The position numbers and the translations under genes are program-made. From the NCBI GenBank assembly GCA_965222225.1, contig CBDCTK010000002.1, forward strand, positions 2,688,001 through 2,752,000: a DNA stretch of 64,000 nt, read 5' to 3'. Origin of the DNA: Candidatus Poribacteria bacterium (GTDB lineage Bacteria > Poribacteria > WGA-4E > JAJDTR01). Positions 1 to 64,000 of the stretch are shown one piece after another (within the stretch, counting starts at the first letter, position 1; each line of letters begins with the position of its first letter). Below the pieces are notes generated by a model. That model was given only the letters and a program-made list of their open reading frames with translations, searched no databases and was not told the DNA's origin.

Positions 1-581
1 GCGATCATAGGATCGGCGTGGCACTACCCCCAAAACCCAGCGAAGTTGAGATTAAACCCTTGCGCGCGGGCGACCACTCCCGGCCACGTGTAGGACGGCG
101 AACCGGCGGTGCGGCAATGGCTGATAGAACTGCCGTAGGCGATCCATTTTAGGCGCTTGTCTTCGCTCTTTCCGATGGCGGCACCTTCCGATACCTCTAT
201 GCTGCGTAGCGCCACGGGCATGGCCGGGGAGAGCCACAGTTCCACGGTCTTATCTCCCGCCGGCAAACTGTCAAAACGCACCTCGGTCTGGCCGGTGGCA
301 TAAGCAACCGTCTCGACTAATTCATCGTCGGCGTAAAGATCGAAGTTGCCCTCTTCCGCCAACGGTTCGGTGTGGAAAGCCAGCGTTCGTGCGTCGGTGG
401 CAAAGCGCAGTCGCACACCTGACGGCATTTCGGCACGATCGGACAAGCCGTTGTTGCCGGGGGAATAGAGATCCTGATCCTGGTGCGGAATGCGCCAGGG
501 CTTGACCCAGCCGGCTCCGCTTTCACAGGATATGGCACCACTCCAAATCAGGCGAGGGTCGTCGGCAGCTATGCGGGACAT
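1..581 (-). pseudogene. SGNH/GDSL-family hydrolase, disrupted near the window edge
   Basis: Likely ATG at 581 (MSRIAADD). It has a WIAYGSSISH...TWPGVVAR block-I motif. The expected LTSLGFGGQCHADPMI is broken by two compensating indels giving TAG at 24-26; CHADPMI continues in frame to the edge. Confidence 0.6.
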
Positions 582-639
582 GGGAACTCTACCACATACG
601 CCATTCCTTCTCTTAATTCCACGCTGGGGCTTACAAGGC

Positions 640-661
640 TGGTGCGCGGTGCGCACCCTAC
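640..661 (-). repeat. GTAG-type REP-like hairpin (GTAGGGTGCGCACCGCGCACCA)
   Basis: GTAG tetranucleotide followed by an imperfect palindrome. Related copies at 3665-3686, ~46490-46509 and ~56099-56116. Confidence 0.6.
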
Positions 662-673
662 AGAGTTGTGAAA

Positions 674-703
674 GAAACCGAGTTTTGGAAAAAACTCGGT
701 TTC
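674..703. repeat. Dispersed palindrome GAAACCGAGTTTT-n-AAAACTCGGTTTC (REP/terminator-like)
   Basis: 13-bp inverted repeat. Further copies at 5830-5859 (degenerate), 14937-14968, 16120-16221 (interrupted) and 61718-61750. Confidence 0.75.
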
Positions 704-722
704 TTCATTGTCAGTACATTAT

Positions 723-3581
723 TTAAAAATTCTGTGTCACGCGGAGGATTGACAAACGACCGATCTCCGGGACACCGACAAACTCCTGATGCTCGTTGTT
801 CAGGAGGTTTTGGATTGTCAGTGACAGGCGGGTGTTGGGCGAGAACGGCAGATCGTAGCCGGCGCTCACGTCAATCGTCGTGTACCGCTCAACGGTGCCG
901 TGGTAGACGCCGGAGTTGACCGGGAAGCCATCCACAAAGCGCATCCGCAATTGCGCCGCCAAATTGCTCAAACCGGCGTTCAGATATTCAACACTCACGC
1001 CGAATTTATTGCTGGGCGCGTTCAGCGCAACGTCGCGTAGGTTATCGACGTTCTCGAACAGGTTTTTGCTAACATAGGAGTAGTTCCCGCCGATGTTCCA
1101 GTTTTCGTTGAGGAAGTAGGCAAATTTGAAGTCCGCCCCGTTCAACGAGATGTCGCCGAAGTTACGGTAGGTTGCCGTTACGGCTACGGGGTCGTTAGCC
1201 TCTTTCGGGGAGACCGTGCCGAACGGTATTCCGGCTCCATTCGTGACGAAGAGTGCGGTCAATTCGTCGGCTGCGGAGCCGTTGCCGTTGCCGCCGGCTT
1301 GCGGGGAATCCAACAACGCGACCAAGGCACCGTTCAAAATAGCATTCTGCGGATTATCCAGCGCAGCCCCAAACTGCCTGCCCAAGAACGCGCCCAGCGT
1401 AGTGGGATCGAGGAACACATTCGGCGTCTCCGGGGTTACGGGTCCCACGAAGTCTCTAATCTTTGTATGGTAGGCGTCAACACCGATTAACAGTTTGTTG
1501 AACAGGGTTCCCTTGTAGCCGAGTTCAATGGTCTGGGTAATCGTCGGTTTCATCGGGTCAACATCGAAGGCATCGTCAACCGGAGTAAAATCGAACGTTT
1601 CCAAATCAAGAGACCGCATCACATTCTTGACATCGGTGACCTGCCGCGGCACGAGGGCATCGAACGCCTGAGATAGCGCTTGAATCTGAGCCGCCGGCAA
1701 GCCCTGCGCGGTCAATGCTGTGGTCGCTGTGGCGATCAACTCCGTCATCACCGCGCCGCGCGCGACCGTCCACATCACATTCGTGAATATCGGGTCGTCC
1801 AGGTCGATATAATCGTTTGGCGTGCGTTGGGCGAGCGGCGCAAACGGGGATCTAAACTGCGGACGACCATCCGCGCTGCGGCTGAAATGAAAACCTTCGA
1901 GACCGACGCCTTGCGCGCGGATATCAATGGCAGGACTGAAGGGGAGCACACCTTTGAATGCCGCTCCCAATCCGAACCCGTCTTCTGCCGCTCGAATATC
2001 AAGGAAAAGATTATTCGTGGTCGGCGTGGAGAAAGCGCGGTTGTAGGTGGCACGCAAGTTGTGCTCCGGAGTCGGCTTGAAAACCAACGCGGCACGCGGC
2101 GAGAAAACCGGGTCTTCGAGGCGGTTGTGGTTGTCCAATCGAGCCGCCGCGATAAACCTGAGTTGGTCTGTCAATTCGGTTTCCGATTGCAGATATAGAC
2201 CGATTTCATTGATTCCATCGTCGTCTTCATTGGCGCCGGTGATTGTCCCTTCCGTATCGGGACGGGTCAGTAACATGTCAACGCCGTAGGTTAAGCGTTC
2301 CCTAGCCCCCAACGAAAGCCCGTGTTGTAGCTGTGTGACGAACAAGCTTGATTTGTCGATTATATACGCCCCGTCCCGCAGCAGGAAGGTATCGCCGGCG
2401 TCGTTCGTATTCCAGAACGCCTGAGCGAAAAAGTCTTTGTAGAGCGCCCGAGCTTGCACGTAGCTGTAAGTCCAGTTATCGGCTTGACCCGCGCCTAAGC
2501 CGGTGAGTTCGATGTTGCTTGCTTGCGTGTAGCCGCCGTTAAAGATAGTCGTCAAGTCTTCGTTGACGCGGTAATCAACGCGGGCTTCACCTGCAATTTG
2601 TTGTATGTCGAAGTCCCGCGCGCCAATCTTTATCTCCTCTTCGGGCACACCTGCGTCAATCCTTTGCTGGCGCAGCTCTTCCTCAACAGGATCCGTAGAA
2701 TTCCAATCTTCGCCCTGCGTGTATCTCCCGGTAAGTTTGTATCCAATTTTATTGTTGAAACTGCCAGCGTGTCGGTAAGACCCCATCAACACGCCGCGTT
2801 CACCGGCGCCAAGGCTCACTCGCGTTCCTTCCGACCCAAACGGCGGTTTGGTGATTATATGAACCACACCGTTTGCGCTGTTGGGACCGTACAGCGCCGA
2901 GCCGGGTCCCGAGACCACTTCAACCTGCTCAATGTCATTTTGGGGCGTGGGGATAAAGTTGTAAGCGTTCACCCGCAAAGAGGGAACCCTTGCGATCCGA
3001 TTGTCAACGAGCGATAGCAGCGAGCCGGAGAAAACATTGCTGAATCCCCTTACCGTCACGTTGGATTGAGTAATTCCCGTGTTGAAAACATCTACCGCGG
3101 GAAGTGATTTGAAGTGTTCGGTCGTGGTTACGGCGACACGTGAATCTATTTGGGTATCATCCAGGACCGAAATAGCGGCTGGCGCATCAAGCACCTTTTC
3201 TTGGCGCCGTGAGGTTGTGACGGAAACTTGGTCGAGTTGGATGACTCTTGAGAATAGGGCGATTTCCGCCCACTTTGCCTCGTCGCTTTGAAGTTCAATG
3301 TTTGACACAACTTTATCCGCGTAACTCAGGGATGAGGCGCTAATGGAGTAGATGCCGGCGGGCAGATCCGCGAATTGAGAGGCGCCCATCGCGTCGCTTG
3401 TTCCCTCTTGCGAGTCGCCGGTTTGAGGGATGACGGTGATTGAGATTCTGTCGAGTTTCTCGCCGCTTTGGGCATCGGTGACCGTTACGTTCAAGGTCGC
3501 GGCGTGTGCCGTCGCCGAGGTCAGCGCCAAAACAGCGAAAATGGCAAATAAAATGCCACTCCGAATATTTAACTGGTTCAT
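723..3581 (-). CDS. TonB-dependent outer-membrane receptor with N-terminal carboxypeptidase-regulatory-like domain
   Basis: AAGGAG RBS before ATG 3581, signal peptide, plug motif IEQVEVVSGPGSALYGPNSANGVVHIITK, and C-terminal Phe. Confidence 0.92.
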   Translation of the reverse strand: MNQLNIRSGILFAIFAVLALTSATAHAATLNVTVTDAQSGEKLDRISITVIPQTGDSQEGTSDAMGASQFADLPAGIYSISASSLSYADKVVSNIELQSDEAKWAEIALFSRVIQLDQVSVTTSRRQEKVLDAPAAISVLDDTQIDSRVAVTTTEHFKSLPAVDVFNTGITQSNVTVRGFSNVFSGSLLSLVDNRIARVPSLRVNAYNFIPTPQNDIEQVEVVSGPGSALYGPNSANGVVHIITKPPFGSEGTRVSLGAGERGVLMGSYRHAGSFNNKIGYKLTGRYTQGEDWNSTDPVEEELRQQRIDAGVPEEEIKIGARDFDIQQIAGEARVDYRVNEDLTTIFNGGYTQASNIELTGLGAGQADNWTYSYVQARALYKDFFAQAFWNTNDAGDTFLLRDGAYIIDKSSLFVTQLQHGLSLGARERLTYGVDMLLTRPDTEGTITGANEDDDGINEIGLYLQSETELTDQLRFIAAARLDNHNRLEDPVFSPRAALVFKPTPEHNLRATYNRAFSTPTTNNLFLDIRAAEDGFGLGAAFKGVLPFSPAIDIRAQGVGLEGFHFSRSADGRPQFRSPFAPLAQRTPNDYIDLDDPIFTNVMWTVARGAVMTELIATATTALTAQGLPAAQIQALSQAFDALVPRQVTDVKNVMRSLDLETFDFTPVDDAFDVDPMKPTITQTIELGYKGTLFNKLLIGVDAYHTKIRDFVGPVTPETPNVFLDPTTLGAFLGRQFGAALDNPQNAILNGALVALLDSPQAGGNGNGSAADELTALFVTNGAGIPFGTVSPKEANDPVAVTATYRNFGDISLNGADFKFAYFLNENWNIGGNYSYVSKNLFENVDNLRDVALNAPSNKFGVSVEYLNAGLSNLAAQLRMRFVDGFPVNSGVYHGTVERYTTIDVSAGYDLPFSPNTRLSLTIQNLLNNEHQEFVGVPEIGRLSILRVTQNF

Positions 3582-3739
3582 TGTATTTTCTCCTTTATTG
3601 AGGATATATCGTTGTTGGTCCCCGTCTTGGGGACGGGCACCGAGGGAATCGAAAGGTTCAAAAATGGTGGGCGGTGCCCACCCTACAATTCTTTTCGAAT
3701 ACGGATTCTGCGGAAGTTGTTGGTAAGTTCTGCTCAATC

Positions 3740-4093
3740 TTAGGAAGGGTTAATCATATAGTCGATACTGAACCATAGGCTACGAGAATAACGGAAGAAG
3801 AGGGCAGGGAAGAGACCGCTGAAAACAATCCACAAAATGAAGTTTTGGAGAAAAGAGATGGGAGTCAGGTAATCCAACGCGAAATAGCCGCCAAATGCGA
3901 TAACGACGGTGGCGCCGTAATTGACGTACATTGCGCCGACAAAGTAGCCGGGTTCGCGCTCAAATTTGAAGCGGCAGTTGGAGCAATCTAGGTTCATTTT
4001 GAACATGCCGGCGCAAATATCACCTTTGCCACATCGCGGGCACTTTAGGCGCAAGCCCTGCATAAGAATTCGACGTTTGCTGAGTTTCGGCAT
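3740..4093 (-). CDS. DUF983-like small membrane protein
   Basis: CPRCGKG...CSNC zinc-ribbon followed by two hydrophobic helices. Confidence 0.75.
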   Translation of the reverse strand: MPKLSKRRILMQGLRLKCPRCGKGDICAGMFKMNLDCSNCRFKFEREPGYFVGAMYVNYGATVVIAFGGYFALDYLTPISFLQNFILWIVFSGLFPALFFRYSRSLWFSIDYMINPS

Positions 4094-4207
4094 CTCGTAT
4101 TCTCGATCCCTGAACCCGGGACTTCAAAATGCGCAGACACGCATTATATAACAAGATTCTAGCATAGCTAACGAGTCGTGTCAACGATGTTTTGGATTTT
4201 GGACGGC

Positions 4208-4621
4208 GATCAAGCGACTGAATAAGGAGTGCGATAGTAAATCCCTCAAGCGACTGATTAGGGAGCGATCAAAGGAATGAATAATGACTGCGATAGAGTT
4301 CCCATGGTAAATCCCTCAAGCGACCAATCAACTGAACGAATAGCGAATGCGATAGCAACTCTTACAAGTCGGGAATCGGAACGGATCTCTATCGCCCTGA
4401 GAGATCTATCGCATTCGCTCATTTGATTTATGCGGTCGGTTGATCGGTTTCTTCGTTGGATCTTCGTGGATTCTGTAGGAGCGATCTCCGAATCGCGAAC
4501 ATCACCGAATTGCGCCGAATTGGGAATCGGAACGAATCTCTATCGCAGTCGCTGTCCGCTCCCTTGATCCCTCACTATCCGATCGGTTGATCGTTATCCA
4601 CTCGATTGATCTCATTTGATC
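4208..4621. repeat. Cluster of ~37-nt GA-mismatch hairpin micro-elements (both orientations) mixed with REP-like hairpins
   Basis: For example GATCAAgcgactgaataaggagtGCGATAGtaaatccc at 4208; nested and truncated copies; REP GTAGGAGCGATCTCCGAATCGCGA at 4475. Confidence 0.85.
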
Positions 4622-4805
4622 GTTCAACCCAACCTACATGGCTGCCCTTTCGCTTGACGGGGAGATCCACCGCTCATAGAATAGACGTCATCCTTCCCGA
4701 GCTAACCCAATGCTTAGAAAGGAGAGCGGAAGATACCTCAACGACGAGCAGACGATAAGCAGACTTAACGACAATGGCTAGTTCTGAATGAGGGGGGCAC
4801 ACCAA

Positions 4806-5777
4806 ATGTCTAGCAAGATGCGAAGGATTCGCTGGATTGACGAGCAGATCCGAGCGAACCGATATCCAAACGCTCATAAAGTCAAGGAGAAGTTTGAACT
4901 CCGCAGCACTCGGATCGTCTACGAAGACAGGAGCTATATGGTAAATGAACTTCATGCGCCTATCAAATATAGCAGAAACAAAGAGGGATGGTATTACACG
5001 GTCCCAACCTATTTTCTTCCGGCAATAATGCTGAAGAGGGAGGAGGTCGCCGCTTTTTTCTTGGGAGAGGAGTTATTCAAGCGCTATCTGGGCACCCCCT
5101 TTGAGACGCCGCTCCGGCTCGCACTCGAAAAGATAACACAGCATTTGCCGGAGCATGTAGGCGACGCCGCGCAACGGGACAATTCCGCGTTTGCTTTCAC
5201 GGGCGGCAGCAGAGCGATAATCGATCCTGAACTATTGATAGAACTCAACGAGGCTATCCTTTCAAAACGTTCGGTTGAAATGGAGTATTATTCGGCAAGC
5301 AGCGGTCAAACGAACACGCGCACGGTTGATCCGTATCACCTCCATAACATTCACGGCGACTGGTATCTAATCGCCTATTGCCACACACGACGCGAGCCTC
5401 GCGATTTTCTTATCAGCCGCATCAGATCGCATAAACGCCTACTATCTACGTTCCAGATACTCCCGAGTTTTTCTCTTGATGGCTACTTGGCTAAAGGATT
5501 CCTCGCCGAGCGGGCGGTAGAGCCCGATGATGTTGTGATAAAGTTTGACGAGTATCAGGCGCGTTGGATAAGGGAACGGCTATGGCACTCAAGTCAGCAG
5601 GTGGAGGAGTTGCCGTCCGGTGGATTGATATTTCGCCTGAGAGTCGGTGGATTGGGCGAAGTAAAGCGGTGGGTCATGGGATATGGAACGCATGCGGAAG
5701 TTCTTGAGCCTGAAAGCCTTCGCCGTGAAATCGGGGACGAAGTGAAAAAAATGGCGGAAATCTACGATAAAAAGTAG
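4806..5777 (+). CDS. WYL-domain transcriptional regulator (HTH-WYL-WCX)
   Basis: N-terminal HTH, RTVDPYHL...WYLIAYCH...RDFLISRI, C-terminal WVMGYG..AEVLEPESLR; lies directly upstream of the cas operon. Confidence 0.93.
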   Translation: MSSKMRRIRWIDEQIRANRYPNAHKVKEKFELRSTRIVYEDRSYMVNELHAPIKYSRNKEGWYYTVPTYFLPAIMLKREEVAAFFLGEELFKRYLGTPFETPLRLALEKITQHLPEHVGDAAQRDNSAFAFTGGSRAIIDPELLIELNEAILSKRSVEMEYYSASSGQTNTRTVDPYHLHNIHGDWYLIAYCHTRREPRDFLISRIRSHKRLLSTFQILPSFSLDGYLAKGFLAERAVEPDDVVIKFDEYQARWIRERLWHSSQQVEELPSGGLIFRLRVGGLGEVKRWVMGYGTHAEVLEPESLRREIGDEVKKMAEIYDKK

Positions 5778-6040
5778 AGTGCGTATATATTGCACTCTGG
5801 GATGGTATAATAGCGGGAGATTGAGTCAAGAAACGAGTTTTTTGGAAGACCTCGGTTTCTTCGGTATTCGCTTGTCTGTTTCTCGGTAAAATTGTATCGG
5901 TGGAGAGTTGGATTTCGGATATATGAAGCAAAACGAGAACCTCGAATGCAATCCGAATTCTAGGCTTTATTCGTAATTTTCAGTTCAACCCAACCTACGG
6001 CATGATGCAGTTTTTCTTATTATTTCACTTCACACGGATA

Positions 6041-6180
6041 GCGATCAGGATTTACTATGGGAGTTCTATCAAGACTTTCTATCGGGATTTACTATCGCAC
6101 TCATTAGCCATTCGCTTGATCCCTCATTATCCACTCGGTTGAGGGATTTGCTATCGCGCTCCCTATCCGGTCGCTTGATC
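6041..6180 (-). repeat. Cluster of hairpin micro-elements upstream of cas6
   Basis: Three reverse-oriented units (CTATCGC-N17-TTGATC or truncated) plus orphan tails. Confidence 0.85.
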
Positions 6181-6225
6181 GCGGATGAAAAGCAGGCAAT
6201 TTGATTTTCGATCGAGGATAAAATA

Positions 6226-7164
6226 ATGACACAACTTCAAAACTTTCGACTGGCGCGCTACCGACTGACGCTGACGGCGTTGTCAACGATTACGATGCCG
6301 CCTTACGCCGGCTCGACGCTGCGGGGCGGGTTCGGTCATGCCTTCCGAAAGATGGTGTGCACTCAGGGACCAATCGACTGCCGGGACTGCACGCTCAACG
6401 CGGTCTGCCCCTATCCGTACATCTTCGAGACGGCGCCGTTTGAGGGGGCGCAGCAGTTGCGAACCTACGGCGATGTGCCGAGACCGTTTGTCATTGATCC
6501 GTTGGATACGCGGGGCGAATACCGCAGAGGCGAATCGTTCTCGTTTCAACTCACGCTCATCGGGCGCGCTATCGATTATCTCCCCTATTTTTTGGTTAGC
6601 TTCCGCGAACTGGGGGAAATGGGGATTGGCAAGGGACGCGGGCGATTCCAGTTGGCGCATGTCCGCACGGATGACGGGGAATCAATCTACGACGGCGATA
6701 CGCAGATGGTGCACAATCTCGATAACGCTCGGAGTTTCGACGATATCCAACGGGAAACGGAATCACAAAAGACGGACGAGTTGACGCTGCGGCTGCTCAC
6801 GCCGACACGCATCACGCACGAAGGGGCGCTGACGGATCAACTGCCGTTTCACGTGTTCTGGCGTAGGCTCATCGGACGGATCTCGGCGTTGGCGTATTTC
6901 CACTGCGGCGAATCGTTGGAGATGGATTTCAAGGGGCTAATCGAAAAGGCGACGAGTGTCGAGATGACGGATTCGACGCTGCGCTGGAAGGATTGGACGC
7001 GGTATTCGTCTCGGCAGGACCGGAAGATGCAGCTCGGGGGGTTGGTGGGGCACGCCACGTATGCCGGGGATTTGGAGGCGTTCGTTCCGTTCGCGGCGTT
7101 GGGCGCGTATCTGCATGTGGGGAAGAATGCGACGTTTGGGTTGGGGAAGTATAGGGTGGAGTGA
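6226..7164 (+). CDS. cas6: CRISPR pre-crRNA endoribonuclease Cas6
   Basis: GSTLRGGFGHAF, CxxC..C..CPY, and C-terminal G-rich loop HVGKNATFGLG. Confidence 0.92.
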   Translation: MTQLQNFRLARYRLTLTALSTITMPPYAGSTLRGGFGHAFRKMVCTQGPIDCRDCTLNAVCPYPYIFETAPFEGAQQLRTYGDVPRPFVIDPLDTRGEYRRGESFSFQLTLIGRAIDYLPYFLVSFRELGEMGIGKGRGRFQLAHVRTDDGESIYDGDTQMVHNLDNARSFDDIQRETESQKTDELTLRLLTPTRITHEGALTDQLPFHVFWRRLIGRISALAYFHCGESLEMDFKGLIEKATSVEMTDSTLRWKDWTRYSSRQDRKMQLGGLVGHATYAGDLEAFVPFAALGAYLHVGKNATFGLGKYRVE

Positions 7165-7173
7165 GGTTTTGTA

Positions 7174-9615
7174 ATGTCTAATTTTGAGAGAGACGAACAG
7201 TATTGGGATAGCCACTTTAAGAACATGTTTGGCGAAGTATTTGTTCCCTTTGAGTTTCAACGCAAGGTAGCAGAACATCTTCTAAGCGGACGAAATGTGA
7301 TTTTACAAGCCCCAACAGGAGCTGGCAAAACGAAAGCCGCTTTGTTTCCGTACTTGTTGGCTCAACAGGAAAATATACAATTTCCTCGAAAGTTGATTTA
7401 CACTACTCCTATGCGAGTCTTGGCAAAGAACTTTCACACCGATTTCAAAGAATCACCAATAGGGCAACAGACGTGCCTCAAAGCGGAAATCCAGACGGGT
7501 GAAAATCAAGATGACCGTCAATTTCGTAGCGACCTGATTTTCACGACTATCGATCAGGTGTTGAGTAGTTTTCTTAACATCCCGTACGCGCTGGGGTTGC
7601 GTCAAGGTAACGTCAACGCTGGCGCAGTCGTCGGCGCGTATTTAGTTTTTGATGAATTTCACTTATTCGATCCTGATACCTCGTTGGGAACTGTGATTGA
7701 AATCCTGAAGATGCTCAACGGTATCACGCCGTTTTTACTAATGACTGCCACTTTTTCAGAGGTGCTTCTTGAGCGTTTGAGCGAATACTTTAACGCGGAA
7801 ATCGTGCCAGTGACAGAGGCTGAACTTAAACAAATCCCTTCTCAGCAAGGAAAACGCCGTGAGTATCGGGTTAGCGGGGGAACACTTTCGGAGAACGTAG
7901 ACACGATTATTGCGCAACATCAACAACGCAGTATCATTATCTGCAATACGGTGAAACGGGCTCAGAATATGTTTCAATCACTGCAGAGCAGTTCGCAGCG
8001 AGGTACTGATACGGAAGTATTACTTTTACACTCCCGTTTTCTGAAGGAACACCGAAAAGCCAAAGAGGACATGATACGCTGTCGTTTCAAACGAGACGCG
8101 GGACTCGACGATGTAATTTTGGTTGCGACGCAAGTGATTGAAGTTGGGCTAGACATTAGCTGTGAGAATCTGCACACAGAACTGGCTCCCGCAAGCGCAA
8201 TTTTACAGCGCGCGGGGCGGTGCGCGCGGTTTGAAAACGAATCTGGAACAGTGACAATCTATCCTATTCCACCTACGACCAACGGTTCACCAAATTATGC
8301 CCCTTATGATAAAGAAACTTGTGAAGCCACGATGGCGGCATTTCAACACCGAAACGGAGGTGTGCTAGGCTTTGTAGCAGAGCAAGAGGTTGTCAACGAA
8401 GTCCACCGCGAAAGCGATGAAAAAATTTTGGCAGGTATTGAGACACGCCCAATACGCAGTCGTATATCAGAAGCGATTTCTGGACAGGAACTAGGTCTTG
8501 CCCGTGAATTGATTCGCAAGGATGACTCGCGTATGTTGCTCGTACATGATGAACCCGAAACACTTGATAAGCCGTTTCGCGTTGAAGGTTTCAGCCTATA
8601 TCGCGGCACACTGTTTGGAGTGTGGGATGAGCTTCAACAGGCGGCGCAAGAAAAGGAGCTGGGTTGGTCTCTGAAGTATCCTAAGGAAATGGAAGACAAC
8701 TCGCCAAACAGTCGTACTACCATTGCCTATGAGTGGCATGAGGCAAAAGAAAAGAAAGACTTAGGTATTTCTCCACTGTTTGTAGTGCATCCAAAACTGG
8801 TTAAATACAATACCGAGATAGGTTTCTGTCTTGAAGCAGGGACGACACCTTGTCCACTAAGCGTACCTGACGATGAAACCACGCAAGAAGCTGACTGGGG
8901 CAAAGGCTACTATCGCGAGACATACACCGAACATATCCAACACCTGTTGAATGCATATCAATCTGGTCTAGCGACTGAACTAGATTACGCCGCCGCGCGG
9001 CTTGAACAGAAGTTGGAGGCATCTGAAGGCGCCGTCGATCGGGCAGTAAGGCTCTGCATTGCCCTCCATGATGTCGGGAAACTGACGGTTGGTTGGCAAG
9101 AATGGGCGCACAAATGGCAAAAAGAAATTGGTGAACCTGTCGATGAAAATTACATGGCGGCGCATACCGATTATGACCGTAGCAATCTTGCCATACGCGA
9201 AATAGAAAAGCAATTCCGCGTCAAAGTCAAACGGCCAGGACATGCTGTTGAAAGTGTTTGGGCGGTTGCACCACTGCTAGCAAGAGTCTTAGGCAAAGAA
9301 CAGAAAAATTTGGCGGAAGCCTGTTTCACTGCTATTGGACGACACCATGCACCGCGCGCAAAGGACTGTTCACCCTACACCCTGCACCCTTATGCGCCAT
9401 CTGAGATCGAAACGGTTCTAAAGAAGATAGGAAGTTTAGGGCAGGAGACTCAACGACACTTCGAATCCATCTGTAAGCACAAGGAACCTACAAAGCCTTT
9501 TTCCCATTTTGTCCAGCCGTCTAACACGCTTGCACTACTAACCTATTTCCTGATTGTGCGCGCTCTACGGCTTGCTGACCAAGAAGCAACCTCAAAAGTT
9601 AGCAGAAGGGAGTAA
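7174..9615 (+). CDS. cas3: Cas3 helicase with C-terminal HD nuclease domain
   Basis: APTGAGKT, DEFH, TAT, QRAGRCAR helicase motifs; C-terminal EHI...LHDVGK...HH...LADQ HD domain. Confidence 0.93.
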   Translation: MSNFERDEQYWDSHFKNMFGEVFVPFEFQRKVAEHLLSGRNVILQAPTGAGKTKAALFPYLLAQQENIQFPRKLIYTTPMRVLAKNFHTDFKESPIGQQTCLKAEIQTGENQDDRQFRSDLIFTTIDQVLSSFLNIPYALGLRQGNVNAGAVVGAYLVFDEFHLFDPDTSLGTVIEILKMLNGITPFLLMTATFSEVLLERLSEYFNAEIVPVTEAELKQIPSQQGKRREYRVSGGTLSENVDTIIAQHQQRSIIICNTVKRAQNMFQSLQSSSQRGTDTEVLLLHSRFLKEHRKAKEDMIRCRFKRDAGLDDVILVATQVIEVGLDISCENLHTELAPASAILQRAGRCARFENESGTVTIYPIPPTTNGSPNYAPYDKETCEATMAAFQHRNGGVLGFVAEQEVVNEVHRESDEKILAGIETRPIRSRISEAISGQELGLARELIRKDDSRMLLVHDEPETLDKPFRVEGFSLYRGTLFGVWDELQQAAQEKELGWSLKYPKEMEDNSPNSRTTIAYEWHEAKEKKDLGISPLFVVHPKLVKYNTEIGFCLEAGTTPCPLSVPDDETTQEADWGKGYYRETYTEHIQHLLNAYQSGLATELDYAAARLEQKLEASEGAVDRAVRLCIALHDVGKLTVGWQEWAHKWQKEIGEPVDENYMAAHTDYDRSNLAIREIEKQFRVKVKRPGHAVESVWAVAPLLARVLGKEQKNLAEACFTAIGRHHAPRAKDCSPYTLHPYAPSEIETVLKKIGSLGQETQRHFESICKHKEPTKPFSHFVQPSNTLALLTYFLIVRALRLADQEATSKVSRRE

Positions 9616-9621
9616 AAACCG

Positions 9622-11415
9622 ATGTACCAACAGACTTATTTCGTTGATAAGCCGACAGGCACATTTGCCGATGTTTGTTCAGCTTTCGGATTGGCAACTG
9701 TCCTAGACGAATTCTTACGACGTGCTCTCGGTGAACACAGTTTTCGCACTGTCAAAATAATGGATCAGGGGACGACGTACGCGATTGAACTCACCCCCAT
9801 AATGCAAGAAGAATGGGTCGAAAGTCCAAATTTCTTTTCCCCTATTCCCTTCATCAAGACAGGGAAAAATAGTGCAACGATGCCAGAGGAAATTTACAAG
9901 ATTGAATACGACGAAGAGAAACAGATTTACGATGAATATAGAGAAGCCCGTCGAATTCTGGGGCAAACGATTCATCGCGGCGGAAGCGAGAGCCAAGGCG
10001 ATGCCGCTTTACCGGACAAACCAAAACCCAACTATCCGGTTTGGCAGAAAATCAACATGATGTCGGGGATCAGTTCTTACAATGCTGCTGTGGGCAACTG
10101 GTTTGAAGCTCGTGGGGAATTCGCAGAGCTTCTCCATCTTCTTCTTGCACTTCACGCCACCACGCCTAATCCGGTTTCAGCCTGTGAGCAAGAATGGAAA
10201 AAACTCAAAAAGGCGGGGAATCTTTCTGGAAAAGACCGCTTGAATATGCTGCAAATATTCAACCCGAGTACCGGAAAAGGCCAAAACGCCACAAAAGCAA
10301 ACAGCTTGTCGATGGGTAACGTAAGCAACTTTTGGTTGTGCGAATACATAAAGATGGTCGGTTTCTACCGTTGCGCGTTACCACGATTCGTGTCAGTGAA
10401 ACCTGGCCAGCCACCGACGGACCGAAAAACCTTCGCATTAGCGCCTATCAACATGACACTTGCGGCGCACAACGACATTTTCAATAGCTTCCGTGACACA
10501 GTGAGAAGCAATTACGCAATAAAGTCTGACATCTTTGCGGCGCTCAACTACACACAATGCTTTCTGAAATACTCCGAAGAAGCTCAGGAATCTGATGACT
10601 TATGGGGTGACGGTCCCCATGACTTTGTCGCAGGAATGCACACCGCCTTTTATAAAGATCTCGGCAACTCGTCCGCCGTGATGAACCTTTCCTTTATCAA
10701 TCTACCACGCTGGATGAACGTTCAAGATATAGATGATGTGCAGATATACCGCGAGATGATAGCGGAACACCTGCAAATCATAGGAAGTTTAGAAGAGGAA
10801 CGGAGTGAAGGCTTTCAACTGCTCCAACACTATCGGGACTTCCTATCCGGTCACGATTTCACGGCGTTCTTTGAGTTCACAGCGAAATACCCAAACTACC
10901 TGCTTAATGCCTTAGCGAAGGAACATTTCTGGGTTAAGCCGTTGAGCGCAACTAATTTGAGGAGGTTACTCATGAGAAACGAAAAAAAACTCACGCCAAT
11001 TATCAAAAGCGAGGGTTTTCAAAATATCGCTAGAGCCATCCGCCAAAGCACCGTGACGCTACAGTATATGGCGAGAAGCGGAAACCCCCCGTATGACATT
11101 CGATATGGACTCGGACAAGAATTGCGACGCAAGGCGAACTATCCGGACGAGTTCATTCAGGAATTAGGTGATTTTCTACACTCTTTCAACGCGGAAAATG
11201 CCCGCGTAGCGGAAGTTTCATCCGAAAGGGACCGGCGGTTCCGGCGGAAAAGCGTCCGTGTAGATGACATCACCGAAATCGTTCAATTGATTGATGAACA
11301 CGGGGCCCAAACCGTCTGTCATTTGCTGCTAGCTTTCGGATACGCTTCTACCAGCCACGATGAGGCGCCGACAGACGATGCCACCTCCCACACCCAACAA
11401 GGAGAAGGAAAATGA
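9622..11415 (+). CDS. cas8: Type I Cascade large subunit (Cas8-like)
   Basis: 597 aa between cas3 and cas7; contains FNPSTGKGQN; assignment is mainly positional. Confidence 0.7.
   Translation: MYQQTYFVDKPTGTFADVCSAFGLATVLDEFLRRALGEHSFRTVKIMDQGTTYAIELTPIMQEEWVESPNFFSPIPFIKTGKNSATMPEEIYKIEYDEEKQIYDEYREARRILGQTIHRGGSESQGDAALPDKPKPNYPVWQKINMMSGISSYNAAVGNWFEARGEFAELLHLLLALHATTPNPVSACEQEWKKLKKAGNLSGKDRLNMLQIFNPSTGKGQNATKANSLSMGNVSNFWLCEYIKMVGFYRCALPRFVSVKPGQPPTDRKTFALAPINMTLAAHNDIFNSFRDTVRSNYAIKSDIFAALNYTQCFLKYSEEAQESDDLWGDGPHDFVAGMHTAFYKDLGNSSAVMNLSFINLPRWMNVQDIDDVQIYREMIAEHLQIIGSLEEERSEGFQLLQHYRDFLSGHDFTAFFEFTAKYPNYLLNALAKEHFWVKPLSATNLRRLLMRNEKKLTPIIKSEGFQNIARAIRQSTVTLQYMARSGNPPYDIRYGLGQELRRKANYPDEFIQELGDFLHSFNAENARVAEVSSERDRRFRRKSVRVDDITEIVQLIDEHGAQTVCHLLLAFGYASTSHDEAPTDDATSHTQQGEGK
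10972..11415 (+). CDS. Putative internally translated small subunit (Cas11), 147 aa, in frame with cas8
   Basis: GAGGAGG at 10959-10965 precedes the in-frame ATG 10972 (MRNEKKLTPII); predicted helical C-terminal region. Confidence 0.6.
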   Translation: MRNEKKLTPIIKSEGFQNIARAIRQSTVTLQYMARSGNPPYDIRYGLGQELRRKANYPDEFIQELGDFLHSFNAENARVAEVSSERDRRFRRKSVRVDDITEIVQLIDEHGAQTVCHLLLAFGYASTSHDEAPTDDATSHTQQGEGK

Positions 11416-12410
11416 GCGATAACAAAGCGGTTTATTCCCTCACCATCTGTGGTCAAGCCACAATTGATATGCACTCCCTCAACAACGAAGGAAGCGAGGG
11501 AAACCAGATTGCAACCCGAATGGTCAACGTCTACGATGAGGCGGGAAAACTCGCTGCCGTGAACGCAATTTCAGGCGATATGTTCAAACACATTCAAGCC
11601 GAACATCTGTTTCATCTGAGCAGAAATAGTGGACTGAAGCTATGTTCGGGGTGCCAAAGATTCAGTGCAAACCGTATCCTTGATGACGAGACTTTTGTCG
11701 ACAGCTTCGAAAAAAACACCCCCGACGAGGAGATAGTTGCAAAGATGGTGCAAATGTGTGCCATTGATGACGTTGAAGGCATTCTTGTTACAGCGAAGAA
11801 CAAATCCACGCCGCGCAAGTCGATTGTGGAGTTTGGTTGGGTCGTCGGCATACCCGAGTTGAACACGACAGATAACTACTTCCATGTCAAGTATGTGTCA
11901 GATAGTGGAGCACAAAACGCAGATGACAGCGACAGCGCTGATGGCGGTGGAGCTAATCTTGGACAGAACATCTTCCATCGTCCCGCGAATTCGGGGATTT
12001 ACGCAGTTGTCGCAGGGGTTGAGGTTTCACGGCTCGGTTTCAACGATATAAGTCAGGCTTATGCCATTGATGACCAGGAGCGAAATCAACGATACAAAAC
12101 GTTGATTGAGAGCCTACTTTGTACTTTTGTCGATCCAAACGGAGCCATGCGAAGTGCTCAGAATCCCCATCTCGTTAACTTTGAAGGGGTTGTCAGTCTA
12201 AGCACTAAGATTTTGCCCGCGCCAACAATCAGCCCGCTTAACGCCGAATATAAGGACGAAATCAGACGTGTTGCAGACGCGCTCAATCAGATTGAGACGG
12301 ACGCAATTGAACGCCACGAGTTTGACTCACTCGGCGGTTACGCTGAAGTGATGGCAAACCTTGCCAATACAACTGTACCTTTCAAAATCAGTTATAACGG
12401 AGGGAACTAA
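11412..12410 (+). CDS. cas7: Cas7 backbone subunit, DevR/Csa2-like
   Basis: MHSLNNEGSEGN, AISGDMFKH and RKSIVEFGW motifs. Confidence 0.88.
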   Translation: MSDNKAVYSLTICGQATIDMHSLNNEGSEGNQIATRMVNVYDEAGKLAAVNAISGDMFKHIQAEHLFHLSRNSGLKLCSGCQRFSANRILDDETFVDSFEKNTPDEEIVAKMVQMCAIDDVEGILVTAKNKSTPRKSIVEFGWVVGIPELNTTDNYFHVKYVSDSGAQNADDSDSADGGGANLGQNIFHRPANSGIYAVVAGVEVSRLGFNDISQAYAIDDQERNQRYKTLIESLLCTFVDPNGAMRSAQNPHLVNFEGVVSLSTKILPAPTISPLNAEYKDEIRRVADALNQIETDAIERHEFDSLGGYAEVMANLANTTVPFKISYNGGN

Positions 12411-12411
12411 A

Positions 12412-13113
12412 ATGTGGGTGTCAGCTACCTATAAGCCCGCCACGTTCTTTTCGCTCAAGCCAAGCAATGCTACATCGTCAGGCGGTAAAACGTTGTTAAC
12501 ACCAACGCCTTATGCGATAAAGATGGGGCTGTTAGATGCCGCTATACGCACATGTGGAATCAGTTACGGGGAGGAAGCATGGGAATGGATACGCGGCTTG
12601 TCATTCGCGGTACGTGTTCCCGACCGTGCGTTAGTTAACAACGTGTTCACGCGTATTCTGAAGCCTACTCGTTCTAAGGACAAGGACGGATACGATAGAA
12701 CTATCGGCTACCGCGAATATGTCCATTTCATTGGCGCCATGAAATTGGCATTTGAAATACAAAATGATTTGTTGGTTGATGCAAAGGGACAACAGTTGAA
12801 CAAACTTCTGCCTCACATCACATACTTGGGGAAACGTGGTGGATTCGTTCAATTAATTCCCCCGGTACAATCGCTTGAGACACTACCCGCTGACTTCACG
12901 CTTTTGAGTGAAAAAAGGGATACATGGCATATCCAAAGTCAGTTACAGCACTTGGACGATTGCGACGATGAGATGACTTTCGAGCAAGCCGATATTTACA
13001 GTGGGAAGAACGTTCGTGTTGGCAAGGAACGGCACACCTTTCTTGCCATGCTTCCCTATCGACTATTGAGATCGAGTCGTGGTTTTAGCGATTACGCGCG
13101 TCTGGACATCTGA
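12412..13113 (+). CDS. cas5: Cas5
   Basis: FFSLKP...TLLTPTPYAIKMGL N-terminal Cas5 motif and YLGKRGGF; ATG 12412 after GGAGG. Confidence 0.8.
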   Translation: MWVSATYKPATFFSLKPSNATSSGGKTLLTPTPYAIKMGLLDAAIRTCGISYGEEAWEWIRGLSFAVRVPDRALVNNVFTRILKPTRSKDKDGYDRTIGYREYVHFIGAMKLAFEIQNDLLVDAKGQQLNKLLPHITYLGKRGGFVQLIPPVQSLETLPADFTLLSEKRDTWHIQSQLQHLDDCDDEMTFEQADIYSGKNVRVGKERHTFLAMLPYRLLRSSRGFSDYARLDI

Positions 13114-13123
13114 TTTTCTGTAT

Positions 13124-13200
13124 TAACGATGTGCTTCCATATACGCCCGCAAAGATATGGCGTGCTTAGGAATCACGACGTGGGAGTCTATCCGAGGCGT
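13124..13200 (-). pseudogene. Internally deleted BrnA-antitoxin remnant
   Basis: Reads ...VVIPKHAISLRAYMEAHR*, a fusion of the ISLR and LRAYMEA parts of the brnA copy at 14119-14473. Confidence 0.55.
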
Positions 13201-13211
13201 TGTAGGGGCAA

Positions 13212-14000
13212 TTAGTTGCTTGCTACTATCACGAGCACGAGAACAAAAGTCACAGCCATGAATCCCGCAATTACGAAACCAACCTCCCTTGGTTGTTCTG
13301 GAGGGGCGATTGCGGGCGTCGGAGGTGGTGGCGGTGGGCGGCCAAAAGTGACACCATTTTCAATTGCCTCGCCTTGCAGCATTACCATAATGGTTTCCGT
13401 AGTAGCGGGGTAGTATTGTATCCAGTGCGTTGACACCCCGGCCGGCAGGGACGTGGGATCAAAACTGTCGTAGTACAGATCGTAGGGCAGAGCTTCCTTG
13501 CGATGAAATTCAGTGATAATTGCACCGTGTTCGTAGGAACGATACGCATTAACCACCGCGGTAAGGATGTTTTCAGCCAAGGAATCTCCGTAGCTCTGAA
13601 GGGGTGTAGTGAGTCGGTCAATCTGTGCGCCTTCGCGCAAAGGTCCACCGTAGAACTTATACATCACATGGTCTAAGGGCAGGGGCTTTACGATTGAATT
13701 TGAAGCGTTAATAACCTGAATCGGGTTCAATCCTAACTCGTATGTGTCCTTGGTTTCATTCCGGCAGGAGGCGCCAATTCCAATGATGGCATTACTCGGA
13801 TTCCCAACTTGCCGGAATTCCGTGCAAATCAGTCCAAAGGTTAAGTCATGCGTCTCCAGCTTGCCAAGTTCTTGCATTCCTGTGTTCGATTCGTTTGGCA
13901 ACGTCCAAAGTTGCGATTGCCACTGTTTTACGTAGGGAGTGGAGCAGCCGATAGTTATAAGGGGAGTTACGAGTAAAATCAGTAGCGATATCCGTCCCAT
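13212..14000 (-). CDS. Putative lipoprotein with Pro-rich linker and C-terminal TM helix
   Basis: Hydrophobic N-terminus ending ITIG-C; PPPPPPTPAIAPP; hydrophobic C-terminus. Confidence 0.7.
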   Translation of the reverse strand: MGRISLLILLVTPLITIGCSTPYVKQWQSQLWTLPNESNTGMQELGKLETHDLTFGLICTEFRQVGNPSNAIIGIGASCRNETKDTYELGLNPIQVINASNSIVKPLPLDHVMYKFYGGPLREGAQIDRLTTPLQSYGDSLAENILTAVVNAYRSYEHGAIITEFHRKEALPYDLYYDSFDPTSLPAGVSTHWIQYYPATTETIMVMLQGEAIENGVTFGRPPPPPPTPAIAPPEQPREVGFVIAGFMAVTFVLVLVIVASN

Positions 14001-14118
14001 AGAATTCTCCTGGTGTTTGGTGGGTCACTAGCAGAGTAAATGTATAGTGCGCCAATCCTTAGGTTGTGTTATGGTTTCCAATCTTCAGCATGCGCTAACG
14101 GAATGAAAGGAGCAATTC

Positions 14119-14473
14119 CTAACGCTGCGCTTCCATGTACGCCCGCAAAACGGCGTTCATGCGGGTCTGGTAACCTCGACCTTGGGATTTAAACCACGCG
14201 AGTACGTCACTATCAGGGATTTCTATCGCACTCCTTATTCAGTCGCTTGATCGCAGGGAGATGGCGTGTTTGGGTTGGGGTATCACGACTTGGGCGTCTT
14301 TCCAGAATGCTTCATCGGTGGGTTGGGCGTCGGGGTCGGATGCCGCTGCTTCATCAATCTCTGCCTCGGTCACTGTGGAATTTCTATCGCACTCGTTATC
14401 CACTCGTTTGATCTGTTTGTGTGTCGTCGGGGACGTTATCGGAACTGTTGTCAGAGTAGGTGGTAACAGACAT
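14119..14473 (-). pseudogene. brnA: BrnA-family antitoxin interrupted by two 37-nt hairpin micro-elements
   Basis: Removing 14377-14413 and 14216-14252 gives MSVTT...DTQT/TVTEAEIDEAAASDPDAQPTDEAFWKDAQVVIPQPKHAISLR/DSDVLAWFKSQGRGYQTRMNAVLRAYMEAQR*. Confidence 0.82.
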
Positions 14474-14475
14474 GG

Positions 14476-14757
14476 CTAATCCAGGTGATAACCGAATTCT
14501 TCGGTGAGGATGCGCTTCTCTTCTTCCGTGTCGGCCTCGACGATGTCTTTATGGAGGACATAGTAGTGCGTTGCTTCAAGGGCAACTTCAAGCGGCAACC
14601 CGAAGTTCCTAGCCGTTCCCTCAAGTGTCTCGTGTTCGGTGCGCATGGAGGCGATAAGGTGCCAAACGGTCATGTTCCTGCCCTTTATCCAGACCTGCCG
14701 CCGCCAGTTTTTGGGACGGGCTTCAAGATATTTGCAGGTTTTGCAGCGTTGGCACAT
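14476..14757 (-). CDS. DUF433-like antitoxin/HTH protein
   Basis: WRRQVWIKGRNMTVWHLI...ARNFGLPLEVALEATHYY pattern. Confidence 0.65.
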   Translation of the reverse strand: MCQRCKTCKYLEARPKNWRRQVWIKGRNMTVWHLIASMRTEHETLEGTARNFGLPLEVALEATHYYVLHKDIVEADTEEEKRILTEEFGYHLD

Positions 14758-15002
14758 AATTTGGGAGCCTCTGAATCAATCTTTGTCACGGAAATTACCT
14801 CACTGTAGGAGCGATCAAGTAAGCGAATAGCGCACGCGATAGAGATCTTCTCCAGGTCGCGATTCCCTACTAAATTATATCCGAAATTCAAGGTTCACGC
14901 AAGGATTTAGACCGCCCCGTATGCATGTCTCTGAAAGAAACCGAGTTTTGTGGAAAAAACTCGGTTTCGTTGAACGTCCGTTACTCCTGTAGGAGGAAGA
15001 AA

Positions 15003-16112
15003 ATGAACCAACTCACTATCTCGGACTACGGTACATCTCTCGGCAAACGCTCGGAGCGCGTCAGCGTGCGGTACCGCGGGGTGGCGCGAGAGAAAGAGGA
15101 GCACGCTCTCATGGATCTGGATCAGATTGTCATCGCCTCGCGCGGGGTTAGCTTGTCGTCAGACTTGATTGAAGCCTGCACCGAGCGCGGGATCGAAATC
15201 TCGTTTCTCAGTTTCAGCGGCAAACCGTACGCCAAACTCAACAGCCCTTCGTTGACGGCGACCGTCATCTCGCGGCGCGAGCAACTCGCCGCCTATCACG
15301 ATGAGCGCGGGGTAGAGATTGCCAAGCGGTTCGCGGCGGGCAAGTTGCGGAATCAGATAAACCTGGTGCGCTATTTCGGCAAGTACCGCAAGAAAAGCGC
15401 GCCCAAGAGGTACGACGAACTGGCGGAGCGGGTTACCAAGATTGAGGGACTGATGGGAGATATTCGTGCCCTTCAAGCGCCGAAGGATGAAGGCAACGGG
15501 GTGTCGCCGATTGACGCCGCCCGCCCGACGTTGCTCAACCTTGAGGGGCGGGCGGGGGCGCTCTACTGGGAGTGCGTGCAACGGCTGCTGCCTGCGGGGC
15601 GATTCACGACACGTGAACATCAGGGCGCTGCCGATGATGTCAATTCGCTGCTCAACTACGGATACGGGATACTCTACTCGCAGGTTTGGAGCGCACTCTC
15701 GCTGGCTGGACTGGAACCTTTTGCGGGTTTTCTTCATGTCGATCGCCCCGGCAAACCGTCGCTGGTGTTGGATTTCATTGAGGAGTTCCGCCAACCGATT
15801 GTTGATCGGGTGGTGTTTGCGATGATTAACAAGAAATTCAGGGTTGAATGGGATGAGCCGGATGACGACGCCGCCAAATCCGCGCACCAGTCGGCAAAGC
15901 CGGAAGCGGATACCGACGTGCAGACGCAGCGGTATCTGAGCAAGGGCACGCGGCGTGCGCTCGCCGACCGGGTGTTGGAACGGCTTCAGGAGACGGAGCG
16001 GTTCGAGCGAAAAGACCAGAAGTTGTGCAATATCATCCAAATTCAGGCGCGTCATCTGGCGATGTTCCTGCGCGGGGAGAGGGATTATCAGTCATTTGTC
16101 TGTAGTTGGTGA
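15003..16112 (+). CDS. cas1: Cas1 integrase
   Basis: LEGRAGALYW, NSLLNYGYGILY, GFLHVDRPGKPSLVLDFIEEFR; GGAGG before ATG 15003. Confidence 0.96.
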   Translation: MNQLTISDYGTSLGKRSERVSVRYRGVAREKEEHALMDLDQIVIASRGVSLSSDLIEACTERGIEISFLSFSGKPYAKLNSPSLTATVISRREQLAAYHDERGVEIAKRFAAGKLRNQINLVRYFGKYRKKSAPKRYDELAERVTKIEGLMGDIRALQAPKDEGNGVSPIDAARPTLLNLEGRAGALYWECVQRLLPAGRFTTREHQGAADDVNSLLNYGYGILYSQVWSALSLAGLEPFAGFLHVDRPGKPSLVLDFIEEFRQPIVDRVVFAMINKKFRVEWDEPDDDAAKSAHQSAKPEADTDVQTQRYLSKGTRRALADRVLERLQETERFERKDQKLCNIIQIQARHLAMFLRGERDYQSFVCSW

Positions 16113-16263
16113 GGGGCGGGAAACCGATCAACCGAGTGGATAACGAGCAGGATAAACTATCGCCTTCGCTATTCGCTCAGTTGATCGATAGAGATCCTTT
16201 TTTTCTTGAAAACTCGGTTTCTGCTGACCACTAGTCACTGAGCACTGGCAACTGTGTTTTGCC

Positions 16264-16515
16264 ATGCACACGTACGTCATCTACGACATCGTCGAAGATC
16301 GAATCCGCAAGAAGATTGCGGATGTGTGCCTCGACTACGGCTTGAAGCGGTTTCAATACAGCGCTTTCTTGGGTGACATCAACACAACGCGACGCCGGGC
16401 GTTGGATGCAAAACTAACGCAGGAATTTGGGGACGCGGAGGGAAAGATTGAAGTCCTCTCCGTGTGCGCGAAAGATTTCGACCAACGCATTGTTATCGGA
16501 GACGCCGAAAGATGA
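16264..16515 (+). CDS. cas2: Cas2
   Basis: YVIYDIVEDRIRKKIADVCLDYGLKRFQYSAF. Confidence 0.95.
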   Translation: MHTYVIYDIVEDRIRKKIADVCLDYGLKRFQYSAFLGDINTTRRRALDAKLTQEFGDAEGKIEVLSVCAKDFDQRIVIGDAER

Positions 16516-17084
16516 ATATACGGGTCAGCGACATCAAGCAGTACTTCTACTGTCCGCGCGTGGTCTACCACACCTACTTCACTCCGGTGCACCGTCCGAC
16601 GACGCATCCGATGGAACTCGGCGCCCTCGAACACGAGGTATTGAGCGTCTTGGAGCGCCGCCGGACGCTTGCCCGCTACGGGCTTGAGGCTGGCAGCCGG
16701 AAATTCCACGTTTCGCTTCATGCCGAGTCGCTGGGATTGACCGGCGTGCTTGACCTGCTTATCGAGACCGAAGCCGGGGCGTTTCCCGTGGAGTTCAAGA
16801 GCACGAGACAACGACTCGACCTGAACGCGAAATGCCAGTTGACAGCGTACGCGATGATGGTGGAGGAGTGCCTCGGCGTCACGGTGGCTCAAGGGTTTAT
16901 CTATCGGATTCCCACGGAGCGAATCACGCCGGTGACGATTTCGGAGGGGCTGCGTGAGAAAACGCGCGGCGCGATTCGGGATATCCGACGAATGCTGTCG
17001 GAGGAGTGGATGCCTCCGCCAACGCCACAGCGCGGGAAATGCGTCGAATGCGAATTTCGGCGATTCTGCGCGGATGTGTTGTGA
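16512..17084 (+). CDS. cas4: Cas4
   Basis: YCPR, GVLD..PVEFK, QLTAY and C-terminal CVECEFRRFC Fe-S cysteines. Confidence 0.93.
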   Translation: MNIRVSDIKQYFYCPRVVYHTYFTPVHRPTTHPMELGALEHEVLSVLERRRTLARYGLEAGSRKFHVSLHAESLGLTGVLDLLIETEAGAFPVEFKSTRQRLDLNAKCQLTAYAMMVEECLGVTVAQGFIYRIPTERITPVTISEGLREKTRGAIRDIRRMLSEEWMPPPTPQRGKCVECEFRRFCADVL

Positions 17085-17499
17085 GGCAGCCAACTAAAAT
17101 CGTTGTGTTTCGCAAATCCGTTTTCTGCGGAAAATGTGGGTCGATTTGCGAAATCTTTGTAAAAGCGTGAAACGCAGGCGGGACGCGAGATGCGCCTCTC
17201 TGTTCGCGGATAGTTGTGAATCTTGCGGAATGACGAGAGGGCTTTTCGCATTAATTTCACCCCTATTTTCGATAGACTGGGTCAAGGTTCTGCGTACTCC
17301 ATACGATGTTTGGGGACAAATCGGCTATTTTCGAAAATCCGCGCGTAAACCAGTCGAATACCCATGAACACTGAATTCTCAGCGCTTGTGCCGTTTGAAA
17401 TTGACAGGGCAACGCCGATGTGTCAAAATTACACGTATGATGTACAAACGCAGGTGGTTTCTGCGTTTGGAGGAGTTTCGGCTACTGATCGCGAGGTCG
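17085..17499 (+). promoter_or_regulatory. CRISPR leader
   Basis: Non-coding stretch between cas4 and the first repeat; TTGACA at 17401 with CAAAAT 17 nt downstream. Confidence 0.6.
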
Positions 17500-19958
17500 G
17501 TAGCAACCATTGCCGCGATGAAAAGCGGACTGAAAGTGACAAACGTTGGATAATATGTTATACTATACTAGCAACGTAGCAACCATTGCCGCGATGAAAA
17601 GCGGACTGAAAGTATCACGCATCATGGTAGGGATTTTTCTTTGTGCGTGTAGCAACCATTGCCGCGATGAAAAGCGGACTGAAAGGATACAAAGAAGAGC
17701 CAACCAAAAGAGACATCGTCCTCGTAGCAACCATTGCCCCGACGAAAAGGGGACTGAAAGGTCGAAGTGGGACGGATATATATTTGATTGGTTGAGTAGC
17801 AACCATTGCCCCGATGAAAAGGATCAAGCGACCGGACAGGGAGCGCGATAGCGTTCCGTCAAATGACCGATTAGGGAGCGCGATAGCAAGCATGTAAGAG
17901 TTATCTGGGCGCCAACAGCGGCACCTAGCTCACGTAGTTACCTTTGCTCGGATGAAAAGGAATGTCTTCAAGTGGGACAAGAAGATTTCTATCGCATTCG
18001 CTATTCGCTCATTTGATCCCCGACGAAAAGCGGACTGAAAGTGCTCAACGCGGATGTGCATATCGCTATTGAGCGCAGTAGCAACCATTGCCGCGATGAA
18101 AAGCGATCAAGCGAACGGATAGTGAGTGCGATAGAGATTCCATAGAGTTCCTTCAAGCGACCGGATAGGGAGCGATCAAAGGAATGAATAATGACTGCGA
18201 TAGAGATTTCATAGAGTTACCTCAAATGGAGTTACCTCAAGCGACCGATTAGGCAGTAAGGCTTTCTATCGCATTCGCTAATCGCTCATTTGATCCCCGA
18301 TGAAAAGCGATCAAGCGAACGGATAGTGAGTGCGATAGTAAATCCCGTGCGATAGAGATTCCATAGAGTTCCTTCAAGCGACCGATCAAAGGAATGAATA
18401 ATGACTGCGATAGAGTTCCGTCAAATGACCGATTAGGGAGCAGGGCTTTCTATCGCCTTCGCTAATCGCTCAGTTGATCCCCGATGAAAAGGATCAAGCG
18501 ACACCGGACAGGGAGCGATCAAAGGAATGAATAATGACTGCGATAGAGTTCCCATAGAGTTTCCGCAAGCGACCGATTAGGGAGCGGGCTTTTCTATCGC
18601 CTTCGCTATTCGCTCAGTTGATCCCCGACGAAAAGGATCAAGCGAACGGACAGTGAGCGCGATAGCAAGCATGTAAGAGTAATCTGGGCGCCAACAGCGG
18701 CACCTAGCTCACGTAGTTACCTTTGCTCGGATGAAAAGGAATGTCTTCAAGTGGGACAAGAAGATTTCTATCGCCTTCCCTAATCGCTCAGTATTCGTTC
18801 GGTTGATTGCTATTCGCTTGCTTGAGGGATAATCTATCGCGCTCCTTATTCAGTCGCTTGATCCCCGATGAAAAGGATCAAGGGAGCGAATAGCGACCGC
18901 GATAGCAAGCATGTAAGAGTTATCTAGGCGCCAACAGTGGCACCTAACTCACGTAGTTACCTTTGCTCGGATGAAAAGGAATGTCTTCAAGTGGGACAAG
19001 AAGATTTCTATCGCCTTCGCTAATCGCTCAGTATTCGTTCGGTTGATCGCTATTCGCTTGCTTGAGGGATAATCTATCGCGCTCCTTATTCAGTCGCTTG
19101 ATCCCCGATGAAAAGGGGACTGAAAGAGCGGCTAGTACCCTGCCGACCCGTAGGCTGCTTTTGTAGCAACCATTGCCCCGATGAAAAGCGGACTGAAAGG
19201 CCACTTGCAGTCAATGAGTAAGCATAGAAAGCCAGTAGCAACCATTGCCGCGATGAAAAGGGGACTGAAAGTCGTGATATGCGGCGCGGCTGGGATATTA
19301 CAAGCTGTAGCAACCATTGCCGCGATGAAAAGCGATCAAGCGAACGGATAGTGAGTGCGATAGTAAATCCCGTGCGATAGAGATTCCATAGAGTTCCTTC
19401 AAGCGACCGGACAGGAAGCAATCAAAGGAATGAATAATGACTGCGATAGAGATTTCATAGAGTTACCTCAAATGGAGTTCCCTCAAGCGACCGATTAGGC
19501 AGTAAGGCTTTCTATCGCATTCGCTAATCGCTCATTTGATCCCCGACGAAAAGGGGACTGAAAGGCCCAACCGTTAATCTCTTTAATCGGCTTAACGCCA
19601 GTAGCAACCATTGCCCCGACGAAAAGGGGACTGAAAGCGCGCAGCATCAACGATCTCCAGAGCGAGAAGTTGCGTAGCAACCATTGCCGCGATGAAAAGC
19701 GGACTGAAAGTCCATAAAAAGTTAGATGATTCCATACCAAAATTATAGTAGCAACCATTGCCCCGACGAAAAGGATCAAGGGAGCGAATAGCGACCGCGA
19801 TAGCAAGCATGTAAGAGTAATCTGGTCGCCAACAGCGGCACCTAGCTCACGTAGTTACCTTTGCTCGGATGAAAAGGAATGTCTTCAAGTGGGACAAGAA
19901 GATTTCTATCGCCTTCGCTAATCGCTCAGTTGATCCCCGACGAAAAGGGGGCTGAATG
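17500..19958 (+). CRISPR. CRISPR array, 37-bp repeat GTAGCAACCATTGCCSCGAYGAAAAGSGGACTGAAAG; 12 repeat positions, 11 spacers (35-39 bp); 4 repeats interrupted
   Basis: Repeats start at 17500, 17576, 17649, 17724, 17796*, 18078*, 19163, 19235, 19307*, 19601, 19674 and 19748* (* = interrupted); the last has a degenerate 3' end. Confidence 0.95.
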
Positions 19959-20839
19959 CTTCCTAATTCATCTTGCGCCATCTCAATTGAAATCTGCCCT
20001 GGATGAATCCGTCTATGAACGCAGATTAGATGCCATCTTCTTCAGTTCAATCCCCTCAAAATAGGCGAATCCCATTACGACGCCAATGAGATCGCCGCAA
20101 TTCAAAATTGAACCAAGCATGCTGCCGAAACCCCTTTGAGGTCGTAGGCAAGCGGTTCCCCATGCGCATCTGCCACAAACTGCGCCGCTGGCCCCAGCAC
20201 CTGCTGCCAACCAAAAGGAAACCGAATCCTATGTATGAATCGCGGCGGTTTTTAATTGACAACTCCACGCACGTATAGTATAATAGCGCCAACTCGGCGA
20301 TGCCGGTTAGAGATAGTCGCACACCTGTCGCTTCCGGTAATGAGCCGCCGAGAGGAAAATCCAATGTGTATTGTGTGCATTGCGTTCACCCGCGCATCCT
20401 CTAAATCTGTGCTATCAAAAGCTTCCACCGTCTTTGAAGAAGTGAACGCGCCTTCCGCGCATGGCGCTGAGTGTCAAACTTGTTCGCCTTTGCGCACGCT
20501 GTGTGACGCGAAATTAGTAATAAAACCTATGAGCAAATTGTCGAATCTGTGTCTAAACCGCTTTTCCGGTTCACCTGTTTTTGCCCCTTTTCCGCGTCGA
20601 ATTTGTCGGCACATGAGCGAATCTCGGTGGCATCCGGTCGCAGCGCCTGCCACTGTTTTTGGCAATTTTCGCAGTACGGCGGTGAACGAGGTAAAAGTTA
20701 TATTCGCAGTTTATCGCAGTTTATCGCACACTCAATCACGACGCCAAAACCATGTACGAAGCCACGCTACGACACGCTACGACGCAGTTCTCGAGTCGTA
20801 ACGCATTAACTGCGATACAGATTCCTCAAACCACTCTAG

Positions 20840-20985
20840 GATCAAGCGACCGATCAAAGGAATGAATAATGACTGCGATAGAGTTCCCTCAAGCGAGCGA
20901 TTAGCGAGTGCGATAGAGATCTTACTGCGATAGAAAATCCCGATAGTAGTTCCTGATAGAGCTCCCATGCGATAGTAGAGCCCGG
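20840..20985 (+). repeat. Nested hairpin micro-elements with stacked GCGATAG-tail remnants
   Basis: Three units followed by repeated (GCG)ATAG-tail fragments. Confidence 0.8.
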
Positions 20986-21487
20986 CGCGAGAGCATTCCT
21001 AATAAACCCTCCCCAAAAAATATCCACTAACCCCTGCTTTTTTCATTGACCACATTACACATGTATAATATGATGCCGACCAAACGGATATACCGATGAA
21101 TGAATACCGTACTCCCCGCATTGCCAAACTGTCCTGCTCGAACGGATTAGGTCTTCGTCTATGTGCGCACCGTGACTTGACCTTCAAAACAACGATCTTT
21201 TTCTCTTGTACCTATTTTGTACCTATTTGCCGGTAGGTGAACCCGCACTATCAATGAAAACTACTGAAGCAAACAATGTGAGCACCCTCTCGAAATCGCC
21301 GCTCCGTTCACATTCCTGTACCTCTTTCTGGTGCGGTATTTTTACAGAAAATAGGTACAACCACCGCCTAACCCACCCCAAATGGGTGCTGGATCAACTT
21401 TTTTGTACACGCATTCGATCAATCAGCTAAAATCAACCGACTGGATGGCGTGCAGGATTTTTATCGCAGTCGATGTCTGTTCCTTTA

Positions 21488-21784
21488 GATCCTGTTTGAA
21501 AAGTACAGTTTGTAGGGTGCGATCAAAGGAATGAATAATGACTGCGATAGAGATCCCCTGCGATCAACTGAGTGGATAACGAAGGCGATAGTCTTGTAGG
21601 GTGGGATCAAGGGAGCGAATAGCGATCAAGCGACTGAATAAGGAGCACGATAGAAATCCCGTGCGATAGAGATCCTACAGGTATGTAGCAGCCAACAATT
21701 ATGTAGCAGCCAACAATGAAAACATGAAAAAACTTTCTACAAATGACCAAAAATGGCTTTGCCACCGATTATTCAAACAGGTTC
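21488..21784. mobile_element. MITE (GA(G/T/A)CCTGTTTGAA TIRs, TTA duplication) carrying micro-elements
   Basis: tta-GATCCTGTTTGAA...TTCAAACAGGTTC-tta; internal sequence shared with 46220-46440. Confidence 0.75.
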
Positions 21785-21883
21785 TTAATCGATAGAAATC
21801 CGAGGGCTATTGAGTTCCTACAGTAGTCCAACTGCGATATACATCTTGTACTACTCTAATCAGCGATGTAAGGGAGAATCGAA

Positions 21884-23299
21884 ATGGCGCCGATGGTTCC
21901 GTTTTTTCAACAGGTCAACCTTAACTTCGACACAGCCGCTCAGTTCACCGATTACCCGCGCGGTCTGCTTGAACAGATCAAAATGTGCGATACGGTCTGT
22001 CACATGGCATTCCCGGTCAAACGGGCTGATGGAGCGATTGAGGTAGTGCATGCGTGGCGTGCGGAACACAGTCATCACAAACTGCCGACAAAAGGAGGAA
22101 TCCGTTACAGCACGCTGGTCTGTGAGGACGAGGTGACGGCGCTCGCCGCCCTGATGACGTACAAATGCGCCATCGTCGATGTGCCGTTTGGCGGGGCAAA
22201 GGGCGGTGTCCAAATCGATATCAAGAAGTATTCCGCCGACGAATTGGAACGCATCACTCGGAGCTACACGTATGAATTAGTCCGAAAGAATTTCATTGGT
22301 CCGGGGATAGATGTTCCCGCCCCCGACTACGGTACCGGAGAACGTGAAATGGCATGGATTGCCGACACCTATTCCTCATTGAATCCGGGCAGCTTGGACG
22401 CCTTGGCGTGTGTGACGGGAAAACCTGTTGAGCAGAGCGGGATTCGCGGACGCAGAGAGGCGACCGGCAGAGGCGTGTACGTTGGCATCCGCGAAGCGTG
22501 CAGTTTCTCGGAGGATATGGCTACACTTGGACTTAAGCCGGGCCTGGAGGGAAAACGGGTGGCGGTTCAAGGATTTGGCCAGGTCGGTTACTACTCCGCC
22601 AAATTCTTGGGTGAAGCCGGTGCGGTGGTTGTTGGATTGGCAGATATTGGCGGGGCAATCTACAATCCGAAAGGGTTGGATGTGGAGGAAGTCTTTCAGC
22701 ATCGAGGCGAAACTGGCGCCCTTCTCAATTTTCCCGGCGCGCGCAATCTCCCAAACCCCGCTGACGTCATCGAACTTGAATGTGACATCCTCGTGCCGGC
22801 GGCGCTTGAAAATCAGATAACCCGCGAGAACGCCCCCCGCATCAGAGCCAAGATTATAGCGGAGGCGGCAAACGGACCAACAACCCCTCAGGCTGACGAC
22901 ATCCTCCAGTCAAAAGGGGTGATGGTTATTCCGGATGTGTATCTGAATGCCGGCGGTGTTACAGTCTCTTATTTTGAATGGCTCAAGAACCTCTCGCATG
23001 TGCGGTTCGGTCGGCTAGAGAGTCGATTTGAGGAGAATACGCACAGAAACCTCTTGAAAGCGATTGAAAGCGTGACGGGGGTGCAGTTCTCAGAATCGGA
23101 ACAGGATCGATTGGCGCATGGCGCCACGGAAGAAGATTTGGTGGCGTCGGCGCTTGAGGATACAATGGTGACCGCATACGACGAAATTAGAACGGAATCA
23201 AAAGCGCTCGGACAAAAAGCCCGGTTAAGAACCGCGGCGTTCGTCATCGCTATCAATAAGGTTGCTCGGTCTTATATGCAAACCGGAATCTTCCCGTAA
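21884..23299 (+). CDS. gdhA: Glutamate dehydrogenase (Glu/Leu/Phe/Val family)
   Basis: [30 protein letters not shown]-like, QGFGQVG, and [12 protein letters not shown] motifs. Confidence 0.93.
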
Positions 23300-23582
23300 G
23301 AAGGTTTCCGCGATTTCATCGTAGTGGGTTCTCTATTCGGTTTTCACGAGAAACGGAAAGGTCTATCGCCGTGCGAGATTATGGTGATTTTGTGCAGAGA
23401 TTACACGGATTAAGCTTGCCCAATTTAGAGCAAGATACTCTTGGGGAGGTCGATGGCTACGCTATCTATCGTCTGCAATTCGGGACATGCCGCGCCTATC
23501 CCAACGAACTCAAAACAATCCCGTTGAAATCGGTCTAGCTATGGAACCTGTGCCCGTGTATCGCCCGAAAAATACGTAAATC

Positions 23583-23611
23583 TGTGACATTTTGTGACAT
23601 TTTGTGACATT
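23583..23611. repeat. Tandem 10-mer TGTGACATTT x3
   Basis: Directly visible in intergenic DNA. Confidence 0.7.
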
Positions 23612-24375
23612 GACCGGAAGTTTTCGGCTGCGATACAGACCCCGGTGCGATAGAGGTTCCATAATGAGTGTCCCGGCTGCATGATCTACGATGCCTGTGG
23701 CGCATATTCGAATCGTGGTCCGTAAAGACCGGATAATCACCCGCATTTTCCTTCAGCCCTTGGCTGTCGCCATCTGTTACCCTGAACGAATTCACAAAGA
23801 ATCGTCAAAATGAGAATGCCTTGCGACGCCGGATCTTTTTCTTGGATTCGCTCAAGAAAGCCGCGCCCCAACATACACAAACACGGCGACACCGTTTCCG
23901 AGAAGCGCCCAAAAAAACCGGCATCTAAATTTACTGAGAAAACTGAATTAACTGAAGAATTTACCTTCTACCACCGTCGAAAATCAGAATTCAACACATG
24001 GTCGCAACAACCGAATGAATTCCTACCCGCGGCTCACATGGGATGAATGGCTGAGTCGCTCGGCATCGCCGAACGCGCATCTTATCTCCGGCAAGCCAGT
24101 GGCAAACAATCTTTGATGTGGCATTACGCTTAAGAAAACTGCAATTTCCCGAAAAGCGCAACCGTTCACTAGTATAGAATTCCCGTAGTAATCTTGGATC
24201 AATAATGTATCTCGCAGGATAGATATCTTGCGGAATCCCATAACAGTCGCTTAACCAAGACAATGACGGACGGTTCAAAATCAACATCGCGCTAGAGACT
24301 GCCTCTAGAGCCGAGAAATCTCAGCCTAAAACCGGGTTGTGCGGCGGAACCAAATCTTATTACACACGAACAGGA

Positions 24376-25266
24376 ATGAAAATACAGACATTACCGGAGG
24401 AACTCAGCATTGATAGCCTGAGCGATTATCCTCGCCGCATCGTCTGCTTGACGGACGAAACCACGGAAACCCTCTATCTATTGGGCGAGGACGCCCGAAT
24501 TGCGGGAGTCTCGGGGTACACGGTTCGCCCCAAGGAGGCGCGCTCCAAGCCGAGACTCTCGGCTTTTGTCAGCGCCAAAATAGACAAGATTGAGGAATTG
24601 CGCCCGGATTTGGTACTCGCTTTTTCCGACTTGCAGGCTGACATCGTGCGCGAGTTAATCCAAAAGGGGTTGACTGTCCTCACCTTCAATCAGAGAAGCG
24701 TCGCCGAGATCTTGCAGATGATTCTGACCTTGGCTAATCTGGTGGGGTGTCCGGAAAAGGGGAGAGCGCTCGCCTCGGAGTTGTCGAGCGGGTTGGAAGA
24801 GATTCGGGCGTCGGCGCGGCGCTTTCCTCGACGGCCTCGGGTATTATTCGAGGAGTGGCACGACCCTTTGATTAGCGGCATTCAATGGGTGGAGGAACTC
24901 ATCGAGTTGGCGGGAGGAGAGCCGATCTTCCCGGAGTTGCGCCATCAGCCGTTGGCGCGCGATCGTATTCTAGACCCCGGTTGCGTAATCGATCCCGATC
25001 CGGAGGTGGTCATCGCTTCTTGGTGCGGCGTCAAGGTGAATAAAGATCGGATCATGGCTCGACCCGGCTGGTCTGGAATAACCGCGGTGCGTTGCGGGCA
25101 CATCTACGAAATCAAATTGACCTACATCTTGCAGCCTGGTCCTGCGGCTCTGACGGAGGGCATCCGGCAGATTCACTTCGTATTGGCTCATGTCGTCGGG
25201 GTTGAGGTGGATCCCCGGCTCAGACCCCGCGAAAGGGTGGACGCCGCATTGGTTTCTTCGGGATGA
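24376..25266 (+). CDS. Cobalamin/Fe-siderophore-type substrate-binding protein (BtuF-like)
   Basis: RRIVCLTDETTETLYLLG, PDLVLAFSDLQ, EEWHDPLISG, ILQPGPAAL. Confidence 0.85.
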   Translation: MKIQTLPEELSIDSLSDYPRRIVCLTDETTETLYLLGEDARIAGVSGYTVRPKEARSKPRLSAFVSAKIDKIEELRPDLVLAFSDLQADIVRELIQKGLTVLTFNQRSVAEILQMILTLANLVGCPEKGRALASELSSGLEEIRASARRFPRRPRVLFEEWHDPLISGIQWVEELIELAGGEPIFPELRHQPLARDRILDPGCVIDPDPEVVIASWCGVKVNKDRIMARPGWSGITAVRCGHIYEIKLTYILQPGPAALTEGIRQIHFVLAHVVGVEVDPRLRPRERVDAALVSSG

Positions 25267-25608
25267 GAGGCATGGGTGAGTGGAGGTCGCGATCGGGAGA
25301 GGGATCTCTATCGCGCTCATTATTCATTCGCTTGATCGCAGGGGATCTCTATCGCAGTCATTATTCATTCCTTTGATCGCACCCTACAAGATTATTATTC
25401 AAACAGGTTCTTAGTCTCGGTTGAGATCACAAATCGCTGGACACGATCACGGATTTATAATAGAATACAACTTCGGGATTGCCTCGTGTCTGAGATGGAC
25501 TATTGTGTTTTCAAAGCATTGATTTGCGCGCGGGATAAGGGCGAGAGGAAGCAAATCTGCCGTTGTAATTTTTGCATTCATTAGATATATCAATTGTTGA
25601 GGAGGAAT

Positions 25609-28600
25609 ATGGCGACATCCGCATTTGTGCATCTTCATAATCATAGTGAATATAGTTTCCTTGATGGCGCGTGCCGCATTGAGGGCATCGTCGATTGGGC
25701 GTATGAGCAGAGCGTGCAAGCCGTGGCGCTGACGGATCACGGTAACATGTTCGGGGCGTGGGAGTTTTACAAGAAGGCGAAGGACAAAGGGGTCAATCCC
25801 ATCGTGGGTTGCGAGGTCTATGTCGCCCCGGAGAGCCGACACGAGCGCGGCAGGGAGCAAGGTAGTCCTTATCACCTGACGCTGCTTGCGGAGGACGCCA
25901 CCGGCTATCGGAATCTCATGAAGCTGGTCTCGCTCGGATATCTGGAAGGATTTTACTCGAAGCCTCGAATCGATATGGAAATCTTGCGCGCGCATCGCGA
26001 CGGGATCATCGCGTTGACGGGGTGCATCCAAGGGTATGTTCCGGCGTTGTTGGCAGCGAACCAGCGTGAAGCCGCGGTGACGAATTTCCAACGGCTGCAG
26101 GACGTTATGGGGCGCGACAATCTGTATGTCGAAGTTCAGAATCACGGGATTCCCGATGAGAAGCGCGCCTACAAAGTGATGACCCAACTCGCTCAGGAGC
26201 ACGGTCTGCCGATTGTCGGGACAAACGACTGTCACTACCTTAACCGGTCGGATCACCGGATGCACGATGTGTTGCTTTGTATTCAGATGAAACGCACGGT
26301 GGATGAAGAAAATCGCATGCGTTTCCTCAACGAGTTTTATTTTAAGAATATTGACGAGATGCGCGAGGCACTGAAGGATTTTCCGCCGGAAGCGATTGCG
26401 AATACGCTTGAGATTGCGAATCGCTGCCAGCTTGAGCTTGATTATGGCGAACAGATTATGCCGAAATACGAAGTTCCGGAGGGTTTCACGGCGGATTCGT
26501 ATCTTGCCAAGCTGTGCGAGGATGCGCTGCGCGAGAAGTACGGCGAAATTTCGACGGAGATGAGAAAACGACTCGACGATGAACTTGATGTCATACAAAA
26601 GACGGGCTACGCCGGGTATCTGCTGATTGTGTGGGATTATGTCAACTTTGCGAGACATCAGAAAATCCCGTTCATTGGCCGCGGATCGGCGGGCGGAAGT
26701 TTGGCTATGTTCGCGCTTGGCGTGACGACGTTCAACCCGTTGGAGTATGATTGCTTGTTCGAGCGGTTCCTAAACCCTGAGCGAGTTAGCATGCCCGATA
26801 TCGACATTGACTTCGGAGATGAACATAGGAAAATCGTCATTGATTATCTAACGGAGAAGTACGGTTCGGAGTGCGTCGGGCAGGTGGCAACCTTCAGCAC
26901 CTTCGCAGCAAAAGCCGCAGTTACGGATGTGGGACGCGCGCTCGATATGGAGATGCAGGATGTTCGCCGAGTGACCCAGCTAATTCCCGCTGTGCCCGGC
27001 GTGACGCTCGACGAGTCCTTGGGGGACGTTCCGCAATTCCGGGAGCTTTCCGAGGCACCGGAAAACCGAGATATGATGGAGGTTGCCAAGTCGATTGAGG
27101 GGATGAAGCGGCATGTTTCCATTCACGCCTGCGGGATTGTATTGGCAAACGGCCCGCTCACCGACTATGTTCCACTCTTCAAGGACAAGAACGACCGCGT
27201 CGCAACACAGTACAATCTCAAGACGCTTGAAGATGTCGGCATGGTGAAGTTTGACTTCCTCGGACTACGAACCTTGAGCGAGGTCTACCACTGTCTAGCG
27301 CAGATTAAGGAGCGGCACGGGGTTGAGCTTACGCTTGAAGGCATCCCGTTTGATAACGAAAAGACGTATCAGGTCATCAGCGCGGGATTGGTTGCCGGGC
27401 TCTTCCAGTTGGAAACCTCGCCGGGGATGCGGCGCGTCACGATGCAAATCAAACCCAACAATTTCGAGGATTTTGTGCCAATTTCCGCGCTTTACCGTCC
27501 GGGACCGCTAGACAGCGGCATGATGGACAAGTTCATCCGCCGAAAACTTAAGGTTGAACCGGTGACTTATCTTCACCCGACGCTGGAAGATGCGCTGAAA
27601 AACACTTACGGCGTCTGCATCTACCAAGAGCAGGTGATGCAGATTGCGCGGGACATGGCTGACTTTACGCTTGCGGAAGCGGATGTTCTCCGCGATGCGA
27701 TGGGCAAGAAGAAAATGGACGTGCTCAAAATGCAGCGCGAGAAGTTCATTGAGGGCGCCGCGAACAACGGAATTGACAAGAAGAAGGCGGGCGAGGTTTT
27801 CGACTATCTCGAACCGTTCGGTCGATACGCTTTTAACCGTTCGCACACCGTCGCTTACGCGATTATGTCTTATCAGACGGCGTACCTCAAAACGCACTAT
27901 CCGCGTGAGTTCATGACGTCGATGATGAGCGGGGAGTCCGGTTCCAGCGAGAAGATTGTGAAGTATATCGCCGAGTGCCGACTGCTATCGGAATTTCTGG
28001 GCATTAAGATGGACGTTCTGCCACCGGGCGTGAATAGCAGCGGTTGGGATTTCACCGTGGACGGAGAAGACATCCGCTTCGGATTGGCTGCCGTCAAAAA
28101 TGTCAACGAAGGCGCGATTGAGTCTATAGTGAAAACGCGTGAAAAGGATGGCTCGTTCACGTCGCTGCAAGATTTCTGTGAGCGAGTCGATTCGAAGGCA
28201 GTCAGTAAACGGGTGATTGAAAGCCTTATAATGGCGGGTGCATTTGATTCATTTGAAGACGGGCACCGAGCGCAGCATTTAGCCAACTTGGAGCAGGTGA
28301 TGCGGGTGGCGCAGTCTGCGCAAGCGGATCGTGAGAAGGGGCAGATGAATCTGTTTGGCGACGCGGAGCAGGAACTGCCAGTTACCGAACCGGTTCTTGA
28401 TGAAGTGTCGGAGTGGGAACATAGTGAGGTGCTCAAGAACGAGAAGGAGCAGCTCGGTTTTTATCTCTCCGGGCATCCGTTGGAGGCGTACGGTGATGTC
28501 CTTGACTATTTTACAACCGCGTCGTCGCAAACCCTTGCCGAAAACCCTAACGGGACAGAGGTGTACGTCGCCGGTCAGATATCTTCGTTTCGCCTCACCA

Positions 28601-29148
28601 AAACGAAGAAGACCGGTGAATCGATGGCTATCTTGGTGATTGAAGATTTGGAGGGCACCTTTGATGTGGTTGTTTTTCCGGAGGCGTACAAAATATCGCA
28701 GCATGCCATTGAGGAGGGGAACTTCGTGTGCATACGCGGGGCAGTGAGCCAGAATCGGCAGCAGGCGCGAACCGACGAAGGGGAGATCGAAGAGGATGTG
28801 CGCCAGATCCAAGCGTCGGAGATTCTGCCTATTGGTCAGGTCGAGGAGCGATTGACATCGGCGGTTGAGGTCACAATTCCCGAATCGGATGTCGCGAATC
28901 AAGAAAAAATGGAAGCGTTACAGGCAATCTGTAGCCAACACGGTGGGGACAACGACCTCATCTTAAAGCTCGCATACCCGCGGTACGGCGAGGTCGTAGC
29001 CCAATGCAGCCCGAAATACAATGTTTCGTATGAACCCACGCTCGTGGCGGAAGTCGAGGCGCTTTTTGGGGATGGCAGCGTCAAGCCCAGCAATCGGACG
29101 ACGCGAGTCGGGGAGCGCACAAACGGTTCTTCGGTTAGTTATGTGTAA
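25609..29148 (+). CDS. dnaE: DNA polymerase III alpha subunit
   Basis: HLHNHSEYSFLDG PHP domain, GRGSAGGSL, MPDIDIDF, KFDFLGL, FNRSH. Confidence 0.97.
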   Translation: MATSAFVHLHNHSEYSFLDGACRIEGIVDWAYEQSVQAVALTDHGNMFGAWEFYKKAKDKGVNPIVGCEVYVAPESRHERGREQGSPYHLTLLAEDATGYRNLMKLVSLGYLEGFYSKPRIDMEILRAHRDGIIALTGCIQGYVPALLAANQREAAVTNFQRLQDVMGRDNLYVEVQNHGIPDEKRAYKVMTQLAQEHGLPIVGTNDCHYLNRSDHRMHDVLLCIQMKRTVDEENRMRFLNEFYFKNIDEMREALKDFPPEAIANTLEIANRCQLELDYGEQIMPKYEVPEGFTADSYLAKLCEDALREKYGEISTEMRKRLDDELDVIQKTGYAGYLLIVWDYVNFARHQKIPFIGRGSAGGSLAMFALGVTTFNPLEYDCLFERFLNPERVSMPDIDIDFGDEHRKIVIDYLTEKYGSECVGQVATFSTFAAKAAVTDVGRALDMEMQDVRRVTQLIPAVPGVTLDESLGDVPQFRELSEAPENRDMMEVAKSIEGMKRHVSIHACGIVLANGPLTDYVPLFKDKNDRVATQYNLKTLEDVGMVKFDFLGLRTLSEVYHCLAQIKERHGVELTLEGIPFDNEKTYQVISAGLVAGLFQLETSPGMRRVTMQIKPNNFEDFVPISALYRPGPLDSGMMDKFIRRKLKVEPVTYLHPTLEDALKNTYGVCIYQEQVMQIARDMADFTLAEADVLRDAMGKKKMDVLKMQREKFIEGAANNGIDKKKAGEVFDYLEPFGRYAFNRSHTVAYAIMSYQTAYLKTHYPREFMTSMMSGESGSSEKIVKYIAECRLLSEFLGIKMDVLPPGVNSSGWDFTVDGEDIRFGLAAVKNVNEGAIESIVKTREKDGSFTSLQDFCERVDSKAVSKRVIESLIMAGAFDSFEDGHRAQHLANLEQVMRVAQSAQADREKGQMNLFGDAEQELPVTEPVLDEVSEWEHSEVLKNEKEQLGFYLSGHPLEAYGDVLDYFTTASSQTLAENPNGTEVYVAGQISSFRLTKTKKTGESMAILVIEDLEGTFDVVVFPEAYKISQHAIEEGNFVCIRGAVSQNRQQARTDEGEIEEDVRQIQASEILPIGQVEERLTSAVEVTIPESDVANQEKMEALQAICSQHGGDNDLILKLAYPRYGEVVAQCSPKYNVSYEPTLVAEVEALFGDGSVKPSNRTTRVGERTNGSSVSYV

Positions 29149-29301
29149 AAATGTTGGAGATTTGGCGATCCCCGATGGAAATCAACGATTTGATGATCGT
29201 CGATCGCATCCTCCGAGAAGTGGTGGGCGGGGGATTCCTATCGCAGTCACTATCCGTTGGCTTGATCTCCGCTGTATCTTCAAATCACGAAAGGAATCAC
29301 C

Positions 29302-30123
29302 ATGCAATATCGCACACTCGGCCGCACCGGTTTGCGGGTCTCGGAGGTCGGATATGGCGGCGGGCGTGTCGCTCCAAATCAGGATAGGCGCCCGTTAATT
29401 GATATGCTCCATTCCGCCTTTGAGGTTGGGTTGAACTATCTTGACACGGCGCCCGACTACGGAGGCGGATTCAGCGAGGACATTATTGGCGAAGCGGTCA
29501 AGGGACGGCGAGATGAGTGCATTATCGCCACGAAGACCGAAGCCTTCGACCCCAAGGGCATCATGGCGGATGTAGATGGGAGCTTGAAACGGCTGGGGGT
29601 CGATGTGATTGACGTACTGCAGTTTCACGGCGGGTGGTTCGGCGAGGAGGAGACACAGCAGGTTTTGGATGACGGTGGATTAGAAACCTACCGGCTGCTG
29701 CGAGATCAGGGGAAGGTTCGGTTTTTAGGGTTTTCGGCGGATGGGCCTTCGGGAGGCGTTGAGCGCATGATTGGCACGGGCGAGTTTGATGTGATGCAGA
29801 TTCATTACAATCTGATGTATCAGAGCACCTGCGACACCTTCGGTAATCGCGGCATTATCCCCGATGCAAAGGCGCAGGGGATGGGAGTTGTGCTGATGCG
29901 GTCGACAACAAGCGGCGCCTTCCCGAAACTGATGCGGCACTGTTTCTCCAAAGAGATGGAGGGCGTCGACCTTGACGGGTTTTTGCTGAACTTTGTGCTA
30001 TCCAACCCGTTGGTTGATACCGCCTTGATGAGTTTGCAGAGCGCCGAGGACGTGAATTGGACGAATGCCGTTTCGGACGACCTTGATGGGCGGCTTGATT
30101 TTCGGGAGATATATAAGAGATAG
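29302..30123 (+). CDS. Aldo/keto reductase
   Basis: MQYRTLGRTGLRVSEVG, DTAPDYG, SLKRLGVDVIDVLQFH. Confidence 0.9.
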   Translation: MQYRTLGRTGLRVSEVGYGGGRVAPNQDRRPLIDMLHSAFEVGLNYLDTAPDYGGGFSEDIIGEAVKGRRDECIIATKTEAFDPKGIMADVDGSLKRLGVDVIDVLQFHGGWFGEEETQQVLDDGGLETYRLLRDQGKVRFLGFSADGPSGGVERMIGTGEFDVMQIHYNLMYQSTCDTFGNRGIIPDAKAQGMGVVLMRSTTSGAFPKLMRHCFSKEMEGVDLDGFLLNFVLSNPLVDTALMSLQSAEDVNWTNAVSDDLDGRLDFREIYKR

Positions 30124-30396
30124 GGCTCACGCAAATGGTCGCGTAAGGGCAGTTTATCCCCCGTTTCGACGCTACGATCCCCGTTGGAGCGATCTCCCGG
30201 TCGCGACTGCCTATGCGCGTGCGGGGAAAGATGCCCCGCCTACGGGGCTGGTGGGAGTTCTCTGGGAGCTCTATCGCGCAAAGATCTCTATCGCATTCGC
30301 TAATCGCTCATTTGATCCTAATCAGTCGGTTGATCGCTCACTATCCGTTCGCTTGATCCCACCCTACAAATATACTACAAATGTACAAAACCGAGC

Positions 30397-33090
30397 TCAG
30401 GCGCGGCTCATCAAACCTCGGATTACGTAGTCCAAGATTCCGCCGTGCTTATAGTACTCAACCTCGATTGAGGCGTCGATTCGGACGAGCAGTTCGGTTT
30501 CCCGCCTCTCGCCGGATGCGCTAATAATCTCCATCGTAACCGTCTGTCCCGGTTGGAGGTCTTCCGTCACTCCGGTAATGTTGATAACCTCGCTCCCATC
30601 CAAGCCGAGGGATTGTACGTTTTCACCATTTTGGAACTGCAGAGGCAAGATCCCCATGCCGATTAGGTTGCTGCGGTGAATGCGCTCAAAGCTTTCCACG
30701 ATGACCGCTTTGACGCCCTGTAACTTCGGCCCCTTCGCCGCCCAATCCCGCGAGCTGCCCATGCCGTAGTCGTTCCCTGCAAAGATGACGGTTGATATAT
30801 CGTTTTGAATGTAGTGCATCGCCGCTTCGTAGATGGTCGTCTGTTTCTCTTCGGGGTATTGAATCGTGAATCCGCCTTCGACGCCCGGCAGCATGAGGTT
30901 CTTGACACGTTTGTTGGCGAAGGTTCCGCGAGCCATCACGCGATCGTTGCCGCGGCGCGCGCCGTAAGTATTGAAATCTCGCCTCTCAACACCGTGGTCG
31001 ATGAGGTACTGCCCCGCGGGGCTTTCCACAGCGATTGACCCGGCGGGCGAGATGTGGTCGGTCGTGACTGAACCGCCGAAGATTCCGAGGATGCGCGCTC
31101 CCTTGATATCGGAGATTGGGTGCGGTTCCAAGTTGAAGTTTTCAAAGAACGGCGGTTTTTGGACGTAGGTGCTGTCGTCCCGCCACGGATAGAGCGCGCC
31201 TTCCGCGCCCTCCAAGTCGTCCCATTCGGGCACACGGGCGCTTATGCCCTCGTATGTCCGCTTGAACGTGGCGGCATCGACAAATTGACCGATGAGATTA
31301 GTTATCTCCGAGTGCGAGGGCCAAATGTCCCGTAGGTAGACCGCTTCGCCATCGTCGTTATGTCCGAGCGGCTCTGTGGTGAGATCGATGTCAATACGTC
31401 CGGCGATGCCGAAGGCAACCACTAGCGGCGGTGACATCAGGAAGTTCGCTTTGACGTCGGGATGAACCCGCGCTTCAAAATTCCGATTCCCGCTGAGAAC
31501 GCTGGCGGTCACGAGGTTGCGATTGCCAATCGCCTCCTGTACCACTTCGCCGAGCGGTCCGCTGTTGCCGATGCAGGTCGTACAACCGTAACCCACCACG
31601 CCGAATCCCAGTTTTTCGAGATAACGGAGTAGCCCGGTATTCTGCAGGTATTCCGTCACAACCCGCGATCCGGGCGCGAGGCTGGTTTTGACGTGATCGG
31701 GAACTGAGAGCCCCTTTTCGACCGCGTTCTTGGCGAGCAAGCCGGCGCCAATCATGACCGACGGATTGCTTGTGTTCGTGCAACTGGTAATTGCGGCAAT
31801 TACAACGGCGCCGTGCGTAACATCGTGATGATCCGTCTGAATTTCGTCGCCCCCCAAGCCGTAACCACCCTCGGTTATCGGCTGCGCCAGCAGGTCTCGG
31901 AATACCTCCTTTACCTTTGGCAACTCAATCCTATCTTGGGGACGCTTGGGGCCCGCAATGCTCGGCTCGATTGCGTTGAGATCAATCTCCAGAACGTCGG
32001 AGTATTCGACATCTCCCCTCATCGGAACACCGAACAGTGATTGTTTTTTGAGATACGCCTCTACCAATTGCACATGGTTCTCATCTCTGCCAGTGAGTCG
32101 AAGATAGCGCATCGCCTCATCGTCGGGCGGGAAGAAACCGATGGTCGCACCGTACTCCGGACACATATTGGAGATTGTGGCGCGATCGGGCAGGGAGAGC
32201 GCCTCCACTCCCTCACCGTAGAACTCCACAAACTTGCCAACAACCTGTTTCTCCCGCAGCCGCTGCGTGACAGTCAGGACGAGATCGGTTGCGGTTACGC
32301 CCTCCTTGACGGCACCGGTCAGATGCACACCGAGCACTTCGGGAGTCAATATGTAAACGGGCTGCCCCAGCATGGCGGCTTCCGCCTCAATGCCGCCGAC
32401 CCCCCAGCCGACGACGCCGAGTCCGTTAATCATCGTCGTATGGGAATCCGTGCCGACCAAGGTATCGAAATAGGCGATGGTCTTCCCGTCGGTTTCGTCC
32501 GCCATCACGCATTTCGCCAGATATTCGAGGTTGACCTGATGCACGATGCCAACGGAAGGCGGCACAATCTTGAATTTATCGAAGGCTTGTTGCCCCCATT
32601 TCAGAAATTCATAGCGTTCTTTGTTGCGTTCAAACTCCCGTTTTGTATTGATCTGGAGCGAGTTTGCCGACCCGTATGAATCCACTTGGACGGAGTGATC
32701 AATAACGAGGTCAACGGGAACGAGCGGCTCGATCATCATCGGGTCGCCGCCGAGTTCCTGTACCGTGGTACGCATCGCCGCAATGTCAACGACAAGCGGC
32801 ACGCCGGTGAAATCTTGAGCGATGACTCGCGCCGGCTTAAACGGCAACTCGACAGTTTTCGGATTTGCGGCGTTCCAATTTGCCAAATCGGTGATGTCTT
32901 GCTCTGTCACTTGGTGGTCGTCATAATTTCTCAACAGCGATTCGACTAGAATCCTTATGCTGACCGGAAGTTTGGAGATGGGACCGATTCCGCGTTCCTC
33001 CAAGCTGGGGAGGGAGTAGTAATGAATCTGTCGCCCGCCATTTTCAAAGGATTGAAGCGAGTCAAAAAGTGTATGTGTTGATTCCGGCAT
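30397..33090 (-). CDS. acnA: Aconitate hydratase A
   Basis: [53 protein letters not shown]. Confidence 0.97.
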
Positions 33091-33167
33091 TCTGTAGCTC
33101 CTTAGTCTCTCGGATTCTCGAGTAATCTTCTAATTTCTTGTGCGGAGTGTGCAAGGAGGGGACCTTA

Positions 33168-33554
33168 GAGCCTGTTTGAAAATTCATTTTTGTACACATT
33201 TCGCCTCAAAACCAAGGTTTTCATCAGGGCTCTTGTAGGGTGCGATCAAAGGAATGAATAATGACTGCGATAGAGATCCCCTGCGATCAAAGGAATGAAT
33301 AATGACTGCGATAGAGATCCCCTGCGATCAAGCGAATGAATAATGAGCGATCAAACGAGTGGATAACGAGTGCGATAGAAATCCCATAGAAATCCTACCA
33401 GCCTCTAAAAGCCCCAGAGGAGATCAAGCGAACGATCAACTGAGTGGATAACGAAGGCGATAGAAGATCCCATAGTGAGTGCGATAGGAATCCCACAGAT
33501 TATAGCACTCAACAGCTTCAAAATGGCTTTGCCGCCGATTATTCAAACAGGCTC
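33168..33554. mobile_element. MITE with GAGCCTGTTTGAA TIRs and TTA target duplication, loaded with micro-elements
   Basis: tta-GAGCCTGTTTGAA...TTCAAACAGGCTC-tta; no ORF. Confidence 0.82.
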
Positions 33555-33878
33555 TTAGGGAAGGGCTGCAATCAAGTCAATTTGGGGGAAAGATTTGAGA
33601 CGTTCATCTCAAGATAGTTCTGCCTAGCAACCCATTTTCGATGTGCCTCTCTTGCTCAGTCATTATCTCATACGATAGCGTCTAGATGCAATGGAAAACC
33701 CGTGAAACCACTTTGGTGTTGCCGTTGGATTTAGTGCTTGCTATCACTTACTACCATAACACACGTGAATTTAGCTCTGCAAGAATCTGACACCGGCGTC
33801 TATCGTACTACGTTGTATCTGGTATAACGCGCCTCAAATTAGGCACACTCTCAAGAAATTGCGACACGGAGGCCCATC

Positions 33879-34676
33879 ATGGCGAGCACAGTTCTGTTAC
33901 CGGAAGATTTTTCCAACTATTTGAGCGTCGAAAACGCAGCGCTCAGATTCAAAGAGGCTGCCGAGGTTGCCGAAAAGATTACGGCAAAGGGTGTCGAATT
34001 GTACCCCAACTTGGATCACGCGGCAATCTTCACTGATCCGCCCTATCTGGTGGCGGGACCGTTGAAGCAACTCGGGTACGTTTCCGGCTGGGATGCGCGT
34101 TGTTATCCTTCGCCGGTGGACGGTTGCGACTATATCAATGTTTCCGCGCGGCTTCCGCAGGAAAGCTCCGCCCGAGACAGGGGCTGGTTCGACTATGTGG
34201 CGGTGGTGCATCCCGTGGATGAGCCGGCATTGAAACACATGCTGAGCCAAGGTTACGGGAATCCGTTTATCCATCACCTCACGTGGGGGCTTGTGCCGCC
34301 GCGACGGACGGGCGAGGACAACTTTGTGTATGCGAGCCGCGTTGTGCCGTTCATGGTTGAGACGCGCAAGCTCATCGGCGAGGTGATTGGTGATGAGCCG
34401 GGAACGCTAATCATCGCCTTGCCGGAGGAGGTAATTGACCACTCAAGGTTTGGGGAGTCGTTGTCGTTCTGGCTTGATGGCATTAGTTCGGAGGAGTATC
34501 AGGTCGAGTCGATGGATGGCGGCGGTTTTCTCATTCAGTTCTTTGTTCTGACGGGCGGGAGAATCGAGGTTGCTCTGCGCGTTGATACCAAACAGACATT
34601 CAATCCGAAGAGTGTGCATAAGATATCCAAAGACGAGATTAGTACGGTTCAAGGTGAGAGCGTGCATGAAGAATAG
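33879..34676 (+). CDS. Hypothetical protein
   Basis: 265-aa ORF with GGAGG RBS; family not recognised. Confidence 0.75.
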   Translation: MASTVLLPEDFSNYLSVENAALRFKEAAEVAEKITAKGVELYPNLDHAAIFTDPPYLVAGPLKQLGYVSGWDARCYPSPVDGCDYINVSARLPQESSARDRGWFDYVAVVHPVDEPALKHMLSQGYGNPFIHHLTWGLVPPRRTGEDNFVYASRVVPFMVETRKLIGEVIGDEPGTLIIALPEEVIDHSRFGESLSFWLDGISSEEYQVESMDGGGFLIQFFVLTGGRIEVALRVDTKQTFNPKSVHKISKDEISTVQGESVHEE

Positions 34677-35070
34677 TTGGCAAAGTGGTTAATGGAAGGG
34701 TGGAAGGGATGTAAATTGCCATGAATCGGGAAGGGAAGAGGGGAAGTCGAATCACGGATTGCGCGGATTGAGTGGAAGGGGGAAGGGTGGAAGATTGGAA
34801 GGAGGTGGACGGGATTTGATGATTGCAGGGAAGATTCCACATGGGGGATTGTTTTTGTTACGAAACCGAATAGCAATCGTTATTCATTACACGGAAGTAG
34901 AGGAACGGAACAGCGATTCGCAAGAAAAGACAGGAGATTGGGGATTTGATGATTGTCGATGGAGATTACGGGAGTTAGTCTTGTCGAGACAAGCTATGTC
35001 AATCCGGATAGCAATAAATTCCGGATGATGGAGTATCGTGTCTGTGACACGTAGCGGGAAGATGATGGAG

Positions 35071-36465
35071 ATGAAAAAGTACTGTATTGTAAGCGCGCTG
35101 CTGCTGGGGTTGAGTTTCTGTGCCAACGCCCATGAGATTCCGTCGTTTAAAGCGAATAAGGAGTCTCATACCGCTAAACCGGATTCGGATTTTCACCAAT
35201 GGGTGCTTGCAAACCAGCCGGATTTGCACTGGCACTTTGGCGACGATGAAGCGGGGGGTTGGGAGCATTGCGTCGCGGATGCGTATGATAATGTGAAGCA
35301 TGTTTACAATCTCATTGATGGCAACTGCGGGGAGTTGCCCCCGGGCAATGACAACAACGGAAATAACGGCAACAACGGAGACAATGGAGACAACGGAAAT
35401 AACGGCAACAACGGGAACAACGGAGACAACGGGAACAACGGAGACAATGGAGACAATGGAGACAATGGAGACAACGGAGACAATGGGGATAATGGCAACA
35501 ACGGCAACGGTAAGGGCAATGGCAACGGTAACGGAAACGGCGATGGAAACGGCAATGGAGGCAACGGCGGTAACGGTGGAAATGGTAGGGGCAATGGAGG
35601 CAACGGCGGTAACGGTGGAAATGGTAGGGGCAATGGAGGTAACGGCGGCTCGGGCAATGGCAACCAAGGGCGTTCAACGGGGGGCACGGGCGGCGGCGGG
35701 GGTTCAGTGCTGTGCGAGGATGGCAAAGGATATTCGATACCGGACGATGGTAACAATTGGCCAATTGAGACTGTTGTGGTCACAGAAGAAGATGAAGAAG
35801 ACGATACGGAAACCGATTCAACAGCTTCTTCCGATCCGGTAACCAAGACATCGGGAGAAAGATCAGATTCGACGCCGTATCTCACCTATACCATGGTTTT
35901 TCCGAAAGGGGTTAATTCGCTGCATCTACCCTTCAAGCCGTATAACGCTTTCTATTTCACCGATTTATTCGAACTGTTGGGGGATGAGAATGTCAACTCG
36001 ATTGCGGCATTACGTCCGACGGTACAGGTGTGGTCAATCATATCAAGCTCTACTTCACTTCATGATGAATGGATTTCCCGTTACCGCGGTTTCCTTATAG
36101 ACATGGAGGAGACGGTGGAAGTTACGTTTGTTCGCGATGCGTACAACTATGGGTACGATATGATGTACGTCAAGGATGGAATGAATTTGATTGGCGTGCC
36201 GCGGGATTCCGAAGATTTGGCGGTTGTGAGCAACTTCTTTGTGGTATTCGATTGTGTGGCATGGGTCGAGGTGATGATTGATGGTGAAACGCAAATCCTG
36301 TATCACCCGGCGTTGGAATCCATGCAATTGGAGAGCACGCTGGATGAGGACACCGAAATTTCGCCGACGCAGGGCTACATGTTGATGTCTCTGGACGATG
36401 ACGAGTACCCGGTCTGGGGGGAACCCTGGGGTGAAAGGATTGAGCCGATGGTCAGTGCCCAGTAA
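35071..36465 (+). CDS. Secreted protein with Gly/Asn/Asp-rich repeat linker
   Basis: Signal peptide MKKYCIVSALLLGLSFCANA; (DNG/NNG)n tract encoded by 9-nt repeats at ~35345-35660. Confidence 0.8.
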   Translation: MKKYCIVSALLLGLSFCANAHEIPSFKANKESHTAKPDSDFHQWVLANQPDLHWHFGDDEAGGWEHCVADAYDNVKHVYNLIDGNCGELPPGNDNNGNNGNNGDNGDNGNNGNNGNNGDNGNNGDNGDNGDNGDNGDNGDNGNNGNGKGNGNGNGNGDGNGNGGNGGNGGNGRGNGGNGGNGGNGRGNGGNGGSGNGNQGRSTGGTGGGGGSVLCEDGKGYSIPDDGNNWPIETVVVTEEDEEDDTETDSTASSDPVTKTSGERSDSTPYLTYTMVFPKGVNSLHLPFKPYNAFYFTDLFELLGDENVNSIAALRPTVQVWSIISSSTSLHDEWISRYRGFLIDMEETVEVTFVRDAYNYGYDMMYVKDGMNLIGVPRDSEDLAVVSNFFVVFDCVAWVEVMIDGETQILYHPALESMQLESTLDEDTEISPTQGYMLMSLDDDEYPVWGEPWGERIEPMVSAQ

Positions 36466-36627
36466 TCGGTGGGGAGTAGGGAAGAGTGGAAGGCGAGGGG
36501 ACGGCAAGAGAAGAGAAAGGCGAAAAAGGCACGGGCTGGGGAATCTCGACCGCAGTCACAAAAATTTGCTTGCTTAAAACAATCAAAATATGTTAGAATA
36601 AAATTGTTGTTTGATAGGTGAAGTGGA

Positions 36628-36746
36628 ACCCTTTTAATCTAATCCAGCGAGGTTAGGAAAGGGATGTCAAAAAACATCCAATTACATCCGCATCAATCTT
36701 TCATCGTATTCTGTTTGCCTCCTTTTTTTGTCGGGGAGGTTTTTTT
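36628..36746 (+). promoter_or_regulatory. PyrR-binding attenuator leader
   Basis: AATCCAGCGAGGTT at 36641 matches the PyrR loop consensus ARUCCNGNGAGGYU; terminator GCCTCC...GGAGGT-T run at 36717-36746; TTGCTT-N18-TAGAAT promoter at ~36570. Confidence 0.85.
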
Positions 36747-36773
36747 ATGCCTATTTTTCCCTCGCACGGCTAG

Positions 36774-37418
36774 ATGCGCCCGTCCTCAAGTTCTACCCAG
36801 ACTATTTTGGCACTAAACGCGCAAGCTATACTAGATTTTATCGAAGAGATTGGGGTGCTCAAGAACCTGCCGCGCACCGGTTGGCGATTTCAGGGCATCA
36901 AGGACGCGGAGAGTGTGGCGGACCACTGCTACCGCGTTTCGCTCTTGTCAATGATCCTGGCGGATTTGCTGGCAACGCATGATGTGCGCTTGGACGCCGA
37001 AAAGGTGATGCGGATGGCGCTGCTGCACGAAGTTGCAGAGGCACGGATTGGTGATATTCCGTTTCCGGCGCTTGAGTACATCCCTGAAGATGTGAAGGAG
37101 AACGGAGAGAAAGCGGCTGTCGAGTCCATGTTCGCGAGTTTCGGAATTGTCGGTGAGAAGTATATCGAAATTTGGAAAGAGTTTCAGGACAATAACTCCA
37201 TAGAGAGCCAATTGGTGAGAGCCGCCGACAAACTCGAATTGATGATTCAGGCGTATGAGTATGAGAAGATTGGATACCGCACCCTAGACAAATTCTGGAC
37301 AAACAGTTGGAACCGGCAGGGGGTTAAACAGTTCGCACATATCCAAGAAATAATGAATCTCCTAGTGGATCGAAGGAAAGAGGTCTTAGACACATGCGCG
37401 AAAAGGCAAGGGTCATGA
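36774..37418 (+). CDS. HD-domain protein, YfbR/YGK1-like 5'-deoxynucleotidase family
   Basis: LKNLPRTGW...ESVADH...ALLHEVAEARIGD...ADKLE. Confidence 0.85.
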   Translation: MRPSSSSTQTILALNAQAILDFIEEIGVLKNLPRTGWRFQGIKDAESVADHCYRVSLLSMILADLLATHDVRLDAEKVMRMALLHEVAEARIGDIPFPALEYIPEDVKENGEKAAVESMFASFGIVGEKYIEIWKEFQDNNSIESQLVRAADKLELMIQAYEYEKIGYRTLDKFWTNSWNRQGVKQFAHIQEIMNLLVDRRKEVLDTCAKRQGS

Positions 37419-37936
37419 CAGCCGAAGATGTCCGGCGGGCATTGATCCGAATTTCACACGAGATCTTGGAGCGAAACCATCGAGAGCTTGGTAATCTGGT
37501 GTCGATCGGAATTAAAAGCCGAGGCGATCACCTTGCGCTTCGGATAGCCAAGAACCTGGAGGAGATTGAGGGGATTAACGTGCCCGTTGGCGCTATTGAT
37601 GTCTACCTGTATCGGGATGACGTGAATCTCTATGATCAGGACGTTAAAGTGAACCACACGGACATCCCTTTCGATATCACCGGCAAACGAATCATTTTGG
37701 TCGATGAGGTCATTTATACGGGGCGCACGATACGCGCTGCGATGGATGCACTAATGGATTTTGGTCGCCCGGCTGCGATCCAGTTGGCGGTGTTAATTGA
37801 TCGAGGACATCGCGAGTTGCCGATTGCCGCCGATTACGTCGGCAAGAATGTCCCAACGTCGCGTAAAGAGATTGTTCGCGTGGAACTGGTAGAAGATCGG
37901 GGCAGCGATGGAGCCACCATTTTCGAGGTGGAGTGA
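37394..37936 (+). CDS. pyrR: Pyrimidine operon regulator/UPRTase PyrR
   Basis: RISHEILERN, LYRDD, TGRTIRAAMDAL, DRGHRELPI. Confidence 0.95.
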   Translation: MREKARVMTAEDVRRALIRISHEILERNHRELGNLVSIGIKSRGDHLALRIAKNLEEIEGINVPVGAIDVYLYRDDVNLYDQDVKVNHTDIPFDITGKRIILVDEVIYTGRTIRAAMDALMDFGRPAAIQLAVLIDRGHRELPIAADYVGKNVPTSRKEIVRVELVEDRGSDGATIFEVE

Positions 37937-37937
37937 G

Positions 37938-39224
37938 ATGGGACGGATTCTTATCCAGAATGGTCGTATCGTTGACCCGGTGAATCGGATTGACGCCAAA
38001 AGTGATATCCTGATTGCCGATGACAGAATTGAGCGGGTTGGTGGAAAGATTGAAGTCGCGGATAATCCAGCCGTTGACGTTATTGACGCGGAAGGGTTGA
38101 TTGTCACGCCTGGGTTGATTGACATGCACGTGCATCTGCGTGAGCCCGGGTTCGAGCATAAGGAGACGATTGCAACCGGAACCCGCGCCGCGGAAGCCGG
38201 TGGATTTACGTCCGTCGCATCAATGGCGAATACGAATCCGGCCTCGGATTCGCCGGAGGTTATCAAATTTGTCAGGACACGGGCAAGGGAATCGGGCTCG
38301 GCTAATGTTTTTCCGTTGGGGAGTATTACGAAAATGCTCGCTGGCGAGGAGCTGACTGATGTCCTCTCGCTGCTCGAAGCCGGCGCTGTCGCCGTGAGTG
38401 ATGATGGAAAAACGGTTATGAATGCCGAGCTAATGCGCCAGGCTTTGGCATTCAGCGCGGAACTTGATTTCCCGGTTATGGTTCACTGCGAGGAGCATAA
38501 TCTCAATTCCGGCAGCGTCATGAACCTTGGTGAAACCTCGCGGAAACTAAAACTGCCGGGGAGCGCGAATGCCGCCGAGGATATTATCGTTGCGCGTGAC
38601 ATTATGCTCGCCGAATTGACGGGTGGGCACATCCATATTCTCCACGTCAGCACGGCCGGGGCGGTTGAACTTGTGCGTTGGGGCAAGCGCAGAGGCGTGC
38701 GTGTGACGGCTGAAGCCATGCCGCATCACTTTACATTGACCGATTCGGAGATTGAGACACAAGGGACGAATGCCAAGATGCATCCGCCGCTGCGCACGGA
38801 GGCGGATGTCGAGGCGGTGATTGAAGGACTGTGTGACGGTACGCTTGACGCAATTGCCACGGATCACGCGCCGCACGCTCCATCTGAAAAGGCGTTGGGA
38901 ATGATGGAAGCGCCGCCGGGCATCGTTGGTTTGGAGACCTGCGTGCCGCTGGTTTTTACGCGCCTCGTCCTCACAAATCGGCTTTCCCTATCGGACGCGA
39001 TTGACAAGATGACGCGCATACCTGCGGAAGTCCTGCACATTGATCGTGGGACGCTGTCTGTCGGCGCTGTTGCGGATGTAACGCTAATTGATCCGGAGAA
39101 GGTTGCCACAGTTGATTCGACGCAGTTTCAGTCCAAAAGCCGAAATACGCCCTTCGACGGTTGGGAGTTTAAGGGCTGGCCTGTCATGGTGCTCCGCGGC
39201 GGTGTCCCAAGTGAGAAAAGATGA
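37938..39224 (+). CDS. pyrC: Dihydroorotase
   Basis: DMHVHLREPG, ATDHAPH, SKSRNTPF. Confidence 0.95.
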   Translation: MGRILIQNGRIVDPVNRIDAKSDILIADDRIERVGGKIEVADNPAVDVIDAEGLIVTPGLIDMHVHLREPGFEHKETIATGTRAAEAGGFTSVASMANTNPASDSPEVIKFVRTRARESGSANVFPLGSITKMLAGEELTDVLSLLEAGAVAVSDDGKTVMNAELMRQALAFSAELDFPVMVHCEEHNLNSGSVMNLGETSRKLKLPGSANAAEDIIVARDIMLAELTGGHIHILHVSTAGAVELVRWGKRRGVRVTAEAMPHHFTLTDSEIETQGTNAKMHPPLRTEADVEAVIEGLCDGTLDAIATDHAPHAPSEKALGMMEAPPGIVGLETCVPLVFTRLVLTNRLSLSDAIDKMTRIPAEVLHIDRGTLSVGAVADVTLIDPEKVATVDSTQFQSKSRNTPFDGWEFKGWPVMVLRGGVPSEKR

Positions 39225-39756
39225 GCGATTCAAGAATCTTCCCGTGCTCGAAACGAAGCGACTGTTTTTGAGATCGTCAGAACTAAGTGATGCCGAGGAT
39301 ACGTTTGAATTTATTTCTGATCCCGAAGTGACGAAGTATACCTTCTGGCGTGTTCACCACTCTATCGCGGATAGCGAGGAATTGCTCGCATGGCTATCGT
39401 GCGAGAATTTTGCGAGTTGGTCGATCGTGCACAAAGCGGATAAGAAAGTGATTGGGATGTGTTTTTTGCACAGTTTCAATTTCCATCACCGGCGAGCGGA
39501 AATGGCTTTCAACCTGTCAAGGCAGTATTGGGGGCAGGGCTATGCAACGGAGGCGGTATGTGAGATGATTCGTTTCGCATTTGAGCGGTGGGGCTTGAAT
39601 CGGATCGAGGGCACTTGTATGCTTAACAATATTGCCTCGGCGCGTGTGATGGAGAAGCTCGGAATGAAGTTCGAGGGGATTCTGCGGCAACACTCGTTCG
39701 CCAAGAATCGGTTTCACGATTTGAAGTTGTATTCGATTTTGAGGAGTGAGGTGTGA
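39211..39756 (+). CDS. GNAT acetyltransferase (RimJ/RimL-like)
   Basis: LETKRLFLR, YWGQGYATEA, NIASARVMEKLGM; start uncertain. Confidence 0.85.
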   Translation: MRKDERFKNLPVLETKRLFLRSSELSDAEDTFEFISDPEVTKYTFWRVHHSIADSEELLAWLSCENFASWSIVHKADKKVIGMCFLHSFNFHHRRAEMAFNLSRQYWGQGYATEAVCEMIRFAFERWGLNRIEGTCMLNNIASARVMEKLGMKFEGILRQHSFAKNRFHDLKLYSILRSEV

Positions 39757-39920
39757 CAGGTTCGACAACGTGGGCGGTGTAGGATGCGTGATGGAATCAC
39801 TACGGATTCTATCGCACTCGCTCTTCGTTCGTTTGATCGTTTTATATCTTTGTAGGAAGCATGACCGTCAGACAGAAATTGACACGGTAGCGGCAACCTG
39901 GCGCGGAAAATCTCAACACT

Positions 39921-41033
39921 ATGAAAGCAATCTTGGCATTAGCAGACGGTACAATTTTTGAGGGTGAGCATTTCGGGGTGACCGGCGAGACATCGGGTGA
40001 GGTCGTGTTTAACACAAGTATGACGGGTTACCAAGAGGTACTCACAGATCCGTCTTACAAGGGTCAAATTGTGACGATGACCTATCCGTTGATTGGGAAC
40101 TATGGATGCAACGAGGTGGATGTCGAGTCTGCCAGGCCTCAGGTTGAGGGGTTCGTCGTGCGGGAGTATAGCTCTCGTTATAGCAACTGGCGGTCGAGTG
40201 GGAGCCTTGATGATTACTTCAAAGAATACGGCATCATTGGGATTCAGGAGATTGACACCCGCGCGTTAACCAGACGATTGCGCGTTCACGGCGTCATGAA
40301 CGGGGTGCTCTCGACGGAAGACTTGGTTCCCGAAAGTCTGGTGGCGAAAGCGCGAGCGTGGCCCGGTTTGATTGGAGCGGATCTCGCCGGACGGGTGACC
40401 TGCTCGGATTCCTACTCGTGGAGCGATCCCGGCACAGCGTTAGGTGAACAGCCCGAGGTTATACCCGAACCACGGTTTCGCGTCATTGCCATGGATTTCG
40501 GGATTAAATACAATATATTGCGCCAACTGACGCGGCACGGGTGCCAAGTTCAGGTGGTTTCGGCGCACACGTCCGCAGACGAGATTCTTGCCGCTGATCC
40601 CGACGGGATTTGCTTGTCAAATGGTCCGGGCGATCCCGAGCCGGTTGATTATGCGGTTGAGACGATTAGACAGCTCATCGGCAAAAAGCCGATGTTCGGC
40701 ATTTGTCTGGGGCACCAGTTGTTAGGGCTTGCCTTTGGCGGCACATCCTTCAAGCTCAAGTTCGGGCATCGGGGTGCGAACCAACCCGTGAAGCGGCTTG
40801 AAACGGGTCAGGTAGAGATTACGTCGCAAAATCACGGATTCTGTGTGGACATTGAGTCGCTGCCAAAGCCTGTGGAAATTACGCACATCAATCTAAATGA
40901 TCAAACACTTGAGGGAATGCGGCACACTGAGCACCCGATTTTCTCGGTACAGTATCATCCGGAGGCATCTCCCGGTCCGCATGATGCAAGCTATCTTTTT
41001 GAAAAGTTTACAGATCTGATGAAAGGAGAGTAG
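39921..41033 (+). CDS. carA: Carbamoyl-phosphate synthase small subunit
   Basis: [40 protein letters not shown]. Confidence 0.97.
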
Positions 41034-41106
41034 GGGCTAGGATGTATACGCCAGAAATCGGGCTTTCGACGGTGTGTGAACGCCTAGTTTTTATCCCTGA
41101 TTGATT

Positions 41107-44100
41107 ATGCCAAAACGGACTGACATCAACAAAATCTTGATTATCGGTTCTGGCCCTATCATCATCGGTCAAGCCTGCGAATTTGACTATTCGGGAACGC
41201 AGGCGTGCAAAGCATTGAAAGAGGAGGGTTACGAGGTCGTTCTTGTCAATAGCAATCCGGCGACGATTATGACCGACCCCGAAATCGCGGACCGCACCTA
41301 CATCGAGCCGATCACTCCAGAAGTCGTCGCGCAGATTATTGCCAAGGAACGTCCCCACGCTCTACTGCCCACGCTGGGGGGGCAGACGGGATTGAACGTT
41401 TCCGTGGCACTCGCGCAATCGGGCATCCTTGATGAATATGGCGTTGAGCTCATCGGAGCGAAACTCGACGCGATTCAGAAAGCGGAAGACCGGGAACTCT
41501 TTAAGAAAGCGATGCAGAAAATCGGGTTAAGCGTGCCGAAAAGTGGCGTCGCGCGTTCGTTAGAGGACGCCAACGCCATCATTTCCATAATCGATTTTCC
41601 GGCAATTATCCGTCCGGCATTCACCCTCGGCGGTACTGGCGGCGCGATCGCCTACAATATTGAAGAGTTTGAGAAAATGGTTGGCACCGGTTTGGCGTTA
41701 AGTCCGATAAGCGAAGTCTTGATTGAGGAGTCCGTGATTGGGTGGAAAGAGTTTGAGCTTGAGGTTATGCGCGACAGCGCCGACAACGTGGTGATAATCT
41801 GCTCAATTGAGAACGTCGATCCGATGGGGGTTCATACGGGGGACAGCATTACGGTTGCGCCGGCGCAAACGTTGACGGACAAAGAATATCAGTACATGCG
41901 GGACTCGGCGATCAAAATCATCCGCGAAATTGGGGTCGATACGGGCGGCTCCAATATTCAGTTCGCCGTGCATCCGGGGGACGGAAGGCAGGTTGTGATT
42001 GAGATGAACCCGCGAGTCTCGCGGAGTTCCGCGCTCGCCTCCAAAGCCACGGGATTTCCGATTGCCAAAATCGCGGCTAAATTGGCGGTCGGCTATACCC
42101 TTGACGAGATTCCGAACGACATAACTCGCCAGACGCCGGCGTCCTTTGAACCCACGATTGATTATGTGGTTGTCAAAATTCCGCGTTGGGCGTTCGAGAA
42201 GTTTCGAGGCACGGACGAGACGCTGACCATCCAGATGAAGTCGGTGGGGGAGGCGATGTCAATCGGCAGGACATTCAAGGAGGCGTTGCAGAAAGGCTTG
42301 CGTTCTCTGGAAACCGGGTGGCATGGGCTGGATAATCATGCACTCGAAGCGCTACCGCTTTCCGAATTCGATCAGAAATTCACCGTGCCGAACGTCGAAC
42401 GGATTTTTTACATCAAACAGGCGTTGCGGCAACGGATGAGCGTTGAACAGATTTACGCCTATACGAAAATCGATCCGTTCTTTCTTTATAACATCAAAGA
42501 GATTGTCGACTTCGAGATGGAACTTGAAGAAAAACTTCAGCACTGGACGCCGACTGAGCCAATGACGGAAGCAACGCGGAGGCTGGTTTATAAGGCAAAG
42601 CAGTTCGGGTTCTCTGATCGCCAACTCGCAAGTATTTGTGGTGCCTCCGAGGCAGAGATAAGAACGTGGCGCAAGGCGGCCGGGATTGAAGCGACATTTA
42701 AAACCGTGGATACCTGCGCCGCCGAGTTTGAAGCGGAGACGCCGTACTACTATTCGACCTATTCCAGCGAAGATGAGGTTCGACCAACGTCCAAGAGAAA
42801 GATTATGATATTGGGCGGCGGACCCAATCGGATTGGTCAGGGAATCGAGTTTGATTACTGCTGCGTCCATGCCGCGATGGCGCTTAAGGAAGACGGTTAC
42901 GAAACTATCATGGTGAACAGCAACCCTGAAACCGTCAGCACGGATTACGACACGTCAGATCGGCTCTATTTTGAACCGCTCACGCATGAGGATGTTTTGA
43001 ATATCGTTGACCGCGAACAGCCGGAGGGCGTGATTGTTCAGTTTGGCGGCCAGACCCCGCTGAATCTTGCGTTGGGACTGCAAGAAGCGGGTGTGCCAAT
43101 CATCGGTACGAGTCCCGATGACATCGCTCGGTCAGAAGATCGGAAACTGTTCAAAGAGGTGCTAGATCAGAATGGACTGGCTCAACCGCCTAACGGAATC
43201 GCAACCTCAATTGAGGAGGCGGCGCCTATCGCAGAGTCGATCGGTTATCCCGTCATCGTGCGTCCATCGTATGTTCTGGGTGGACGTGCAATGCAAATCG
43301 TCTACAATGAGGAGTTGCTGATGGGCTACATGCGTTCGGCGGTCGCCGCATCGCCGGAACACCCGATACTCATCGACAAATATCTGGAAGATGCCATTGA
43401 GGTTGATGTGGATGCAATCTCGGACGGGAATATCACCGTCATTGGCGGGATAATGGAACATATCGAAGAAGCGGGCATCCATTCGGGCGACAGCGACTGT
43501 GTGTTACCGCCCTATACGTTGGCAGAGGATCAGATTGACCAACTGAAAGAGTACACCTACGCCCTCGCAAAAACGCTCAACTTGTGCGGTTTGATGAATG
43601 TCCAGTATGCCATCCGCAACGATCGGATTTTTGTGCTTGAGGTTAACTCACGCGCCTCGCGGACGATTCCGTTTGTCAGCAAAGCCATCGGTGTTCCGTT
43701 GGCAAAATTGGCGGCGCGGGTTATGGCAGGGAAAACCCTTAGAGAACTAGGGTTTACCGCTGAGATAGTGCCCGAATATTTCAGTGTAAAAGCACCTGTC
43801 TTTCCGTTCGATCGTTTCCCGGGAGCAGACTCACGCCTCGGCCCCGAGATGAAATCGACCGGGGAGGTGATGGGAATAGATATGAACCTTTCTAAAGCGT
43901 TTGCCAAAGCGCAGGATGCGTGCGGCGACAAACTGCCGCTTGAGGGCACGGCGTTTATCAGCGTGAGGAACAAGGATAAACGTGCGATTCTGTTCATCGC
44001 CAAGAAACTTTGGGATATGGGATTCGAACTCATCGCAACCCACGGGACGGCAAAGGTACTTCGTCGAAACGGAATGGAGGTTACGTTGGTGCACAGTATC

Positions 44101-44343
44101 GGGAAGGGGCGCCCGACCATTTATGATTATATCAAGAATCACGCCGTGGCTCTCATCATCAATACACCTACGGGTGATTCGCACCATTCTAATGAGCGCC
44201 TGATCCGGAAGATGGCAATTGAGCATGACATTCCTCTATTTTCCACAATAGCGGGTGCCTCTGGCGCCGTCAACGGAATAGATGCGCTCCGCCGCGGCGA
44301 AATTTCCGTGTCGCCCCTCCAAAGTTACTATGAAAAGTATTGA
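41107..44343 (+). CDS. carB: Carbamoyl-phosphate synthase large subunit
   Basis: [30 protein letters not shown]; duplicated ATP-grasp domains; MGS domain. Confidence 0.98.
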
Positions 44344-44596
44344 GAGTAACGCGCCTCGCGAGTTGGATAGCGGTGTTTAAATCGTTTTTATCTTTCAACC
44401 GGTAATCTTATTTCACATGGGACTCATACCGTTGAACGCCTTAGTGGCTTGTAATGTCTATTCGTTATGCGTAATGGGATAGAGATCCCTTGTGCTACAA
44501 AGGGGGCAACTTGCGTAAGTCCTATCACCTTGTAGATGCAGCCACAACTAGTGGGGTCGGGGATTATCGAATTGCCGATTTCTCCTCTTATTGAAA

Positions 44597-45397
44597 ATGA
44601 CGACTGAATCCATCAACAGCCATAGGCATCTGATACAGACGCTTGACGAAATTCTGAATGACCTCGAATTTGATGCTGATCATCCTATCAAAATCGTGCG
44701 AATGGCGGACGGTAGGGAGGTTATCACTGTGCGGCCAAACCCGTTTACCGTGTCGCGCATGTATACCTCCGGGCGCCCTGATGGGCGGAAGCCCCACGGG
44801 AAAAATTCGTACTACAACTACATCCAAAGTCGGATGGAGGACTATCAAAACTCGCACGGCAGCGACGAGGGTTTTGAGTTAACCCAAGAAGAGTGGCGAA
44901 CGCTGTTTGACGAATCGTATGACCGATATACCCGCTACCTGCTTTGCGCGGGCATTAAACGCTGGCATGATGTGAAGCGCGACACCGACACTAACTTGGC
45001 GGTGTCGAACTTAGCGAAAAAATTTGCCTCGTCCGAAACTGCGTGGCAGAGCTATCAGTACAAGGGGTATATGCTCATGATGAACAGCATCGCGTCCGCG
45101 GAATTGAGTCTGATGGAGGACAATCGGGCGGAGGCGTTAAGCCAAGTCAATGAGGGGATTCAACGGATTGGTCAGTTTTGCGGAGAGTGTTTGCGCGAGA
45201 ACCATGGCGAAGCCGAGAATATCACCCGCGACCGTTATTTGGCCAATCTAATCGAGTTTCGGACAGATCTTGAGTCTGTGGAGGCGGGATTGGAGGAGGA
45301 ACACGGGGATGATCGTCAGGAGGAAGGTGACGATGGAGATGGCACGGACATCTTAGAGGAACTCGAACAGTTACTCGGGGAGAGATCGAACGAGTGA
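44597..45397 (+). CDS. Hypothetical protein (GRPDGxxPHG motif)
   Basis: 268-aa ORF with an acidic tail; function not recognised. Confidence 0.7.
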   Translation: MTTESINSHRHLIQTLDEILNDLEFDADHPIKIVRMADGREVITVRPNPFTVSRMYTSGRPDGRKPHGKNSYYNYIQSRMEDYQNSHGSDEGFELTQEEWRTLFDESYDRYTRYLLCAGIKRWHDVKRDTDTNLAVSNLAKKFASSETAWQSYQYKGYMLMMNSIASAELSLMEDNRAEALSQVNEGIQRIGQFCGECLRENHGEAENITRDRYLANLIEFRTDLESVEAGLEEEHGDDRQEEGDDGDGTDILEELEQLLGERSNE

Positions 45398-45541
45398 ATT
45401 GCGAGTGCGATAGAACTCCCGTAGGAGTCTTTTCCCTGTCGCGAGTAAAACTCGTTCCTACAGAGAATCTGTTGTAGTGAATTGCACTAGTAAAAAACCG
45501 AACTACATAACGCCTAATTGACTTATCTGTAGGTGTGATGT

Positions 45542-46030
45542 TTACTCCACGCCGTACTTGTCTCGGATGGTCTTTATGAGGTTGGTAGTGGACTTGCCCG
45601 GGACATTCAATCCAACCATTATTTTCCCACCGTTTGCCTCTACGACTTCTCGCTCGATAACCTCATCAATTCTGTAATCTCCTCCCTTGATGTGAATGTC
45701 CGGTTTCAGTTGGGACAACACTGCCGTTGCATCGCGCTCGGAGAATACCGTGACATAATCCACGCATTCGAGCCCTGCCAGCAGTTCGGCGCGTTCGGTT
45801 TCCGGGACAAGCGGACGGTCTGCGCCTTTTAATTCTCGTACCGAACTATCGCTGTTTACGCAAACGATGAGCAGATCGCCGACCTCGCGAGCCGCCTGTA
45901 GGTAACGCAGATGGCCGAGGTGCAGTACGTCAAAACAGCCATTGGTGGTGACGATAGTTTTGCCCTTGGTCTTGGCATCTTTAAGAATCTCCGCAAGTTC
46001 GGCGGAGAGATAAATCTTACGTCGTGGCAT
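45542..46030 (-). CDS. rfaE2: Heptose-1-phosphate adenylyltransferase (RfaE domain II/HldC-like)
   Basis: TNGCFDVLHLGH, NSDSSVRELKG, KGGDY, STTNLI. Confidence 0.9.
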   Translation of the reverse strand: MPRRKIYLSAELAEILKDAKTKGKTIVTTNGCFDVLHLGHLRYLQAAREVGDLLIVCVNSDSSVRELKGADRPLVPETERAELLAGLECVDYVTVFSERDATAVLSQLKPDIHIKGGDYRIDEVIEREVVEANGGKIMVGLNVPGKSTTNLIKTIRDKYGVE

Positions 46031-46219
46031 TTTCAGTACTCGAGAATGAAGTAAATTATCAGCCGTTAGTGCCGTTAGTCTTGCCGTGTGTCCGCTCTCT
46101 AATTTCCGCGCGCAGATCGTTCGTCACGCCACGATCGCATTGCATTCGGGACGTTGAAGGATACTTTGACTATACCAAATTCACACCGCTATTTCAACCC
46201 CCATTGTGTCCATCGCTAA

Positions 46220-46440
46220 GAGCCTGTTTGAATAATCGGTGGCAAAGCAATTTTTAGTCATTTGCCGGAAGTTTTTTCATTAGTTGGCTGCTACATACCT
46301 GTAGGATCTCTATCGCAGTCGCTATTCGCTTCCTTGATCCCACTCTGGGGCTTTAGATGCTGGTGCGCAGGGGATCTCTATCGCAGTCATTATTCATTCC
46401 TTTGATCGCACCCTACAAACTGTACTTTTCAAACAGGCTC
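46220..46440. mobile_element. MITE with GAGCCTGTTTGAA TIRs and TAA duplication, containing two micro-elements
   Basis: taa-GAGCCTGTTTGAA...TTCAAACAGGCTC-taa; inverted relative to 21488-21784. Confidence 0.82.
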
Positions 46441-46719
46441 TAAGGTAATCACGTCTGATTGGCGGGGGATGTGGAAGGATGGAAGCACGTTGGGCGGTGC
46501 ACACCCTACCACTACAACTCTACAATCAAGTGCAATTGCCCTGTTGCCGCGGTGATTCATCCTTGACAAGTGAGGTGTTGTCTGATAAATTTTACTCCAA
46601 TATAAACTCCAAGTAAAGAACCCTAACTGACGCATCAAGACGCGAAATTGACTCGCGATCCTCATATCGCCGGCAATCTATGCTTTGCCAATAGAAGATT
46701 CCATCTTAATTCAATGTAT

Positions 46720-47763
46720 TAGGAGTTACGCAGTTGAGTGAAAATAGGTTATAATTTGAGTATGAATCCCCCTAAATATACTGACACTGACTATATTGAT
46801 TTCTTGGTAGCCGCTCAGAAAAGTTACAGTTGTCTTGAATCGGAAAAAGTTCAACCCCAAGCTGATAATCCTCCGGCTCACGATTCGATAACACGGCTCT
46901 TGCATCGAGAGGAACCCGATACTGGCAAACTGTGGCAAGAATCGAGAAATCAGGTGAAATTAGAATCCGGAATTTTAGTTATAGATGACTCGACTCTGGA
47001 TAAACCTTATTCACAAAAGATTGAACTCGTGACAAAACACTGGTCAGGGAAACACCACCGAGTTGTGAATGGGATTAACTTGGTCACTTTGCTCTGGACG
47101 GATGGCGATAGACATATTCCGTGTGATTATCGAATCTATGATAAAGCCAAAGACGGCTTGACGAAGAATGAGCATTTCCGCGCCATGCTTGAAGAAGCGA
47201 AAACACGCGGTTTTGCTCCTGAATGTGTGTGTTTTGATAGTTGGTATGCCAGTCTAAAGAATCTAAAAGCGGTGCGAGGTCATGGTTGGAAGTGGCTTAC
47301 TCGTCTAGCTGCCAACCGACTTGTCAGTAAAGATTATTCCGGTAACCGTCCGGTGAGTACGCTTCCGAGTGAATCAACAGGTACAATTGTCCATCTCAAA
47401 GGCTATGGATTGATTCGAGTATTTAAGGTTGACACTCCAGAAGGTGACATTGAATATTGGGCAACGAATGATTTACAGATGGACGAATTGACGCGTCTCA
47501 AATATGCCGAATGGTCTTGGACAATAGAAGAATATCATCGCGGGATTAAGCAATTTGTTGGCATTGAACGCGCACAAGTGCGCTCTGCTCGCACTCAAAG
47601 AAATCATATCGGTTTAGCGCTGAGAGCCTTTCTGAGAATTGAGCACTATTGCTATCATACCGGTATCAGTTGGTTTGATGCAAAACTCTCTATTGTCAGA
47701 GATGCGGTACGGGCTTATTTGGCACAACCTCTTTATACGCTTCAGCCAACTGCGTAACTCCTA
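46720..47763 (+). mobile_element. IS701-family insertion sequence (ISAba11-like ends)
   Basis: TIRs TAGGAGTTACGCAGTTG / CAACTGCGTAACTCCTA; 5-bp duplication TGTAT (46715-19, 47764-68). Confidence 0.88.
46762..47757 (+). CDS. DDE transposase, IS701 family
   Basis: IDDSTLDKPY, FDSWYAS, WTIEEYHRGIKQ. Confidence 0.9.
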   Translation: MNPPKYTDTDYIDFLVAAQKSYSCLESEKVQPQADNPPAHDSITRLLHREEPDTGKLWQESRNQVKLESGILVIDDSTLDKPYSQKIELVTKHWSGKHHRVVNGINLVTLLWTDGDRHIPCDYRIYDKAKDGLTKNEHFRAMLEEAKTRGFAPECVCFDSWYASLKNLKAVRGHGWKWLTRLAANRLVSKDYSGNRPVSTLPSESTGTIVHLKGYGLIRVFKVDTPEGDIEYWATNDLQMDELTRLKYAEWSWTIEEYHRGIKQFVGIERAQVRSARTQRNHIGLALRAFLRIEHYCYHTGISWFDAKLSIVRDAVRAYLAQPLYTLQPTA

Positions 47764-47813
47764 TGTATAATGATGAATAAAAGATTCTACGGGTTTGTCA
47801 AAGAAAGACAATT

Positions 47814-48635
47814 ATGGATACCGTAAATGAGCTTCAATTCAAGCAAAGAAAATATATGCCGGTCTTTCCAAGAGCGAGCGGAAAACCGACGATCTACATT
47901 GAGGGATACCCGTGTGAGGACGATGAACCTATAGCAGCGACAGGATTTCACGCTGAGCAGATTACCACGTTTTCCGATCAACTTTCGCGATATTTTGAAA
48001 TTAACGCACTGATCTACATTGGAATTGACAGTTTCATCTTCTATCGCGAAGGGGACATCACAAAGTTCGTCGCCCCGGATGTTTACGTCGTTTTAGGCGC
48101 TAATAAAAATCCACAGCGGCGGAGTTTTTATACATGGTCGGAAGGCGCAGTTCCTACGGCTGTTTTTGAGTTTCTTTCCGACGCGACAGCAAATCAGGAT
48201 CGGTATGAAAAAGTCCGAGTGTATATGATTGATATAGGCGTTCAAGAATACTTCATCCATCAACCCGAGATGGAGAAGCCCCCGGAATTTCGTGGATGGC
48301 GGCGGATCCCTTCGGGTGGCATGGCGGAAATCGCGCCGGATGAACGGGGCGGCTTATTCAGCGAAGCGTTAAATCTCTGGTTTCGATGGGAGGACCAACT
48401 TAATACTCACGTCAGGCTTTTGCGCCCGTACCTGCCTGATGGCACGCCGATTACAACTTCCAGGGAGGAGCATCACCTTAGGGTGGAAGCGCAGGCGCTT
48501 GCCGCGGAGGAAGCAGAGCGGCGGCGGGACGCGGAAACGCTTGCCAGAGAAGAAGCAGAACGGCGACGAGAAGCGGAAGCGGAGCTGGAACGCCTCCGCG
48601 CGCAACTCGCTAACCGCCAAGAGGAAAGCGCGTGA
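47814..48635 (+). CDS. Uma2-family endonuclease-like protein with coiled-coil tail
   Basis: VAPDVYVV, VFEFLS, GVQEYF; EAERRR repeats. Confidence 0.88.
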   Translation: MDTVNELQFKQRKYMPVFPRASGKPTIYIEGYPCEDDEPIAATGFHAEQITTFSDQLSRYFEINALIYIGIDSFIFYREGDITKFVAPDVYVVLGANKNPQRRSFYTWSEGAVPTAVFEFLSDATANQDRYEKVRVYMIDIGVQEYFIHQPEMEKPPEFRGWRRIPSGGMAEIAPDERGGLFSEALNLWFRWEDQLNTHVRLLRPYLPDGTPITTSREEHHLRVEAQALAAEEAERRRDAETLAREEAERRREAEAELERLRAQLANRQEESA

Positions 48636-48931
48636 CAAACAGGTCGCTCAAGCTAACGTAGTTGAAAGTCTAACGGTTTGCGGTAAGGCAGTCTAGTACT
48701 AAATCAAGCGACAAAACAGGGAGCGATCAACTGAGCGAATAGTGAAGGCGATAGAAGATCCCGATAGAACTCCCCTCCACATTTCGACTTCCTGTTGCCG
48801 CGTAGGTCCTACGTTTGAAATATAACAACTAACTCACAAATTGGACATAGAAATTTTCGGATAAACGCACATTCCGTAATCTGTGTCATTGCCACGGCCA
48901 TCGGTCAACTAACAAGGAGAAGGTAGAATTC

Positions 48932-49987
48932 ATGAGTAAGCTACGGGTTGGAATCATCGGTTGCGGCGGAATCGCTCGCTCCCACTGCGATGCTATCGCG
49001 CAGCTGCACGATCGGGTTGAAGTCGTCGCTGTCGCGGACCTCTTTGAGGAAAAGCGGCGCGAGTACATGGAGAAGTACAACATTCCCAAAGGGTACGGCT
49101 CTCATACCGAACTCCTGAAGGACGACGAGATTGACGCCGTAGCTGTCACGTTGGGACACCAACTCCATCATCGCCTTACGGTGGACGCTTGCAATGCCGG
49201 CAAGCACGTGTTGGTCGAAAAGCCGATGGCGATTAGCTTGGAGCAGTGCGACAACATGATTGCCGCCGCGGCTGCCAATGATGTCAAGCTGATGGTCGGG
49301 CAGACACAGCACTTTTATGGCACCAGTCTAAAGGCGAAAGAGATTCTTGATTCGGGCGAGCTTGGACCGCTAATTACCGCCGTGTGCTACATGTCCAAGA
49401 AATGGGGTTTCTCGGGACGTCCTCCGCAGTACCGCAGCCGCTACCACGGCGGCGGGATGTGGTTATCGAACGGCGTTCACGTCGTCGATCGCCTGACGTG
49501 GGTGATGGCGTCGCAAGCGGTTTCCGTATCCGCATCTATCGGAACGCGGGCGCACTATCAGGCGGGCGATGATTCCGCTACGGCGTTCATTCGATACAAG
49601 AATGGACTGGCGGGCGTTGCAGTATCGGTAGGCTATGCGGACGGCGCACCGAGTTATGAGTGCCACGTTATCTGCGCCAACGGATCGCTGCGGTTCAGCC
49701 AGCACGGCGAAAAATTCGTCAAGATTGGAAAGAACGACAAATGGGAAGATGTGCCGTTTGACGATCCCCCCGCTCAGTTCCAGAACGAGTGGAAAGCGTT
49801 TGTCGAAGCAATTCAGCAGAACATAGAGCCGCCCGCGCACGGTGAGTGGGGGCGTCACATCATGGAGATTCTGTTCGCGGCAGAGGAATCGGCAATCACG
49901 GGTCAGGAAGTGTTGCTTGAAAGCGGTTTGAACTGGACGTCGCAACAGTCTGGCTCGCCGATAACGCGAGAGCACGGTTGGGTTTAA
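48932..49987 (+). CDS. Gfo/Idh/MocA oxidoreductase
   Basis: VGIIGCGGIA, KHVLVEKPMA, GVHVVD. Confidence 0.92.
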   Translation: MSKLRVGIIGCGGIARSHCDAIAQLHDRVEVVAVADLFEEKRREYMEKYNIPKGYGSHTELLKDDEIDAVAVTLGHQLHHRLTVDACNAGKHVLVEKPMAISLEQCDNMIAAAAANDVKLMVGQTQHFYGTSLKAKEILDSGELGPLITAVCYMSKKWGFSGRPPQYRSRYHGGGMWLSNGVHVVDRLTWVMASQAVSVSASIGTRAHYQAGDDSATAFIRYKNGLAGVAVSVGYADGAPSYECHVICANGSLRFSQHGEKFVKIGKNDKWEDVPFDDPPAQFQNEWKAFVEAIQQNIEPPAHGEWGRHIMEILFAAEESAITGQEVLLESGLNWTSQQSGSPITREHGWV

Positions 49988-50266
49988 GCGAATTGGAATA
50001 TTGAAGTTTATCTTCCGAGGCGGCTAGGAAGAGTGGGATTGGAAGGCTGGAAGCGTGGAAGCTTGGAAGATTCTCCTTGCACGTCACCCTTGAATGTAAA
50101 GTTTATTTTCTAGTATTTACGCAGTTGAACGCTCAAGTCCTCCTAGTTCGATGAATTTACTGTAGGGAATAACGTGCGATTTCTATGGGAATTCTATCGC
50201 CCTCCCTGTTCAGTCGGTTGATCGTAATATTTTTACAATTTTGCCTTAGAAAACGGAGTTTACTTT

Positions 50267-51316
50267 ATGTCCGAAAATCAGTTTCTATTTACCCGTCACC
50301 CCGGTCTGGAGGGATCTTGGCCGTTTGTCCACGAGCGTATGGTCACACGGCTTGATGAATTGGGTACCACGATTGTCCTCAACACGAAAAGTGACGAGGC
50401 GATTCATCAACAGATTGAGCTTGAAAATGTCGTGGGAATCGCCCGTTTCGGCGGTAAGTTAACGGCAGAGTGCATCGCCCATGCACCCAAACTGCGAATG
50501 GTTGGCTCAATGGATGACAATACCGGCGGGAGAGAACCGTTCGTGGAACTTCAGGCGAGGAATATCCCGCTTATTGAATCCACACGCGCGTGGTCGCAAT
50601 CGGTCGCCGAGTGCGCGTTCGGATTAGCCTTATCGGCACTGAGACGCACGGCGCAATGGCACCATCGGATGGCGAATAAGGAGCCGTTGTGGACGTACGC
50701 TTACGGTCAATACTGCGACGCGCCAGACTTTGTGAACGGCGATCTCGGAACAAAGCACATCGGGGTCGTTGGATTGGGACAGATTGGCAGAAAGATTGCC
50801 CAGTGGTGCCGCGCTTTCGGCGCGAAGGTCGACGGGTACGATCCCTTCGTGGACGAATCATCGTTTAAGGAGTGGGATGTGCGCCCGGTTGATATGGATA
50901 TGCTCGTTAGCGAAGCCGACATTGTGTTCATTGCGGTACCGCCGACACCTTCGGCACGCCACCTGCTCTCGCGCGAACGAATCTATCGCCTGCATAAAGG
51001 CGCCTTGGTCGTCGCGATTACACGCGCGTTCGCGGTAGATATGGACGCCTTGCGCGAACGTATTCTCGCCGACGAGCTGGCGGGGGCATTCGATGTCTAC
51101 GACGTTGAACCGCTGCCTGTGGATGACCCGCTGCGCGGACGCGACAACGTTGTCCATACCCCACACATCGCCGGGAGAACCAAGGATGCGAATCTTCGGG
51201 TTGCCGATATGATTGTGGATGATTTTGCGCGTGTTTTGAATGGAGAAAAGCCACTCGGCGCATTGTCGCCCAAAGCCGCCGCCGTACGAACGCAGAATCT
51301 TGATTTGCCATACTAG
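50267..51316 (+). CDS. D-isomer 2-hydroxyacid dehydrogenase family
   Basis: GVVGLGQIG, DVYDVEPLP, TPHIAG. Confidence 0.9.
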   Translation: MSENQFLFTRHPGLEGSWPFVHERMVTRLDELGTTIVLNTKSDEAIHQQIELENVVGIARFGGKLTAECIAHAPKLRMVGSMDDNTGGREPFVELQARNIPLIESTRAWSQSVAECAFGLALSALRRTAQWHHRMANKEPLWTYAYGQYCDAPDFVNGDLGTKHIGVVGLGQIGRKIAQWCRAFGAKVDGYDPFVDESSFKEWDVRPVDMDMLVSEADIVFIAVPPTPSARHLLSRERIYRLHKGALVVAITRAFAVDMDALRERILADELAGAFDVYDVEPLPVDDPLRGRDNVVHTPHIAGRTKDANLRVADMIVDDFARVLNGEKPLGALSPKAAAVRTQNLDLPY

Positions 51317-51372
51317 GAGTTTTGTCACTTTTCTCGAAGACGAATCTCATACAATCTAGAGGAGAAAATTTC

Positions 51373-52467
51373 ATGGGTCAAAAAACTTATCGCGCCGCCG
51401 CCATCGGGCATACAGGCGCCGGAAATTACGGTCATGGGCTGCATGTCGCTTACAAGAACTTGGAAAATATCGAGTTTATCGCCGTTGCCGATCCGGACGA
51501 AGCCGGACGAAAGAAGGCGGTGGAGGAGACGGGAGCGTTACGCGACTACGCCGATTATCGCGACATGCTCGCCAAAGAGGAACTGGATATCGTAAGCGTT
51601 TGCCCGCGCTGGATTCCCAAACACCTCGAAATGGTGCCCGCCTGCCTTGACGCCGGCTGCCATATCTACTGCGAAAAACCGATGACGGCCACGCTCGCCG
51701 ATGGGGATGCCATCGTCAGCGCCGCGAAGGAGAAGGGGTTGAAAATTGCGGTGGCGCATCAGGGCGTGTATTCGCCGGTAACACAGGCGCTCAAAAAGGT
51801 GCTGGCAGAGGGCATAATCGGCGAAGTCCAAGCCATCTATGCGCACGGAAAGCAGGACGGGCGCGGAGGCGGCGAAGACATGATTACGCTCGGCACCCAT
51901 ACCTTCAACATGATGCGTTTCCTCGTCGGAGATGTCAAGTGGATGCACGCGCACATCACTGTCAATGGAAGGGAAATCACGATAGATGACGCTTGGGAAG
52001 GAACTGAGCCGGTGGGTCCGGTGGCAGGCGATGGCGTCAATAGCTATTTCGCCTTCAAGAGCGGTGTTTCCGGCTTGTATGATTCGCGGAAGGATCAGTT
52101 CGGGAGAGGCGGGATGGAGATACTTGGCAGCGAAGGCATCCTAATACCGGGCGGGGGGCCGAATTCGGTGACGATCTATCCGGATGCGGGCTGGTCGCCG
52201 CGCGATGAGTCGCAAGAGCGGAAACTTGTGGAAATCTGCGATCCGCCCTCGGTTGAAGGTGACGGAATAACGAGCGGCAACCAACTTGCCATCATTGACC
52301 TGATTGATGCGATCGAGAATGATCGGAAGCCTGTTTCTAGCGCCGAAGACGCTGTCGCCGCCTTGGAGATGATTGTGGGAGCGTACGAATCGCAGCTTAC
52401 GGGCGGGCGCGTCGAATTTCCGATTAAGAATCGGGAACACCCTTTGAAGCGGGGCGGGTCGGCTTAG
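51373..52467 (+). CDS. Gfo/Idh/MocA oxidoreductase
   Basis: HIYCEKPM, LGTHTFNMM; GGAG RBS before ATG 51373. Confidence 0.9.
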   Translation: MGQKTYRAAAIGHTGAGNYGHGLHVAYKNLENIEFIAVADPDEAGRKKAVEETGALRDYADYRDMLAKEELDIVSVCPRWIPKHLEMVPACLDAGCHIYCEKPMTATLADGDAIVSAAKEKGLKIAVAHQGVYSPVTQALKKVLAEGIIGEVQAIYAHGKQDGRGGGEDMITLGTHTFNMMRFLVGDVKWMHAHITVNGREITIDDAWEGTEPVGPVAGDGVNSYFAFKSGVSGLYDSRKDQFGRGGMEILGSEGILIPGGGPNSVTIYPDAGWSPRDESQERKLVEICDPPSVEGDGITSGNQLAIIDLIDAIENDRKPVSSAEDAVAALEMIVGAYESQLTGGRVEFPIKNREHPLKRGGSA

Positions 52468-52476
52468 GAAAGGAAG

Positions 52477-53010
52477 TAACTGTCTAGTTCAGCCTGTGTA
52501 AGAGTAATGAAATCTATGCAGGATTGGGTACAGTTGCTGGCTACGGAGGATTCAACACAATCAATAATGACGAATACAAGGGAATGACAGTTAATTGCTC
52601 GTATTGCTGAATTAGAAGCTGAAAATCGGACATTACGCACCCGTATAGCCGAATTGAAACGGCAGGTGCCGAAACTGTTAGCTACCCCCACTTCGCTTCC
52701 AGAAATGCCTGTCCCCGGATTTTTCAAACCGAAACAACAAAAACGTCGTCGCAAAAAGCCGGGAAAAAAACCGGAGACATGCCGGCAGTTACCGACATCG
52801 TCCCACCAAAGCTGACAAAATTGTTGACATACCTATAAAGGATTGTCTCCATTGTCATGGAGTGATTGAAAATATCACAACACATCAACGGTATGTTGAA
52901 GAGGTCACTCCGGCTCAGACAACAGTTGTCTGTTATCAGACACAGAGTGGATATTGCCCAAACTGCCAAAGGCGGGTGAAAAGCCATCACCCGCAACAGA
53001 GGTGCACCAC
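52477..53010 (+). pseudogene. IS66-family transposase (TnpC) N-terminal remnant
   Basis: Begins GTAA; coiled coil IAELEAENRTLRTRIAEL, KKPGKKPG, then frameshifted CLHCH...CPNCQ zinc finger; internal stop. Confidence 0.65.
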
Positions 53011-53103
53011 ATTTCTAATATCATAAGCGATTTTCTGCATTCACGTTAGGAATCCAATCGTTCAGTCTGGAAGGAACGGAGTCGTGTCTTTGAGGGATAC
53101 CGG

Positions 53104-55758
53104 ATGTTGTTGCGGTTAGTTCAAATGGGAATTGGGAATCTGTTTGTCCTGGGCGTCGTCATTCACCTCTTTCGACTCCTACGGACAACCGTTCCTCATC
53201 TGGATATTCCAATCTTCGGTTTCCTGTGGATATTCAGCGCCACCTTGTTCACCTTTCTTCTCGGTATATTCGGGTTTCTCGCGCCGATGCCGATGGCTGT
53301 CGTCAGCCTCATCGGATTGTTACTGATGGGGCTGGACGCCTTCCGGCAGGGCAGACGCTACGTTGCCACCTTCGAATCTCTCCGCGAGAGGTTCAAGCAC
53401 CCACGAGTCACGGTTGTGAGCGGTCTCCTCGCCGCCGCGGCGCTCGTCCAACTCGTGCGCATCGCCTTCTATGTCTGGTATACCCCGCCCTATGTCCACG
53501 ACACGCTGACCTACCATCTACCCAACGTTGCCGAATGGGTGCAAAAGGGACGCATTCACGCCATCTCTACTCCTGTGCTCAGGAGTTATTGGCCCGCGAC
53601 CTTCGAGGTGTTCGAGTCGTGGTTCGTCGTTTTCCTGCACAACGACCTCCTGATTCAACTCGGCTGCGTCTCCTGCTATCTACTCGCCGTCACATCGGTA
53701 TATGCCATTTGTCGTGGACTAAACTTTGGAAAGTATCTCTCGGCAGGAGTTGCTCTGCTTTATGCGTACACCCCATCAGTAGCGATTCACGCGACCTCTT
53801 GCAAAAACGATATGGCGGTTGCAGGGATGTACCTGTTTGCAATGGCAATCCTCGTTGACTTGCTGCGAAAGGGCGACTACCGAAGTTTCCCTCTGTCTTG
53901 TCGTTTTTTGTTCATCGTCATGGCATTCGGCTATGGAATCGGCACCAAGGCGTACGCCGTCTTTATCACGCCCGGCTTAATCCTCCTCGGCATCGTCGCT
54001 CTGGCGAAACATCGGTTGTTCAAAACGGCAATCCTCAGTCTACATCCCAAGAATTTCCTGTCAACCAGCCGACTTGCCCTTTATACGAGTCTCACGCTTT
54101 GCAGCGGAGTTCTGGCGTTGTACTGGTACGTGCGCAACTATGTAATCTTCGATAACCCGTTCTATCCCGCAGATTTTAAGCTATTCGGACACCTGATTTT
54201 CGGAACGGGCGCCACGCCCGACCCCGGCACCTCCGCACAACCCTCATTCAGTTTTCACTCCATGTGGCAAAACGCCCAAAACCTCGTAACGTTCAAGATA
54301 CTCGATCGATTCCGCATCTACACCGATCTGAACCGCATCACCGGCTGGGGCTGGTTCAATTTTGCCTGCGGGGTTTCGGCGGTAATCTACGGTCTGCTAT
54401 TCGATAGACGGGTACGACTCATCATTCTCTGTTTTGTCATATCGTTGTTGTCGCTGTTGGGTTGGGTGTTCGTTGATGACTGGCACGGTCGATTCCTCCA
54501 TTTCTTCCCCCCGGTTTTTGCCATCGCTTTCGGGGCGCTGTTGATATGTCTGCGAATCAGATGGGCTACGGCGCCTCTGGTAGCGCTCGCCGTTATCTGC
54601 AGCCTGTCCAATTATCTGGCGGTGCTCAACGTTGGCGTATTTTCCAAAGACGACCTGCAACGTCTCATGGCGCTCCCGCCTCTTCAACGCTCGTTGGTTA
54701 ACGCAAATCTCAATTACGGGTGGGTAACGGGCCGCGCATATCGGGAGGTGTTGAAACATGTCCCCGAGGACGAAATCCTCGGATACAGCTTGGGAAAAAA
54801 CGATGTCATTTACCCGCTTTACGGCAGCAATCTGTCGCGTCGGTTGCACTATCTTCCCGATCCTCCCGCTAGCCTGGCTGACTCTATGAACTCACTCGGC
54901 ATCCGCTACCTCTATTTCCCCAGAGCGGCGAAACGATTTATTGGGGGTTGGATATATCCGCACGGCGCGCATCAGATTGGCGTTCGTAACGGGCAAATGG
55001 CAACCTGGATCAACCTGCAATCGCGCAATCACGAATACAACGCGGGAGAGGTTCAACCCGGCAAATGGACGCATATTGCGTTCACATACAGCGGAGAGGA
55101 GGCAATCTCCTATGTGAACGGTGAGACCGTTGTCACACTCGACTATCAAGGGGAGATCGGGTTTAATCGAACCCCTCACTTCGTGATTGGAGAGCGGTCA
55201 AATGTAATAACGGGCGAGCCCTTCGGGGGCATGGTTGACGAAGTTGCGCTGTTTCATCGGGTATTGACACAGGCGGAGATTCGCGAGGTCATGAACCGGG
55301 GAATCTCACTGACAGAACATCCCGAGAACCAATCAGTTACCACCTCGGATGGCTTGGTAGCCTACTACCGATTTAACGGAGATACCAAAGATCTGTCCGG
55401 GAATGGCCACGACGGGTTACTGATTGGGCGCGCCAAACTTGCCCCGGATAGCGGTGCTCCGGTTCCCGGTGCAAAGGGATGTGTCCGATTTCCGGGGGTT
55501 AGTGGAAACAGCGTGGATTGCGGGGAATCGCCGGAGTTTCGAATCGCCTCCAACCTCACGCTGATGGCGTGGGTCAATCCGGACAGCGTTGATGGCACCC
55601 ATTTCGTGGCGGGAACACCTTACAACGGTGGCGAATGGTGGAGGCACTCGAGAATCGCAAAGGTGATTCGAGAAGATAAACTTATTCAGATAACGAGGCA
55701 TCTCTATGCACTCAAAACGGCTGGCGTTAATCGTCGGACTGGGGATTCTGGCGATTAA
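53104..55758 (+). CDS. Multi-TM glycosyltransferase-like (GT-C/ArnT-like) protein with an inserted LamG-like domain
   Basis: DTLTYHLP, KND, GTK, WYVRNY..DNPFYP; many TM segments; LamG motifs WTHIAFTY, GMVDEVALF, LVAYYRFNG. Confidence 0.78.
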   Translation: MLLRLVQMGIGNLFVLGVVIHLFRLLRTTVPHLDIPIFGFLWIFSATLFTFLLGIFGFLAPMPMAVVSLIGLLLMGLDAFRQGRRYVATFESLRERFKHPRVTVVSGLLAAAALVQLVRIAFYVWYTPPYVHDTLTYHLPNVAEWVQKGRIHAISTPVLRSYWPATFEVFESWFVVFLHNDLLIQLGCVSCYLLAVTSVYAICRGLNFGKYLSAGVALLYAYTPSVAIHATSCKNDMAVAGMYLFAMAILVDLLRKGDYRSFPLSCRFLFIVMAFGYGIGTKAYAVFITPGLILLGIVALAKHRLFKTAILSLHPKNFLSTSRLALYTSLTLCSGVLALYWYVRNYVIFDNPFYPADFKLFGHLIFGTGATPDPGTSAQPSFSFHSMWQNAQNLVTFKILDRFRIYTDLNRITGWGWFNFACGVSAVIYGLLFDRRVRLIILCFVISLLSLLGWVFVDDWHGRFLHFFPPVFAIAFGALLICLRIRWATAPLVALAVICSLSNYLAVLNVGVFSKDDLQRLMALPPLQRSLVNANLNYGWVTGRAYREVLKHVPEDEILGYSLGKNDVIYPLYGSNLSRRLHYLPDPPASLADSMNSLGIRYLYFPRAAKRFIGGWIYPHGAHQIGVRNGQMATWINLQSRNHEYNAGEVQPGKWTHIAFTYSGEEAISYVNGETVVTLDYQGEIGFNRTPHFVIGERSNVITGEPFGGMVDEVALFHRVLTQAEIREVMNRGISLTEHPENQSVTTSDGLVAYYRFNGDTKDLSGNGHDGLLIGRAKLAPDSGAPVPGAKGCVRFPGVSGNSVDCGESPEFRIASNLTLMAWVNPDSVDGTHFVAGTPYNGGEWWRHSRIAKVIREDKLIQITRHLYALKTAGVNRRTGDSGD

Positions 55759-56294
55759 TCTGTATCTGCTCTCGGTCTACATCTCCACGCAGGCGAAGTT
55801 GACATTCGAATTCATCCTGACCTTAATCAATCCTTAGTCCGGAAGGCTCGCATCGCACCTCAGGCCTATAGGGTGGACAATCGTTGACTCTATACTTTGT
55901 ATTGGGATTTGGATGGTGGACTGTAGGAGCGATCAAACTAGTGGATAACGAGTGATCAACCGACTGAATAAGGAGGGCGATAGAGCTCCCATAGAGATCC
56001 CTCTCCCAATCGCGACATTTGTTCAACCGTTTGGCGTTACCTGTATTATGTCTACTCTCAATCACACCTTTCGAAGTTATGAAGGATGCGCACTTGGATG
56101 GTGGGCGCTGCCCACCATCCAAAGGCTCTGTATTCGTGATCGTTCGTGTCCCGTCCCATCTTCCATCCTTCCGCCTTTTCCCAGCATCCCCGACCCTAAG
56201 AGATTTTACTTGGATCAGTGCGAAAGAAGTGGTAAAATGGATCTAGATTACGTAAGCTATACCAAACGCCGGAATCAAACAATCGAGGACACCC

Positions 56295-57488
56295 ATGAAA
56301 GTGGACCGAGAAAAATTTATCAATGATGGTTTCCTTATCATACGGAACTGCATTCCTCCGGAACAGCTAGACCAGCTCCGTGATAGTTTTGAAGTATTGG
56401 TTGAGCGTCAAAAAGCCAACTGGGCTCGTGACCGAGCGCCCGATGATCCGCCGGGCGGCGCATGGGAGACCAGCGGGCAGCCGCGATTATCGGGTTATGA
56501 AAAACTCATCGACTCCACGACTGCCGACACCGTCGAGATCTGCCTGCATGAGAACACCATGGGTGTGTGTAAACAACTGATGCGTGCTGCCGAGGCGGGA
56601 GCACAGAATAAGATGTTTATGTGCAGTCCTGTGCGCGATCATGGACCTGCGAGTTGGCATCGAGATATTCACCCGGTAGACCAAGCGCCGCTGCGGGGAT
56701 TGCAAATGGACCTTCTGGAAAATGCGCCCGGTTATCTCCAGTGGAACATTCCGCTCTACGAGGATAACGTGTTGTGGACGGTGCCCGGCAGCCATCGCAG
56801 AGGCAACACCGAAGCCGAGAACAAACAACTGAGTGAGAATTCACGGGCGCCGCTGCCCAATAGCATTCCGGTGGAGATGAAAGCGGGCGATGGCGTCGTT
56901 TACACTAACACCATCTTTCATTGGGGCAGCAACTACAGCACCAAACTGCGGCGGACAATTCACTTGGGCTACCGCTCTTTCGGCGGTCCAATTTTTCCTT
57001 ATGTATGCCACTTTCACCGCGATCTGGATTTTACCCGACACCTTTCTCCGGATGCCCGAGCCGTATTTGAACGCCACGCCCAATTATACCGCGAAGAATG
57101 CGACGTGATTGAATCCACCTTCCGTGCAATCATCGACAAGAATGCGTATGCCTTCCGCGAAGGTCTTGCAGTAATCCATCCCGGCGAGCCCGGACGGATA
57201 GTGTGCCTTATACTTCTGTCCAAAGTGGCATACAAAATGCGGTTTGCATCGCATCCTGCAAGAGCGGCTTTCGGCGGCGACATCTCGCAAGATATAGATC
57301 TCGCACCACGCTTTTCACCGGCTGAACGTGATATACTCTGGGGACGATTTGCAACACTGGATGAAACGATTCAATCGCACAAAGAGGAATATATCCCGGG
57401 CTTTCAATCCGGACCGATGCGCTACTTATTCGAAGAGATGCCGACGAATTTCGACGTGGAAGACTTCATTGCAAGTTGGGAGACGTAA
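56295..57488 (+). CDS. PhyH-family Fe(II)/2OG dioxygenase
   Basis: WHRD, VPGSH, FHWG...RRTIH. Confidence 0.88.
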   Translation: MKVDREKFINDGFLIIRNCIPPEQLDQLRDSFEVLVERQKANWARDRAPDDPPGGAWETSGQPRLSGYEKLIDSTTADTVEICLHENTMGVCKQLMRAAEAGAQNKMFMCSPVRDHGPASWHRDIHPVDQAPLRGLQMDLLENAPGYLQWNIPLYEDNVLWTVPGSHRRGNTEAENKQLSENSRAPLPNSIPVEMKAGDGVVYTNTIFHWGSNYSTKLRRTIHLGYRSFGGPIFPYVCHFHRDLDFTRHLSPDARAVFERHAQLYREECDVIESTFRAIIDKNAYAFREGLAVIHPGEPGRIVCLILLSKVAYKMRFASHPARAAFGGDISQDIDLAPRFSPAERDILWGRFATLDETIQSHKEEYIPGFQSGPMRYLFEEMPTNFDVEDFIASWET

Positions 57489-57544
57489 TCGGGAGTTGCT
57501 TGACGTTTGTACGGAAGAACTCGGAGGTTTGCAGGAGGGGTACC

Positions 57545-58252
57545 ATGAATCTTGACGATGCCAAACTTCGACTGGATGAGGAAGGGCACTACATACTGGA
57601 AGATTTGCTCGATCCGCATGAAGCGGAACGATTGGATTCGGCAGCACGGTGCTTGATGGAACCTAGAGCCGAACCGAATCAAGGATATTTGAGCATGGAG
57701 GACTCCCTCAATACCATTCCCGGTCTGGCGCCGCTCTGCACCCACCCGGCAATCCTTGAGCTGGCTGAATCGGTGCTTGGAGAAAAGTTCATTCTGGCGA
57801 ACACGGTCGCCATGAAGTGGTGCCGACCCGGCGCCGGCGCTCGCGGATTGCATGCGGATTGGCCACTCAACGCGGGTATTCCCCAACCTTGGCCCGTGCT
57901 GTCAACAGGATTTCAGGCGTTCTGGATGCTCACGGATTTCACGCCGGATAACGGCGCAACCACCATCGTCCCTTTCAGCCACCATAGCAGGCGCCCTCCG
58001 ACGCAATCAGAATATCCGCACGAAATGTCCCTCATCGGGAAGAAGGGGTCCGTGGCTGTGTTTGTCAATGGCACCTGGCATCGCAGCGGCGCGAATACGA
58101 CGACAGATCAGCACCGGATGGCAGCCAACATGTTCTACATCCCCGGTTTCCTGAATCGACCGAGAATCGGTTGGCCCCTCGTGAAACGCGAGATTTATGA
58201 CCAGTTTTCGCCTCGCCTGCAAGAGTTGCTTGAGCGGTCTGTCGAATGGTGA
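57545..58252 (+). CDS. PhyH-family dioxygenase
   Basis: LHAD, DFTPDNGAT..VPFSH, WHRSGAN. Confidence 0.9.
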   Translation: MNLDDAKLRLDEEGHYILEDLLDPHEAERLDSAARCLMEPRAEPNQGYLSMEDSLNTIPGLAPLCTHPAILELAESVLGEKFILANTVAMKWCRPGAGARGLHADWPLNAGIPQPWPVLSTGFQAFWMLTDFTPDNGATTIVPFSHHSRRPPTQSEYPHEMSLIGKKGSVAVFVNGTWHRSGANTTTDQHRMAANMFYIPGFLNRPRIGWPLVKREIYDQFSPRLQELLERSVEW

Positions 58253-58292
58253 TTCTTACGAATCCGCAACCTTCTCCTACGGCGGTAGGAGC

Positions 58293-58405
58293 GATCAAAC
58301 GCGTGGACAACGATCAAGGAAACGATTAGCTGAGATCAAGCGAGTGGATAGCGAGCAGGATTTACTATAGGAGTTCTATCGCACTCATTATTCATTCGCT
58401 TGATC
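58293..58405. repeat. Convergent micro-element cluster inside a GTAGGAG...CTCCTAC palindrome
   Basis: Forward partial units then CTATCGC-N17-TTGATC, flanked by inverted GTAGGAG/CTCCTAC. Confidence 0.8.
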
Positions 58406-58444
58406 CCTCCTACAGCGGTAGTAGAGCCGATCTGCTTAAATACT

Positions 58445-59161
58445 ATGGACTTAAAGGAAGTCAAATTACGACTGGACGAACAGGGTTACGCTATACTGGA
58501 AGGCCTTCTTGACCCGCGCGAAGCCGAGCGCCTTGATGCGATGGCGCGTCCCATCATGGAGGTTCCACGGGACAATATCTGGGGCGCAAACGGCTATGTC
58601 AGCATGGAAGGGTCGTTAAACTTTATCCCCGATTTGGCGCCGCTGTGCATGCACCCAACGATTCTGGAACTCCTCGACATGGTTCTTGGAGAGAATTACT
58701 TTTTGGCAAACAACGTCGCCTTGAAGTGGTGCAAGCCGGGCACACACGTCGGAGGCCTACATTCTGCCGGAGGTTCAAAGCCCGCCCAAACCTTTACCGG
58801 TTACCCCACGGATCTGCAGGTCTTCTGGATGCTCACCGACTTCACGTATGAAAATGGCGCCACAATGATTGTGCCGTTCAGCCATCATACACGCCGCTCC
58901 CCGACTCGCGCGGCGTACCCGCAGGAGATTCCCGTCCTCGGTAAAAAGGGCTCCGTGTGCGTTTTCTACGACAGCCTCTGGCATCGCAGCGGCGCGAATA
59001 CAACCACCGACCAGCATCGCATGTCGGCAAATGTATTCTATCTCCCTTGGTTCATCCACCGATCCGATGGGCAGTGGCCGCGGGTGAAGCGTGAACTATA
59101 TGCCCAATTTCCTCCACGCTTACAGGAGTTGCTCGTGTGCTCCGTCGAAGATCCAACATAA
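58445..59161 (+). CDS. PhyH-family paralog with HxA iron motif
   Basis: Close paralog of the upstream gene, but GLHSAG in place of GLHADW; WHRSGAN retained. Confidence 0.85.
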   Translation: MDLKEVKLRLDEQGYAILEGLLDPREAERLDAMARPIMEVPRDNIWGANGYVSMEGSLNFIPDLAPLCMHPTILELLDMVLGENYFLANNVALKWCKPGTHVGGLHSAGGSKPAQTFTGYPTDLQVFWMLTDFTYENGATMIVPFSHHTRRSPTRAAYPQEIPVLGKKGSVCVFYDSLWHRSGANTTTDQHRMSANVFYLPWFIHRSDGQWPRVKRELYAQFPPRLQELLVCSVEDPT

Positions 59162-59196
59162 CGGTTTGTAGTGGCATAATTTACCGTGCGTCTTCC

Positions 59197-59220
59197 GTAG
59201 GAGCGAGTTTTACTCGCGAC
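59197..59220 (+). repeat. GTAG-type REP-like hairpin GTAGGAGCGAGTTTTACTCGCGAC
   Basis: Near-identical reverse copy at 45438-45461. Confidence 0.7.
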
Positions 59221-59412
59221 AGGGAGAGAATCACTTTCGCACGCGCTTTTCACTTGCTTAATCTATTCCCGTGCTTGATTGTTATTCCCTACTAGAGCCC
59301 TGCAATATGAAATCATTGCAGAAAATTATTACTTCCGATTCTTGCGCAAGTACTGTTTAGCTTAGCAATCGACAGGTATTTCCAAGCTACGTCGTTACCA
59401 CAAGGAGACAAA

Positions 59413-61710
59413 ATGATGTCTACCCGAGAGATTCTGGAACGGAACGACTTAGTCTACAAAACCCTTCCACCCCGATGGGTGTTCGGATTGCCCATCGGCA
59501 ACGGTCAGGTCGGCGGCATGATTTGGGTGGAAGATGACACCAAGGTTGTCGTCACGCTTGACAGCGTCTGGGCGTGGGATCTCCGCCAAACGCCCAAGGA
59601 TATCACCTACGCCCATTTTCGGGAACTCATGGCGGCGGAAAAATACGAGGAAATCGGTGCACACCTTAACACCGGCGAACCCCTGCCAAGAAAGACATAC
59701 GTGGGCAGGCTCGTCATTGATGTGGGGCGGAAAATTTCGGGGGAGGGACGGTTGCGCCTGAATAATGCCGAGGTTGAGCTTGATCTTCGCACCGGTGATG
59801 GCGACGCGATCCATCTGAAGTTCGTTGCCTATGCAAATCTTCCCGCCATCGCCGTAGATCACCCTCAAACCAGCATCAAAGAGATTCGGCTCGAACGACT
59901 TTCGACAGAACGCGTCGGCTTGCACGGCGCGCCCGAATACATACAGGGCACTTCGGCGTCAATTGAGTGGATTCGCCAAGACATTCCCGACAGCCCCTCC
60001 ATTGTGCTCGGGCTGCGCCGTGGAGAGGCACAATCCTTTGCGACAGTCCAAGCCACGCGAAACGGGTACGGCCCGCTTGAAGAAGCCGTCAGCGTACTTG
60101 AGAGGGCGTCGGCAACCCCCGACGAGCACCTCGAAGAGCATCGCGCTTGGTGGGGAGGCTTTTGGAAGAAATCGAGCGTTCAAGTACCGGACGAAAAGAT
60201 TGAATCGCTCTGGTATATGGGGTTGTACATGCTTGCGGGCGCAAGCCGCAAAGGCGGGTGCGCAGCTAGCCTGCACGGGGTCTGGTCGCCTGACAATTGC
60301 ATCCCGCCCGCGCACGGTTTCTACATCTGGGACTTCTACTCGCAACATTGGGGACTTTACACGGCAAACCATCTGGAACTTGGCGAGCCCTTCTGTGACC
60401 ATTTTCTCTCGATTCTGCCGCGCCTCAAGGAGCAGACCCGGCAGTTCTACGAGTGGGATGGTGTCTTTGTCCCCGGCGTCATGAGCGTTGACGGATCGTG
60501 GATTCGCGTCGGGCACAACGAGTTGCTGCTCTGGCCCGGCACCACGGCGTGGGTCGCTCAAGCCTTCTGGTGGCAGTATCTCTATAGCAACGACACCGAA
60601 TTCCTCCGGGAGAAGGGGTATCCGTTCATGCGCGAGTGCATGCTGTTTTACGAACAATTACTCGAAAAGGGGGACGACGGAAAATACCATCTGAACGTTG
60701 CCTACGCGCCCGAGTTTAAGAGTTGGACACGGGACGACACACTAAGTTTATCGCTTATTCGTTATCTCTTTGACGGAATGTTGAAAGCTGTCGAGGTTCT
60801 TCAAATTGACGAGCCTCACGCCGAGACTTGGAGAGAAATACTTGAGGACCTCCAAGAATATCATGTTGATGATTCGGGGCTGTGCTTTGCGGAAGGATTA
60901 CCATACTCGGAGTCTCACCGCCACATGTCGCACCTCGCCGCTGTCTATCCCTGTGATGACCTGAATATTGACGGTTCGTCGGAAGAACGCCAACTTATCG
61001 ATCGGACAATCAACAACGTTATTCTGAAGGGGTACGGCACCTTCGTCGGCTGGGCATTTGTCTGGCTCTCGGCAATCGCCGCCAGAGCCGGGCGCGGCAG
61101 AATGGCGTGGTGGACGCTCAAGCAGTGTGCGGATGCGTTCGTCTGCGGCAACACATACAACCTGAACTTGGATTGGGAGCGGAACGGAATCTCCACCCAG
61201 CCCGACACCCTCTGCGTGGACGGCAACATGGGAGCGGTCGACTCCCTCAACCAGATGCTGCTGCAGAGTTGGGGCGGGCGTATCCGCGTGTTCCCGGCGT
61301 GTCCCAACCATTGGCGCGAGATTCGGTTCGATAACCTGCGGAGCGAGGGAGGGGTCGAGGTCTCCGCGGTGCGTGCGGATGGACGCACATTGGGTGTTCG
61401 GTTGCAATCCGCGTCGGCGACGAGCGTCCGACTGGTCAATCCATTCGGCGAATCGGGCGGTTACCTCGGCGGGAATCAGATCCAGCCCACGACCAATGGA
61501 GATTTGGAAGTCGATCTCAGCGCCGGGGATGCGGTCTGGTTAACAGCGGCTCCCGAGATTCAGCCCGCTGACTTGGAGAATTTTGCTGTTGAACGCCCCG
61601 AAGTCCTGCGCAATCCGTACGGTCTCAAATTTGTCGACCCGGATTGGTTAATCGACAGCCCGGACATTGCAAAAGTCCATCCGCACTTCCGTGGTTCCTT
61701 CATAGAATAG
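59413..61710 (+). CDS. Glycoside hydrolase, GH95-like
   Basis: LPIGNGQVGGM, HRHMSHL, DGNMG...MLLQS...IRVFPA, LRSEGGVEVSA. Confidence 0.85.
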   Translation: MMSTREILERNDLVYKTLPPRWVFGLPIGNGQVGGMIWVEDDTKVVVTLDSVWAWDLRQTPKDITYAHFRELMAAEKYEEIGAHLNTGEPLPRKTYVGRLVIDVGRKISGEGRLRLNNAEVELDLRTGDGDAIHLKFVAYANLPAIAVDHPQTSIKEIRLERLSTERVGLHGAPEYIQGTSASIEWIRQDIPDSPSIVLGLRRGEAQSFATVQATRNGYGPLEEAVSVLERASATPDEHLEEHRAWWGGFWKKSSVQVPDEKIESLWYMGLYMLAGASRKGGCAASLHGVWSPDNCIPPAHGFYIWDFYSQHWGLYTANHLELGEPFCDHFLSILPRLKEQTRQFYEWDGVFVPGVMSVDGSWIRVGHNELLLWPGTTAWVAQAFWWQYLYSNDTEFLREKGYPFMRECMLFYEQLLEKGDDGKYHLNVAYAPEFKSWTRDDTLSLSLIRYLFDGMLKAVEVLQIDEPHAETWREILEDLQEYHVDDSGLCFAEGLPYSESHRHMSHLAAVYPCDDLNIDGSSEERQLIDRTINNVILKGYGTFVGWAFVWLSAIAARAGRGRMAWWTLKQCADAFVCGNTYNLNLDWERNGISTQPDTLCVDGNMGAVDSLNQMLLQSWGGRIRVFPACPNHWREIRFDNLRSEGGVEVSAVRADGRTLGVRLQSASATSVRLVNPFGESGGYLGGNQIQPTTNGDLEVDLSAGDAVWLTAAPEIQPADLENFAVERPEVLRNPYGLKFVDPDWLIDSPDIAKVHPHFRGSFIE

Positions 61711-61887
61711 GGGAAGCGAAACCGAGTTTTTTTTCGCAAAACTCGGTTTCTACAAAGGCCTAGCCCGTAGGAACGATTCGCAATCTCCGAATCTCCGCTT
61801 TCCTTCTTCTCTTATCTTCTATGTGAATACAACGACCAACGTTCAAACGGGCACTAACAACCCATGAACTCAACAGGAGGCTGTATC

Positions 61888-62814
61888 ATGAAGATTTTAG
61901 GACTAGTTTTGGCTCTTGCGCTATGCTGCAATCTTGTGATAGCGCAAGAGGACATCTACACGATTCAGAAAGGTGATACGCTTGAGAAAATAGCCGAAGA
62001 TAAGTTAGAGGATGCCTCTCTATGGATGCAGCTCGCAAAATACAACAGCATCTCAAATCCTAATCTGATTAAAGCAGGGCAAGAGATAGTCATCCCTGCT
62101 AAAGCGCAATTACTCGTAAAACTCAAGCAAAGGGAGAGTCTTGAAGCGAGAGTCGAATCACTTGAATGGATGTTTTCTCAACTGCAAGCTAGCCGCCGCG
62201 AAACGCTGTTTGAAGACAACTTTGAGGACGAGACGAAAATGGAGGAACAGAAAGAATGGATCTTCCCTTCCGGCGGAAAATGGGGTATCTCTAACTTGGG
62301 CAGCCGCGTATTGGAACAGTCGGATAGACAGGCGTACAACAGCGCCGCATTGGTTGGGGAAAAAGGCTGGTTGAGCTACATCGTTCAAGCGGAACTCCGG
62401 ATAGAGCATTCCGGTGATGCCGGCGTGTTTGCTTATTGGAACTCCTCTCTCAAGAACTACAGGCTGCGAACAACCCATGTCCACAGAAGGCTTCAGATTG
62501 CCAAACGCGTTCCGAAGGGGCAAGAACGGCATGATGCCCTCTCGTTGAACGAGACATCCTTTCACCTCGAAGATGGTCGATGGTATGTTTTTAAATTCGA
62601 GGTAACAACCCACGACACTTACACCTATCTGAGGGGAAAGGTATGGAGGAAAGGAGAAACCGAGCCGGGAACGTGGTTGTTGGAAGCTTCCGACCACTCT
62701 CCCGAGCGCTACGAGAATGGTCAAGCCGGCGTCTGGACGATAAAAAGCGGATCCTCCTACCGAGGCGCCAAATTCGATAACTTCAAAGTATTCAGGAATA
62801 CTGGAGTTTATTGA
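61888..62814 (+). CDS. Secreted LysM-domain protein with C-terminal beta-sandwich (concanavalin/DUF1080-like)
   Basis: Signal peptide; YTIQKGDTLEKIA...NPNLIKAGQEIVIP; LFEDNFED...FDNFKV. Confidence 0.82.
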   Translation: MKILGLVLALALCCNLVIAQEDIYTIQKGDTLEKIAEDKLEDASLWMQLAKYNSISNPNLIKAGQEIVIPAKAQLLVKLKQRESLEARVESLEWMFSQLQASRRETLFEDNFEDETKMEEQKEWIFPSGGKWGISNLGSRVLEQSDRQAYNSAALVGEKGWLSYIVQAELRIEHSGDAGVFAYWNSSLKNYRLRTTHVHRRLQIAKRVPKGQERHDALSLNETSFHLEDGRWYVFKFEVTTHDTYTYLRGKVWRKGETEPGTWLLEASDHSPERYENGQAGVWTIKSGSSYRGAKFDNFKVFRNTGVY

Positions 62815-62845
62815 CCCGCCTTGAACGCCGCCAAGGATTTAGGAT

Positions 62846-64000
62846 ATGAGTTTCTTTCAAGAAGTGCTTGATAGAAACGATCTCATTTACAACGTGCTTC
62901 CACCGCAGTGGGTCTTTGGTCTGCCTATCGGCAATGGGCAGCTTGGCGGTATGGTCTGGGTCGAGGATTGAACGAAGGTGGTCATTACGTTAGATCACGT
63001 TTGGGCGTGGGATCTCCGCCAGCATCCCCGTGAAGACCCGGACAAACTCCGTTACGACAACTTGGTCGCCTTCAGAGGGCATCTGTTGCGAAAGGATCGA
63101 CTGTCCGACATTGTGGCGGGCAAGATTCCAATCGAGGCAGGCTTTCTGACGGACATTCTCTGCTCGGTGGATTGGAGTCTCTCGCTCCAAACGAAGACAC
63201 ATGTCGGGCGAGTTGTCATGGAGTTTGCCGAGAAAATCTCGGGGTCGGCGCGTCTTCATCTCCACGACGCTCAAGCTGTGCTCGAAATCCGCACTGAATC
63301 TGAAGATAGCGTTCACTTGGGTATCCGCGCCGATGCAAATTTGCCTGCGATTGTCATATCCCACAATTGCCGGGATGCCATTGAAGACATACGGATTGAA
63401 AGGGTATCGTCTGACGATTTGGTGCCGCATCTTCAATCCGTCGAACCCATCCCCGAGTGGTATAGACTCCCGGACTACGAACGAGGCAGTCAAGGGGAAA
63501 TCCGGTGGATTCGGCAGAACATCCCGGGGAGTCCGTCACTGGCGATCGCGCTGCTGCCGGGAGATAGCCAATCCTGCGTAACCGTACAAGCGGCTCTCGA
63601 CGCAGCCGATCCGGTCAACAGCGCCATAGAGGTGCTTGAGCAGGTCGTTTCAACCCCCGAACATTGCTTGGTGGAACATCGTGGCTGGTGGCGACGGTTT
63701 TGGGAGCGTTCCAGCCTGCAACTACCGGAGGCTAAAATCGAATCCCTCTGGTACATGGGGCTGTACCTTCTGGCGTCCTCCAGCCGTGAGAGCGGGGCGT
63801 CAGTGAGTTTGCATGGGCTATGGCAGCCGGACACAGCCAAATGCCGGCTTCACTGGGACTCTACATCTGGGACTTCTATCCGCAGTATTGGGGAATCTAT
63901 GGCGCAAACCACTTGGAATTGGGGACGGCGTACTACGATCACTGACTCTCAATCTTGCCGCGTCTCAAAGAGGAAACAGAGAAATTCTACGGATGGAAAG
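62846..64000 (+). pseudogene. Disrupted paralog of the GH95-like gene (runs off the window)
   Basis: MSFFQEVLDRNDLIYNVLPPQWVFGLPIGNG...WVED then TGA; later WIRQNIPGSP and KIESLWYMGLY, with further disruptions. Confidence 0.8.

Follow-up and report, generated by a model that had tools for sequence, protein, structure and literature searches.

The genome of a Candidatus Poribacteria sponge symbiont carries more than 1000 insertions of a hairpin element of about 35 letters, mostly at the tips of other hairpin repeats. This element is probably a non-autonomous insertion module of 34-36 nt that relies on the folding of a single DNA strand for its propagation. The observations described below concern a 64,000-nucleotide stretch of contig CBDCTK010000002.1 (the window), the whole genome and related genomes.

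Copy number and genomic setting

The pattern GATCAA-N17-GCGATAG has 55 matches in the window with at most two mismatches (45 exact, four with one mismatch and six with two). In 100 shuffles the mean is 2.00 and the maximum is 6, and none reaches 55. A first-pass annotation had claimed dozens of copies, and those it placed at 4208, 6151, 14813, 16157, 17822-19935, 20852, 33244, 46310, 48725, 50194, 55954 and 58376 are all among the matches. Its copy at 25307 is found as 25308, and its copies at 14216 and 14377, which included the tail, are the matches at 14223 and 14384. The matches do group into multiple loci, although about 20 were counted rather than the roughly 25 estimated; the rows at 47082, 48993 and 18492 (two mismatches each) resemble chance or overlap.

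Genome-wide extraction of the same pattern yields 749 exact copies, which represent 347 variants, with AGATCCC, AAATCCC, TAAATCC and AGTTCCC as the commonest tails. The copies are placed outside genes, as proposed earlier: 10.9% of the element midpoints lie inside stop-to-stop open reading frames of at least 150 amino acids, compared with 81.4% of the genome. As the element is present in many independent assemblies and 20 runs from 9 studies contain the stretch, it is not an artefact. A search of Rfam found no family that matches it.

Fold of the GA-bearing strand

The variable letters of the element covary. In 49 window copies (42 distinct), 98.6% of the cells pair, compared with 76.3% after shuffling, and none of 500 shuffles reaches the observed value. 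The covariation score is 0.667 versus 0.199 in shuffles, and slid registers reduce the pairing to 45% or less. All four variable pairs are paired in 654 of the 749 genome copies, in which the mutual information is 0.33-1.04 bits between the proposed partners and at most 0.16 elsewhere. As the first-pass annotation had stated, the exceptions are mostly wobbles, with 267 G·T and 23 A·C mispairs in 650 copies. The replacement of GA/GA by AA/GC noticed at 14813 is present and recurrent: seven of the 749 copies have A-C as the 9/21 pair.

No copy has A directly 5' of a GA, at most 1% of copies have T directly 3' of one, and the loop-closing pair is pyrimidine-purine in 99%. According to the cited passages, sheared tandem G·A pairs in DNA follow a pyrimidine-GA-purine rule (PMC10085684), and a mini-hairpin closed by G·A is known in DNA (PMC13037366). 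The bases flanking the G·A pairs of the element obey this rule, and the element also agrees with the mini-hairpin. The covariation, the excess of G·T over A·C and the flanking bases together indicate that the GA-bearing strand folds, with G·A pairs of the sheared type, as the first-pass annotation had supposed. The top strand probably forms a mini-hairpin in which an outer ATC/GAT clamp is followed by an AA/GC internal loop, a 2-bp helix that is free to vary, a tandem G·A/A·G block and a second 2-bp helix. The loop-side pair of the latter is consistently pyrimidine-purine, and at the tip a further G·A closes the G(RNY)A loop. Nearest-neighbour energies fail to single out this fold (0 kcal/mol with DNA parameters; with RNA parameters, the minimum in 2/3 top strands and z-scores of 0.28 and -1.74), which counts against the explanation preferred here.

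Insertion unit and targets

An empty paralogous site exists for 156 of the 749 copies, and 54 of these are clean inserts of 33-37 nt, 30 in copies of the element and 24 in other hosts (three of the 24 being the element's own when judged by eye). The other-host inserts are 35 nt long in fifteen cases, 34 nt in five, 36 nt in three and 37 nt in one. The boundaries of 12 are unambiguous (0 nt) and those of the remainder are uncertain by no more than 3 nt, so the element makes no target duplication. Judged from empty sites within the genome, the moving unit is 34-36 nt. The proposed mobility of a very small unit is thus supported, and the variable tail, earlier set apart from the unit, turns out to be a piece of it.

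Insertion occurs on the 3' side of an unpaired G or GA that lies at the tip of another hairpin or close to it, within the loop or 0-4 nt away. The targets are GTAG-tagged REPs, CRISPR repeats and the element's own loops, and the leading G or GA of GATCAA frequently comes from the target. The 5' boundary falls after G or after GA, and the 3' boundary after GATC, GATCC or GATCCC. These shifts suggest a looser reaction than that of a site-specific nuclease. They count against the preferred explanation, as do chimeric partial units of 19 and 23 nt, the joints of which have microhomology. Some copies are carried inside MITEs (terminal inverted repeats, TTA duplication), and the spread of the element is partly passive, via these ordinary MITEs.

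Copies along the window

A nested plus-strand array (4208..4362) consists of three modules (4208, 4267, 4326) and a truncated hairpin module at 4246. On the minus strand, there are a single module at 4533..4569, with degenerate copies nearby (4400-4620), two modules (6092, 6151) upstream of cas6 at 6085..6180, and two modules with tails (14223, 14384) at 14216..14413. The AA/GC variant (14813..14846, plus strand) is a 34-nt insert (C2 + 2702812) between GTAGGAGCGA and TCTCCAGGTCGCGA of a REP2 host, nine uninterrupted copies of which occur elsewhere in the genome. At 16126..16186, the minus-strand module 16157 abuts a truncated plus-strand module.

The CRISPR array includes four intact 37-nt repeats (17500..17760, plus strand), which are host context and not element. 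Its repeats at 17796..19950 are invaded by composite E(+)...E(-) inserts comprising 21 pattern rows, 18 of them exact. Inserts of 209, 1012 and 221 bp, with duplicated CCCGAYGAAAAG on each side, interrupt three repeats, and the last repeat (19748) is likewise broken. Two plus-strand modules follow at 20852..20923, an exact one at 20852 and one at 20887 that begins with CC-TCAA.

A plus-strand MITE at 21488..21784 (terminal repeats GATCCTGTTTGAA/TTCAAACAGGTTC, TTA duplication) carries modules 21521, 21562, 21607 and 21624 and is entirely missing from the orthologous site in G003. Another at 33168..33554 (plus strand; GAGCCTGTTTGAA/TTCAAACAGGCTC, TTA duplication) carries five modules (33244, 33285, 33326, 33349, 33434) and is missing from its own orthologous site in G001, G009, G003, G005 and G002. 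A minus-strand MITE at 46220..46440 has modules 46310 and 46378, and two minus-strand modules (25308, 25349; 25301..25410) lie beside the right MITE end 25398.

Solitary minus-strand modules are found at 29231..29267 (missing from the orthologous spacers of G001, G009 and G002), 39802..39838 and 50187..50223. Module 30288 and truncated module 30336 lie within a REP5-like host (30281..30356, minus strand). The plus-strand module at 45384..45420 is decayed, with one anchor mismatch, and the minus-strand copy at 59234..59263 is degenerate, with two. Truncated modules are fused to full modules 48725 (48704..48761, plus strand) and 55954 (55933..55990, plus strand), the latter behind a GTAGGAGC host tag. 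At 58295..58405, truncated plus-strand modules (58295, 58336) face minus-strand module 58376.

Decay, strand bias and occupancy in relatives

Copies decay once inserted. The share of copies that retain all four pairs is 88.5% without anchor mismatches (n=650), 80.3% with one (173), 64.3% with two (70) and 52% with three (23), and A·C climbs from 0.9% to 5.4% with anchor mismatches. Orthologous spacers differ in occupancy among species of one genus. At one orthologous site, G000, G001 and G005 carry the element and G002, G009 and G004 lack it.

The element has no orientation bias relative to flanking genes (235 sense versus 213 antisense). It does have a replication-strand bias of about 2:1 (511 versus 235): of 746 copies, 511 have their top strand on the C-rich strand, which is the one synthesised as Okazaki fragments. 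The lack of the former bias together with the presence of the latter favours single-stranded DNA over RNA as the propagating form, of the two offered in the earlier proposal of "ssDNA or RNA". Single-strand transposition of the IS608 type has the opposite replication-strand bias, which counts against the preferred explanation.

Candidate mobilisers

As noted earlier, the window has no Y1 HUH or reverse-transcriptase match; the matches to those families lie elsewhere in the genome, which has five Y1 HUH transposase loci and at least six GTAG-tagged REP families. The element is present in 9/9, 4/4 and 0/7 genomes of groups g1, g4 and g6, respectively. In the same order, P0001-type Y1 is present in 9/9, 2/4 and 7/7, P0002-type in 8/9, 2/4 and 4/7, P0003-type in 6/9, 2/4 and 6/7, and B-type in 2/9, 1/4 and 1/7; P0004-type is present in 4/9 of g1 and 0/4 of g4. 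The genome has a single RVT_1 match, a defence enzyme of the AbiA type (5/9, 1/4, 1/7). The co-distributed enzyme that had been anticipated was found neither among the five Y1 loci nor in the one reverse transcriptase across these groups, and the absence of a matching mobiliser among the Y1 loci counts against the preferred explanation. The five loci have cognate REPs other than the element, or none. P0001 is IS200-like (65.8 bits, cut-off 55) and flanked by another repeat. In relatives, the Y1 genes examined all have a different REP at their flanks, and the element is inserted inside those REPs.

Comparison with known systems

The nearest counterparts are the small dispersed repeats (SDRs) of Nostocaceae, SDR4-6 and especially SDR5, which form hairpins, are nested in one another, are 21-27 nt long and, like the element, have no known mover. 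They were reportedly described by Elhai et al. (2008, Genome Res 18:1484). In the excerpts cited, they are likewise very small dispersed repeats regarded as mobile (PMC4390886, PMC5861425), and are not found outside Nostocaceae (PMC5861425). SDR5 sits exactly between letters 3 and 4 of GCGATCGC, i.e. GCG^AT (PMC4390886), a junction that, compared by description only, equals the GCG^ATCAA junction of the element. Unlike SDRs, the element comes from another phylum, is 34-36 nt long and combines tandem G·A pairs with 2-bp stems that covary. The caution that it might have been described before holds for this kind of object, as those excerpts show; a literature search found no description of the family itself.

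To call the element unlike classical REPs and MITEs was too strong for a REP/RAYT-rich genome in which it inserts into GTAG-tagged REPs and spreads in part on MITEs. It resembles REP/REPIN sequences with RAYTs in being a short, abundant extragenic hairpin with strand-specific recognition and frequent inverted pairs in a genome rich in Y1 HUH genes. It differs in that it carries neither a GTAG nor a CGTC tag itself, flanks no cognate RAYT, inserts into REPs instead of being one and has stems of just 2+2 bp, held by G·A pairs. It shares with MITEs its small size, abundance and non-autonomy, but apart from GATC it lacks terminal inverted repeats, and its insertion leaves no target duplication. 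With IS200/IS605 ends and their miniature derivatives (PATEs) it has in common a recognised single-strand hairpin, a bias to one replication strand and integration on the 3' side of a short target that is not duplicated; unlike them, it is one hairpin of about 35 nt in total, with no distinct left and right ends and no matching TnpA. In integron attC sites, too, the shape of one folded strand sets the site, with variable paired positions and fixed outer boxes; these boxes are of the AAC/GTT type, which the element lacks, and attC sites are longer. GCGAAGC-type mini-hairpins and CGAG blocks likewise have sheared G·A beside pyrimidine-purine closing pairs, and in the passages cited such folds are compact, very stable single-stranded DNA missed by standard energy models (PMC13037366, PMC10085684). 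They are structural motifs and not dispersed mobile families, and the G-NNN-A loop of the element is one or two letters longer than theirs.

Alternative explanations

It is unlikely that the element is simply a REP/REPIN family, or travels with one, and that one of the REP-associated tyrosine transposases (RAYTs) of the genome does the cutting and joining. The Y1 loci and REP families listed above would fit such an origin, and so would the element copies on both sides of P0001 and of RAYT fragment P0002, the inverted pairs with 5' ends outward (82 versus 18 in the opposite arrangement) and the 198 copies out of 749 that have a same-strand GTAGG no more than 22 nt upstream (CCTAC in 10). However, clean inserts lack GTAG, the tag being part of the host REP, the Y1 genes examined in relatives have other REPs at their flanks, and the Y1 types are distributed differently from the element. 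It is also rather improbable that no dedicated enzyme is involved and that the copies are products of template switching or of misprocessed flaps when the lagging strand is synthesised at stalled hairpins. A nascent end would jump to an existing copy at G, GA or GCGATC homology and return at C, CC or TC, in keeping with the fuzzy boundaries, the short matches between host and usual 5' flank, the chimeric units joined at GA or GAGYG, the prevalence of the top strand on the Okazaki-fragment strand and the same-sense tandem arrangement of 406 among the 506 pairs of neighbours no more than 400 bp apart. Yet 20 of the 24 other-host inserts are 34 or 35 nt long and half have no shared joint letter; such uniform inserts would not result if 0-2 nt guided the jump, and tolerance of G·T without A·C is unexplained unless the fold drives the jump.

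That each copy is a working host element (a protein-binding site or RNA structure) selected in place is very unlikely. High copy number, placement outside genes and strong structural conservation speak for it, but the stems decay along with the anchors, copies have no preferred sense relative to neighbouring genes and interrupt CRISPR repeats and REPs, occupancy varies within one genus, and Rfam offers no match. Retrotransposition through an RNA copy is hardly credible: the fold would form in RNA as well, where it has the lowest energy for two of three top strands, but the only RVT_1 match of the genome is the AbiA-type enzyme, there is no sense bias to genes, and the element has no tail of A.

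A model for propagation

The preferred explanation remains a module that spreads through the fold of its top strand. A trans-acting protein, for which an HUH-type nuclease-ligase is the leading guess, would read the hairpin shape and the fixed flanks (ATCAA, GCGATAG) and copy or excise the top strand, presumably as a single-stranded DNA intermediate. This strand would then be attached, without target duplication, to the 3' side of an unpaired G or GA located at a hairpin tip or close to one, in GTAG-tagged REPs, CRISPR repeats or the element's own loop and GA block. Repeated insertion would build nested and tandem arrays. Because copies are not maintained after insertion and decay, the covariation would reflect selection for copying competence, and not a host function of each copy.

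Fold and copy number of the element

The pattern GATCAA-N17-GCGATAG has 45 exact matches in the window and 55 with two or fewer mismatches (shuffle mean 2.0). Exact copies number 749 in the whole genome (5.70 Mb in two contigs); they represent 347 versions and are divided 414 to 335 between the strands. With a looser pattern the count is 1160 hairpin modules, which form 654 clusters (363 solitary) and make up about 0.76% of the genome. A reversed-genome control yields no match with three or fewer mismatches.

The first-pass annotation described the element as a hairpin with covarying stems, and the genome-wide set bears this out. Positions 7/23, 8/22, 11/19 and 12/18 are paired (Watson-Crick or G·T) in 96%, 96%, 97% and 97% of the 749 copies, where independence predicts 51-79%, and all four variable pairs form in 654 copies. 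Partners share 0.33-1.04 bits of mutual information, and other position pairs no more than 0.16. In the window alignment, 98.6% of the cells pair, compared with 76.3% in shuffles, none of 500 of which reaches the observed value; slid registers give at most 45%.

Three further regularities indicate that one strand folds. G·T pairs are tolerated and A·C pairs are not (267 versus 23 in 650 copies); no GA is preceded by A, and T follows a GA in at most 1% of copies; a pyrimidine-purine pair closes the G(RNY)A loop in 99%. The neighbor-base and loop-closing rules are those known for sheared G·A pairs in DNA, as given in passages on pyrimidine-GA-purine blocks (PMC10085684) and on mini-hairpins closed by G·A (PMC13037366). 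Nearest-neighbor folding of three top (GA-bearing) strands does not single out the proposed hairpin with either DNA parameters (0, -5.9 for another fold, and -1.8 kcal/mol) or RNA parameters (z-scores 0.28, -2.47 for another fold, and -1.74). This failure fits the statement, in a passage of the mini-hairpin review, that standard energy models miss such folds (PMC13037366).

The inserted unit and its target sites

Empty sites were sought by joining the 12-letter left and 12-letter right flanks of each copy at all plausible boundaries and looking up the resulting word in the genome. Such a site was found for 156 of the 749 copies, including 54 clean inserts of 33-37 nt. Of these 54, 30 lie in other copies of the element, either in the loop (cd-GA^ATA-d'c', where ^ marks the joint) or after the 3' GA. 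The other 24 lie in hosts classed as 'other', three of which prove by eye to be the element's own. These 24 inserts are 35 nt (15), 34 nt (5), 36 nt (3) or 37 nt (1) long. As the joint has no shared letter in 12 of them and at most three in the rest, insertion does not duplicate the target. The last host bases are GCG (8), CGA (5), GGG (3), ATC (3) or others (5), so that the target is loose, and GTAGG stands just upstream in 19 of the 24. The inserted unit reads (A)TCAA-17-GCGATAG-ARATC(C)(C); the target supplies the G or GA of 'GATCAA'.

Other repeat families act as hosts, and every joint falls in the tip of a hairpin or no more than about four letters from it. They comprise GTAGGAGCGA^TCTCC... 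(41 uninterrupted copies), GTAGGGAATAACGA^TCGTTATTCCC, GTAGGGTGCG^CACTGCG^CACC, GTAGGTCGGG^CTTC... and GTAGGGGCGAGG^TCC.... Downstream of the IS200-like gene P0001 stands a repeat that is interrupted in the window's own genome (G000) and in G001 and G005, and is intact in G002, G009 and G004. Units of 19 and 23 nt are also present, their joints being short homologies. In place of GCGATAG, 93 of 983 hairpins are followed immediately by the next GATCAA. A tandem array with a 38-nt period (TTGTAGGATCAA-17-GCGATAGTC) and at least five units, successive ones having different paired stems, occupies G000:C2:1578410-1578560.

The element also enters a CRISPR array. The window contains a type I CRISPR-Cas locus at 4788-16112 (WYL/WCX regulator, Cas6, Cas3 with helicase plus HD, a DevR/Csa2 Cas7-like protein and Cas1), with its array at 17500-19950. 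The 37-nt repeats have the stem variants CCCC/GGGG and CCGC/GCGG; eight of the 12 are intact, and composites of the element interrupt the other four. Of these four, three have a duplicated 12-nt CCCGAYGAAAAG on either side.

Of the window loci, four (21488-21784; 25301-25410, which has just the right end; 33168-33554; 46220-46440) are in or beside MITEs that end in GRKCCTGTTTGAA/TTCAAACAGGYTC and have a TTA or TAA duplication. In relatives, two of these MITEs are missing in their entirety from the orthologous sites, and the commonest variant of the element (45 copies) is the one that this MITE carries. The MITE family is 220-390 bp in size, and on the large contig its 10-letter end motif is found 98 and 89 times. 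A gene for a DDE transposase (DDE_5 / DDE_Tnp_1) lies at window positions 46738-47757; identical fragments of it occur in at least three other places of the genome, often beside copies of the element.

Distribution

The window stretch is present in 20 public runs of nine studies and in assemblies made by different methods. An adapter artefact, which the first-pass annotation had named as a possible undoing of the family, is thereby excluded, as is an assembly artefact. A search of Rfam, also proposed there, gives no family match in the window at the gathering score. In a scan of prokaryotes with one genome per species, at least 102 stretches contain the element, and among the matches listed, 80 of 80 are in records named 'MAG: Candidatus Poribacteria bacterium'. 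A cyanobacterial source with SDR or HIP1 repeats, which the richness in GCGATC might suggest, is rejected on this ground.

A covariance model built from 49 window copies was run on the relatives; of the 41 genomes searched, among them the window's own, 15 match. All nine genomes of the window's genus (g1) match, as do all four of g4, a genus of another family, and the single genome of g2 (nine matches); no genome matches in the genera g3 (0/10) and g6 (0/7). In the phylum-wide search, 17 of 151 genomes match, with none among the 100 of family f2. The sporadic matches in g6 and g2 are on a few contigs of fragmented assemblies: those of G133 are confined to four contigs, and the strong matches of G010 and the one match of G088 are each on single contigs. 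To judge from this placement, the apparent presence in g6 and g2 may be binning contamination. G072, a closed genome of one contig, has one real nested cluster, adjoined by no mobile gene. The 30-nt core is identical in three Poribacteria chromosomes (4.7-4.9 Mb), where the tail is mostly TCTT or TTTT and not AGATCCC.

The viral contigs searched have no match to the element, and the plasmids searched with a 176-nt query have none. A scan of JGI metagenomes gave four single matches; a few chance matches are expected for a pattern of 19 fixed letters at that collection size.

Search for a mobilizing enzyme

Five Y1 HUH loci are present in the genome, of which two are broken. P0001 (157 aa, G000:C2:3080258-3080728, homologues L118-L133) is IS200-like (65.8 bits; cut-off 55) and carries YIKNQEAHH, the motif of subclass 1.2, which is tabulated without a REP (Table 1 of PMC6006769). 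It is flanked in four genera by conserved AAAGCCCCNNNNGGGGCGACAGGTG hairpins and not by the element. The RAYT-like loci own separate GTAG REPs. The first-pass annotation had proposed a search for a co-distributed HUH enzyme or reverse transcriptase as candidate mobilizer. None of the five Y1 types has the element's distribution (g1 9/9, g4 4/4, g3 0/10, g6 0/7). The P0001 type is in 7/7, the P0002 type in 4/7 and the P0003 type in 6/7 genomes of g6; the P0003 type is in 6/9 and the B type in 2/9 genomes of g1; and the P0004 type is in 0/4 of g4. The sole reverse transcriptase of the genome, which is AbiA-like, does not track the element either (g1 5/9, g4 1/4). This AbiA-type defence protein (G000:C2:4499563-4501572; 670 aa; PADLOC AbiA/DRT, E 4e-76) has in-frame stops in several relatives.

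P0004 is a 247-aa Y1 protein encoded at G000:C2:2563965-2564705 and G005:C1:3780663-3781403. The two are 99% identical, the other compared proteins of these two species are about 87% identical, and the gene is missing from most of g1; this suggests a recent transfer. The host REP GTAGGAGCGATCTCC is far wider in distribution than the element (g3 10/10, g6 6/7). At least six GTAG-tagged REP families coexist in the genome; on both strands of the large contig there are 95 copies of GTAGGAGCGATCTCC, 68 of the GTAGGGTGCGCA type and 46 of the GTAGGCA type.

Relation to known repeats

The first-pass annotation had called the element unlike REPs, MITEs and CRISPR repeats. This was too sweeping for REPs and REPINs, which it resembles as a short extragenic imperfect palindrome of high copy number, often in inverted pairs (82 +- versus 18 -+), but the distinction stands for the defining features. 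Clean inserts of 34-36 nt lack the GTAG/CGTC tag, and the upstream GTAGG of 198 of the 749 copies belongs to the interrupted host REP. A cognate RAYT is also wanting, as other REPs, interrupted by the element where it is present, flank the Y1 genes and their homologues in relatives, and all five Y1 types differ from the element in distribution. The element itself is not a MITE, as its joints, free of shared letters in half of the 24 inserts and nearly so in the rest, leave no terminal-repeat and target-duplication feature; the MITEs that carry it do have terminal inverted repeats and a target-site duplication. Nor is it a CRISPR repeat, since its copies are dispersed, lie in both orientations and interrupt a true array.

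It differs from IS200/IS605 ends in being one hairpin, without distinct left and right hairpins, and no matching TnpA was found; insertion occurs without duplication, after varied host bases. The element thus has traits of REPs, of IS200/IS605 ends and of attC sites, and fails a defining feature of each.

The nearest published counterpart, compared through passages of later papers, is the small dispersed repeats (SDRs) of Nostocaceae (Elhai 2008), which share with it nesting and the exact placement of a very small repeat within a short conserved target. According to one such passage, the insertion point of SDR5 falls between letters three and four of GCGATCGC, so that its joint, GCG^AT, is that of the element (PMC4390886); another states that no SDR was found outside Nostocaceae (PMC5861425). 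A search of the literature on REPs, MITEs, REPINs, RAYTs and dispersed repeats of Poribacteria yielded no description of the element. The family is real, and it is a very small structured mobile repeat in a phylum new for such repeats.

Decay, strand bias and movement

Copies that keep all four pairs make up 88.5%, 80.3%, 64.3% and 52% of those with 0, 1, 2 and 3 anchor mismatches, respectively, and A·C pairs rise from 0.9% to 5.4% as the anchors decay. The stems decay along with the anchors, so the host does not maintain single copies. The covariation is best understood as a filter acting on which copies are propagated. Genes are avoided: midpoints of copies fall in long ORFs in 10.9% of cases, long ORFs being 81.4% of the genome. 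Copies of opposite orientation bracket genes in 67 of 185 gene-filled gaps, and the enclosed genes are ordinary.

The folding strand is on the locally C-rich strand in 511 of 746 copies, a count whose independence is overstated by the clustering of copies, and genes favor the G-rich strand only 55:45. Between co-directional genes, 235 copies have the same sense and 213 the opposite, that is, there is no sense preference. The strand bias points to replication, via single-stranded DNA. Of the two intermediates originally proposed, single-stranded DNA is thus the one that gains, and RNA draws no support from the sense of the neighboring genes. The bias runs counter to the IS608 rule. A bias of this kind would also arise if copies with their stable strand on the lagging-strand template were lost. 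The sign of the GC skew flips many times along G000:C2 (14 bins), which indicates rearrangements or assembly joins there and makes the origin and terminus unreadable from the skew.

Beyond a part for single-stranded DNA in movement, it is conceivable, if rather doubtful, that the element represents a separate class of 'hairpin-into-hairpin' mobile DNA. A single strand of 35 nt would be read by its sheared-G·A shape, and would be either moved by an enzyme unrelated to the resident RAYT and IS200 transposases or incorporated as lagging-strand DNA. Such an element would be a parasite of REP hairpins and CRISPR repeats that disables arrays, and would have its mechanism in common with the SDRs of Nostoc.

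Implications

The element adds a natural case of G·A-stabilized DNA hairpins under selection, and its structural code is sharp enough for the design of binding and cleavage tests. The presence of two element-rich genera beside element-free sister genera makes a comparison of gene content possible. How repeats far shorter than transposon ends move has been a puzzle since the SDRs of Nostoc were described. The element bears on this puzzle, and with a defined inserted unit and target rule, and more than 1000 copies per genome, it gives a cleaner handle on the movement of very small repeats, for which REP hairpins and CRISPR repeats here serve as landing pads.

What the first reader, a model, noticed from the sequence alone, without database searches (positions are those of the whole stretch)
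17796..19958. CRISPR repeats split at their hairpin by convergent micro-element cassettes
Seen: repeats 5, 6, 9 and 12 break after ...GAYGAAAAG(C) and resume at CCCGAYGAAAAG..., so the 12-13-nt hairpin core appears on both sides of each insert. Inserts are 17822-18018, 18105-19103, 19334-19541 and 19774-19935. Each cassette starts with a forward unit (GATCAA) and ends with a reverse unit (TTGATC), like terminal inverted repeats. The 1-kb insert is five cassettes separated by bare cores (18296, 18480, 18624, 18864). Cassette 18105-18295 is nearly identical to 19334-19541 despite different neighbouring spacers. None of the 11 remaining spacers is hit. Inference: either paired units move as a composite that targets the repeat stem and duplicates it, or independent hits on both stem arms were spread by repeat-to-repeat recombination (the flanking cores are not always identical). 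Either way this is a repeat-targeting array parasite that should alter Cas6 processing, and the array transcript could release unit-containing RNAs.
Basis: partly seen in the sequence, partly recalled or inferred. Interest (0 to 1): 0.87.

Follow-up and report, generated by a model that had tools for sequence, protein, structure and literature searches.

The report
Small hairpin elements split CRISPR repeats
Four of the twelve repeats of a CRISPR array are cut open at their hairpin loop by cassettes built from a tiny, very abundant hairpin-forming repeat, and the same cut recurs in related genomes, so these elements appear to home to the CRISPR repeat.

Summary
The array (17500-19958, downstream of a type I cas operon) has 12 repeats. 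Repeats 5, 6, 9 and 12 are split after GAYGAAAAG(S) and resume at CCCGAYGAAAAG. They hold 8 cassettes, each bounded by a forward and a reverse copy of a 30-nt unit, and four bare cores separate the cassettes of repeat 6.

New here:
- The unit (about 780 copies) is a strand-specific hairpin with strong covariation, so it is REP-like.
- The same junction occurs in 11 of the 14 unit-bearing genomes of 41 relatives searched, in two genera.
- It is not seen in a genus that has the same repeat hairpin but no units.
- In 11 array loci there are 29 core-to-forward-unit junctions, and none of 224 spacer intervals is lengthened.
- At least 7 different unit lineages abut the core.
- One cassette centre occurs only inside split repeats. 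It is 93-94% identical between two families whose neighbouring cas genes are 73-76% identical, so it moves horizontally.
- Cassettes are mosaics, so recombination also acts.

Most likely this is repeated, site-preferring insertion of REPIN-like doublets at the repeat hairpin, followed by recombination. The enzyme is unknown, and an IS200-like Y1 transposase is only a lead. Effects on Cas6 processing are untested.

The parts
6226..17084 (+). cas operon: cas6, cas3 (helicase+HD), cas8a-like, cas7 (DevR/Csa2), cas5a-like, an unknown minus-strand ORF, cas1, cas2, cas4
   Evidence: Pfam and PADLOC (Cas8a 220.8 bits, Cas5a 200.6 bits, Cas6 373 bits). The system is type I-A-like, not I-D.
17094..17499 (+). 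leader, with a promoter-like site at 17401-17429
   Evidence: One search finds TTGACA-17-CAAAAT with a TG. The same stretch is conserved in the leader of G004.
17500..19958 (+). CRISPR array: 12 repeats (8 intact, 4 split) and 11 spacers
   Evidence: Sub-threshold Rfam CRISPR-DR matches lie on the + strand.
17796..18041 (+). split repeat 5: left part 17796-17821, cassette c1 (type A) 17822-18018, right part 18019-18041
   Evidence: A contig with 0 differences crosses the left junction.
18078..19126 (+). split repeat 6: left part 18078-18104; cassettes c2 18105-18295, c3 18309-18479, c4 18492-18623 (type B) and c5 18636-18863, c6 18876-19103 (type A); bare cores at 18296, 18480, 18624, 18864; right part 19104-19126
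   Evidence: Contigs cross the core at 18624 and the right junction.
19307..19564 (+). split repeat 9: left part 19307-19333, cassette c7 (type B, a mosaic of c3-left and c2-right) 19334-19541, right part 19542-19564
19748..19958 (+). split terminal repeat 12: left part 19748-19773, cassette c8 (type A) 19774-19935, degenerate right part 19936-19958
   Evidence: RNA fold -72.5 kcal/mol, z -3.46.
19803..19906 (+). type A1 centre; other copies at 17886-17989, 18665-18768 and 18905-19008. It is found only inside split repeats and holds a degenerate repeat (GTAGTTACC..GGATGAAAAGG..)
   Evidence: One search finds matches in 3 of 159 genomes of the order, all inside split repeats. One search finds no other copy in the genome; 22 of 27 letters match the repeat, reached by 0 of 5000 shuffles.
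17822..17851 (+). example of the 30-nt unit GATCAA-NN-GA-NN-G-RATA-NN-GA-NN-GCGATAG, a hairpin
   Evidence: (779 copies; covariation), and for the fold.
5990..6192 (-). cluster of reverse units ending TTGATC|GCGGATGAAAAG, 34 nt upstream of the cas6 start: an orphan unit-plus-core junction
20832..20990 (+). cluster of forward units downstream of the array. The next 190 nt resemble, by eye, what follows the truncated last repeat of G003; no alignment was run

Best explanation
The array belongs to a type I, Cas6-processed CRISPR-Cas system. The host genome, its genus and one other genus of the order are colonised by a 30-nt, REP-like hairpin element.

Doublets of this element in inverted orientation resemble REPINs, with or without cargo. 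They have repeatedly been inserted, or copied in, at one point of the CRISPR repeat: between the hairpin loop and its 3' arm. The loop GAYGAAAAG ends up on both sides of the insert. On the right side, the 5' arm of the hairpin (CCCC) is rebuilt from the element's own GATCCCC end. The right half is therefore again a full Cas6 hairpin with its 8-nt handle.

Inserts accumulate in old, trailer-side repeats. Once present, they are shuffled, duplicated and collapsed by recombination between cassettes and between the short cores. This gives mosaics and tandem cassettes separated by bare cores.

One cassette type (A) carries a decayed piece of array and lives only in arrays. It has also moved between genomes.

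Shown: the anatomy, the recurrence, the site restriction, the hairpin nature of the unit, and the incongruent identity of cassette A.

Inferred: that the events are independent insertions. Also inferred is the joining mechanism, which could be an HUH/Y1 transposase acting on single-stranded hairpins, or template switching between two G4/C4-based hairpins. That processing of the downstream crRNA survives is likewise inferred.
For: Site restriction:
- In 11 loci there are 222 intact repeats, 24 left junctions, 12 right junctions and 5 bare cores.
- All junctions fall at the same nucleotide positions.
- None of 224 spacer intervals is lengthened.

Distribution:
- The unit is present in 14 of 41 relatives in large numbers (g1 10/10 including G000, g4 4/4). 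Two further copies occur in G010, and none in the other 26 genomes.
- Left junctions occur in 11 of those 14.
- In genus g6, 6 of 7 genomes have the same hairpin and handle, but g6 has no units and no right junction. One left-pattern hit in g6 (GAATCGA) was not inspected.

Independence of events: at least 7 forward-unit and at least 6 reverse-unit stem lineages, differing by paired changes, sit at the junctions.

The unit is a hairpin:
- Pairs 7-23, 8-22, 11-19 and 12-18 are standard in 740-755 of 779 copies.
- Mutual information is 0.47-1.22 for these pairs and at most 0.26 for all others.
- There are 317 G.U against 29 A.C pairs.

Mobility of cassette A: its centre is 93-94% identical between G000 and G015, while cas1 and cas2-cas4 are 76% and 73% identical. 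Congeners that are 83-89% identical in the cas genes carry a centre of the same type (shared CAAGCATGTAA start and AAGAAGATT end) that gave no match to A1.

Trailer bias of split repeats.

Right core always CCC.

Folds: the cassette arms pair, and the left CCCC pairs with the right GGGG. Bare cores form long hairpins with z about -6.

Y1 lead: 5 IS200-like hits in the genome. Two are flanked by a forward unit on the left and a reverse unit on the right.
Against: - No empty/filled pair with shared flanking spacers was found, so no single insertion event is directly documented.
- Related genomes are not independent, and trailer ends are inherited. Cassette A sits in the last (G000, G001, G009) or a trailer-side (G004) split repeat, which points to at least one old event.
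- Convergent doublets elsewhere in the genome (17) show no long flanking duplication.
- No cassette has a high-identity donor outside the array.
- The A-type centre has the same orientation in 12 of 12 copies. This fits recombination or an oriented mechanism, not a symmetric TIR transposon.
- Y1 homologues also occur in genera without units (g6 7/7, g3 5/10).
- The Y1 protein scores below the cut-off for the RAYT model (30.6 against 80).
- Five solitary copies of a related repeat elsewhere in the genome are not hit.
Confidence: 0.6

Rival explanations
1. One (or very few) ancient accident created a split repeat at the trailer end of the ancestral array. All other copies arose by homologous or short-homology recombination and gene conversion between repeats, and by recombination after DNA uptake for the copy in the other family. 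On this view there is no targeting by the element.
For: - Cassettes are mosaics: c7 = c3-left + c2-right, and c8 = c6-left + c3-right.
- Flanking cores and repeat variants are hybrid.
- The A-type centre is in the same orientation in 12 of 12 copies.
- Cassette A sits in the last (G000, G001, G009) or a trailer-side (G004) split repeat.
- The right core CCC in an all-CGC array (G015) is what a donor-derived tract would give.
- The cassettes have no donors outside arrays.
Against: - At least 7 different unit lineages abut the core at the left junction and at least 6 at the right.
- Type B cassettes and the g4 trailer junction share no centre with type A.
- The homology available is only 12-26 nt.
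- Orphan unit-plus-core junctions exist outside arrays.
Confidence: 0.25
2. The split repeats are kept because they are useful. The long cassette hairpins would act as processing or stability modules, or as a terminator for the pre-crRNA. Alternatively the bare cores and the decayed repeat in cassette A would act as Cas6-binding decoys that tune crRNA output.
For: - The A-type cassette persists across the genus, and its A1 centre is highly conserved between two families.
- The right halves keep a full Cas6 hairpin.
- The predicted hairpins are very stable.
- Contigs from an RNA library cover cassettes (X17: 19748-19912, 18847-18906, 18985-19103). DNA carry-over is not excluded.
Against: - No functional test was done.
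- Cassette content is very variable between genomes.
- Units are nested at random-looking places inside cassettes.
- Many arrays simply end in a half repeat plus unit, which looks like decay.
Confidence: 0.1
3. Assembly artefact: repeats of the unit family caused false joins inside the array.
For: The region is highly repetitive. No contig spans it, and many ambiguous graph joints are reported.
Against: - Contigs with 0 differences cross six unit-core junctions: four outer junctions and both sides of the bare core at 18624.
- The same architecture is seen in 10 other assemblies.
Confidence: 0.03

Closest known systems
IS and MITE insertions in CRISPR direct repeats
   Same: A non-autonomous element sits inside a repeat and splits an array. 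PMC4852346 (passages read) reports 59 CRISPRs with transposons in repeats, for example a 180-bp MITE with a 5-bp duplication in Microcystis, and IS110 copies in Thermoanaerobacter repeats. bioRxiv 10.1101/2020.04.14.041012 (passage read) reports a 134-nt MITE splitting an Anabaena array.
   Different: - One nucleotide position is hit again and again: 29 junctions in 11 genomes, by many unit lineages.
- The whole hairpin loop appears on both sides of the insert.
- The right arm is rebuilt by the element.
- Tandem cassettes are separated by bare loops.
- One cassette type exists only in arrays.
REP / REPIN elements with RAYT (Y1 HUH) transposases
   Same: - Hundreds of short imperfect-palindrome copies.
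- Inverted doublets that fold into long hairpins.
- A Y1 transposase gene flanked by inverted copies.
- Long persistence within a lineage.
Sources: PMC3116915 (passages read); the abstracts of PMC3733652 and PMC8266576 were seen in the listing.
   Different: - Most copies here are singlets.
- The GTAG tag is not at a fixed place.
- The Y1 protein fits the IS200 model rather than the RAYT model.
- Its homologues are also present where the unit is absent.
- No REP/REPIN insertion into CRISPR repeats appeared in the three literature searches run.
Small dispersed repeats (SDR) of cyanobacteria (Elhai et al. 2008, recalled and not read; cited as ref. 43 in PMC3116915)
   Same: Very small repeats that nest inside one another and inside other repeats, with no known transposase.
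   Different: This host has no photosystem reaction-centre gene. The unit has a different sequence. No link to CRISPR is known to me for SDRs (recalled).
IS200/IS605-type single-strand transposition
   Same: Hairpin-dependent, strand-specific and oriented. It joins the element's 5' end to the 3' side of a short target. The element's own end can resemble the target, which would allow tandem insertion (established knowledge, recalled).
   Different: Those elements carry both end hairpins on one strand. Here the two units are inverted. No TnpB or full-length element with these ends was found.

Membership tests
CRISPR array of a type I Cas6 system | Regularly spaced direct repeats next to cas1-cas2 and effector genes | tested here: met
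   Intact repeats are spaced 72-76 nt apart. The cas genes lie at 6226-17084.
CRISPR array of a type I Cas6 system | Repeat hairpin supported by covariation | tested here: met
   Both CCCC..GGGG and CCGC..GCGG occur. Six of 8 intact repeats here are of one or the other kind and 2 are hybrids. Both kinds are common in relatives. Fold energy alone is weak (z -1.3 to -1.7).
REP/REPIN-RAYT | Short imperfect palindrome at high copy number | tested here: met
   779 copies; hairpin with covariation.
REP/REPIN-RAYT | Conserved GTAG or CGTC tag at one end | tested here: inconclusive
   GTAG[GA] lies within 14 nt upstream in 148 of 779 copies, not at a fixed distance. Several doublets are flanked GTAGG..|..CCTAC.
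REP/REPIN-RAYT | RAYT gene flanked by inverted REPs | tested here: inconclusive
   Two of 5 Y1 hits are flanked by a forward unit on the left and a reverse unit on the right. The protein scores 65.8 bits on the IS200 model (cut-off 55) but 30.6 on the RAYT model (cut-off 80).
REP/REPIN-RAYT | Doublets (REPINs) as the main form | tested here: not met
   427 of 567 clusters are single units. There are 22 convergent doublets, 5 of them in the array.
REP/REPIN-RAYT | Transposase and repeat family co-distributed | tested here: not met
   Y1 homologues at E<=1e-10 occur in 25 of 41 genomes, including g6 7/7 and g3 5/10, which have no units.
MITE (cut-and-paste, TIR plus target duplication) | Terminal inverted repeats | tested here: met
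   All 8 cassettes start with a forward unit and end with a reverse unit, and the arms pair.
MITE (cut-and-paste, TIR plus target duplication) | Exact target-site duplication of fixed length | tested here: inconclusive
   A 12-nt core lies on both sides, but the right copy is always CCC.. even where the target is CGC.., and the Y and S positions differ in 2 of 4 repeats. No duplication of 7 nt or more occurs at any other convergent pair.
MITE (cut-and-paste, TIR plus target duplication) | Autonomous partner with the same ends | tested here: not met
   Among 154 forward..reverse pairs 0.6-4 kb apart, no flanking duplication longer than 7 nt occurs outside the array. Their content was not examined gene by gene.
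IS200/IS605 | Both end hairpins on the same strand, no inverted ends | tested here: not met
   The cassette ends are inverted copies.

The most novel reading that the evidence does not exclude
The proposal is a mobile element specialised on CRISPR arrays. REPIN-like doublets of a structured 30-nt hairpin would home to the repeat hairpin. The means would be a Y1/HUH enzyme that takes the GTAG-headed, hairpin-bearing CRISPR repeat for one of its own substrates, or hairpin-to-hairpin template switching.

One derivative, cassette A, carries a decayed repeat. It would live only inside arrays, spread from repeat to repeat, and cross between bacterial families. By rebuilding a Cas6 hairpin on its right side it would stay nearly harmless. 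Its bare cores and internal pseudo-repeat could nevertheless soak up Cas6 or yield unit-bearing RNAs.
Probability: 0.3. Interest if true: 0.75.

Novelty: new variant of a known kind. Interest (0 to 1): 0.6.

Why it matters
Transposons inside CRISPR repeats are known as sporadic accidents. Here a whole family of tiny hairpin elements hits one nucleotide position of the repeat again and again, in at least 11 genomes of two genera. One cassette exists nowhere but in arrays.

If the targeting is enzymatic, it provides a natural, defined target site for a REP-like element. The transposition mechanism and target choice of such elements are still poorly understood.

It would also show that CRISPR arrays can carry their own resident parasites.

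It further offers natural substrates for asking what a Cas6 enzyme tolerates: split repeats, bare loops with foreign stems, and a pseudo-repeat.

Tried and rejected
- Cyanobacterial origin or a type I-D system was my first guess from the repeat's shape. I rejected it: there is no Photo_RC gene, HIP1 is not enriched (117 found against about 86 expected), and PADLOC gives Cas8a/Cas5a.
- The genome-contig scan with the 5' half plus core returned one stretch (L001). It is a chance match inside a gene of a Rhodobacteraceae MAG, not an array.
- The cassette gave no match in plasmids or phages. The A1 29-mer was not found in metagenome or viral contigs.
- The junction 18-mer gave 36 metagenome stretches. 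None has a unit or a repeat half. Several clearly lie in coding sequence, and the word itself reads L-I-P-D-E-K.
- I looked for a long target duplication around convergent unit pairs elsewhere. None of 7 nt or more was found outside the array.
- I looked for a donor copy of any cassette elsewhere in the genome. The longest outside hits are 111-122 nt at 75-79% identity, and there are none for the A centre.
- I looked for other CRISPR arrays in this genome. A 16-mer spacing scan found only this array and two tandem-repeat regions. Five solitary copies of a related repeat are intact.
- Rfam gave only sub-threshold CRISPR-DR matches to intact repeats and nothing for the cassettes. Promoter- and terminator-like sites are no more frequent than in shuffles.
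- The joints reported when contigs were laid on the region have short sides (31 letters or fewer). They link homologous parts of different cassettes. I read them as assembly-graph ambiguity, not as variants. Parts without cover in the RNA library are not used as evidence.
- A model of independent single hits on both arms was rejected. It predicts 5'half|reverse unit..core..forward unit|3'half, which is never seen.
- Right-junction hits with one mismatch in G013, G020, G034 and G036, and left-pattern hits in G016, G019, G026, G032 and G035, were not inspected. These genomes have no units. I take them as chance matches without having checked.
- Supplementary files of PMC4852346 (its Figure S5 lists the 59 cases) could not be seen. 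A case like this one could be among them.
Full report
**What is there.** The window is G000:C2:2688001-2752000 of a 5.70-Mb genome in two contigs.

Upstream of the finding lies a cas operon on the + strand: cas6, a cas3 with helicase and HD domains, a large subunit, cas7 of the DevR/Csa2 kind, cas5, cas1, cas2 and cas4. PADLOC names the large subunit Cas8a (220.8 bits) and the cas5 Cas5a (200.6 bits). The system is therefore type I-A-like, not I-D as the shape of the repeat first suggested to me. The host is not a cyanobacterium, since no Photo_RC gene was found.

A leader with a promoter-like site at 17401-17429 precedes an array of 12 repeats at 17500-19958. The last repeat is degenerate, so the array reads on the + strand with its old end at 19958. 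The repeat hairpin comes in two compensating versions, CCCC..GGGG and CCGC..GCGG, plus two hybrids.

Repeats 5, 6, 9 and 12 are split.
- The left part ends GAYGAAAAG or GAYGAAAAGC.
- The insert starts GATCAA and ends TTGATC.
- The repeat resumes CCCGAYGAAAAG, then S, then GGACTGAAAG.
- Repeat 6 holds five cassettes separated by four bare cores.
- The two junction patterns occur 8 and 8 times in the genome, all in this array.
- All 11 spacer intervals have normal length.

Short contigs from public runs cross several junctions.
- In two samples of one study (X2, X3), contigs cover 17724-17850, 18598-18711 and 19087-19334 with 0 differences.
- In X2 alone, contigs also cover 19517-19630, 19682-19797 and 19909-20100. 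In X3 alone, a contig covers 19921-20100.
- Shorter pieces from a second study (X5) also fit.
- These runs may include the source sample, and none spans the array.

**What the inserts are made of.** The ends of every cassette are copies of a 30-nt unit: GATCAA, 17 letters, then SCGATAG. It occurs 759 to 779 times in the genome depending on the pattern used. It supplies the most over-represented 10-mers of the genome.

The unit is a hairpin.
- Positions 7-23, 8-22, 11-19 and 12-18 form standard pairs in 743, 740, 755 and 755 of 779 copies, with three or four pair types each.
- Mutual information is 0.84, 1.07, 1.22 and 0.47 for these pairs and at most 0.26 for every other pair of variable positions.
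- Between the paired positions lie invariant G.A/A.G mismatches.
- G.U pairs (317) far outnumber A.C (29), so one strand is the folding strand.

Units are mostly single (427 of 567 clusters). They nest inside other small repeats. They are often preceded by GTAGG a few letters upstream.

Seventeen convergent doublets exist outside the array, several flanked GTAGG..|..CCTAC. None has a flanking duplication of 7 nt or more. Divergent doublets with a short spacer occur only at the bare cores of the array.

**Two cassette types.**
- Type B (c2, c3, c4, c7) consists only of units and their tails.
- Type A (c1, c5, c6, c8) has a 104-nt centre with no other copy in the genome.
- That centre contains a degenerate repeat: 22 of 27 letters match in register, which 0 of 5000 shuffles reach.
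- Cassettes are mosaics of one another. For example, c7 has the left end of c3 and the right end of c2.

**Relatives.** I searched 41 genomes of the order.
- The unit is found in large numbers in all 10 genomes of genus g1 (373-1022 copies with a strict pattern) and in all 4 of genus g4 (126-154 copies).
- It occurs twice in G010 and not at all in the other 26 genomes.
- The 3' part of the repeat occurs in g1, g4 and g6.
- The right junction occurs in G000, G003, G004, G005, G009 and G015, and as orphans in G002 and G021.
- The left junction occurs in 11 of the 14 unit-bearing genomes.
- In g6, 6 of 7 genomes have the hairpin, but the genus has no units and no right junction. One left-pattern hit there was not inspected.

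In 11 array loci I counted 222 intact repeats, 24 left junctions, 12 right junctions and 5 bare cores. I also counted 224 spacer intervals of normal length and 5 long gaps. One gap is a degenerate repeat. The others are breaks between array pieces that I did not dissect. Three of the left junctions (G005a, which was not among the 11 loci, and two in G008) lack a recognisable 5' half and are orphans.

Split repeats sit at the trailer end in G001, G003, G005, G007, G009 and G021, and several arrays simply end in a half repeat plus forward unit.

At the left junction there are at least 7 unit lineages that differ by paired changes in the stems. At the right junction there are at least 6.

**Cassette A moves.** In a search of 159 genomes of the order, its centre occurs only inside split repeats: 4 times in G000, twice in G015 (93-94% identical) and once in part in G007.
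- G015 belongs to another family, and its repeat has a different 5' half.
- Its cas1 and cas2-cas4 are 76% and 73% identical to those of G000.
- Congeners that are 83-89% identical in these genes carry a centre of the same type (shared CAAGCATGTAA start and AAGAAGATT end) that gave no match to A1.
- The pseudo-repeat inside the G015 copy starts GTAG like the g1 repeat, not GTCT like G015's own.

The identity pattern is incongruent with descent and points to transfer into G015's array. The A-type centre is in the same orientation in all 12 copies seen.

**How it most likely works.** The insertion site is fixed, it is used by many unit lineages, and it is used only where units exist. This speaks for a real preference of the element for the repeat hairpin.

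A plain 12-nt target duplication does not fit. The right core always begins CCC, also in arrays whose repeats are all CGC. GGGGATCAA is a common natural context of the unit (CGGG precedes 46 copies). So the C-rich arm on the right is best read as the end of the reverse unit. What is truly duplicated is the loop, with one to three letters of microhomology on the left.

Two mechanisms would give this.
- A Y1/HUH enzyme could join the 5' end of the element to the 3' side of a hairpin on single-stranded DNA.
- A polymerase could switch from the repeat hairpin to a doublet whose base is also G4/C4, and then switch back.

For the first mechanism there is only a lead. The genome has five IS200-like Y1 hits, two of them flanked by a forward unit on the left and a reverse unit on the right. 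In g1, five of six orthologous loci have a unit within about 200 nt, while none of eight loci in other genera does. Against it, the protein family also occurs in genera without units, and the protein misses the RAYT model's cut-off.

After insertion, recombination between cassettes and between the 12-nt cores explains the mosaics. It can also explain the tandem cassettes with bare cores, by deletion of the spacers between two split repeats. Repeated insertion next to an element-borne core would give the same picture, and I cannot tell the two apart.

**Consequences for the array.** As RNA, the cassette arms pair, and the left CCCC pairs with the right GGGG (-72.5 kcal/mol, z -3.46). Bare cores with their units form hairpins of -33 to -34 kcal/mol (z about -6).

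The right half alone is a full hairpin plus handle in repeats 6, 9 and 12. In repeat 5 it carries one mismatch. The 5' processing of the next crRNA may therefore survive. Spacers 4, 5, 8 and 11 would carry long 3' tails until trimmed. None of this was tested.

Contigs of an RNA library cover 19748-19912 (8 differences), 18847-18906 and 18985-19103. That is compatible with transcription but does not show it.

**Comparison with what is known.** Transposons and MITEs in CRISPR repeats have been catalogued (PMC4852346, passages read; bioRxiv 10.1101/2020.04.14.041012, one passage read). REP and REPIN elements and their Y1 transposases are well described (PMC3116915, passages read).

Three full-text searches listed no paper whose title or abstract describes REP-like elements splitting CRISPR repeats.

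I file the finding as a new variant of a known kind. It is a repeat-hairpin-specific, recurrent invasion by a REP-like family, with an array-resident cassette that crosses family borders.

Noticed in passing
G000:C2:5054900-5059800 and C2:1309500-1310600 (outside the window; L009 covers the second): A conserved leader-like stretch of about 130 nt is followed by a single copy of a related repeat (GTTGCAGYCTATGCCCCGATGAAAAGGGGACTGAAAG). Small open reading frames come next, then further whole or decayed repeats. The repeats therefore flank genes rather than spacers.
   Followed up: partly
window 5990-6192: A cluster of reverse units ends TTGATC|GCGGATGAAAAG, 34 nt before the cas6 start codon. It is an orphan unit-plus-core junction in the cas6 promoter region.
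   Followed up: partly
window 19959-21180: By eye, the stretch from about 20990 to 21180 resembles what directly follows the truncated last repeat plus forward units in G003; no alignment was run. In G000, 870 nt lie between the array end and its own forward-unit cluster (20832-20990). They include a perfect TTGACA-17-TATAAT at 20256-20284.
   Followed up: no
window 16121-16201 and about 14933-14970: Two further dispersed repeats were seen. One is about 75 nt long, in the cas1-cas2 spacer. The other is about 37 nt long, at the start of cas1. Each has tens of copies at 78-100% identity in the five relatives searched (query positions 1197-1277 and 9-46).
   Followed up: no
window 21480-21720 and genome-wide: Other abundant small repeats were seen, such as the palindromic TTGTAGGGTGCGCACTGCGCACC.. 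and AGCCTGTTTGAAAAGTACA. Units are inserted at two symmetric TGC^GCAC sites of the palindrome.
   Followed up: partly
window 13212-14000 (- strand): A 262-aa ORF lies on the opposite strand between cas5 and cas1. It has no hit in Pfam, NCBIfam or PADLOC.
   Followed up: no
G000:C2:1547400-1547800: A minisatellite of about 20 copies of a 21-nt unit (CTTAACCACTCTSCACTGYCT).
   Followed up: no

Follow-up and report, generated by a model that had tools for sequence, protein, structure and literature searches.

Insertion sequences of the IS200/IS605 group insert as a single strand 3′ of a short specific sequence, in a fixed orientation and without duplication, and carry a similar sequence at their right end. 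In the related REPIN/RAYT systems, doublets of REP sequences are moved by a single-copy IS200-like tyrosine transposase (PMC3116915, PMC3337134, PMC3733652). CRISPR arrays are known targets of the Tn7-like transposons of cyanobacteria, which are described as autonomous and protein-coding and as inserting at a fixed position in a spacer (PMC11837452), and the same source describes a phage, PhiAP1.1, which integrates into CRISPR repeats via an integrase and silences the downstream spacers. Smaller elements have been reported from single arrays: the CR_6/CR_7 array of Anabaena 7120 is split by a 134-nt MITE (10.1101/2020.04.14.041012), and HqIRS37 lies inside a Haloquadratum spacer (PMC3119063).

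Here we analysed a 64,000-nt stretch of a Candidatus Poribacteria genome (the window) with a CRISPR array in which a block of about 100 nt recurs four times. We think it probable that the four blocks constitute the core in a single subfamily of small non-autonomous elements that home to CRISPR repeats and are moved in trans by a Y1 transposase. Like the Tn7-like transposons, as they are described, the element is a CRISPR-array specialist with a safe and portable landing site, a fixed position and a presumed low cost to the host; unlike them, it is about 0.2 kb long and non-coding, lies inside the repeat and rebuilds the 3′ part of the repeat. It shares with PhiAP1.1, on the published description, the use of the repeat as integration site, but it is a miniature multi-copy element and not a prophage. 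The Anabaena and Haloquadratum cases are likewise miniature inverted-repeat elements within CRISPR arrays, yet they are reported as isolated MITE events (one of them in a spacer), whereas here 22 junctions in eight genomes fall at the same repeat nucleotide.

The array and the genes around it are as follows.

7174-12410, forward strand: type I effector genes upstream of the array, with the cas3 helicase plus HD at 7174-9615 and cas7 (DevR/Csa2 type) at 11412-12410.
14925-16112, 16264-16515 and 16464-17084, forward strand: the adaptation genes cas1, cas2 and cas4, adjoining the array.
17401-17429, forward strand: promoter-like site in the leader (TTGACA-17-CAAAAT, a consensus match only).
17500-19957, forward strand: CRISPR array of 12 repeat starts and 11 spacers, with weak Rfam CRISPR-DR matches below the gathering score.

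The repeat sequence is GTAGCAACCATTGCC[C/G]CGA[T/C]GAAAAG[C/G]GGACTGAAAG; eight repeats are intact (37 nt) and four are interrupted, and the spacers (n = 11) are 35-39 nt long. The promoter-like site in the leader suggests that the array is read from left to right, and a consensus scan found no such site inside the elements.

When window positions 17881-17985 were searched with blastn-short against the whole source genome (G000; two contigs, 5,698,352 nt), the block of ~101-105 nt was found in exactly four copies, all within this array. Full-length matches start at 17881, 18660, 19798 and 18900 with 100, 99.0, 98.1 and 97.1% identity, and the next best genome matches are only 13-17 nt long. 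The preliminary description had reported four copies of ~95 bp with a few SNPs, and this was borne out, since the copies are 97-100% identical and occur nowhere else in the genome, including any unrelated non-CRISPR locus; its starts at 17887, 18666, 18906 and 19804 fall on the C of CAAGCATGTAAG in the respective copies. From these starts, copies 2, 3 and 4 occupy 18666-18766, 18906-19006 and 19804-19904, and copy 3 has three private SNPs within the 35-mer described below. The concern that the copies might collapse into one was addressed with four public runs, examined as assembled contigs that carry no depth, strand or end information. Contigs across copy-specific junctions, each with 0 differences, back copies 1, 2 and 3 as distinct: 17731-17932 (run X1) and 17822-17932 (X3 and X5) for copy 1, 18598-18711 (X1 and X3) for copy 2, and 18876-18977 (X3) for copy 3. 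Among the contigs listed, none crosses the whole array, and the copy 4 cargo is in no listed DNA contig. Many apparent contig joints in the public runs are units from other places in the metagenomes.

The block is the core of an element of ~165-230 nt that lies between inverted copies of a ~39-nt REP-like unit found genome-wide. The cargo had already been described as bracketed by two units, which is correct, with the addition that the units are inverted. The features of the elements are listed here.

16119-16186, no strand assigned: minimal inverted unit doublet between cas1 and cas2.
17796-17821, forward strand: left half (positions 1-26) of the repeat hosting copy 1.
17822-18021, forward strand: element copy 1, with the left unit GATCAAGCG...GCGATAG, an extra unit, the core and the inverted right unit ...TTGATCCCC.
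17887-17987, forward strand: cargo copy 1, with CAAGCATGTAAG (17887-17898), the 35-mer (17899-17933), the pseudo half-repeat 27-mer GTAGTTACCTTTGCTCGGATGAAAAGG (17934-17960) and the degenerate unit-like AATGTCTTCAAGTGGGACAAGAAGATT (17961-17987).
18022-18041, forward strand: right junction of copy 1, GACGAAAAG then CGGACTGAAAG.
18078-19126, forward strand: interrupted repeat with five head-to-tail elements, separated by CCCCGAYGAAAAG(C).
18636-18866, forward strand: element copy 2, with extra inverted units at its right side.
18876-19106, forward strand: element copy 3.
19307-19564, forward strand: interrupted repeat with a cargo-free element of the same unit family (element about 19333-19544).
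19748-19773, forward strand: left half of the last repeat, hosting copy 4.
19774-19938, forward strand: element copy 4, the simplest (unit, core, inverted unit).
19939-19957, forward strand: right junction of copy 4, GACGAAAAG then the degenerate terminal repeat tail GGGGCTGAAT.

In all copies, the insertion follows repeat position 26/27, so that the landing site would be the boundary of the loop and the 3′ stem, used in a single orientation. The inverted ends are about 30 nt long and the junction ends are asymmetric, as the left one starts with (C)GATCAAG and the right one finishes with GATCCCC. In G000, eight of nine genome-wide matches to the left junction and all eight to the right junction TTGATCCCCGAYGAAAAG lie within the array. 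Over all genomes read, 17 of the 22 distinct left junctions have their own right junction ...GAT[C/T]CCC+GAYGAAWAG. The orientation of the core relative to the repeat was identical in all CATGTRA-bearing cores read (four in G000, two each in G015, G004 and G003, and one each in G009, G001 and G005). With the CCCC of the copy 1 element, GACGAAAAG and CGGACTGAAAG rebuild a repeat-like hairpin and 3′ tail. The right end of the element presents the target motif again, as CCCC followed by GAYGAAAAG, which would allow a further element to land head to tail and would explain the five-element cluster at 18078-19126; its last two elements are cargo copies 2 and 3, a tandem pair of 240 nt with 90% identity. 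Because the right junction recreates CCCC-GAYGAAAA-GGGG and ACTGAAAG, a Cas6-type processing site for the downstream spacer may survive, and the element may be a low-cost parasite of the array. Insertion 3′ of a short specific sequence, the fixed orientation and the similar sequence at the right end are features shared with IS200/IS605 and its miniature derivatives, in which tandem head-to-tail copies are likewise possible; the long inverted ends differ from the two different subterminal hairpins of that group. The TGTAAG at the start of the cargo had been likened to the repeat end TGAAAG. The match of five of six positions stands and is weak by itself, but the reading as a repeat end does not, since the motif sits in the longer GCAAGCATGTRA common to these elements; the likeness of CAAGCATGTAAG to the repeat tail is not significant.

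A direct repeat of 9-10 nt, GAYGAAAAG(C), lies on both sides of the elements. Of 12 insertions, seven have the same 9-mer on either flank and five have different ones, so that a cut-and-paste enzyme making 9-10-bp duplications is possible. The elements would then be classical MITEs, with ~30-nt inverted ends, moved by a DDE transposase that duplicates GAYGAAAAG[C] at a preferred site in the repeat. Long terminal inverted repeats are indeed present, the flanking 10-mers are identical (10/10) in both copies of G015, and DDE insertion sequences are numerous in the genome (49 PF01609 and five rve matches). We nevertheless regard this as very unlikely. None of 45 DDE/rve loci checked is flanked on either side by units at a constant distance, which argues against a parental insertion sequence sharing these ends, and at 19 inverted unit pairs outside the array, each of which need not be a single insertion, the longest flanking direct repeat was 0-3 nt. 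The single orientation of all cores read is unexpected for symmetric ends, and the asymmetric junction ends and the five unequal 9-mer pairs also count against such an enzyme.

The unit has the consensus GGGATCAAGCGAgCGAATAGcGAGTGCGATAGAGATCCC (~39 nt). A search of G000 with nhmmer gave 1127 hits at E<=1, 454 of them strong and located beyond the array, and the doublet between cas1 and cas2 likewise points to a general extragenic repeat of this genome. Units were found in 9/9 congeners, in 4/4 genomes of the genus of G015 and in the one genome of a third genus, whereas the order's remaining 15 genera had none. GTAG occurs within 16 nt upstream of 123 of the 454 units (3% in the background), and many units have at their outer end a CCCC-loop-GGGG hairpin, GGGGATCAAG, comparable to GGGGACTGAAAG of the repeat. 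As far as REPIN/RAYT systems are described in the papers cited above, several features are shared: short extragenic units are present in their hundreds, singly, as inverted doublets and as mosaics, a Y1 HUH gene lies between inverted units, no target duplication shows at the dispersed copies, and a GTAG tag is enriched upstream of the units. In contrast to those systems, a single unit here does not itself form a strong palindrome, the RAYT-specific model scores below its cut-off, and one subfamily has a defined CRISPR-repeat target and a ~100-nt core; in the literature searched, neither a CRISPR-repeat target nor such a core was found described for REPINs.

The likeliest mobiliser, judged from sequence, is an IS200-like Y1 (RAYT-like) transposase of 157 aa encoded at C2:3080258-3080728, which would act on the elements in trans by a single-stranded, strand-specific and duplication-free route. 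Its scores are 84.4 bits for Pfam Y1_Tnp, 65.8 for the NCBIfam IS200/IS605 model (cut-off 55) and 30.6 for the RAYT-specific NF047646 REP_Tyr_transpos (cut-off 80). Its translation has the HUH motif (HIH) and a tyrosine in ..VRYIKNQ... In G000 the protein has one genome match at E<=1e-10, and Y1_Tnp-family matches total five. Inverted units surround the gene at 3080208-3080244 (forward), 3080831-3080864 (reverse) and 3080932-3080963 (reverse), about 15 nt from the ORF at one end and about 100 and 200 nt at the other. Within the genus, 7 of 10 Y1 loci (ortholog or paralog) have a unit no more than 200 nt away, and in the genus of G015 neither of two loci does; the nearest unit is about 315 nt away in G007 and 670 nt away in G012, none is near the gene in G004 or G008, and although G015 has the cargo, its Y1 gene has no unit closer than 1.4 kb. 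The protein family is far more widespread than the units, being present in 102 of 159 genomes from the order. No TnpB-type gene was found in G000, and an IS110/bridge-RNA mechanism was dropped as no IS110-type gene was found.

The same element occurs in an array of G015, a genome of another family. Two copies are present there at the same repeat position and with the same bracketing units (93-94% identity over 106 nt); the copies of the two genomes are 90-91% identical over 153 nt. The G015 repeat differs in its 5′ half (GTCTCAACCTAT...) and is identical to the G000 repeat over the 3′ 24 nt, and the insertions sit after GATGAAAAG(C) of the local repeats GTCTCAACCTAT[A/G]CCGCGATGAAAAGCGGACTGAAAG. 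The gdh genes of G000 and G015 are 71% identical in DNA sequence, compared to 83-84% within the genus, and the presumably unconstrained 35-mer of copy 1 differs from that of the second G015 copy at 4 of 35 positions. Diverged collinear relatives are found at the same site in six of nine congeners (G009, G001, G004, G003, G005 and G007). The junction GAYGAAAAG(N)GATCRAG was counted 18 times among 11 genomes of the family, seven of which carry it (reversed control 0), and twice among 29 genomes of the family of G015, both times in one genome (reversed control 1), counts from related genomes that are not independent samples. These results suggest that the amplification reflects the mobility of a homing element and its horizontal spread, in the course of which the element would have passed between lineages. 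The proposal that a trailer-end spacer of this array was recopied locally does not hold, as the same element is also in the G015 array; the accompanying proposal of amplification with no need of Cas1 is supported, and casposon-like integration by Cas1-Cas2 was dropped because the whole repeat is not duplicated.

A scan for the pattern CGGATGAAAAGGNANGTCTTC gave 13 metagenome and 10 genome-contig loci and none in viral contigs; by blastn, only loci L065 (the two G015-type copies) and L058 (a G007-type element) extend beyond the pattern, and L059, whose record bears the title Candidatus Poribacteria, matches by chance within a coding region. The motif GCAAGCATGT was rejected as an element marker, since none of its 12 other genome sites adjoins a unit and these are taken as chance.

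Spread might also have proceeded with no transposase, if one old doublet insertion had been copied between repeats by gene conversion, template switching or unequal exchange. The homology would be the 13-24 nt common to all repeats to the left (CC[C/G]CGAYGAAAAG) and to the right (GAYGAAAAG[C/G]GGACTGAAAG) of the site, the internal content would have been reshuffled with other units, and G015 would have acquired the element by uptake of array DNA and short-homology recombination. The tandem duplication of copies 2 and 3, together with the occurrence of all four combinations of left-unit type and a T/A SNP in the 35-mer, indicates that recombination among copies happened and could explain part of the spread. 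A duplicated spacer in the G015 array and one spacer present three times in the G005 array show that arrays here recombine. Two intact repeats (19163 and 19235) are chimeric, their stems being mismatched (CCCC..GCGG and CCGC..GGGG), a copy of GAYGAAAAG invariably flanks the elements on each side, and the 3′ identity of the G000 and G015 repeats also fits. However, the spacers around the four occupied repeats of G000 are all different, which excludes spread by spacer-carrying exchange or segmental duplication. The left homology in G015 is only about 13-14 nt, element types that share no core sit at the same nucleotide in eight genomes, and hundreds of dispersed units are beyond the reach of recombination inside arrays. 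As the whole explanation, we therefore consider recombination unlikely, and more plausible than the DDE route above.

Concerning the homing element itself, a CRISPR origin of its core is plausible. The reported match of the 27-mer to the start of the repeat at 22 positions was reproduced (22/27 with positions 1-27 of the CCCC/T variant; 20 and 21 of 27 with the two other variants). In about 11.4 million positions on both strands, 21 sites match at 22/27 or more, namely the 12 array repeat starts, five solitary repeats elsewhere and the four cargo copies; no unrelated site reaches this score, and four sites score 20-21. The first 17 nt of the 27-mer alone match at 12 positions, with a per-position frequency of 1.1e-4. 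The 35-mer is spacer-sized, as had been proposed, because the array spacers span 35-39 nt and three of the 11 are 35 nt long. Thus, of the earlier idea that a spacer and a repeat were captured, a true relative of the 5′ part of a repeat behind a spacer-sized stretch stands, and its derivation from a recopied trailer spacer of this array does not. The capture may have begun with an ordinary unit doublet inside one repeat of an array of the GTAGCAACC type; another unit, upstream, would then have become the new left end, trapping a repeat-tail remnant, a 35-nt spacer and repeat positions 1-26/27. The G000-type and G009-type cores are collinear (score 11 compared with 3.1 ± 1.5, none of 2000 shuffles being as good), and in the G007 element inspection shows, at the corresponding place, a pseudo-repeat that matches at 19/27. 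Between the two core types, the spacer parts show only marginal similarity (99 of 2000 shuffles scored as well), and the likeness of the G009-type core to the repeat is not significant (435-1619 of 2000 shuffles as good). A derivation of the pseudo-repeat from the solitary-repeat type GTTGCAGYCTATGCC... was rejected for its poorer fit (20/27 by inspection, compared with 22/27 for the array type). An array with repeats starting GTAGTTACCTTTGCTCG and the 35-mer as a spacer would, if found, prove the capture.

The preliminary description had also raised the possibility of a non-canonical or regulatory guide, that is, of a 35-mer processed from the array transcript and amplified by selection for dosage. 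The 35-mer does lie between repeat-like pieces, the block is inside an array that looks transcribed, given the promoter-like site in the leader, and a contig from an RNA library covers 19748-19912 with eight differences; the contig is weak support and cannot show transcription, since such libraries can contain DNA. Yet the stretch ahead of the 35-mer has no repeat hairpin and matches the 8-nt handle at five of eight positions (by inspection), and the pseudo-repeat behind it lacks repeat positions 28-37. The search of the host genome with the 35-mer that had been proposed gave nothing beyond 14-17 nt, and 159 genomes of the order, viral contigs, and phage and plasmid collections yielded no target. 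The 35-mer is moreover the most variable part of the block, the opposite of a conserved guide: 8 of its 35 columns vary, whereas the pseudo-repeat has one variable column in 27 and the following stretch none in 25. The predicted core structure of 31 pairs shows no compensatory changes and has three pairs broken in two of six sequences, its fold z-scores are -1.2 and -1.9, and no Rfam family matched the core, weak CRISPR-DR matches falling on true repeats only. A guide function is thus highly improbable.

RNA anti-CRISPRs provide a model for the decoy binding of Cas proteins. The nearly invariant 27-mer and the next 27 nt might accordingly form a repeat mimic that serves homing or, in the pre-crRNA, acts as a Cas-binding decoy, and the repeat hairpin might have been chosen because it resembles the CCCC-loop-GGGG hairpin of the units. 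That the element is, in this full sense, a REPIN-like parasite or guest of CRISPR arrays, repairing repeats, crossing lineages and using such a mimic, we hold to be quite unlikely.

The array specialists described so far are protein-coding Tn7-like transposons in spacers and one prophage in repeats; if the reading as a homing element is true, a 0.2-kb non-coding element at one repeat nucleotide in eight genomes would be a new case. To our knowledge, activity of a RAYT-like transposase on its own repeats has so far been hard to show, and the element ends and the repeat would offer a testable substrate pair. Split arrays and pseudo-spacers would call for caution with array-finding software and with spacer-based linking of hosts and viruses. 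The locus would also be a natural test of how far a type I array tolerates interruption. For the uncultivated symbionts, it would mean that a small element which rebuilds the processing hairpin moves between their families, and that REP-type elements are capable of precise targeting.

The window's CRISPR array lies downstream of the type I cas genes cas3, cas7, cas1, cas2 and cas4, and contains four copies of a cargo block of about 101-105 nt.

17500-19957, + strand: CRISPR array
17887, + strand: cargo copy 1
18666, + strand: cargo copy 2
18906, + strand: cargo copy 3
19804, + strand: cargo copy 4

The 37-nt array repeat is GTAGCAACCATTGCC[C/G]CGA[T/C]GAAAAG[C/G]GGACTGAAAG. There are 12 repeat starts, eight intact and four interrupted, and 11 spacers of 35-39 nt, all of which are unique, including those beside the occupied repeats. 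All four broken repeats are interrupted directly after ...GAAAAG or ...GAAAAGC by DNA that has GATCAAGCGA...GCGATAG at its start and the inverted copy, CTATCGC...TTGATC, at its end; 3' of this element follow CCC, GAYGAAAAG and then the remainder of the repeat. Within a single repeat (18078-19126), five elements are stacked head to tail, separated by CCCCGAYGAAAAG(C). In two intact repeats directly downstream of this cluster (19163-19199 and 19235-19271), the stems are mismatched (CCCC...GCGG and CCGC...GGGG), and they are matched in every other intact repeat of the array; the two repeats may have been left behind by excision or by an exchange among repeats.

The preliminary description had reported the same block at 17887, 18666, 18906 and 19804, and a search of the whole G000 genome (that of the window) with a 105-nt cargo query bore this out, with hits at exactly these four places (identity 97.1-100%) and no further match longer than 17 nt. 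Its parse into CAAGCATGTAAG, a spacer-sized 35-mer and a 27-mer that is identical to repeat positions 1-27 at 22 of 27 positions is also correct. Among about 11.4 million positions, 22/27 was reached by the four cargo copies and by true repeats (12 in the array and five solitary ones elsewhere), and 20-21/27 by four unrelated or remnant sites. Since only true repeats besides the cargo reach 22/27, the likeness of the 27-mer to the repeat is not due to chance. It had also been allowed that the four copies might collapse to one. Public-run contigs from two studies carry the copy-specific junctions and SNPs with zero differences, so, judging by contigs, copies 1-3 are not an artefact of assembly collapse or expansion. 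Copy 4's cargo is covered by none of the listed DNA contigs, and none of the public-run contigs spans the whole array.

Outside the window, a sister repeat type (GTTGCAGYCTATGCCCCGATGAAAAGGGGACTGAAAG) occurs in solitary form at least five times.

G000:C2:5054880-5055041: solitary sister-type repeat
G000:C2:5058690-5058864: solitary sister-type repeat
G000:C2:5059528-5059566: solitary sister-type repeat
G000:C2:1310590-1310410, minus strand: solitary sister-type repeat
G000:C2:1309900-1309655, minus strand: solitary sister-type repeat

Four of them are preceded by a leader-like copy of about 150 nt (TTTCGCAAAT..TTCTGCGGAAAA..ATTTGCGAAA), which also occurs in the window's leader (about 17108-17160), and small ORFs come after each of these four. 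These loci resemble modules of a leader and a single repeat, or mini-arrays.

The ends of the element (about 30 nt) belong to a REP-like unit of about 39 nt (consensus GGGATCAAGCGAgCGAATAGcGAGTGCGATAGAGATCCC), which has 1127 matches in the genome (nhmmer, E<=1), with 454 strong ones outside the array, arranged as singlets, inverted doublets, tandem runs and mosaics. GTAG is found at most 16 nt upstream of 123 of the 454 units, compared to a background of 3%, and a CCCC-loop-GGGG hairpin precedes 72 of them. None of 19 inverted unit pairs outside the array is flanked by a duplication exceeding 3 nt. One doublet lies among the cas genes.

16119-16186: inverted unit doublet between cas1 and cas2

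Units are present in all nine other genomes of the genus, in 4/4 genomes of one genus of another family and in 1/1 of a third genus, and are absent from the order's other 15 genera (159 genomes searched). Two stretches that separate the array from the glutamate dehydrogenase gene (gdh), 20800-21000 and 21430-21690, are dense mosaics made up of these units together with a variant unit (GATCAAAGGAATGAATAATGACTGCGATAGAG). In two relatives, G009 (locus L010) and G003 (L070), gdh comes after an array that is decayed and has been invaded by units. Downstream of gdh, at 23560-23600, there is a short tandem run (GTGACATTTT x3). A DDE insertion sequence with a 339-aa frame (46969-47628; G000:C2:2734969-2735628) has about 24 near-identical genomic copies and is unrelated to the units.

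The same element breaks two array repeats at the same position in G015, a genome of another family in the same order. Its parts there are the left unit, CAATCATGTAAG, the 35-mer, the 27-mer, the next 27 nt, the right unit and CCCC + GATGAAAAG. The G015 repeat is GTCTCAACCTAT[A/G]CCGCGATGAAAAGCGGACTGAAAG, and the left repeat halves at the insertions are of this local type; therefore, the element was not imported along with a G000-type repeat. The elements of the two genomes are 93-94% identical over 106 nt and the 35-mers of copy 1 and the second G015 copy differ at 4/35 positions, while the gdh gene beside the G000 array shows 71% DNA identity to that of G015 (83-84% within the genus). By these identities, the element is far more recent than the divergence of its hosts, which speaks for its horizontal spread between lineages. 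In the variable 5' part, the 27-mer matches GTAGCAACC-type repeats of the window's genus at 12/17 positions and the G015 type at 8/17 (by inspection), and this better fit suggests an origin of the element in the lineage of that genus. A scan of genome contigs found both G015-type copies again in one Candidatus Poribacteria record (L065) and an element of the type of G007, another relative, in a second (L058). Arrays of relatives also hold duplicated spacers, one twice in G015 and one three times in G005, so segmental duplication does occur inside arrays.

L002 434-470: duplicated spacer, first copy
L002 868-905: duplicated spacer, second copy
L068 1147-1185: duplicated spacer, first copy
L068 1223-1261: duplicated spacer, second copy
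L068 1371-1409: duplicated spacer, third copy

The left-junction motif was found at 18 sites in 7/11 genomes of the window's family (reversed control, 0) and at 2 sites in 1/29 genomes of G015's family (control, 1 match), these genomes being related, non-independent and mostly metagenome-assembled. For 17 of 22 distinct left junctions, the own right junction is present. The cores are of the G000/G015 type, of the G009/G001/G004 type, or shorter (G003, G005 and G007), and some elements consist of units only; all cores read lie in one orientation with respect to the repeat. The G009/G001/G004 type is collinear with the G000/G015 type (score 11 vs 3.1 +/- 1.5 shuffled; 0/2000 as good), and the repeat likeness of the G009-type core is not significant. 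In most cores, the left unit is followed by GCAAGCATGTRA, a sequence that adjoins a unit in G000 only at the four cargo copies. At the corresponding position, the G007 element carries a pseudo-repeat (19/27), with only 8 nt in front of it rather than 47 nt.

Directly after the 27-mer lies AATGTCTTCAAGTGGGACAAGAAGATT, which resembles a decayed unit (cf. ATCAAGCGACCGGACAGGGAG), and then the right unit. The 27-mer, the decayed unit with the inverted unit, and CCCCGAYGAAAAG with the repeat tail thus have the shape of an ordinary minimal-doublet insertion into a repeat, and the left unit, CAAGCATGTAAG and 35 nt occupy the expected place of the preceding repeat tail and spacer. The simplest history of the core is composite formation, in which a second, upstream unit would have taken over as the left end, enclosing what remained of a repeat tail, a spacer and half a repeat. 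Because the half-repeat likeness is solid and the spacer size fits but the tail likeness is weak (TGTAAG, 5/6 vs the repeat end; CAAGCATGTAAG, not significant), we favour a CRISPR origin of the core by a narrow measure. The earlier idea of a captured spacer plus degenerate repeat agrees with this history, with the event placed in an ancestor of the element rather than in this array.

The suggestion that the block yields a non-canonical or regulatory guide is unlikely to be right. No target of the 35-mer was found in the G000 genome, the 159 genomes of the order, viral contigs, phages or plasmids, and neither hairpin nor handle lies upstream of it. RNA structure of the core was unsupported, and an Rfam search of the block gave no family. 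A contig from an RNA library covers copy 4, and its presence does not demonstrate transcription. Among the six G000/G015 copies, 8/35 columns vary in the 35-mer, where conservation within the block is lowest, 1/27 in the pseudo-repeat and 0/25 in the stretch after it. Given this uneven variation, the 35-mer behaves like filler sequence; constraint may act on the right part of the core, perhaps as a portion of the element's right end.

A candidate mobiliser is the Y1 gene of G000, which encodes an IS200-like transposase of 157 aa and has inverted units on both sides, at distances of about 15 nt and about 100/200 nt, with a CCCC-loop-GGGG hairpin after the right unit. Units surround a transposase gene in the same way in REP/REPIN systems with their REP-associated tyrosine transposases (RAYTs; PMC3116915, PMC3733652); however, the Y1 protein passes the IS200 cut-offs of Pfam and NCBIfam and falls short of that of the RAYT model. 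A unit lies at most 200 nt from the Y1 ortholog or paralog at 7/10 loci in the genus and at 0/2 loci in G015's genus; none of 45 DDE/rve loci is bracketed as Y1 is, and searches for IS110-type and TnpB-type genes found none. The link between Y1 and the units is a putative one by position, and it fails in G015. The transposase is unusually conserved (80-85% protein identity across families of the order) and occurs in 102/159 genomes of the order, though units are confined to three genera; it may be paired with other repeats in other genera.

Single MITEs are known in CRISPR arrays (10.1101/2020.04.14.041012, PMC3119063), and Tn7-like transposons that home to a fixed spacer position in cyanobacterial arrays and a phage that integrates into CRISPR repeats have been described (PMC11837452). 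Among the open-access papers and bioRxiv preprints that were searched, none was found to describe a miniature element, whether of the REP/REPIN type or another, that has a fixed target within CRISPR repeats, or one with a repeat-like core.

The element has a fixed site and a single orientation, stacks head to tail, is flanked by unique spacers and is shared across families. Recombination among copies clearly also acts, as seen from the tandem pair of copies 2 and 3, from left-unit type and SNP in a four-gamete pattern, and from the chimeric intact repeats at 19163 and 19235; spread by recombination alone is the main rival to spread by transposition. The GAYGAAAAG(C) on either side of the insertions may be a target duplication of 9-10 bp; the 9-mers are equal in 7/12 cases (both G015 copies included) and unequal in five. 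For transposition, we propose that the Y1 enzyme would mobilise the element in trans via single-stranded intermediates and insert it 3' of ...GAAAAG, the repeat hairpin perhaps being mistaken for the CCCC-loop-GGGG hairpin of the units and the Y1 locus. The right end of the element carries CCCC + GAYGAAAAG, and the GAAAAG motif at this end could offer the next target. The right junction would restore CCCC-GAYGAAAA-GGGG + ACTGAAAG, in which case crRNA processing for the downstream spacer may persist.
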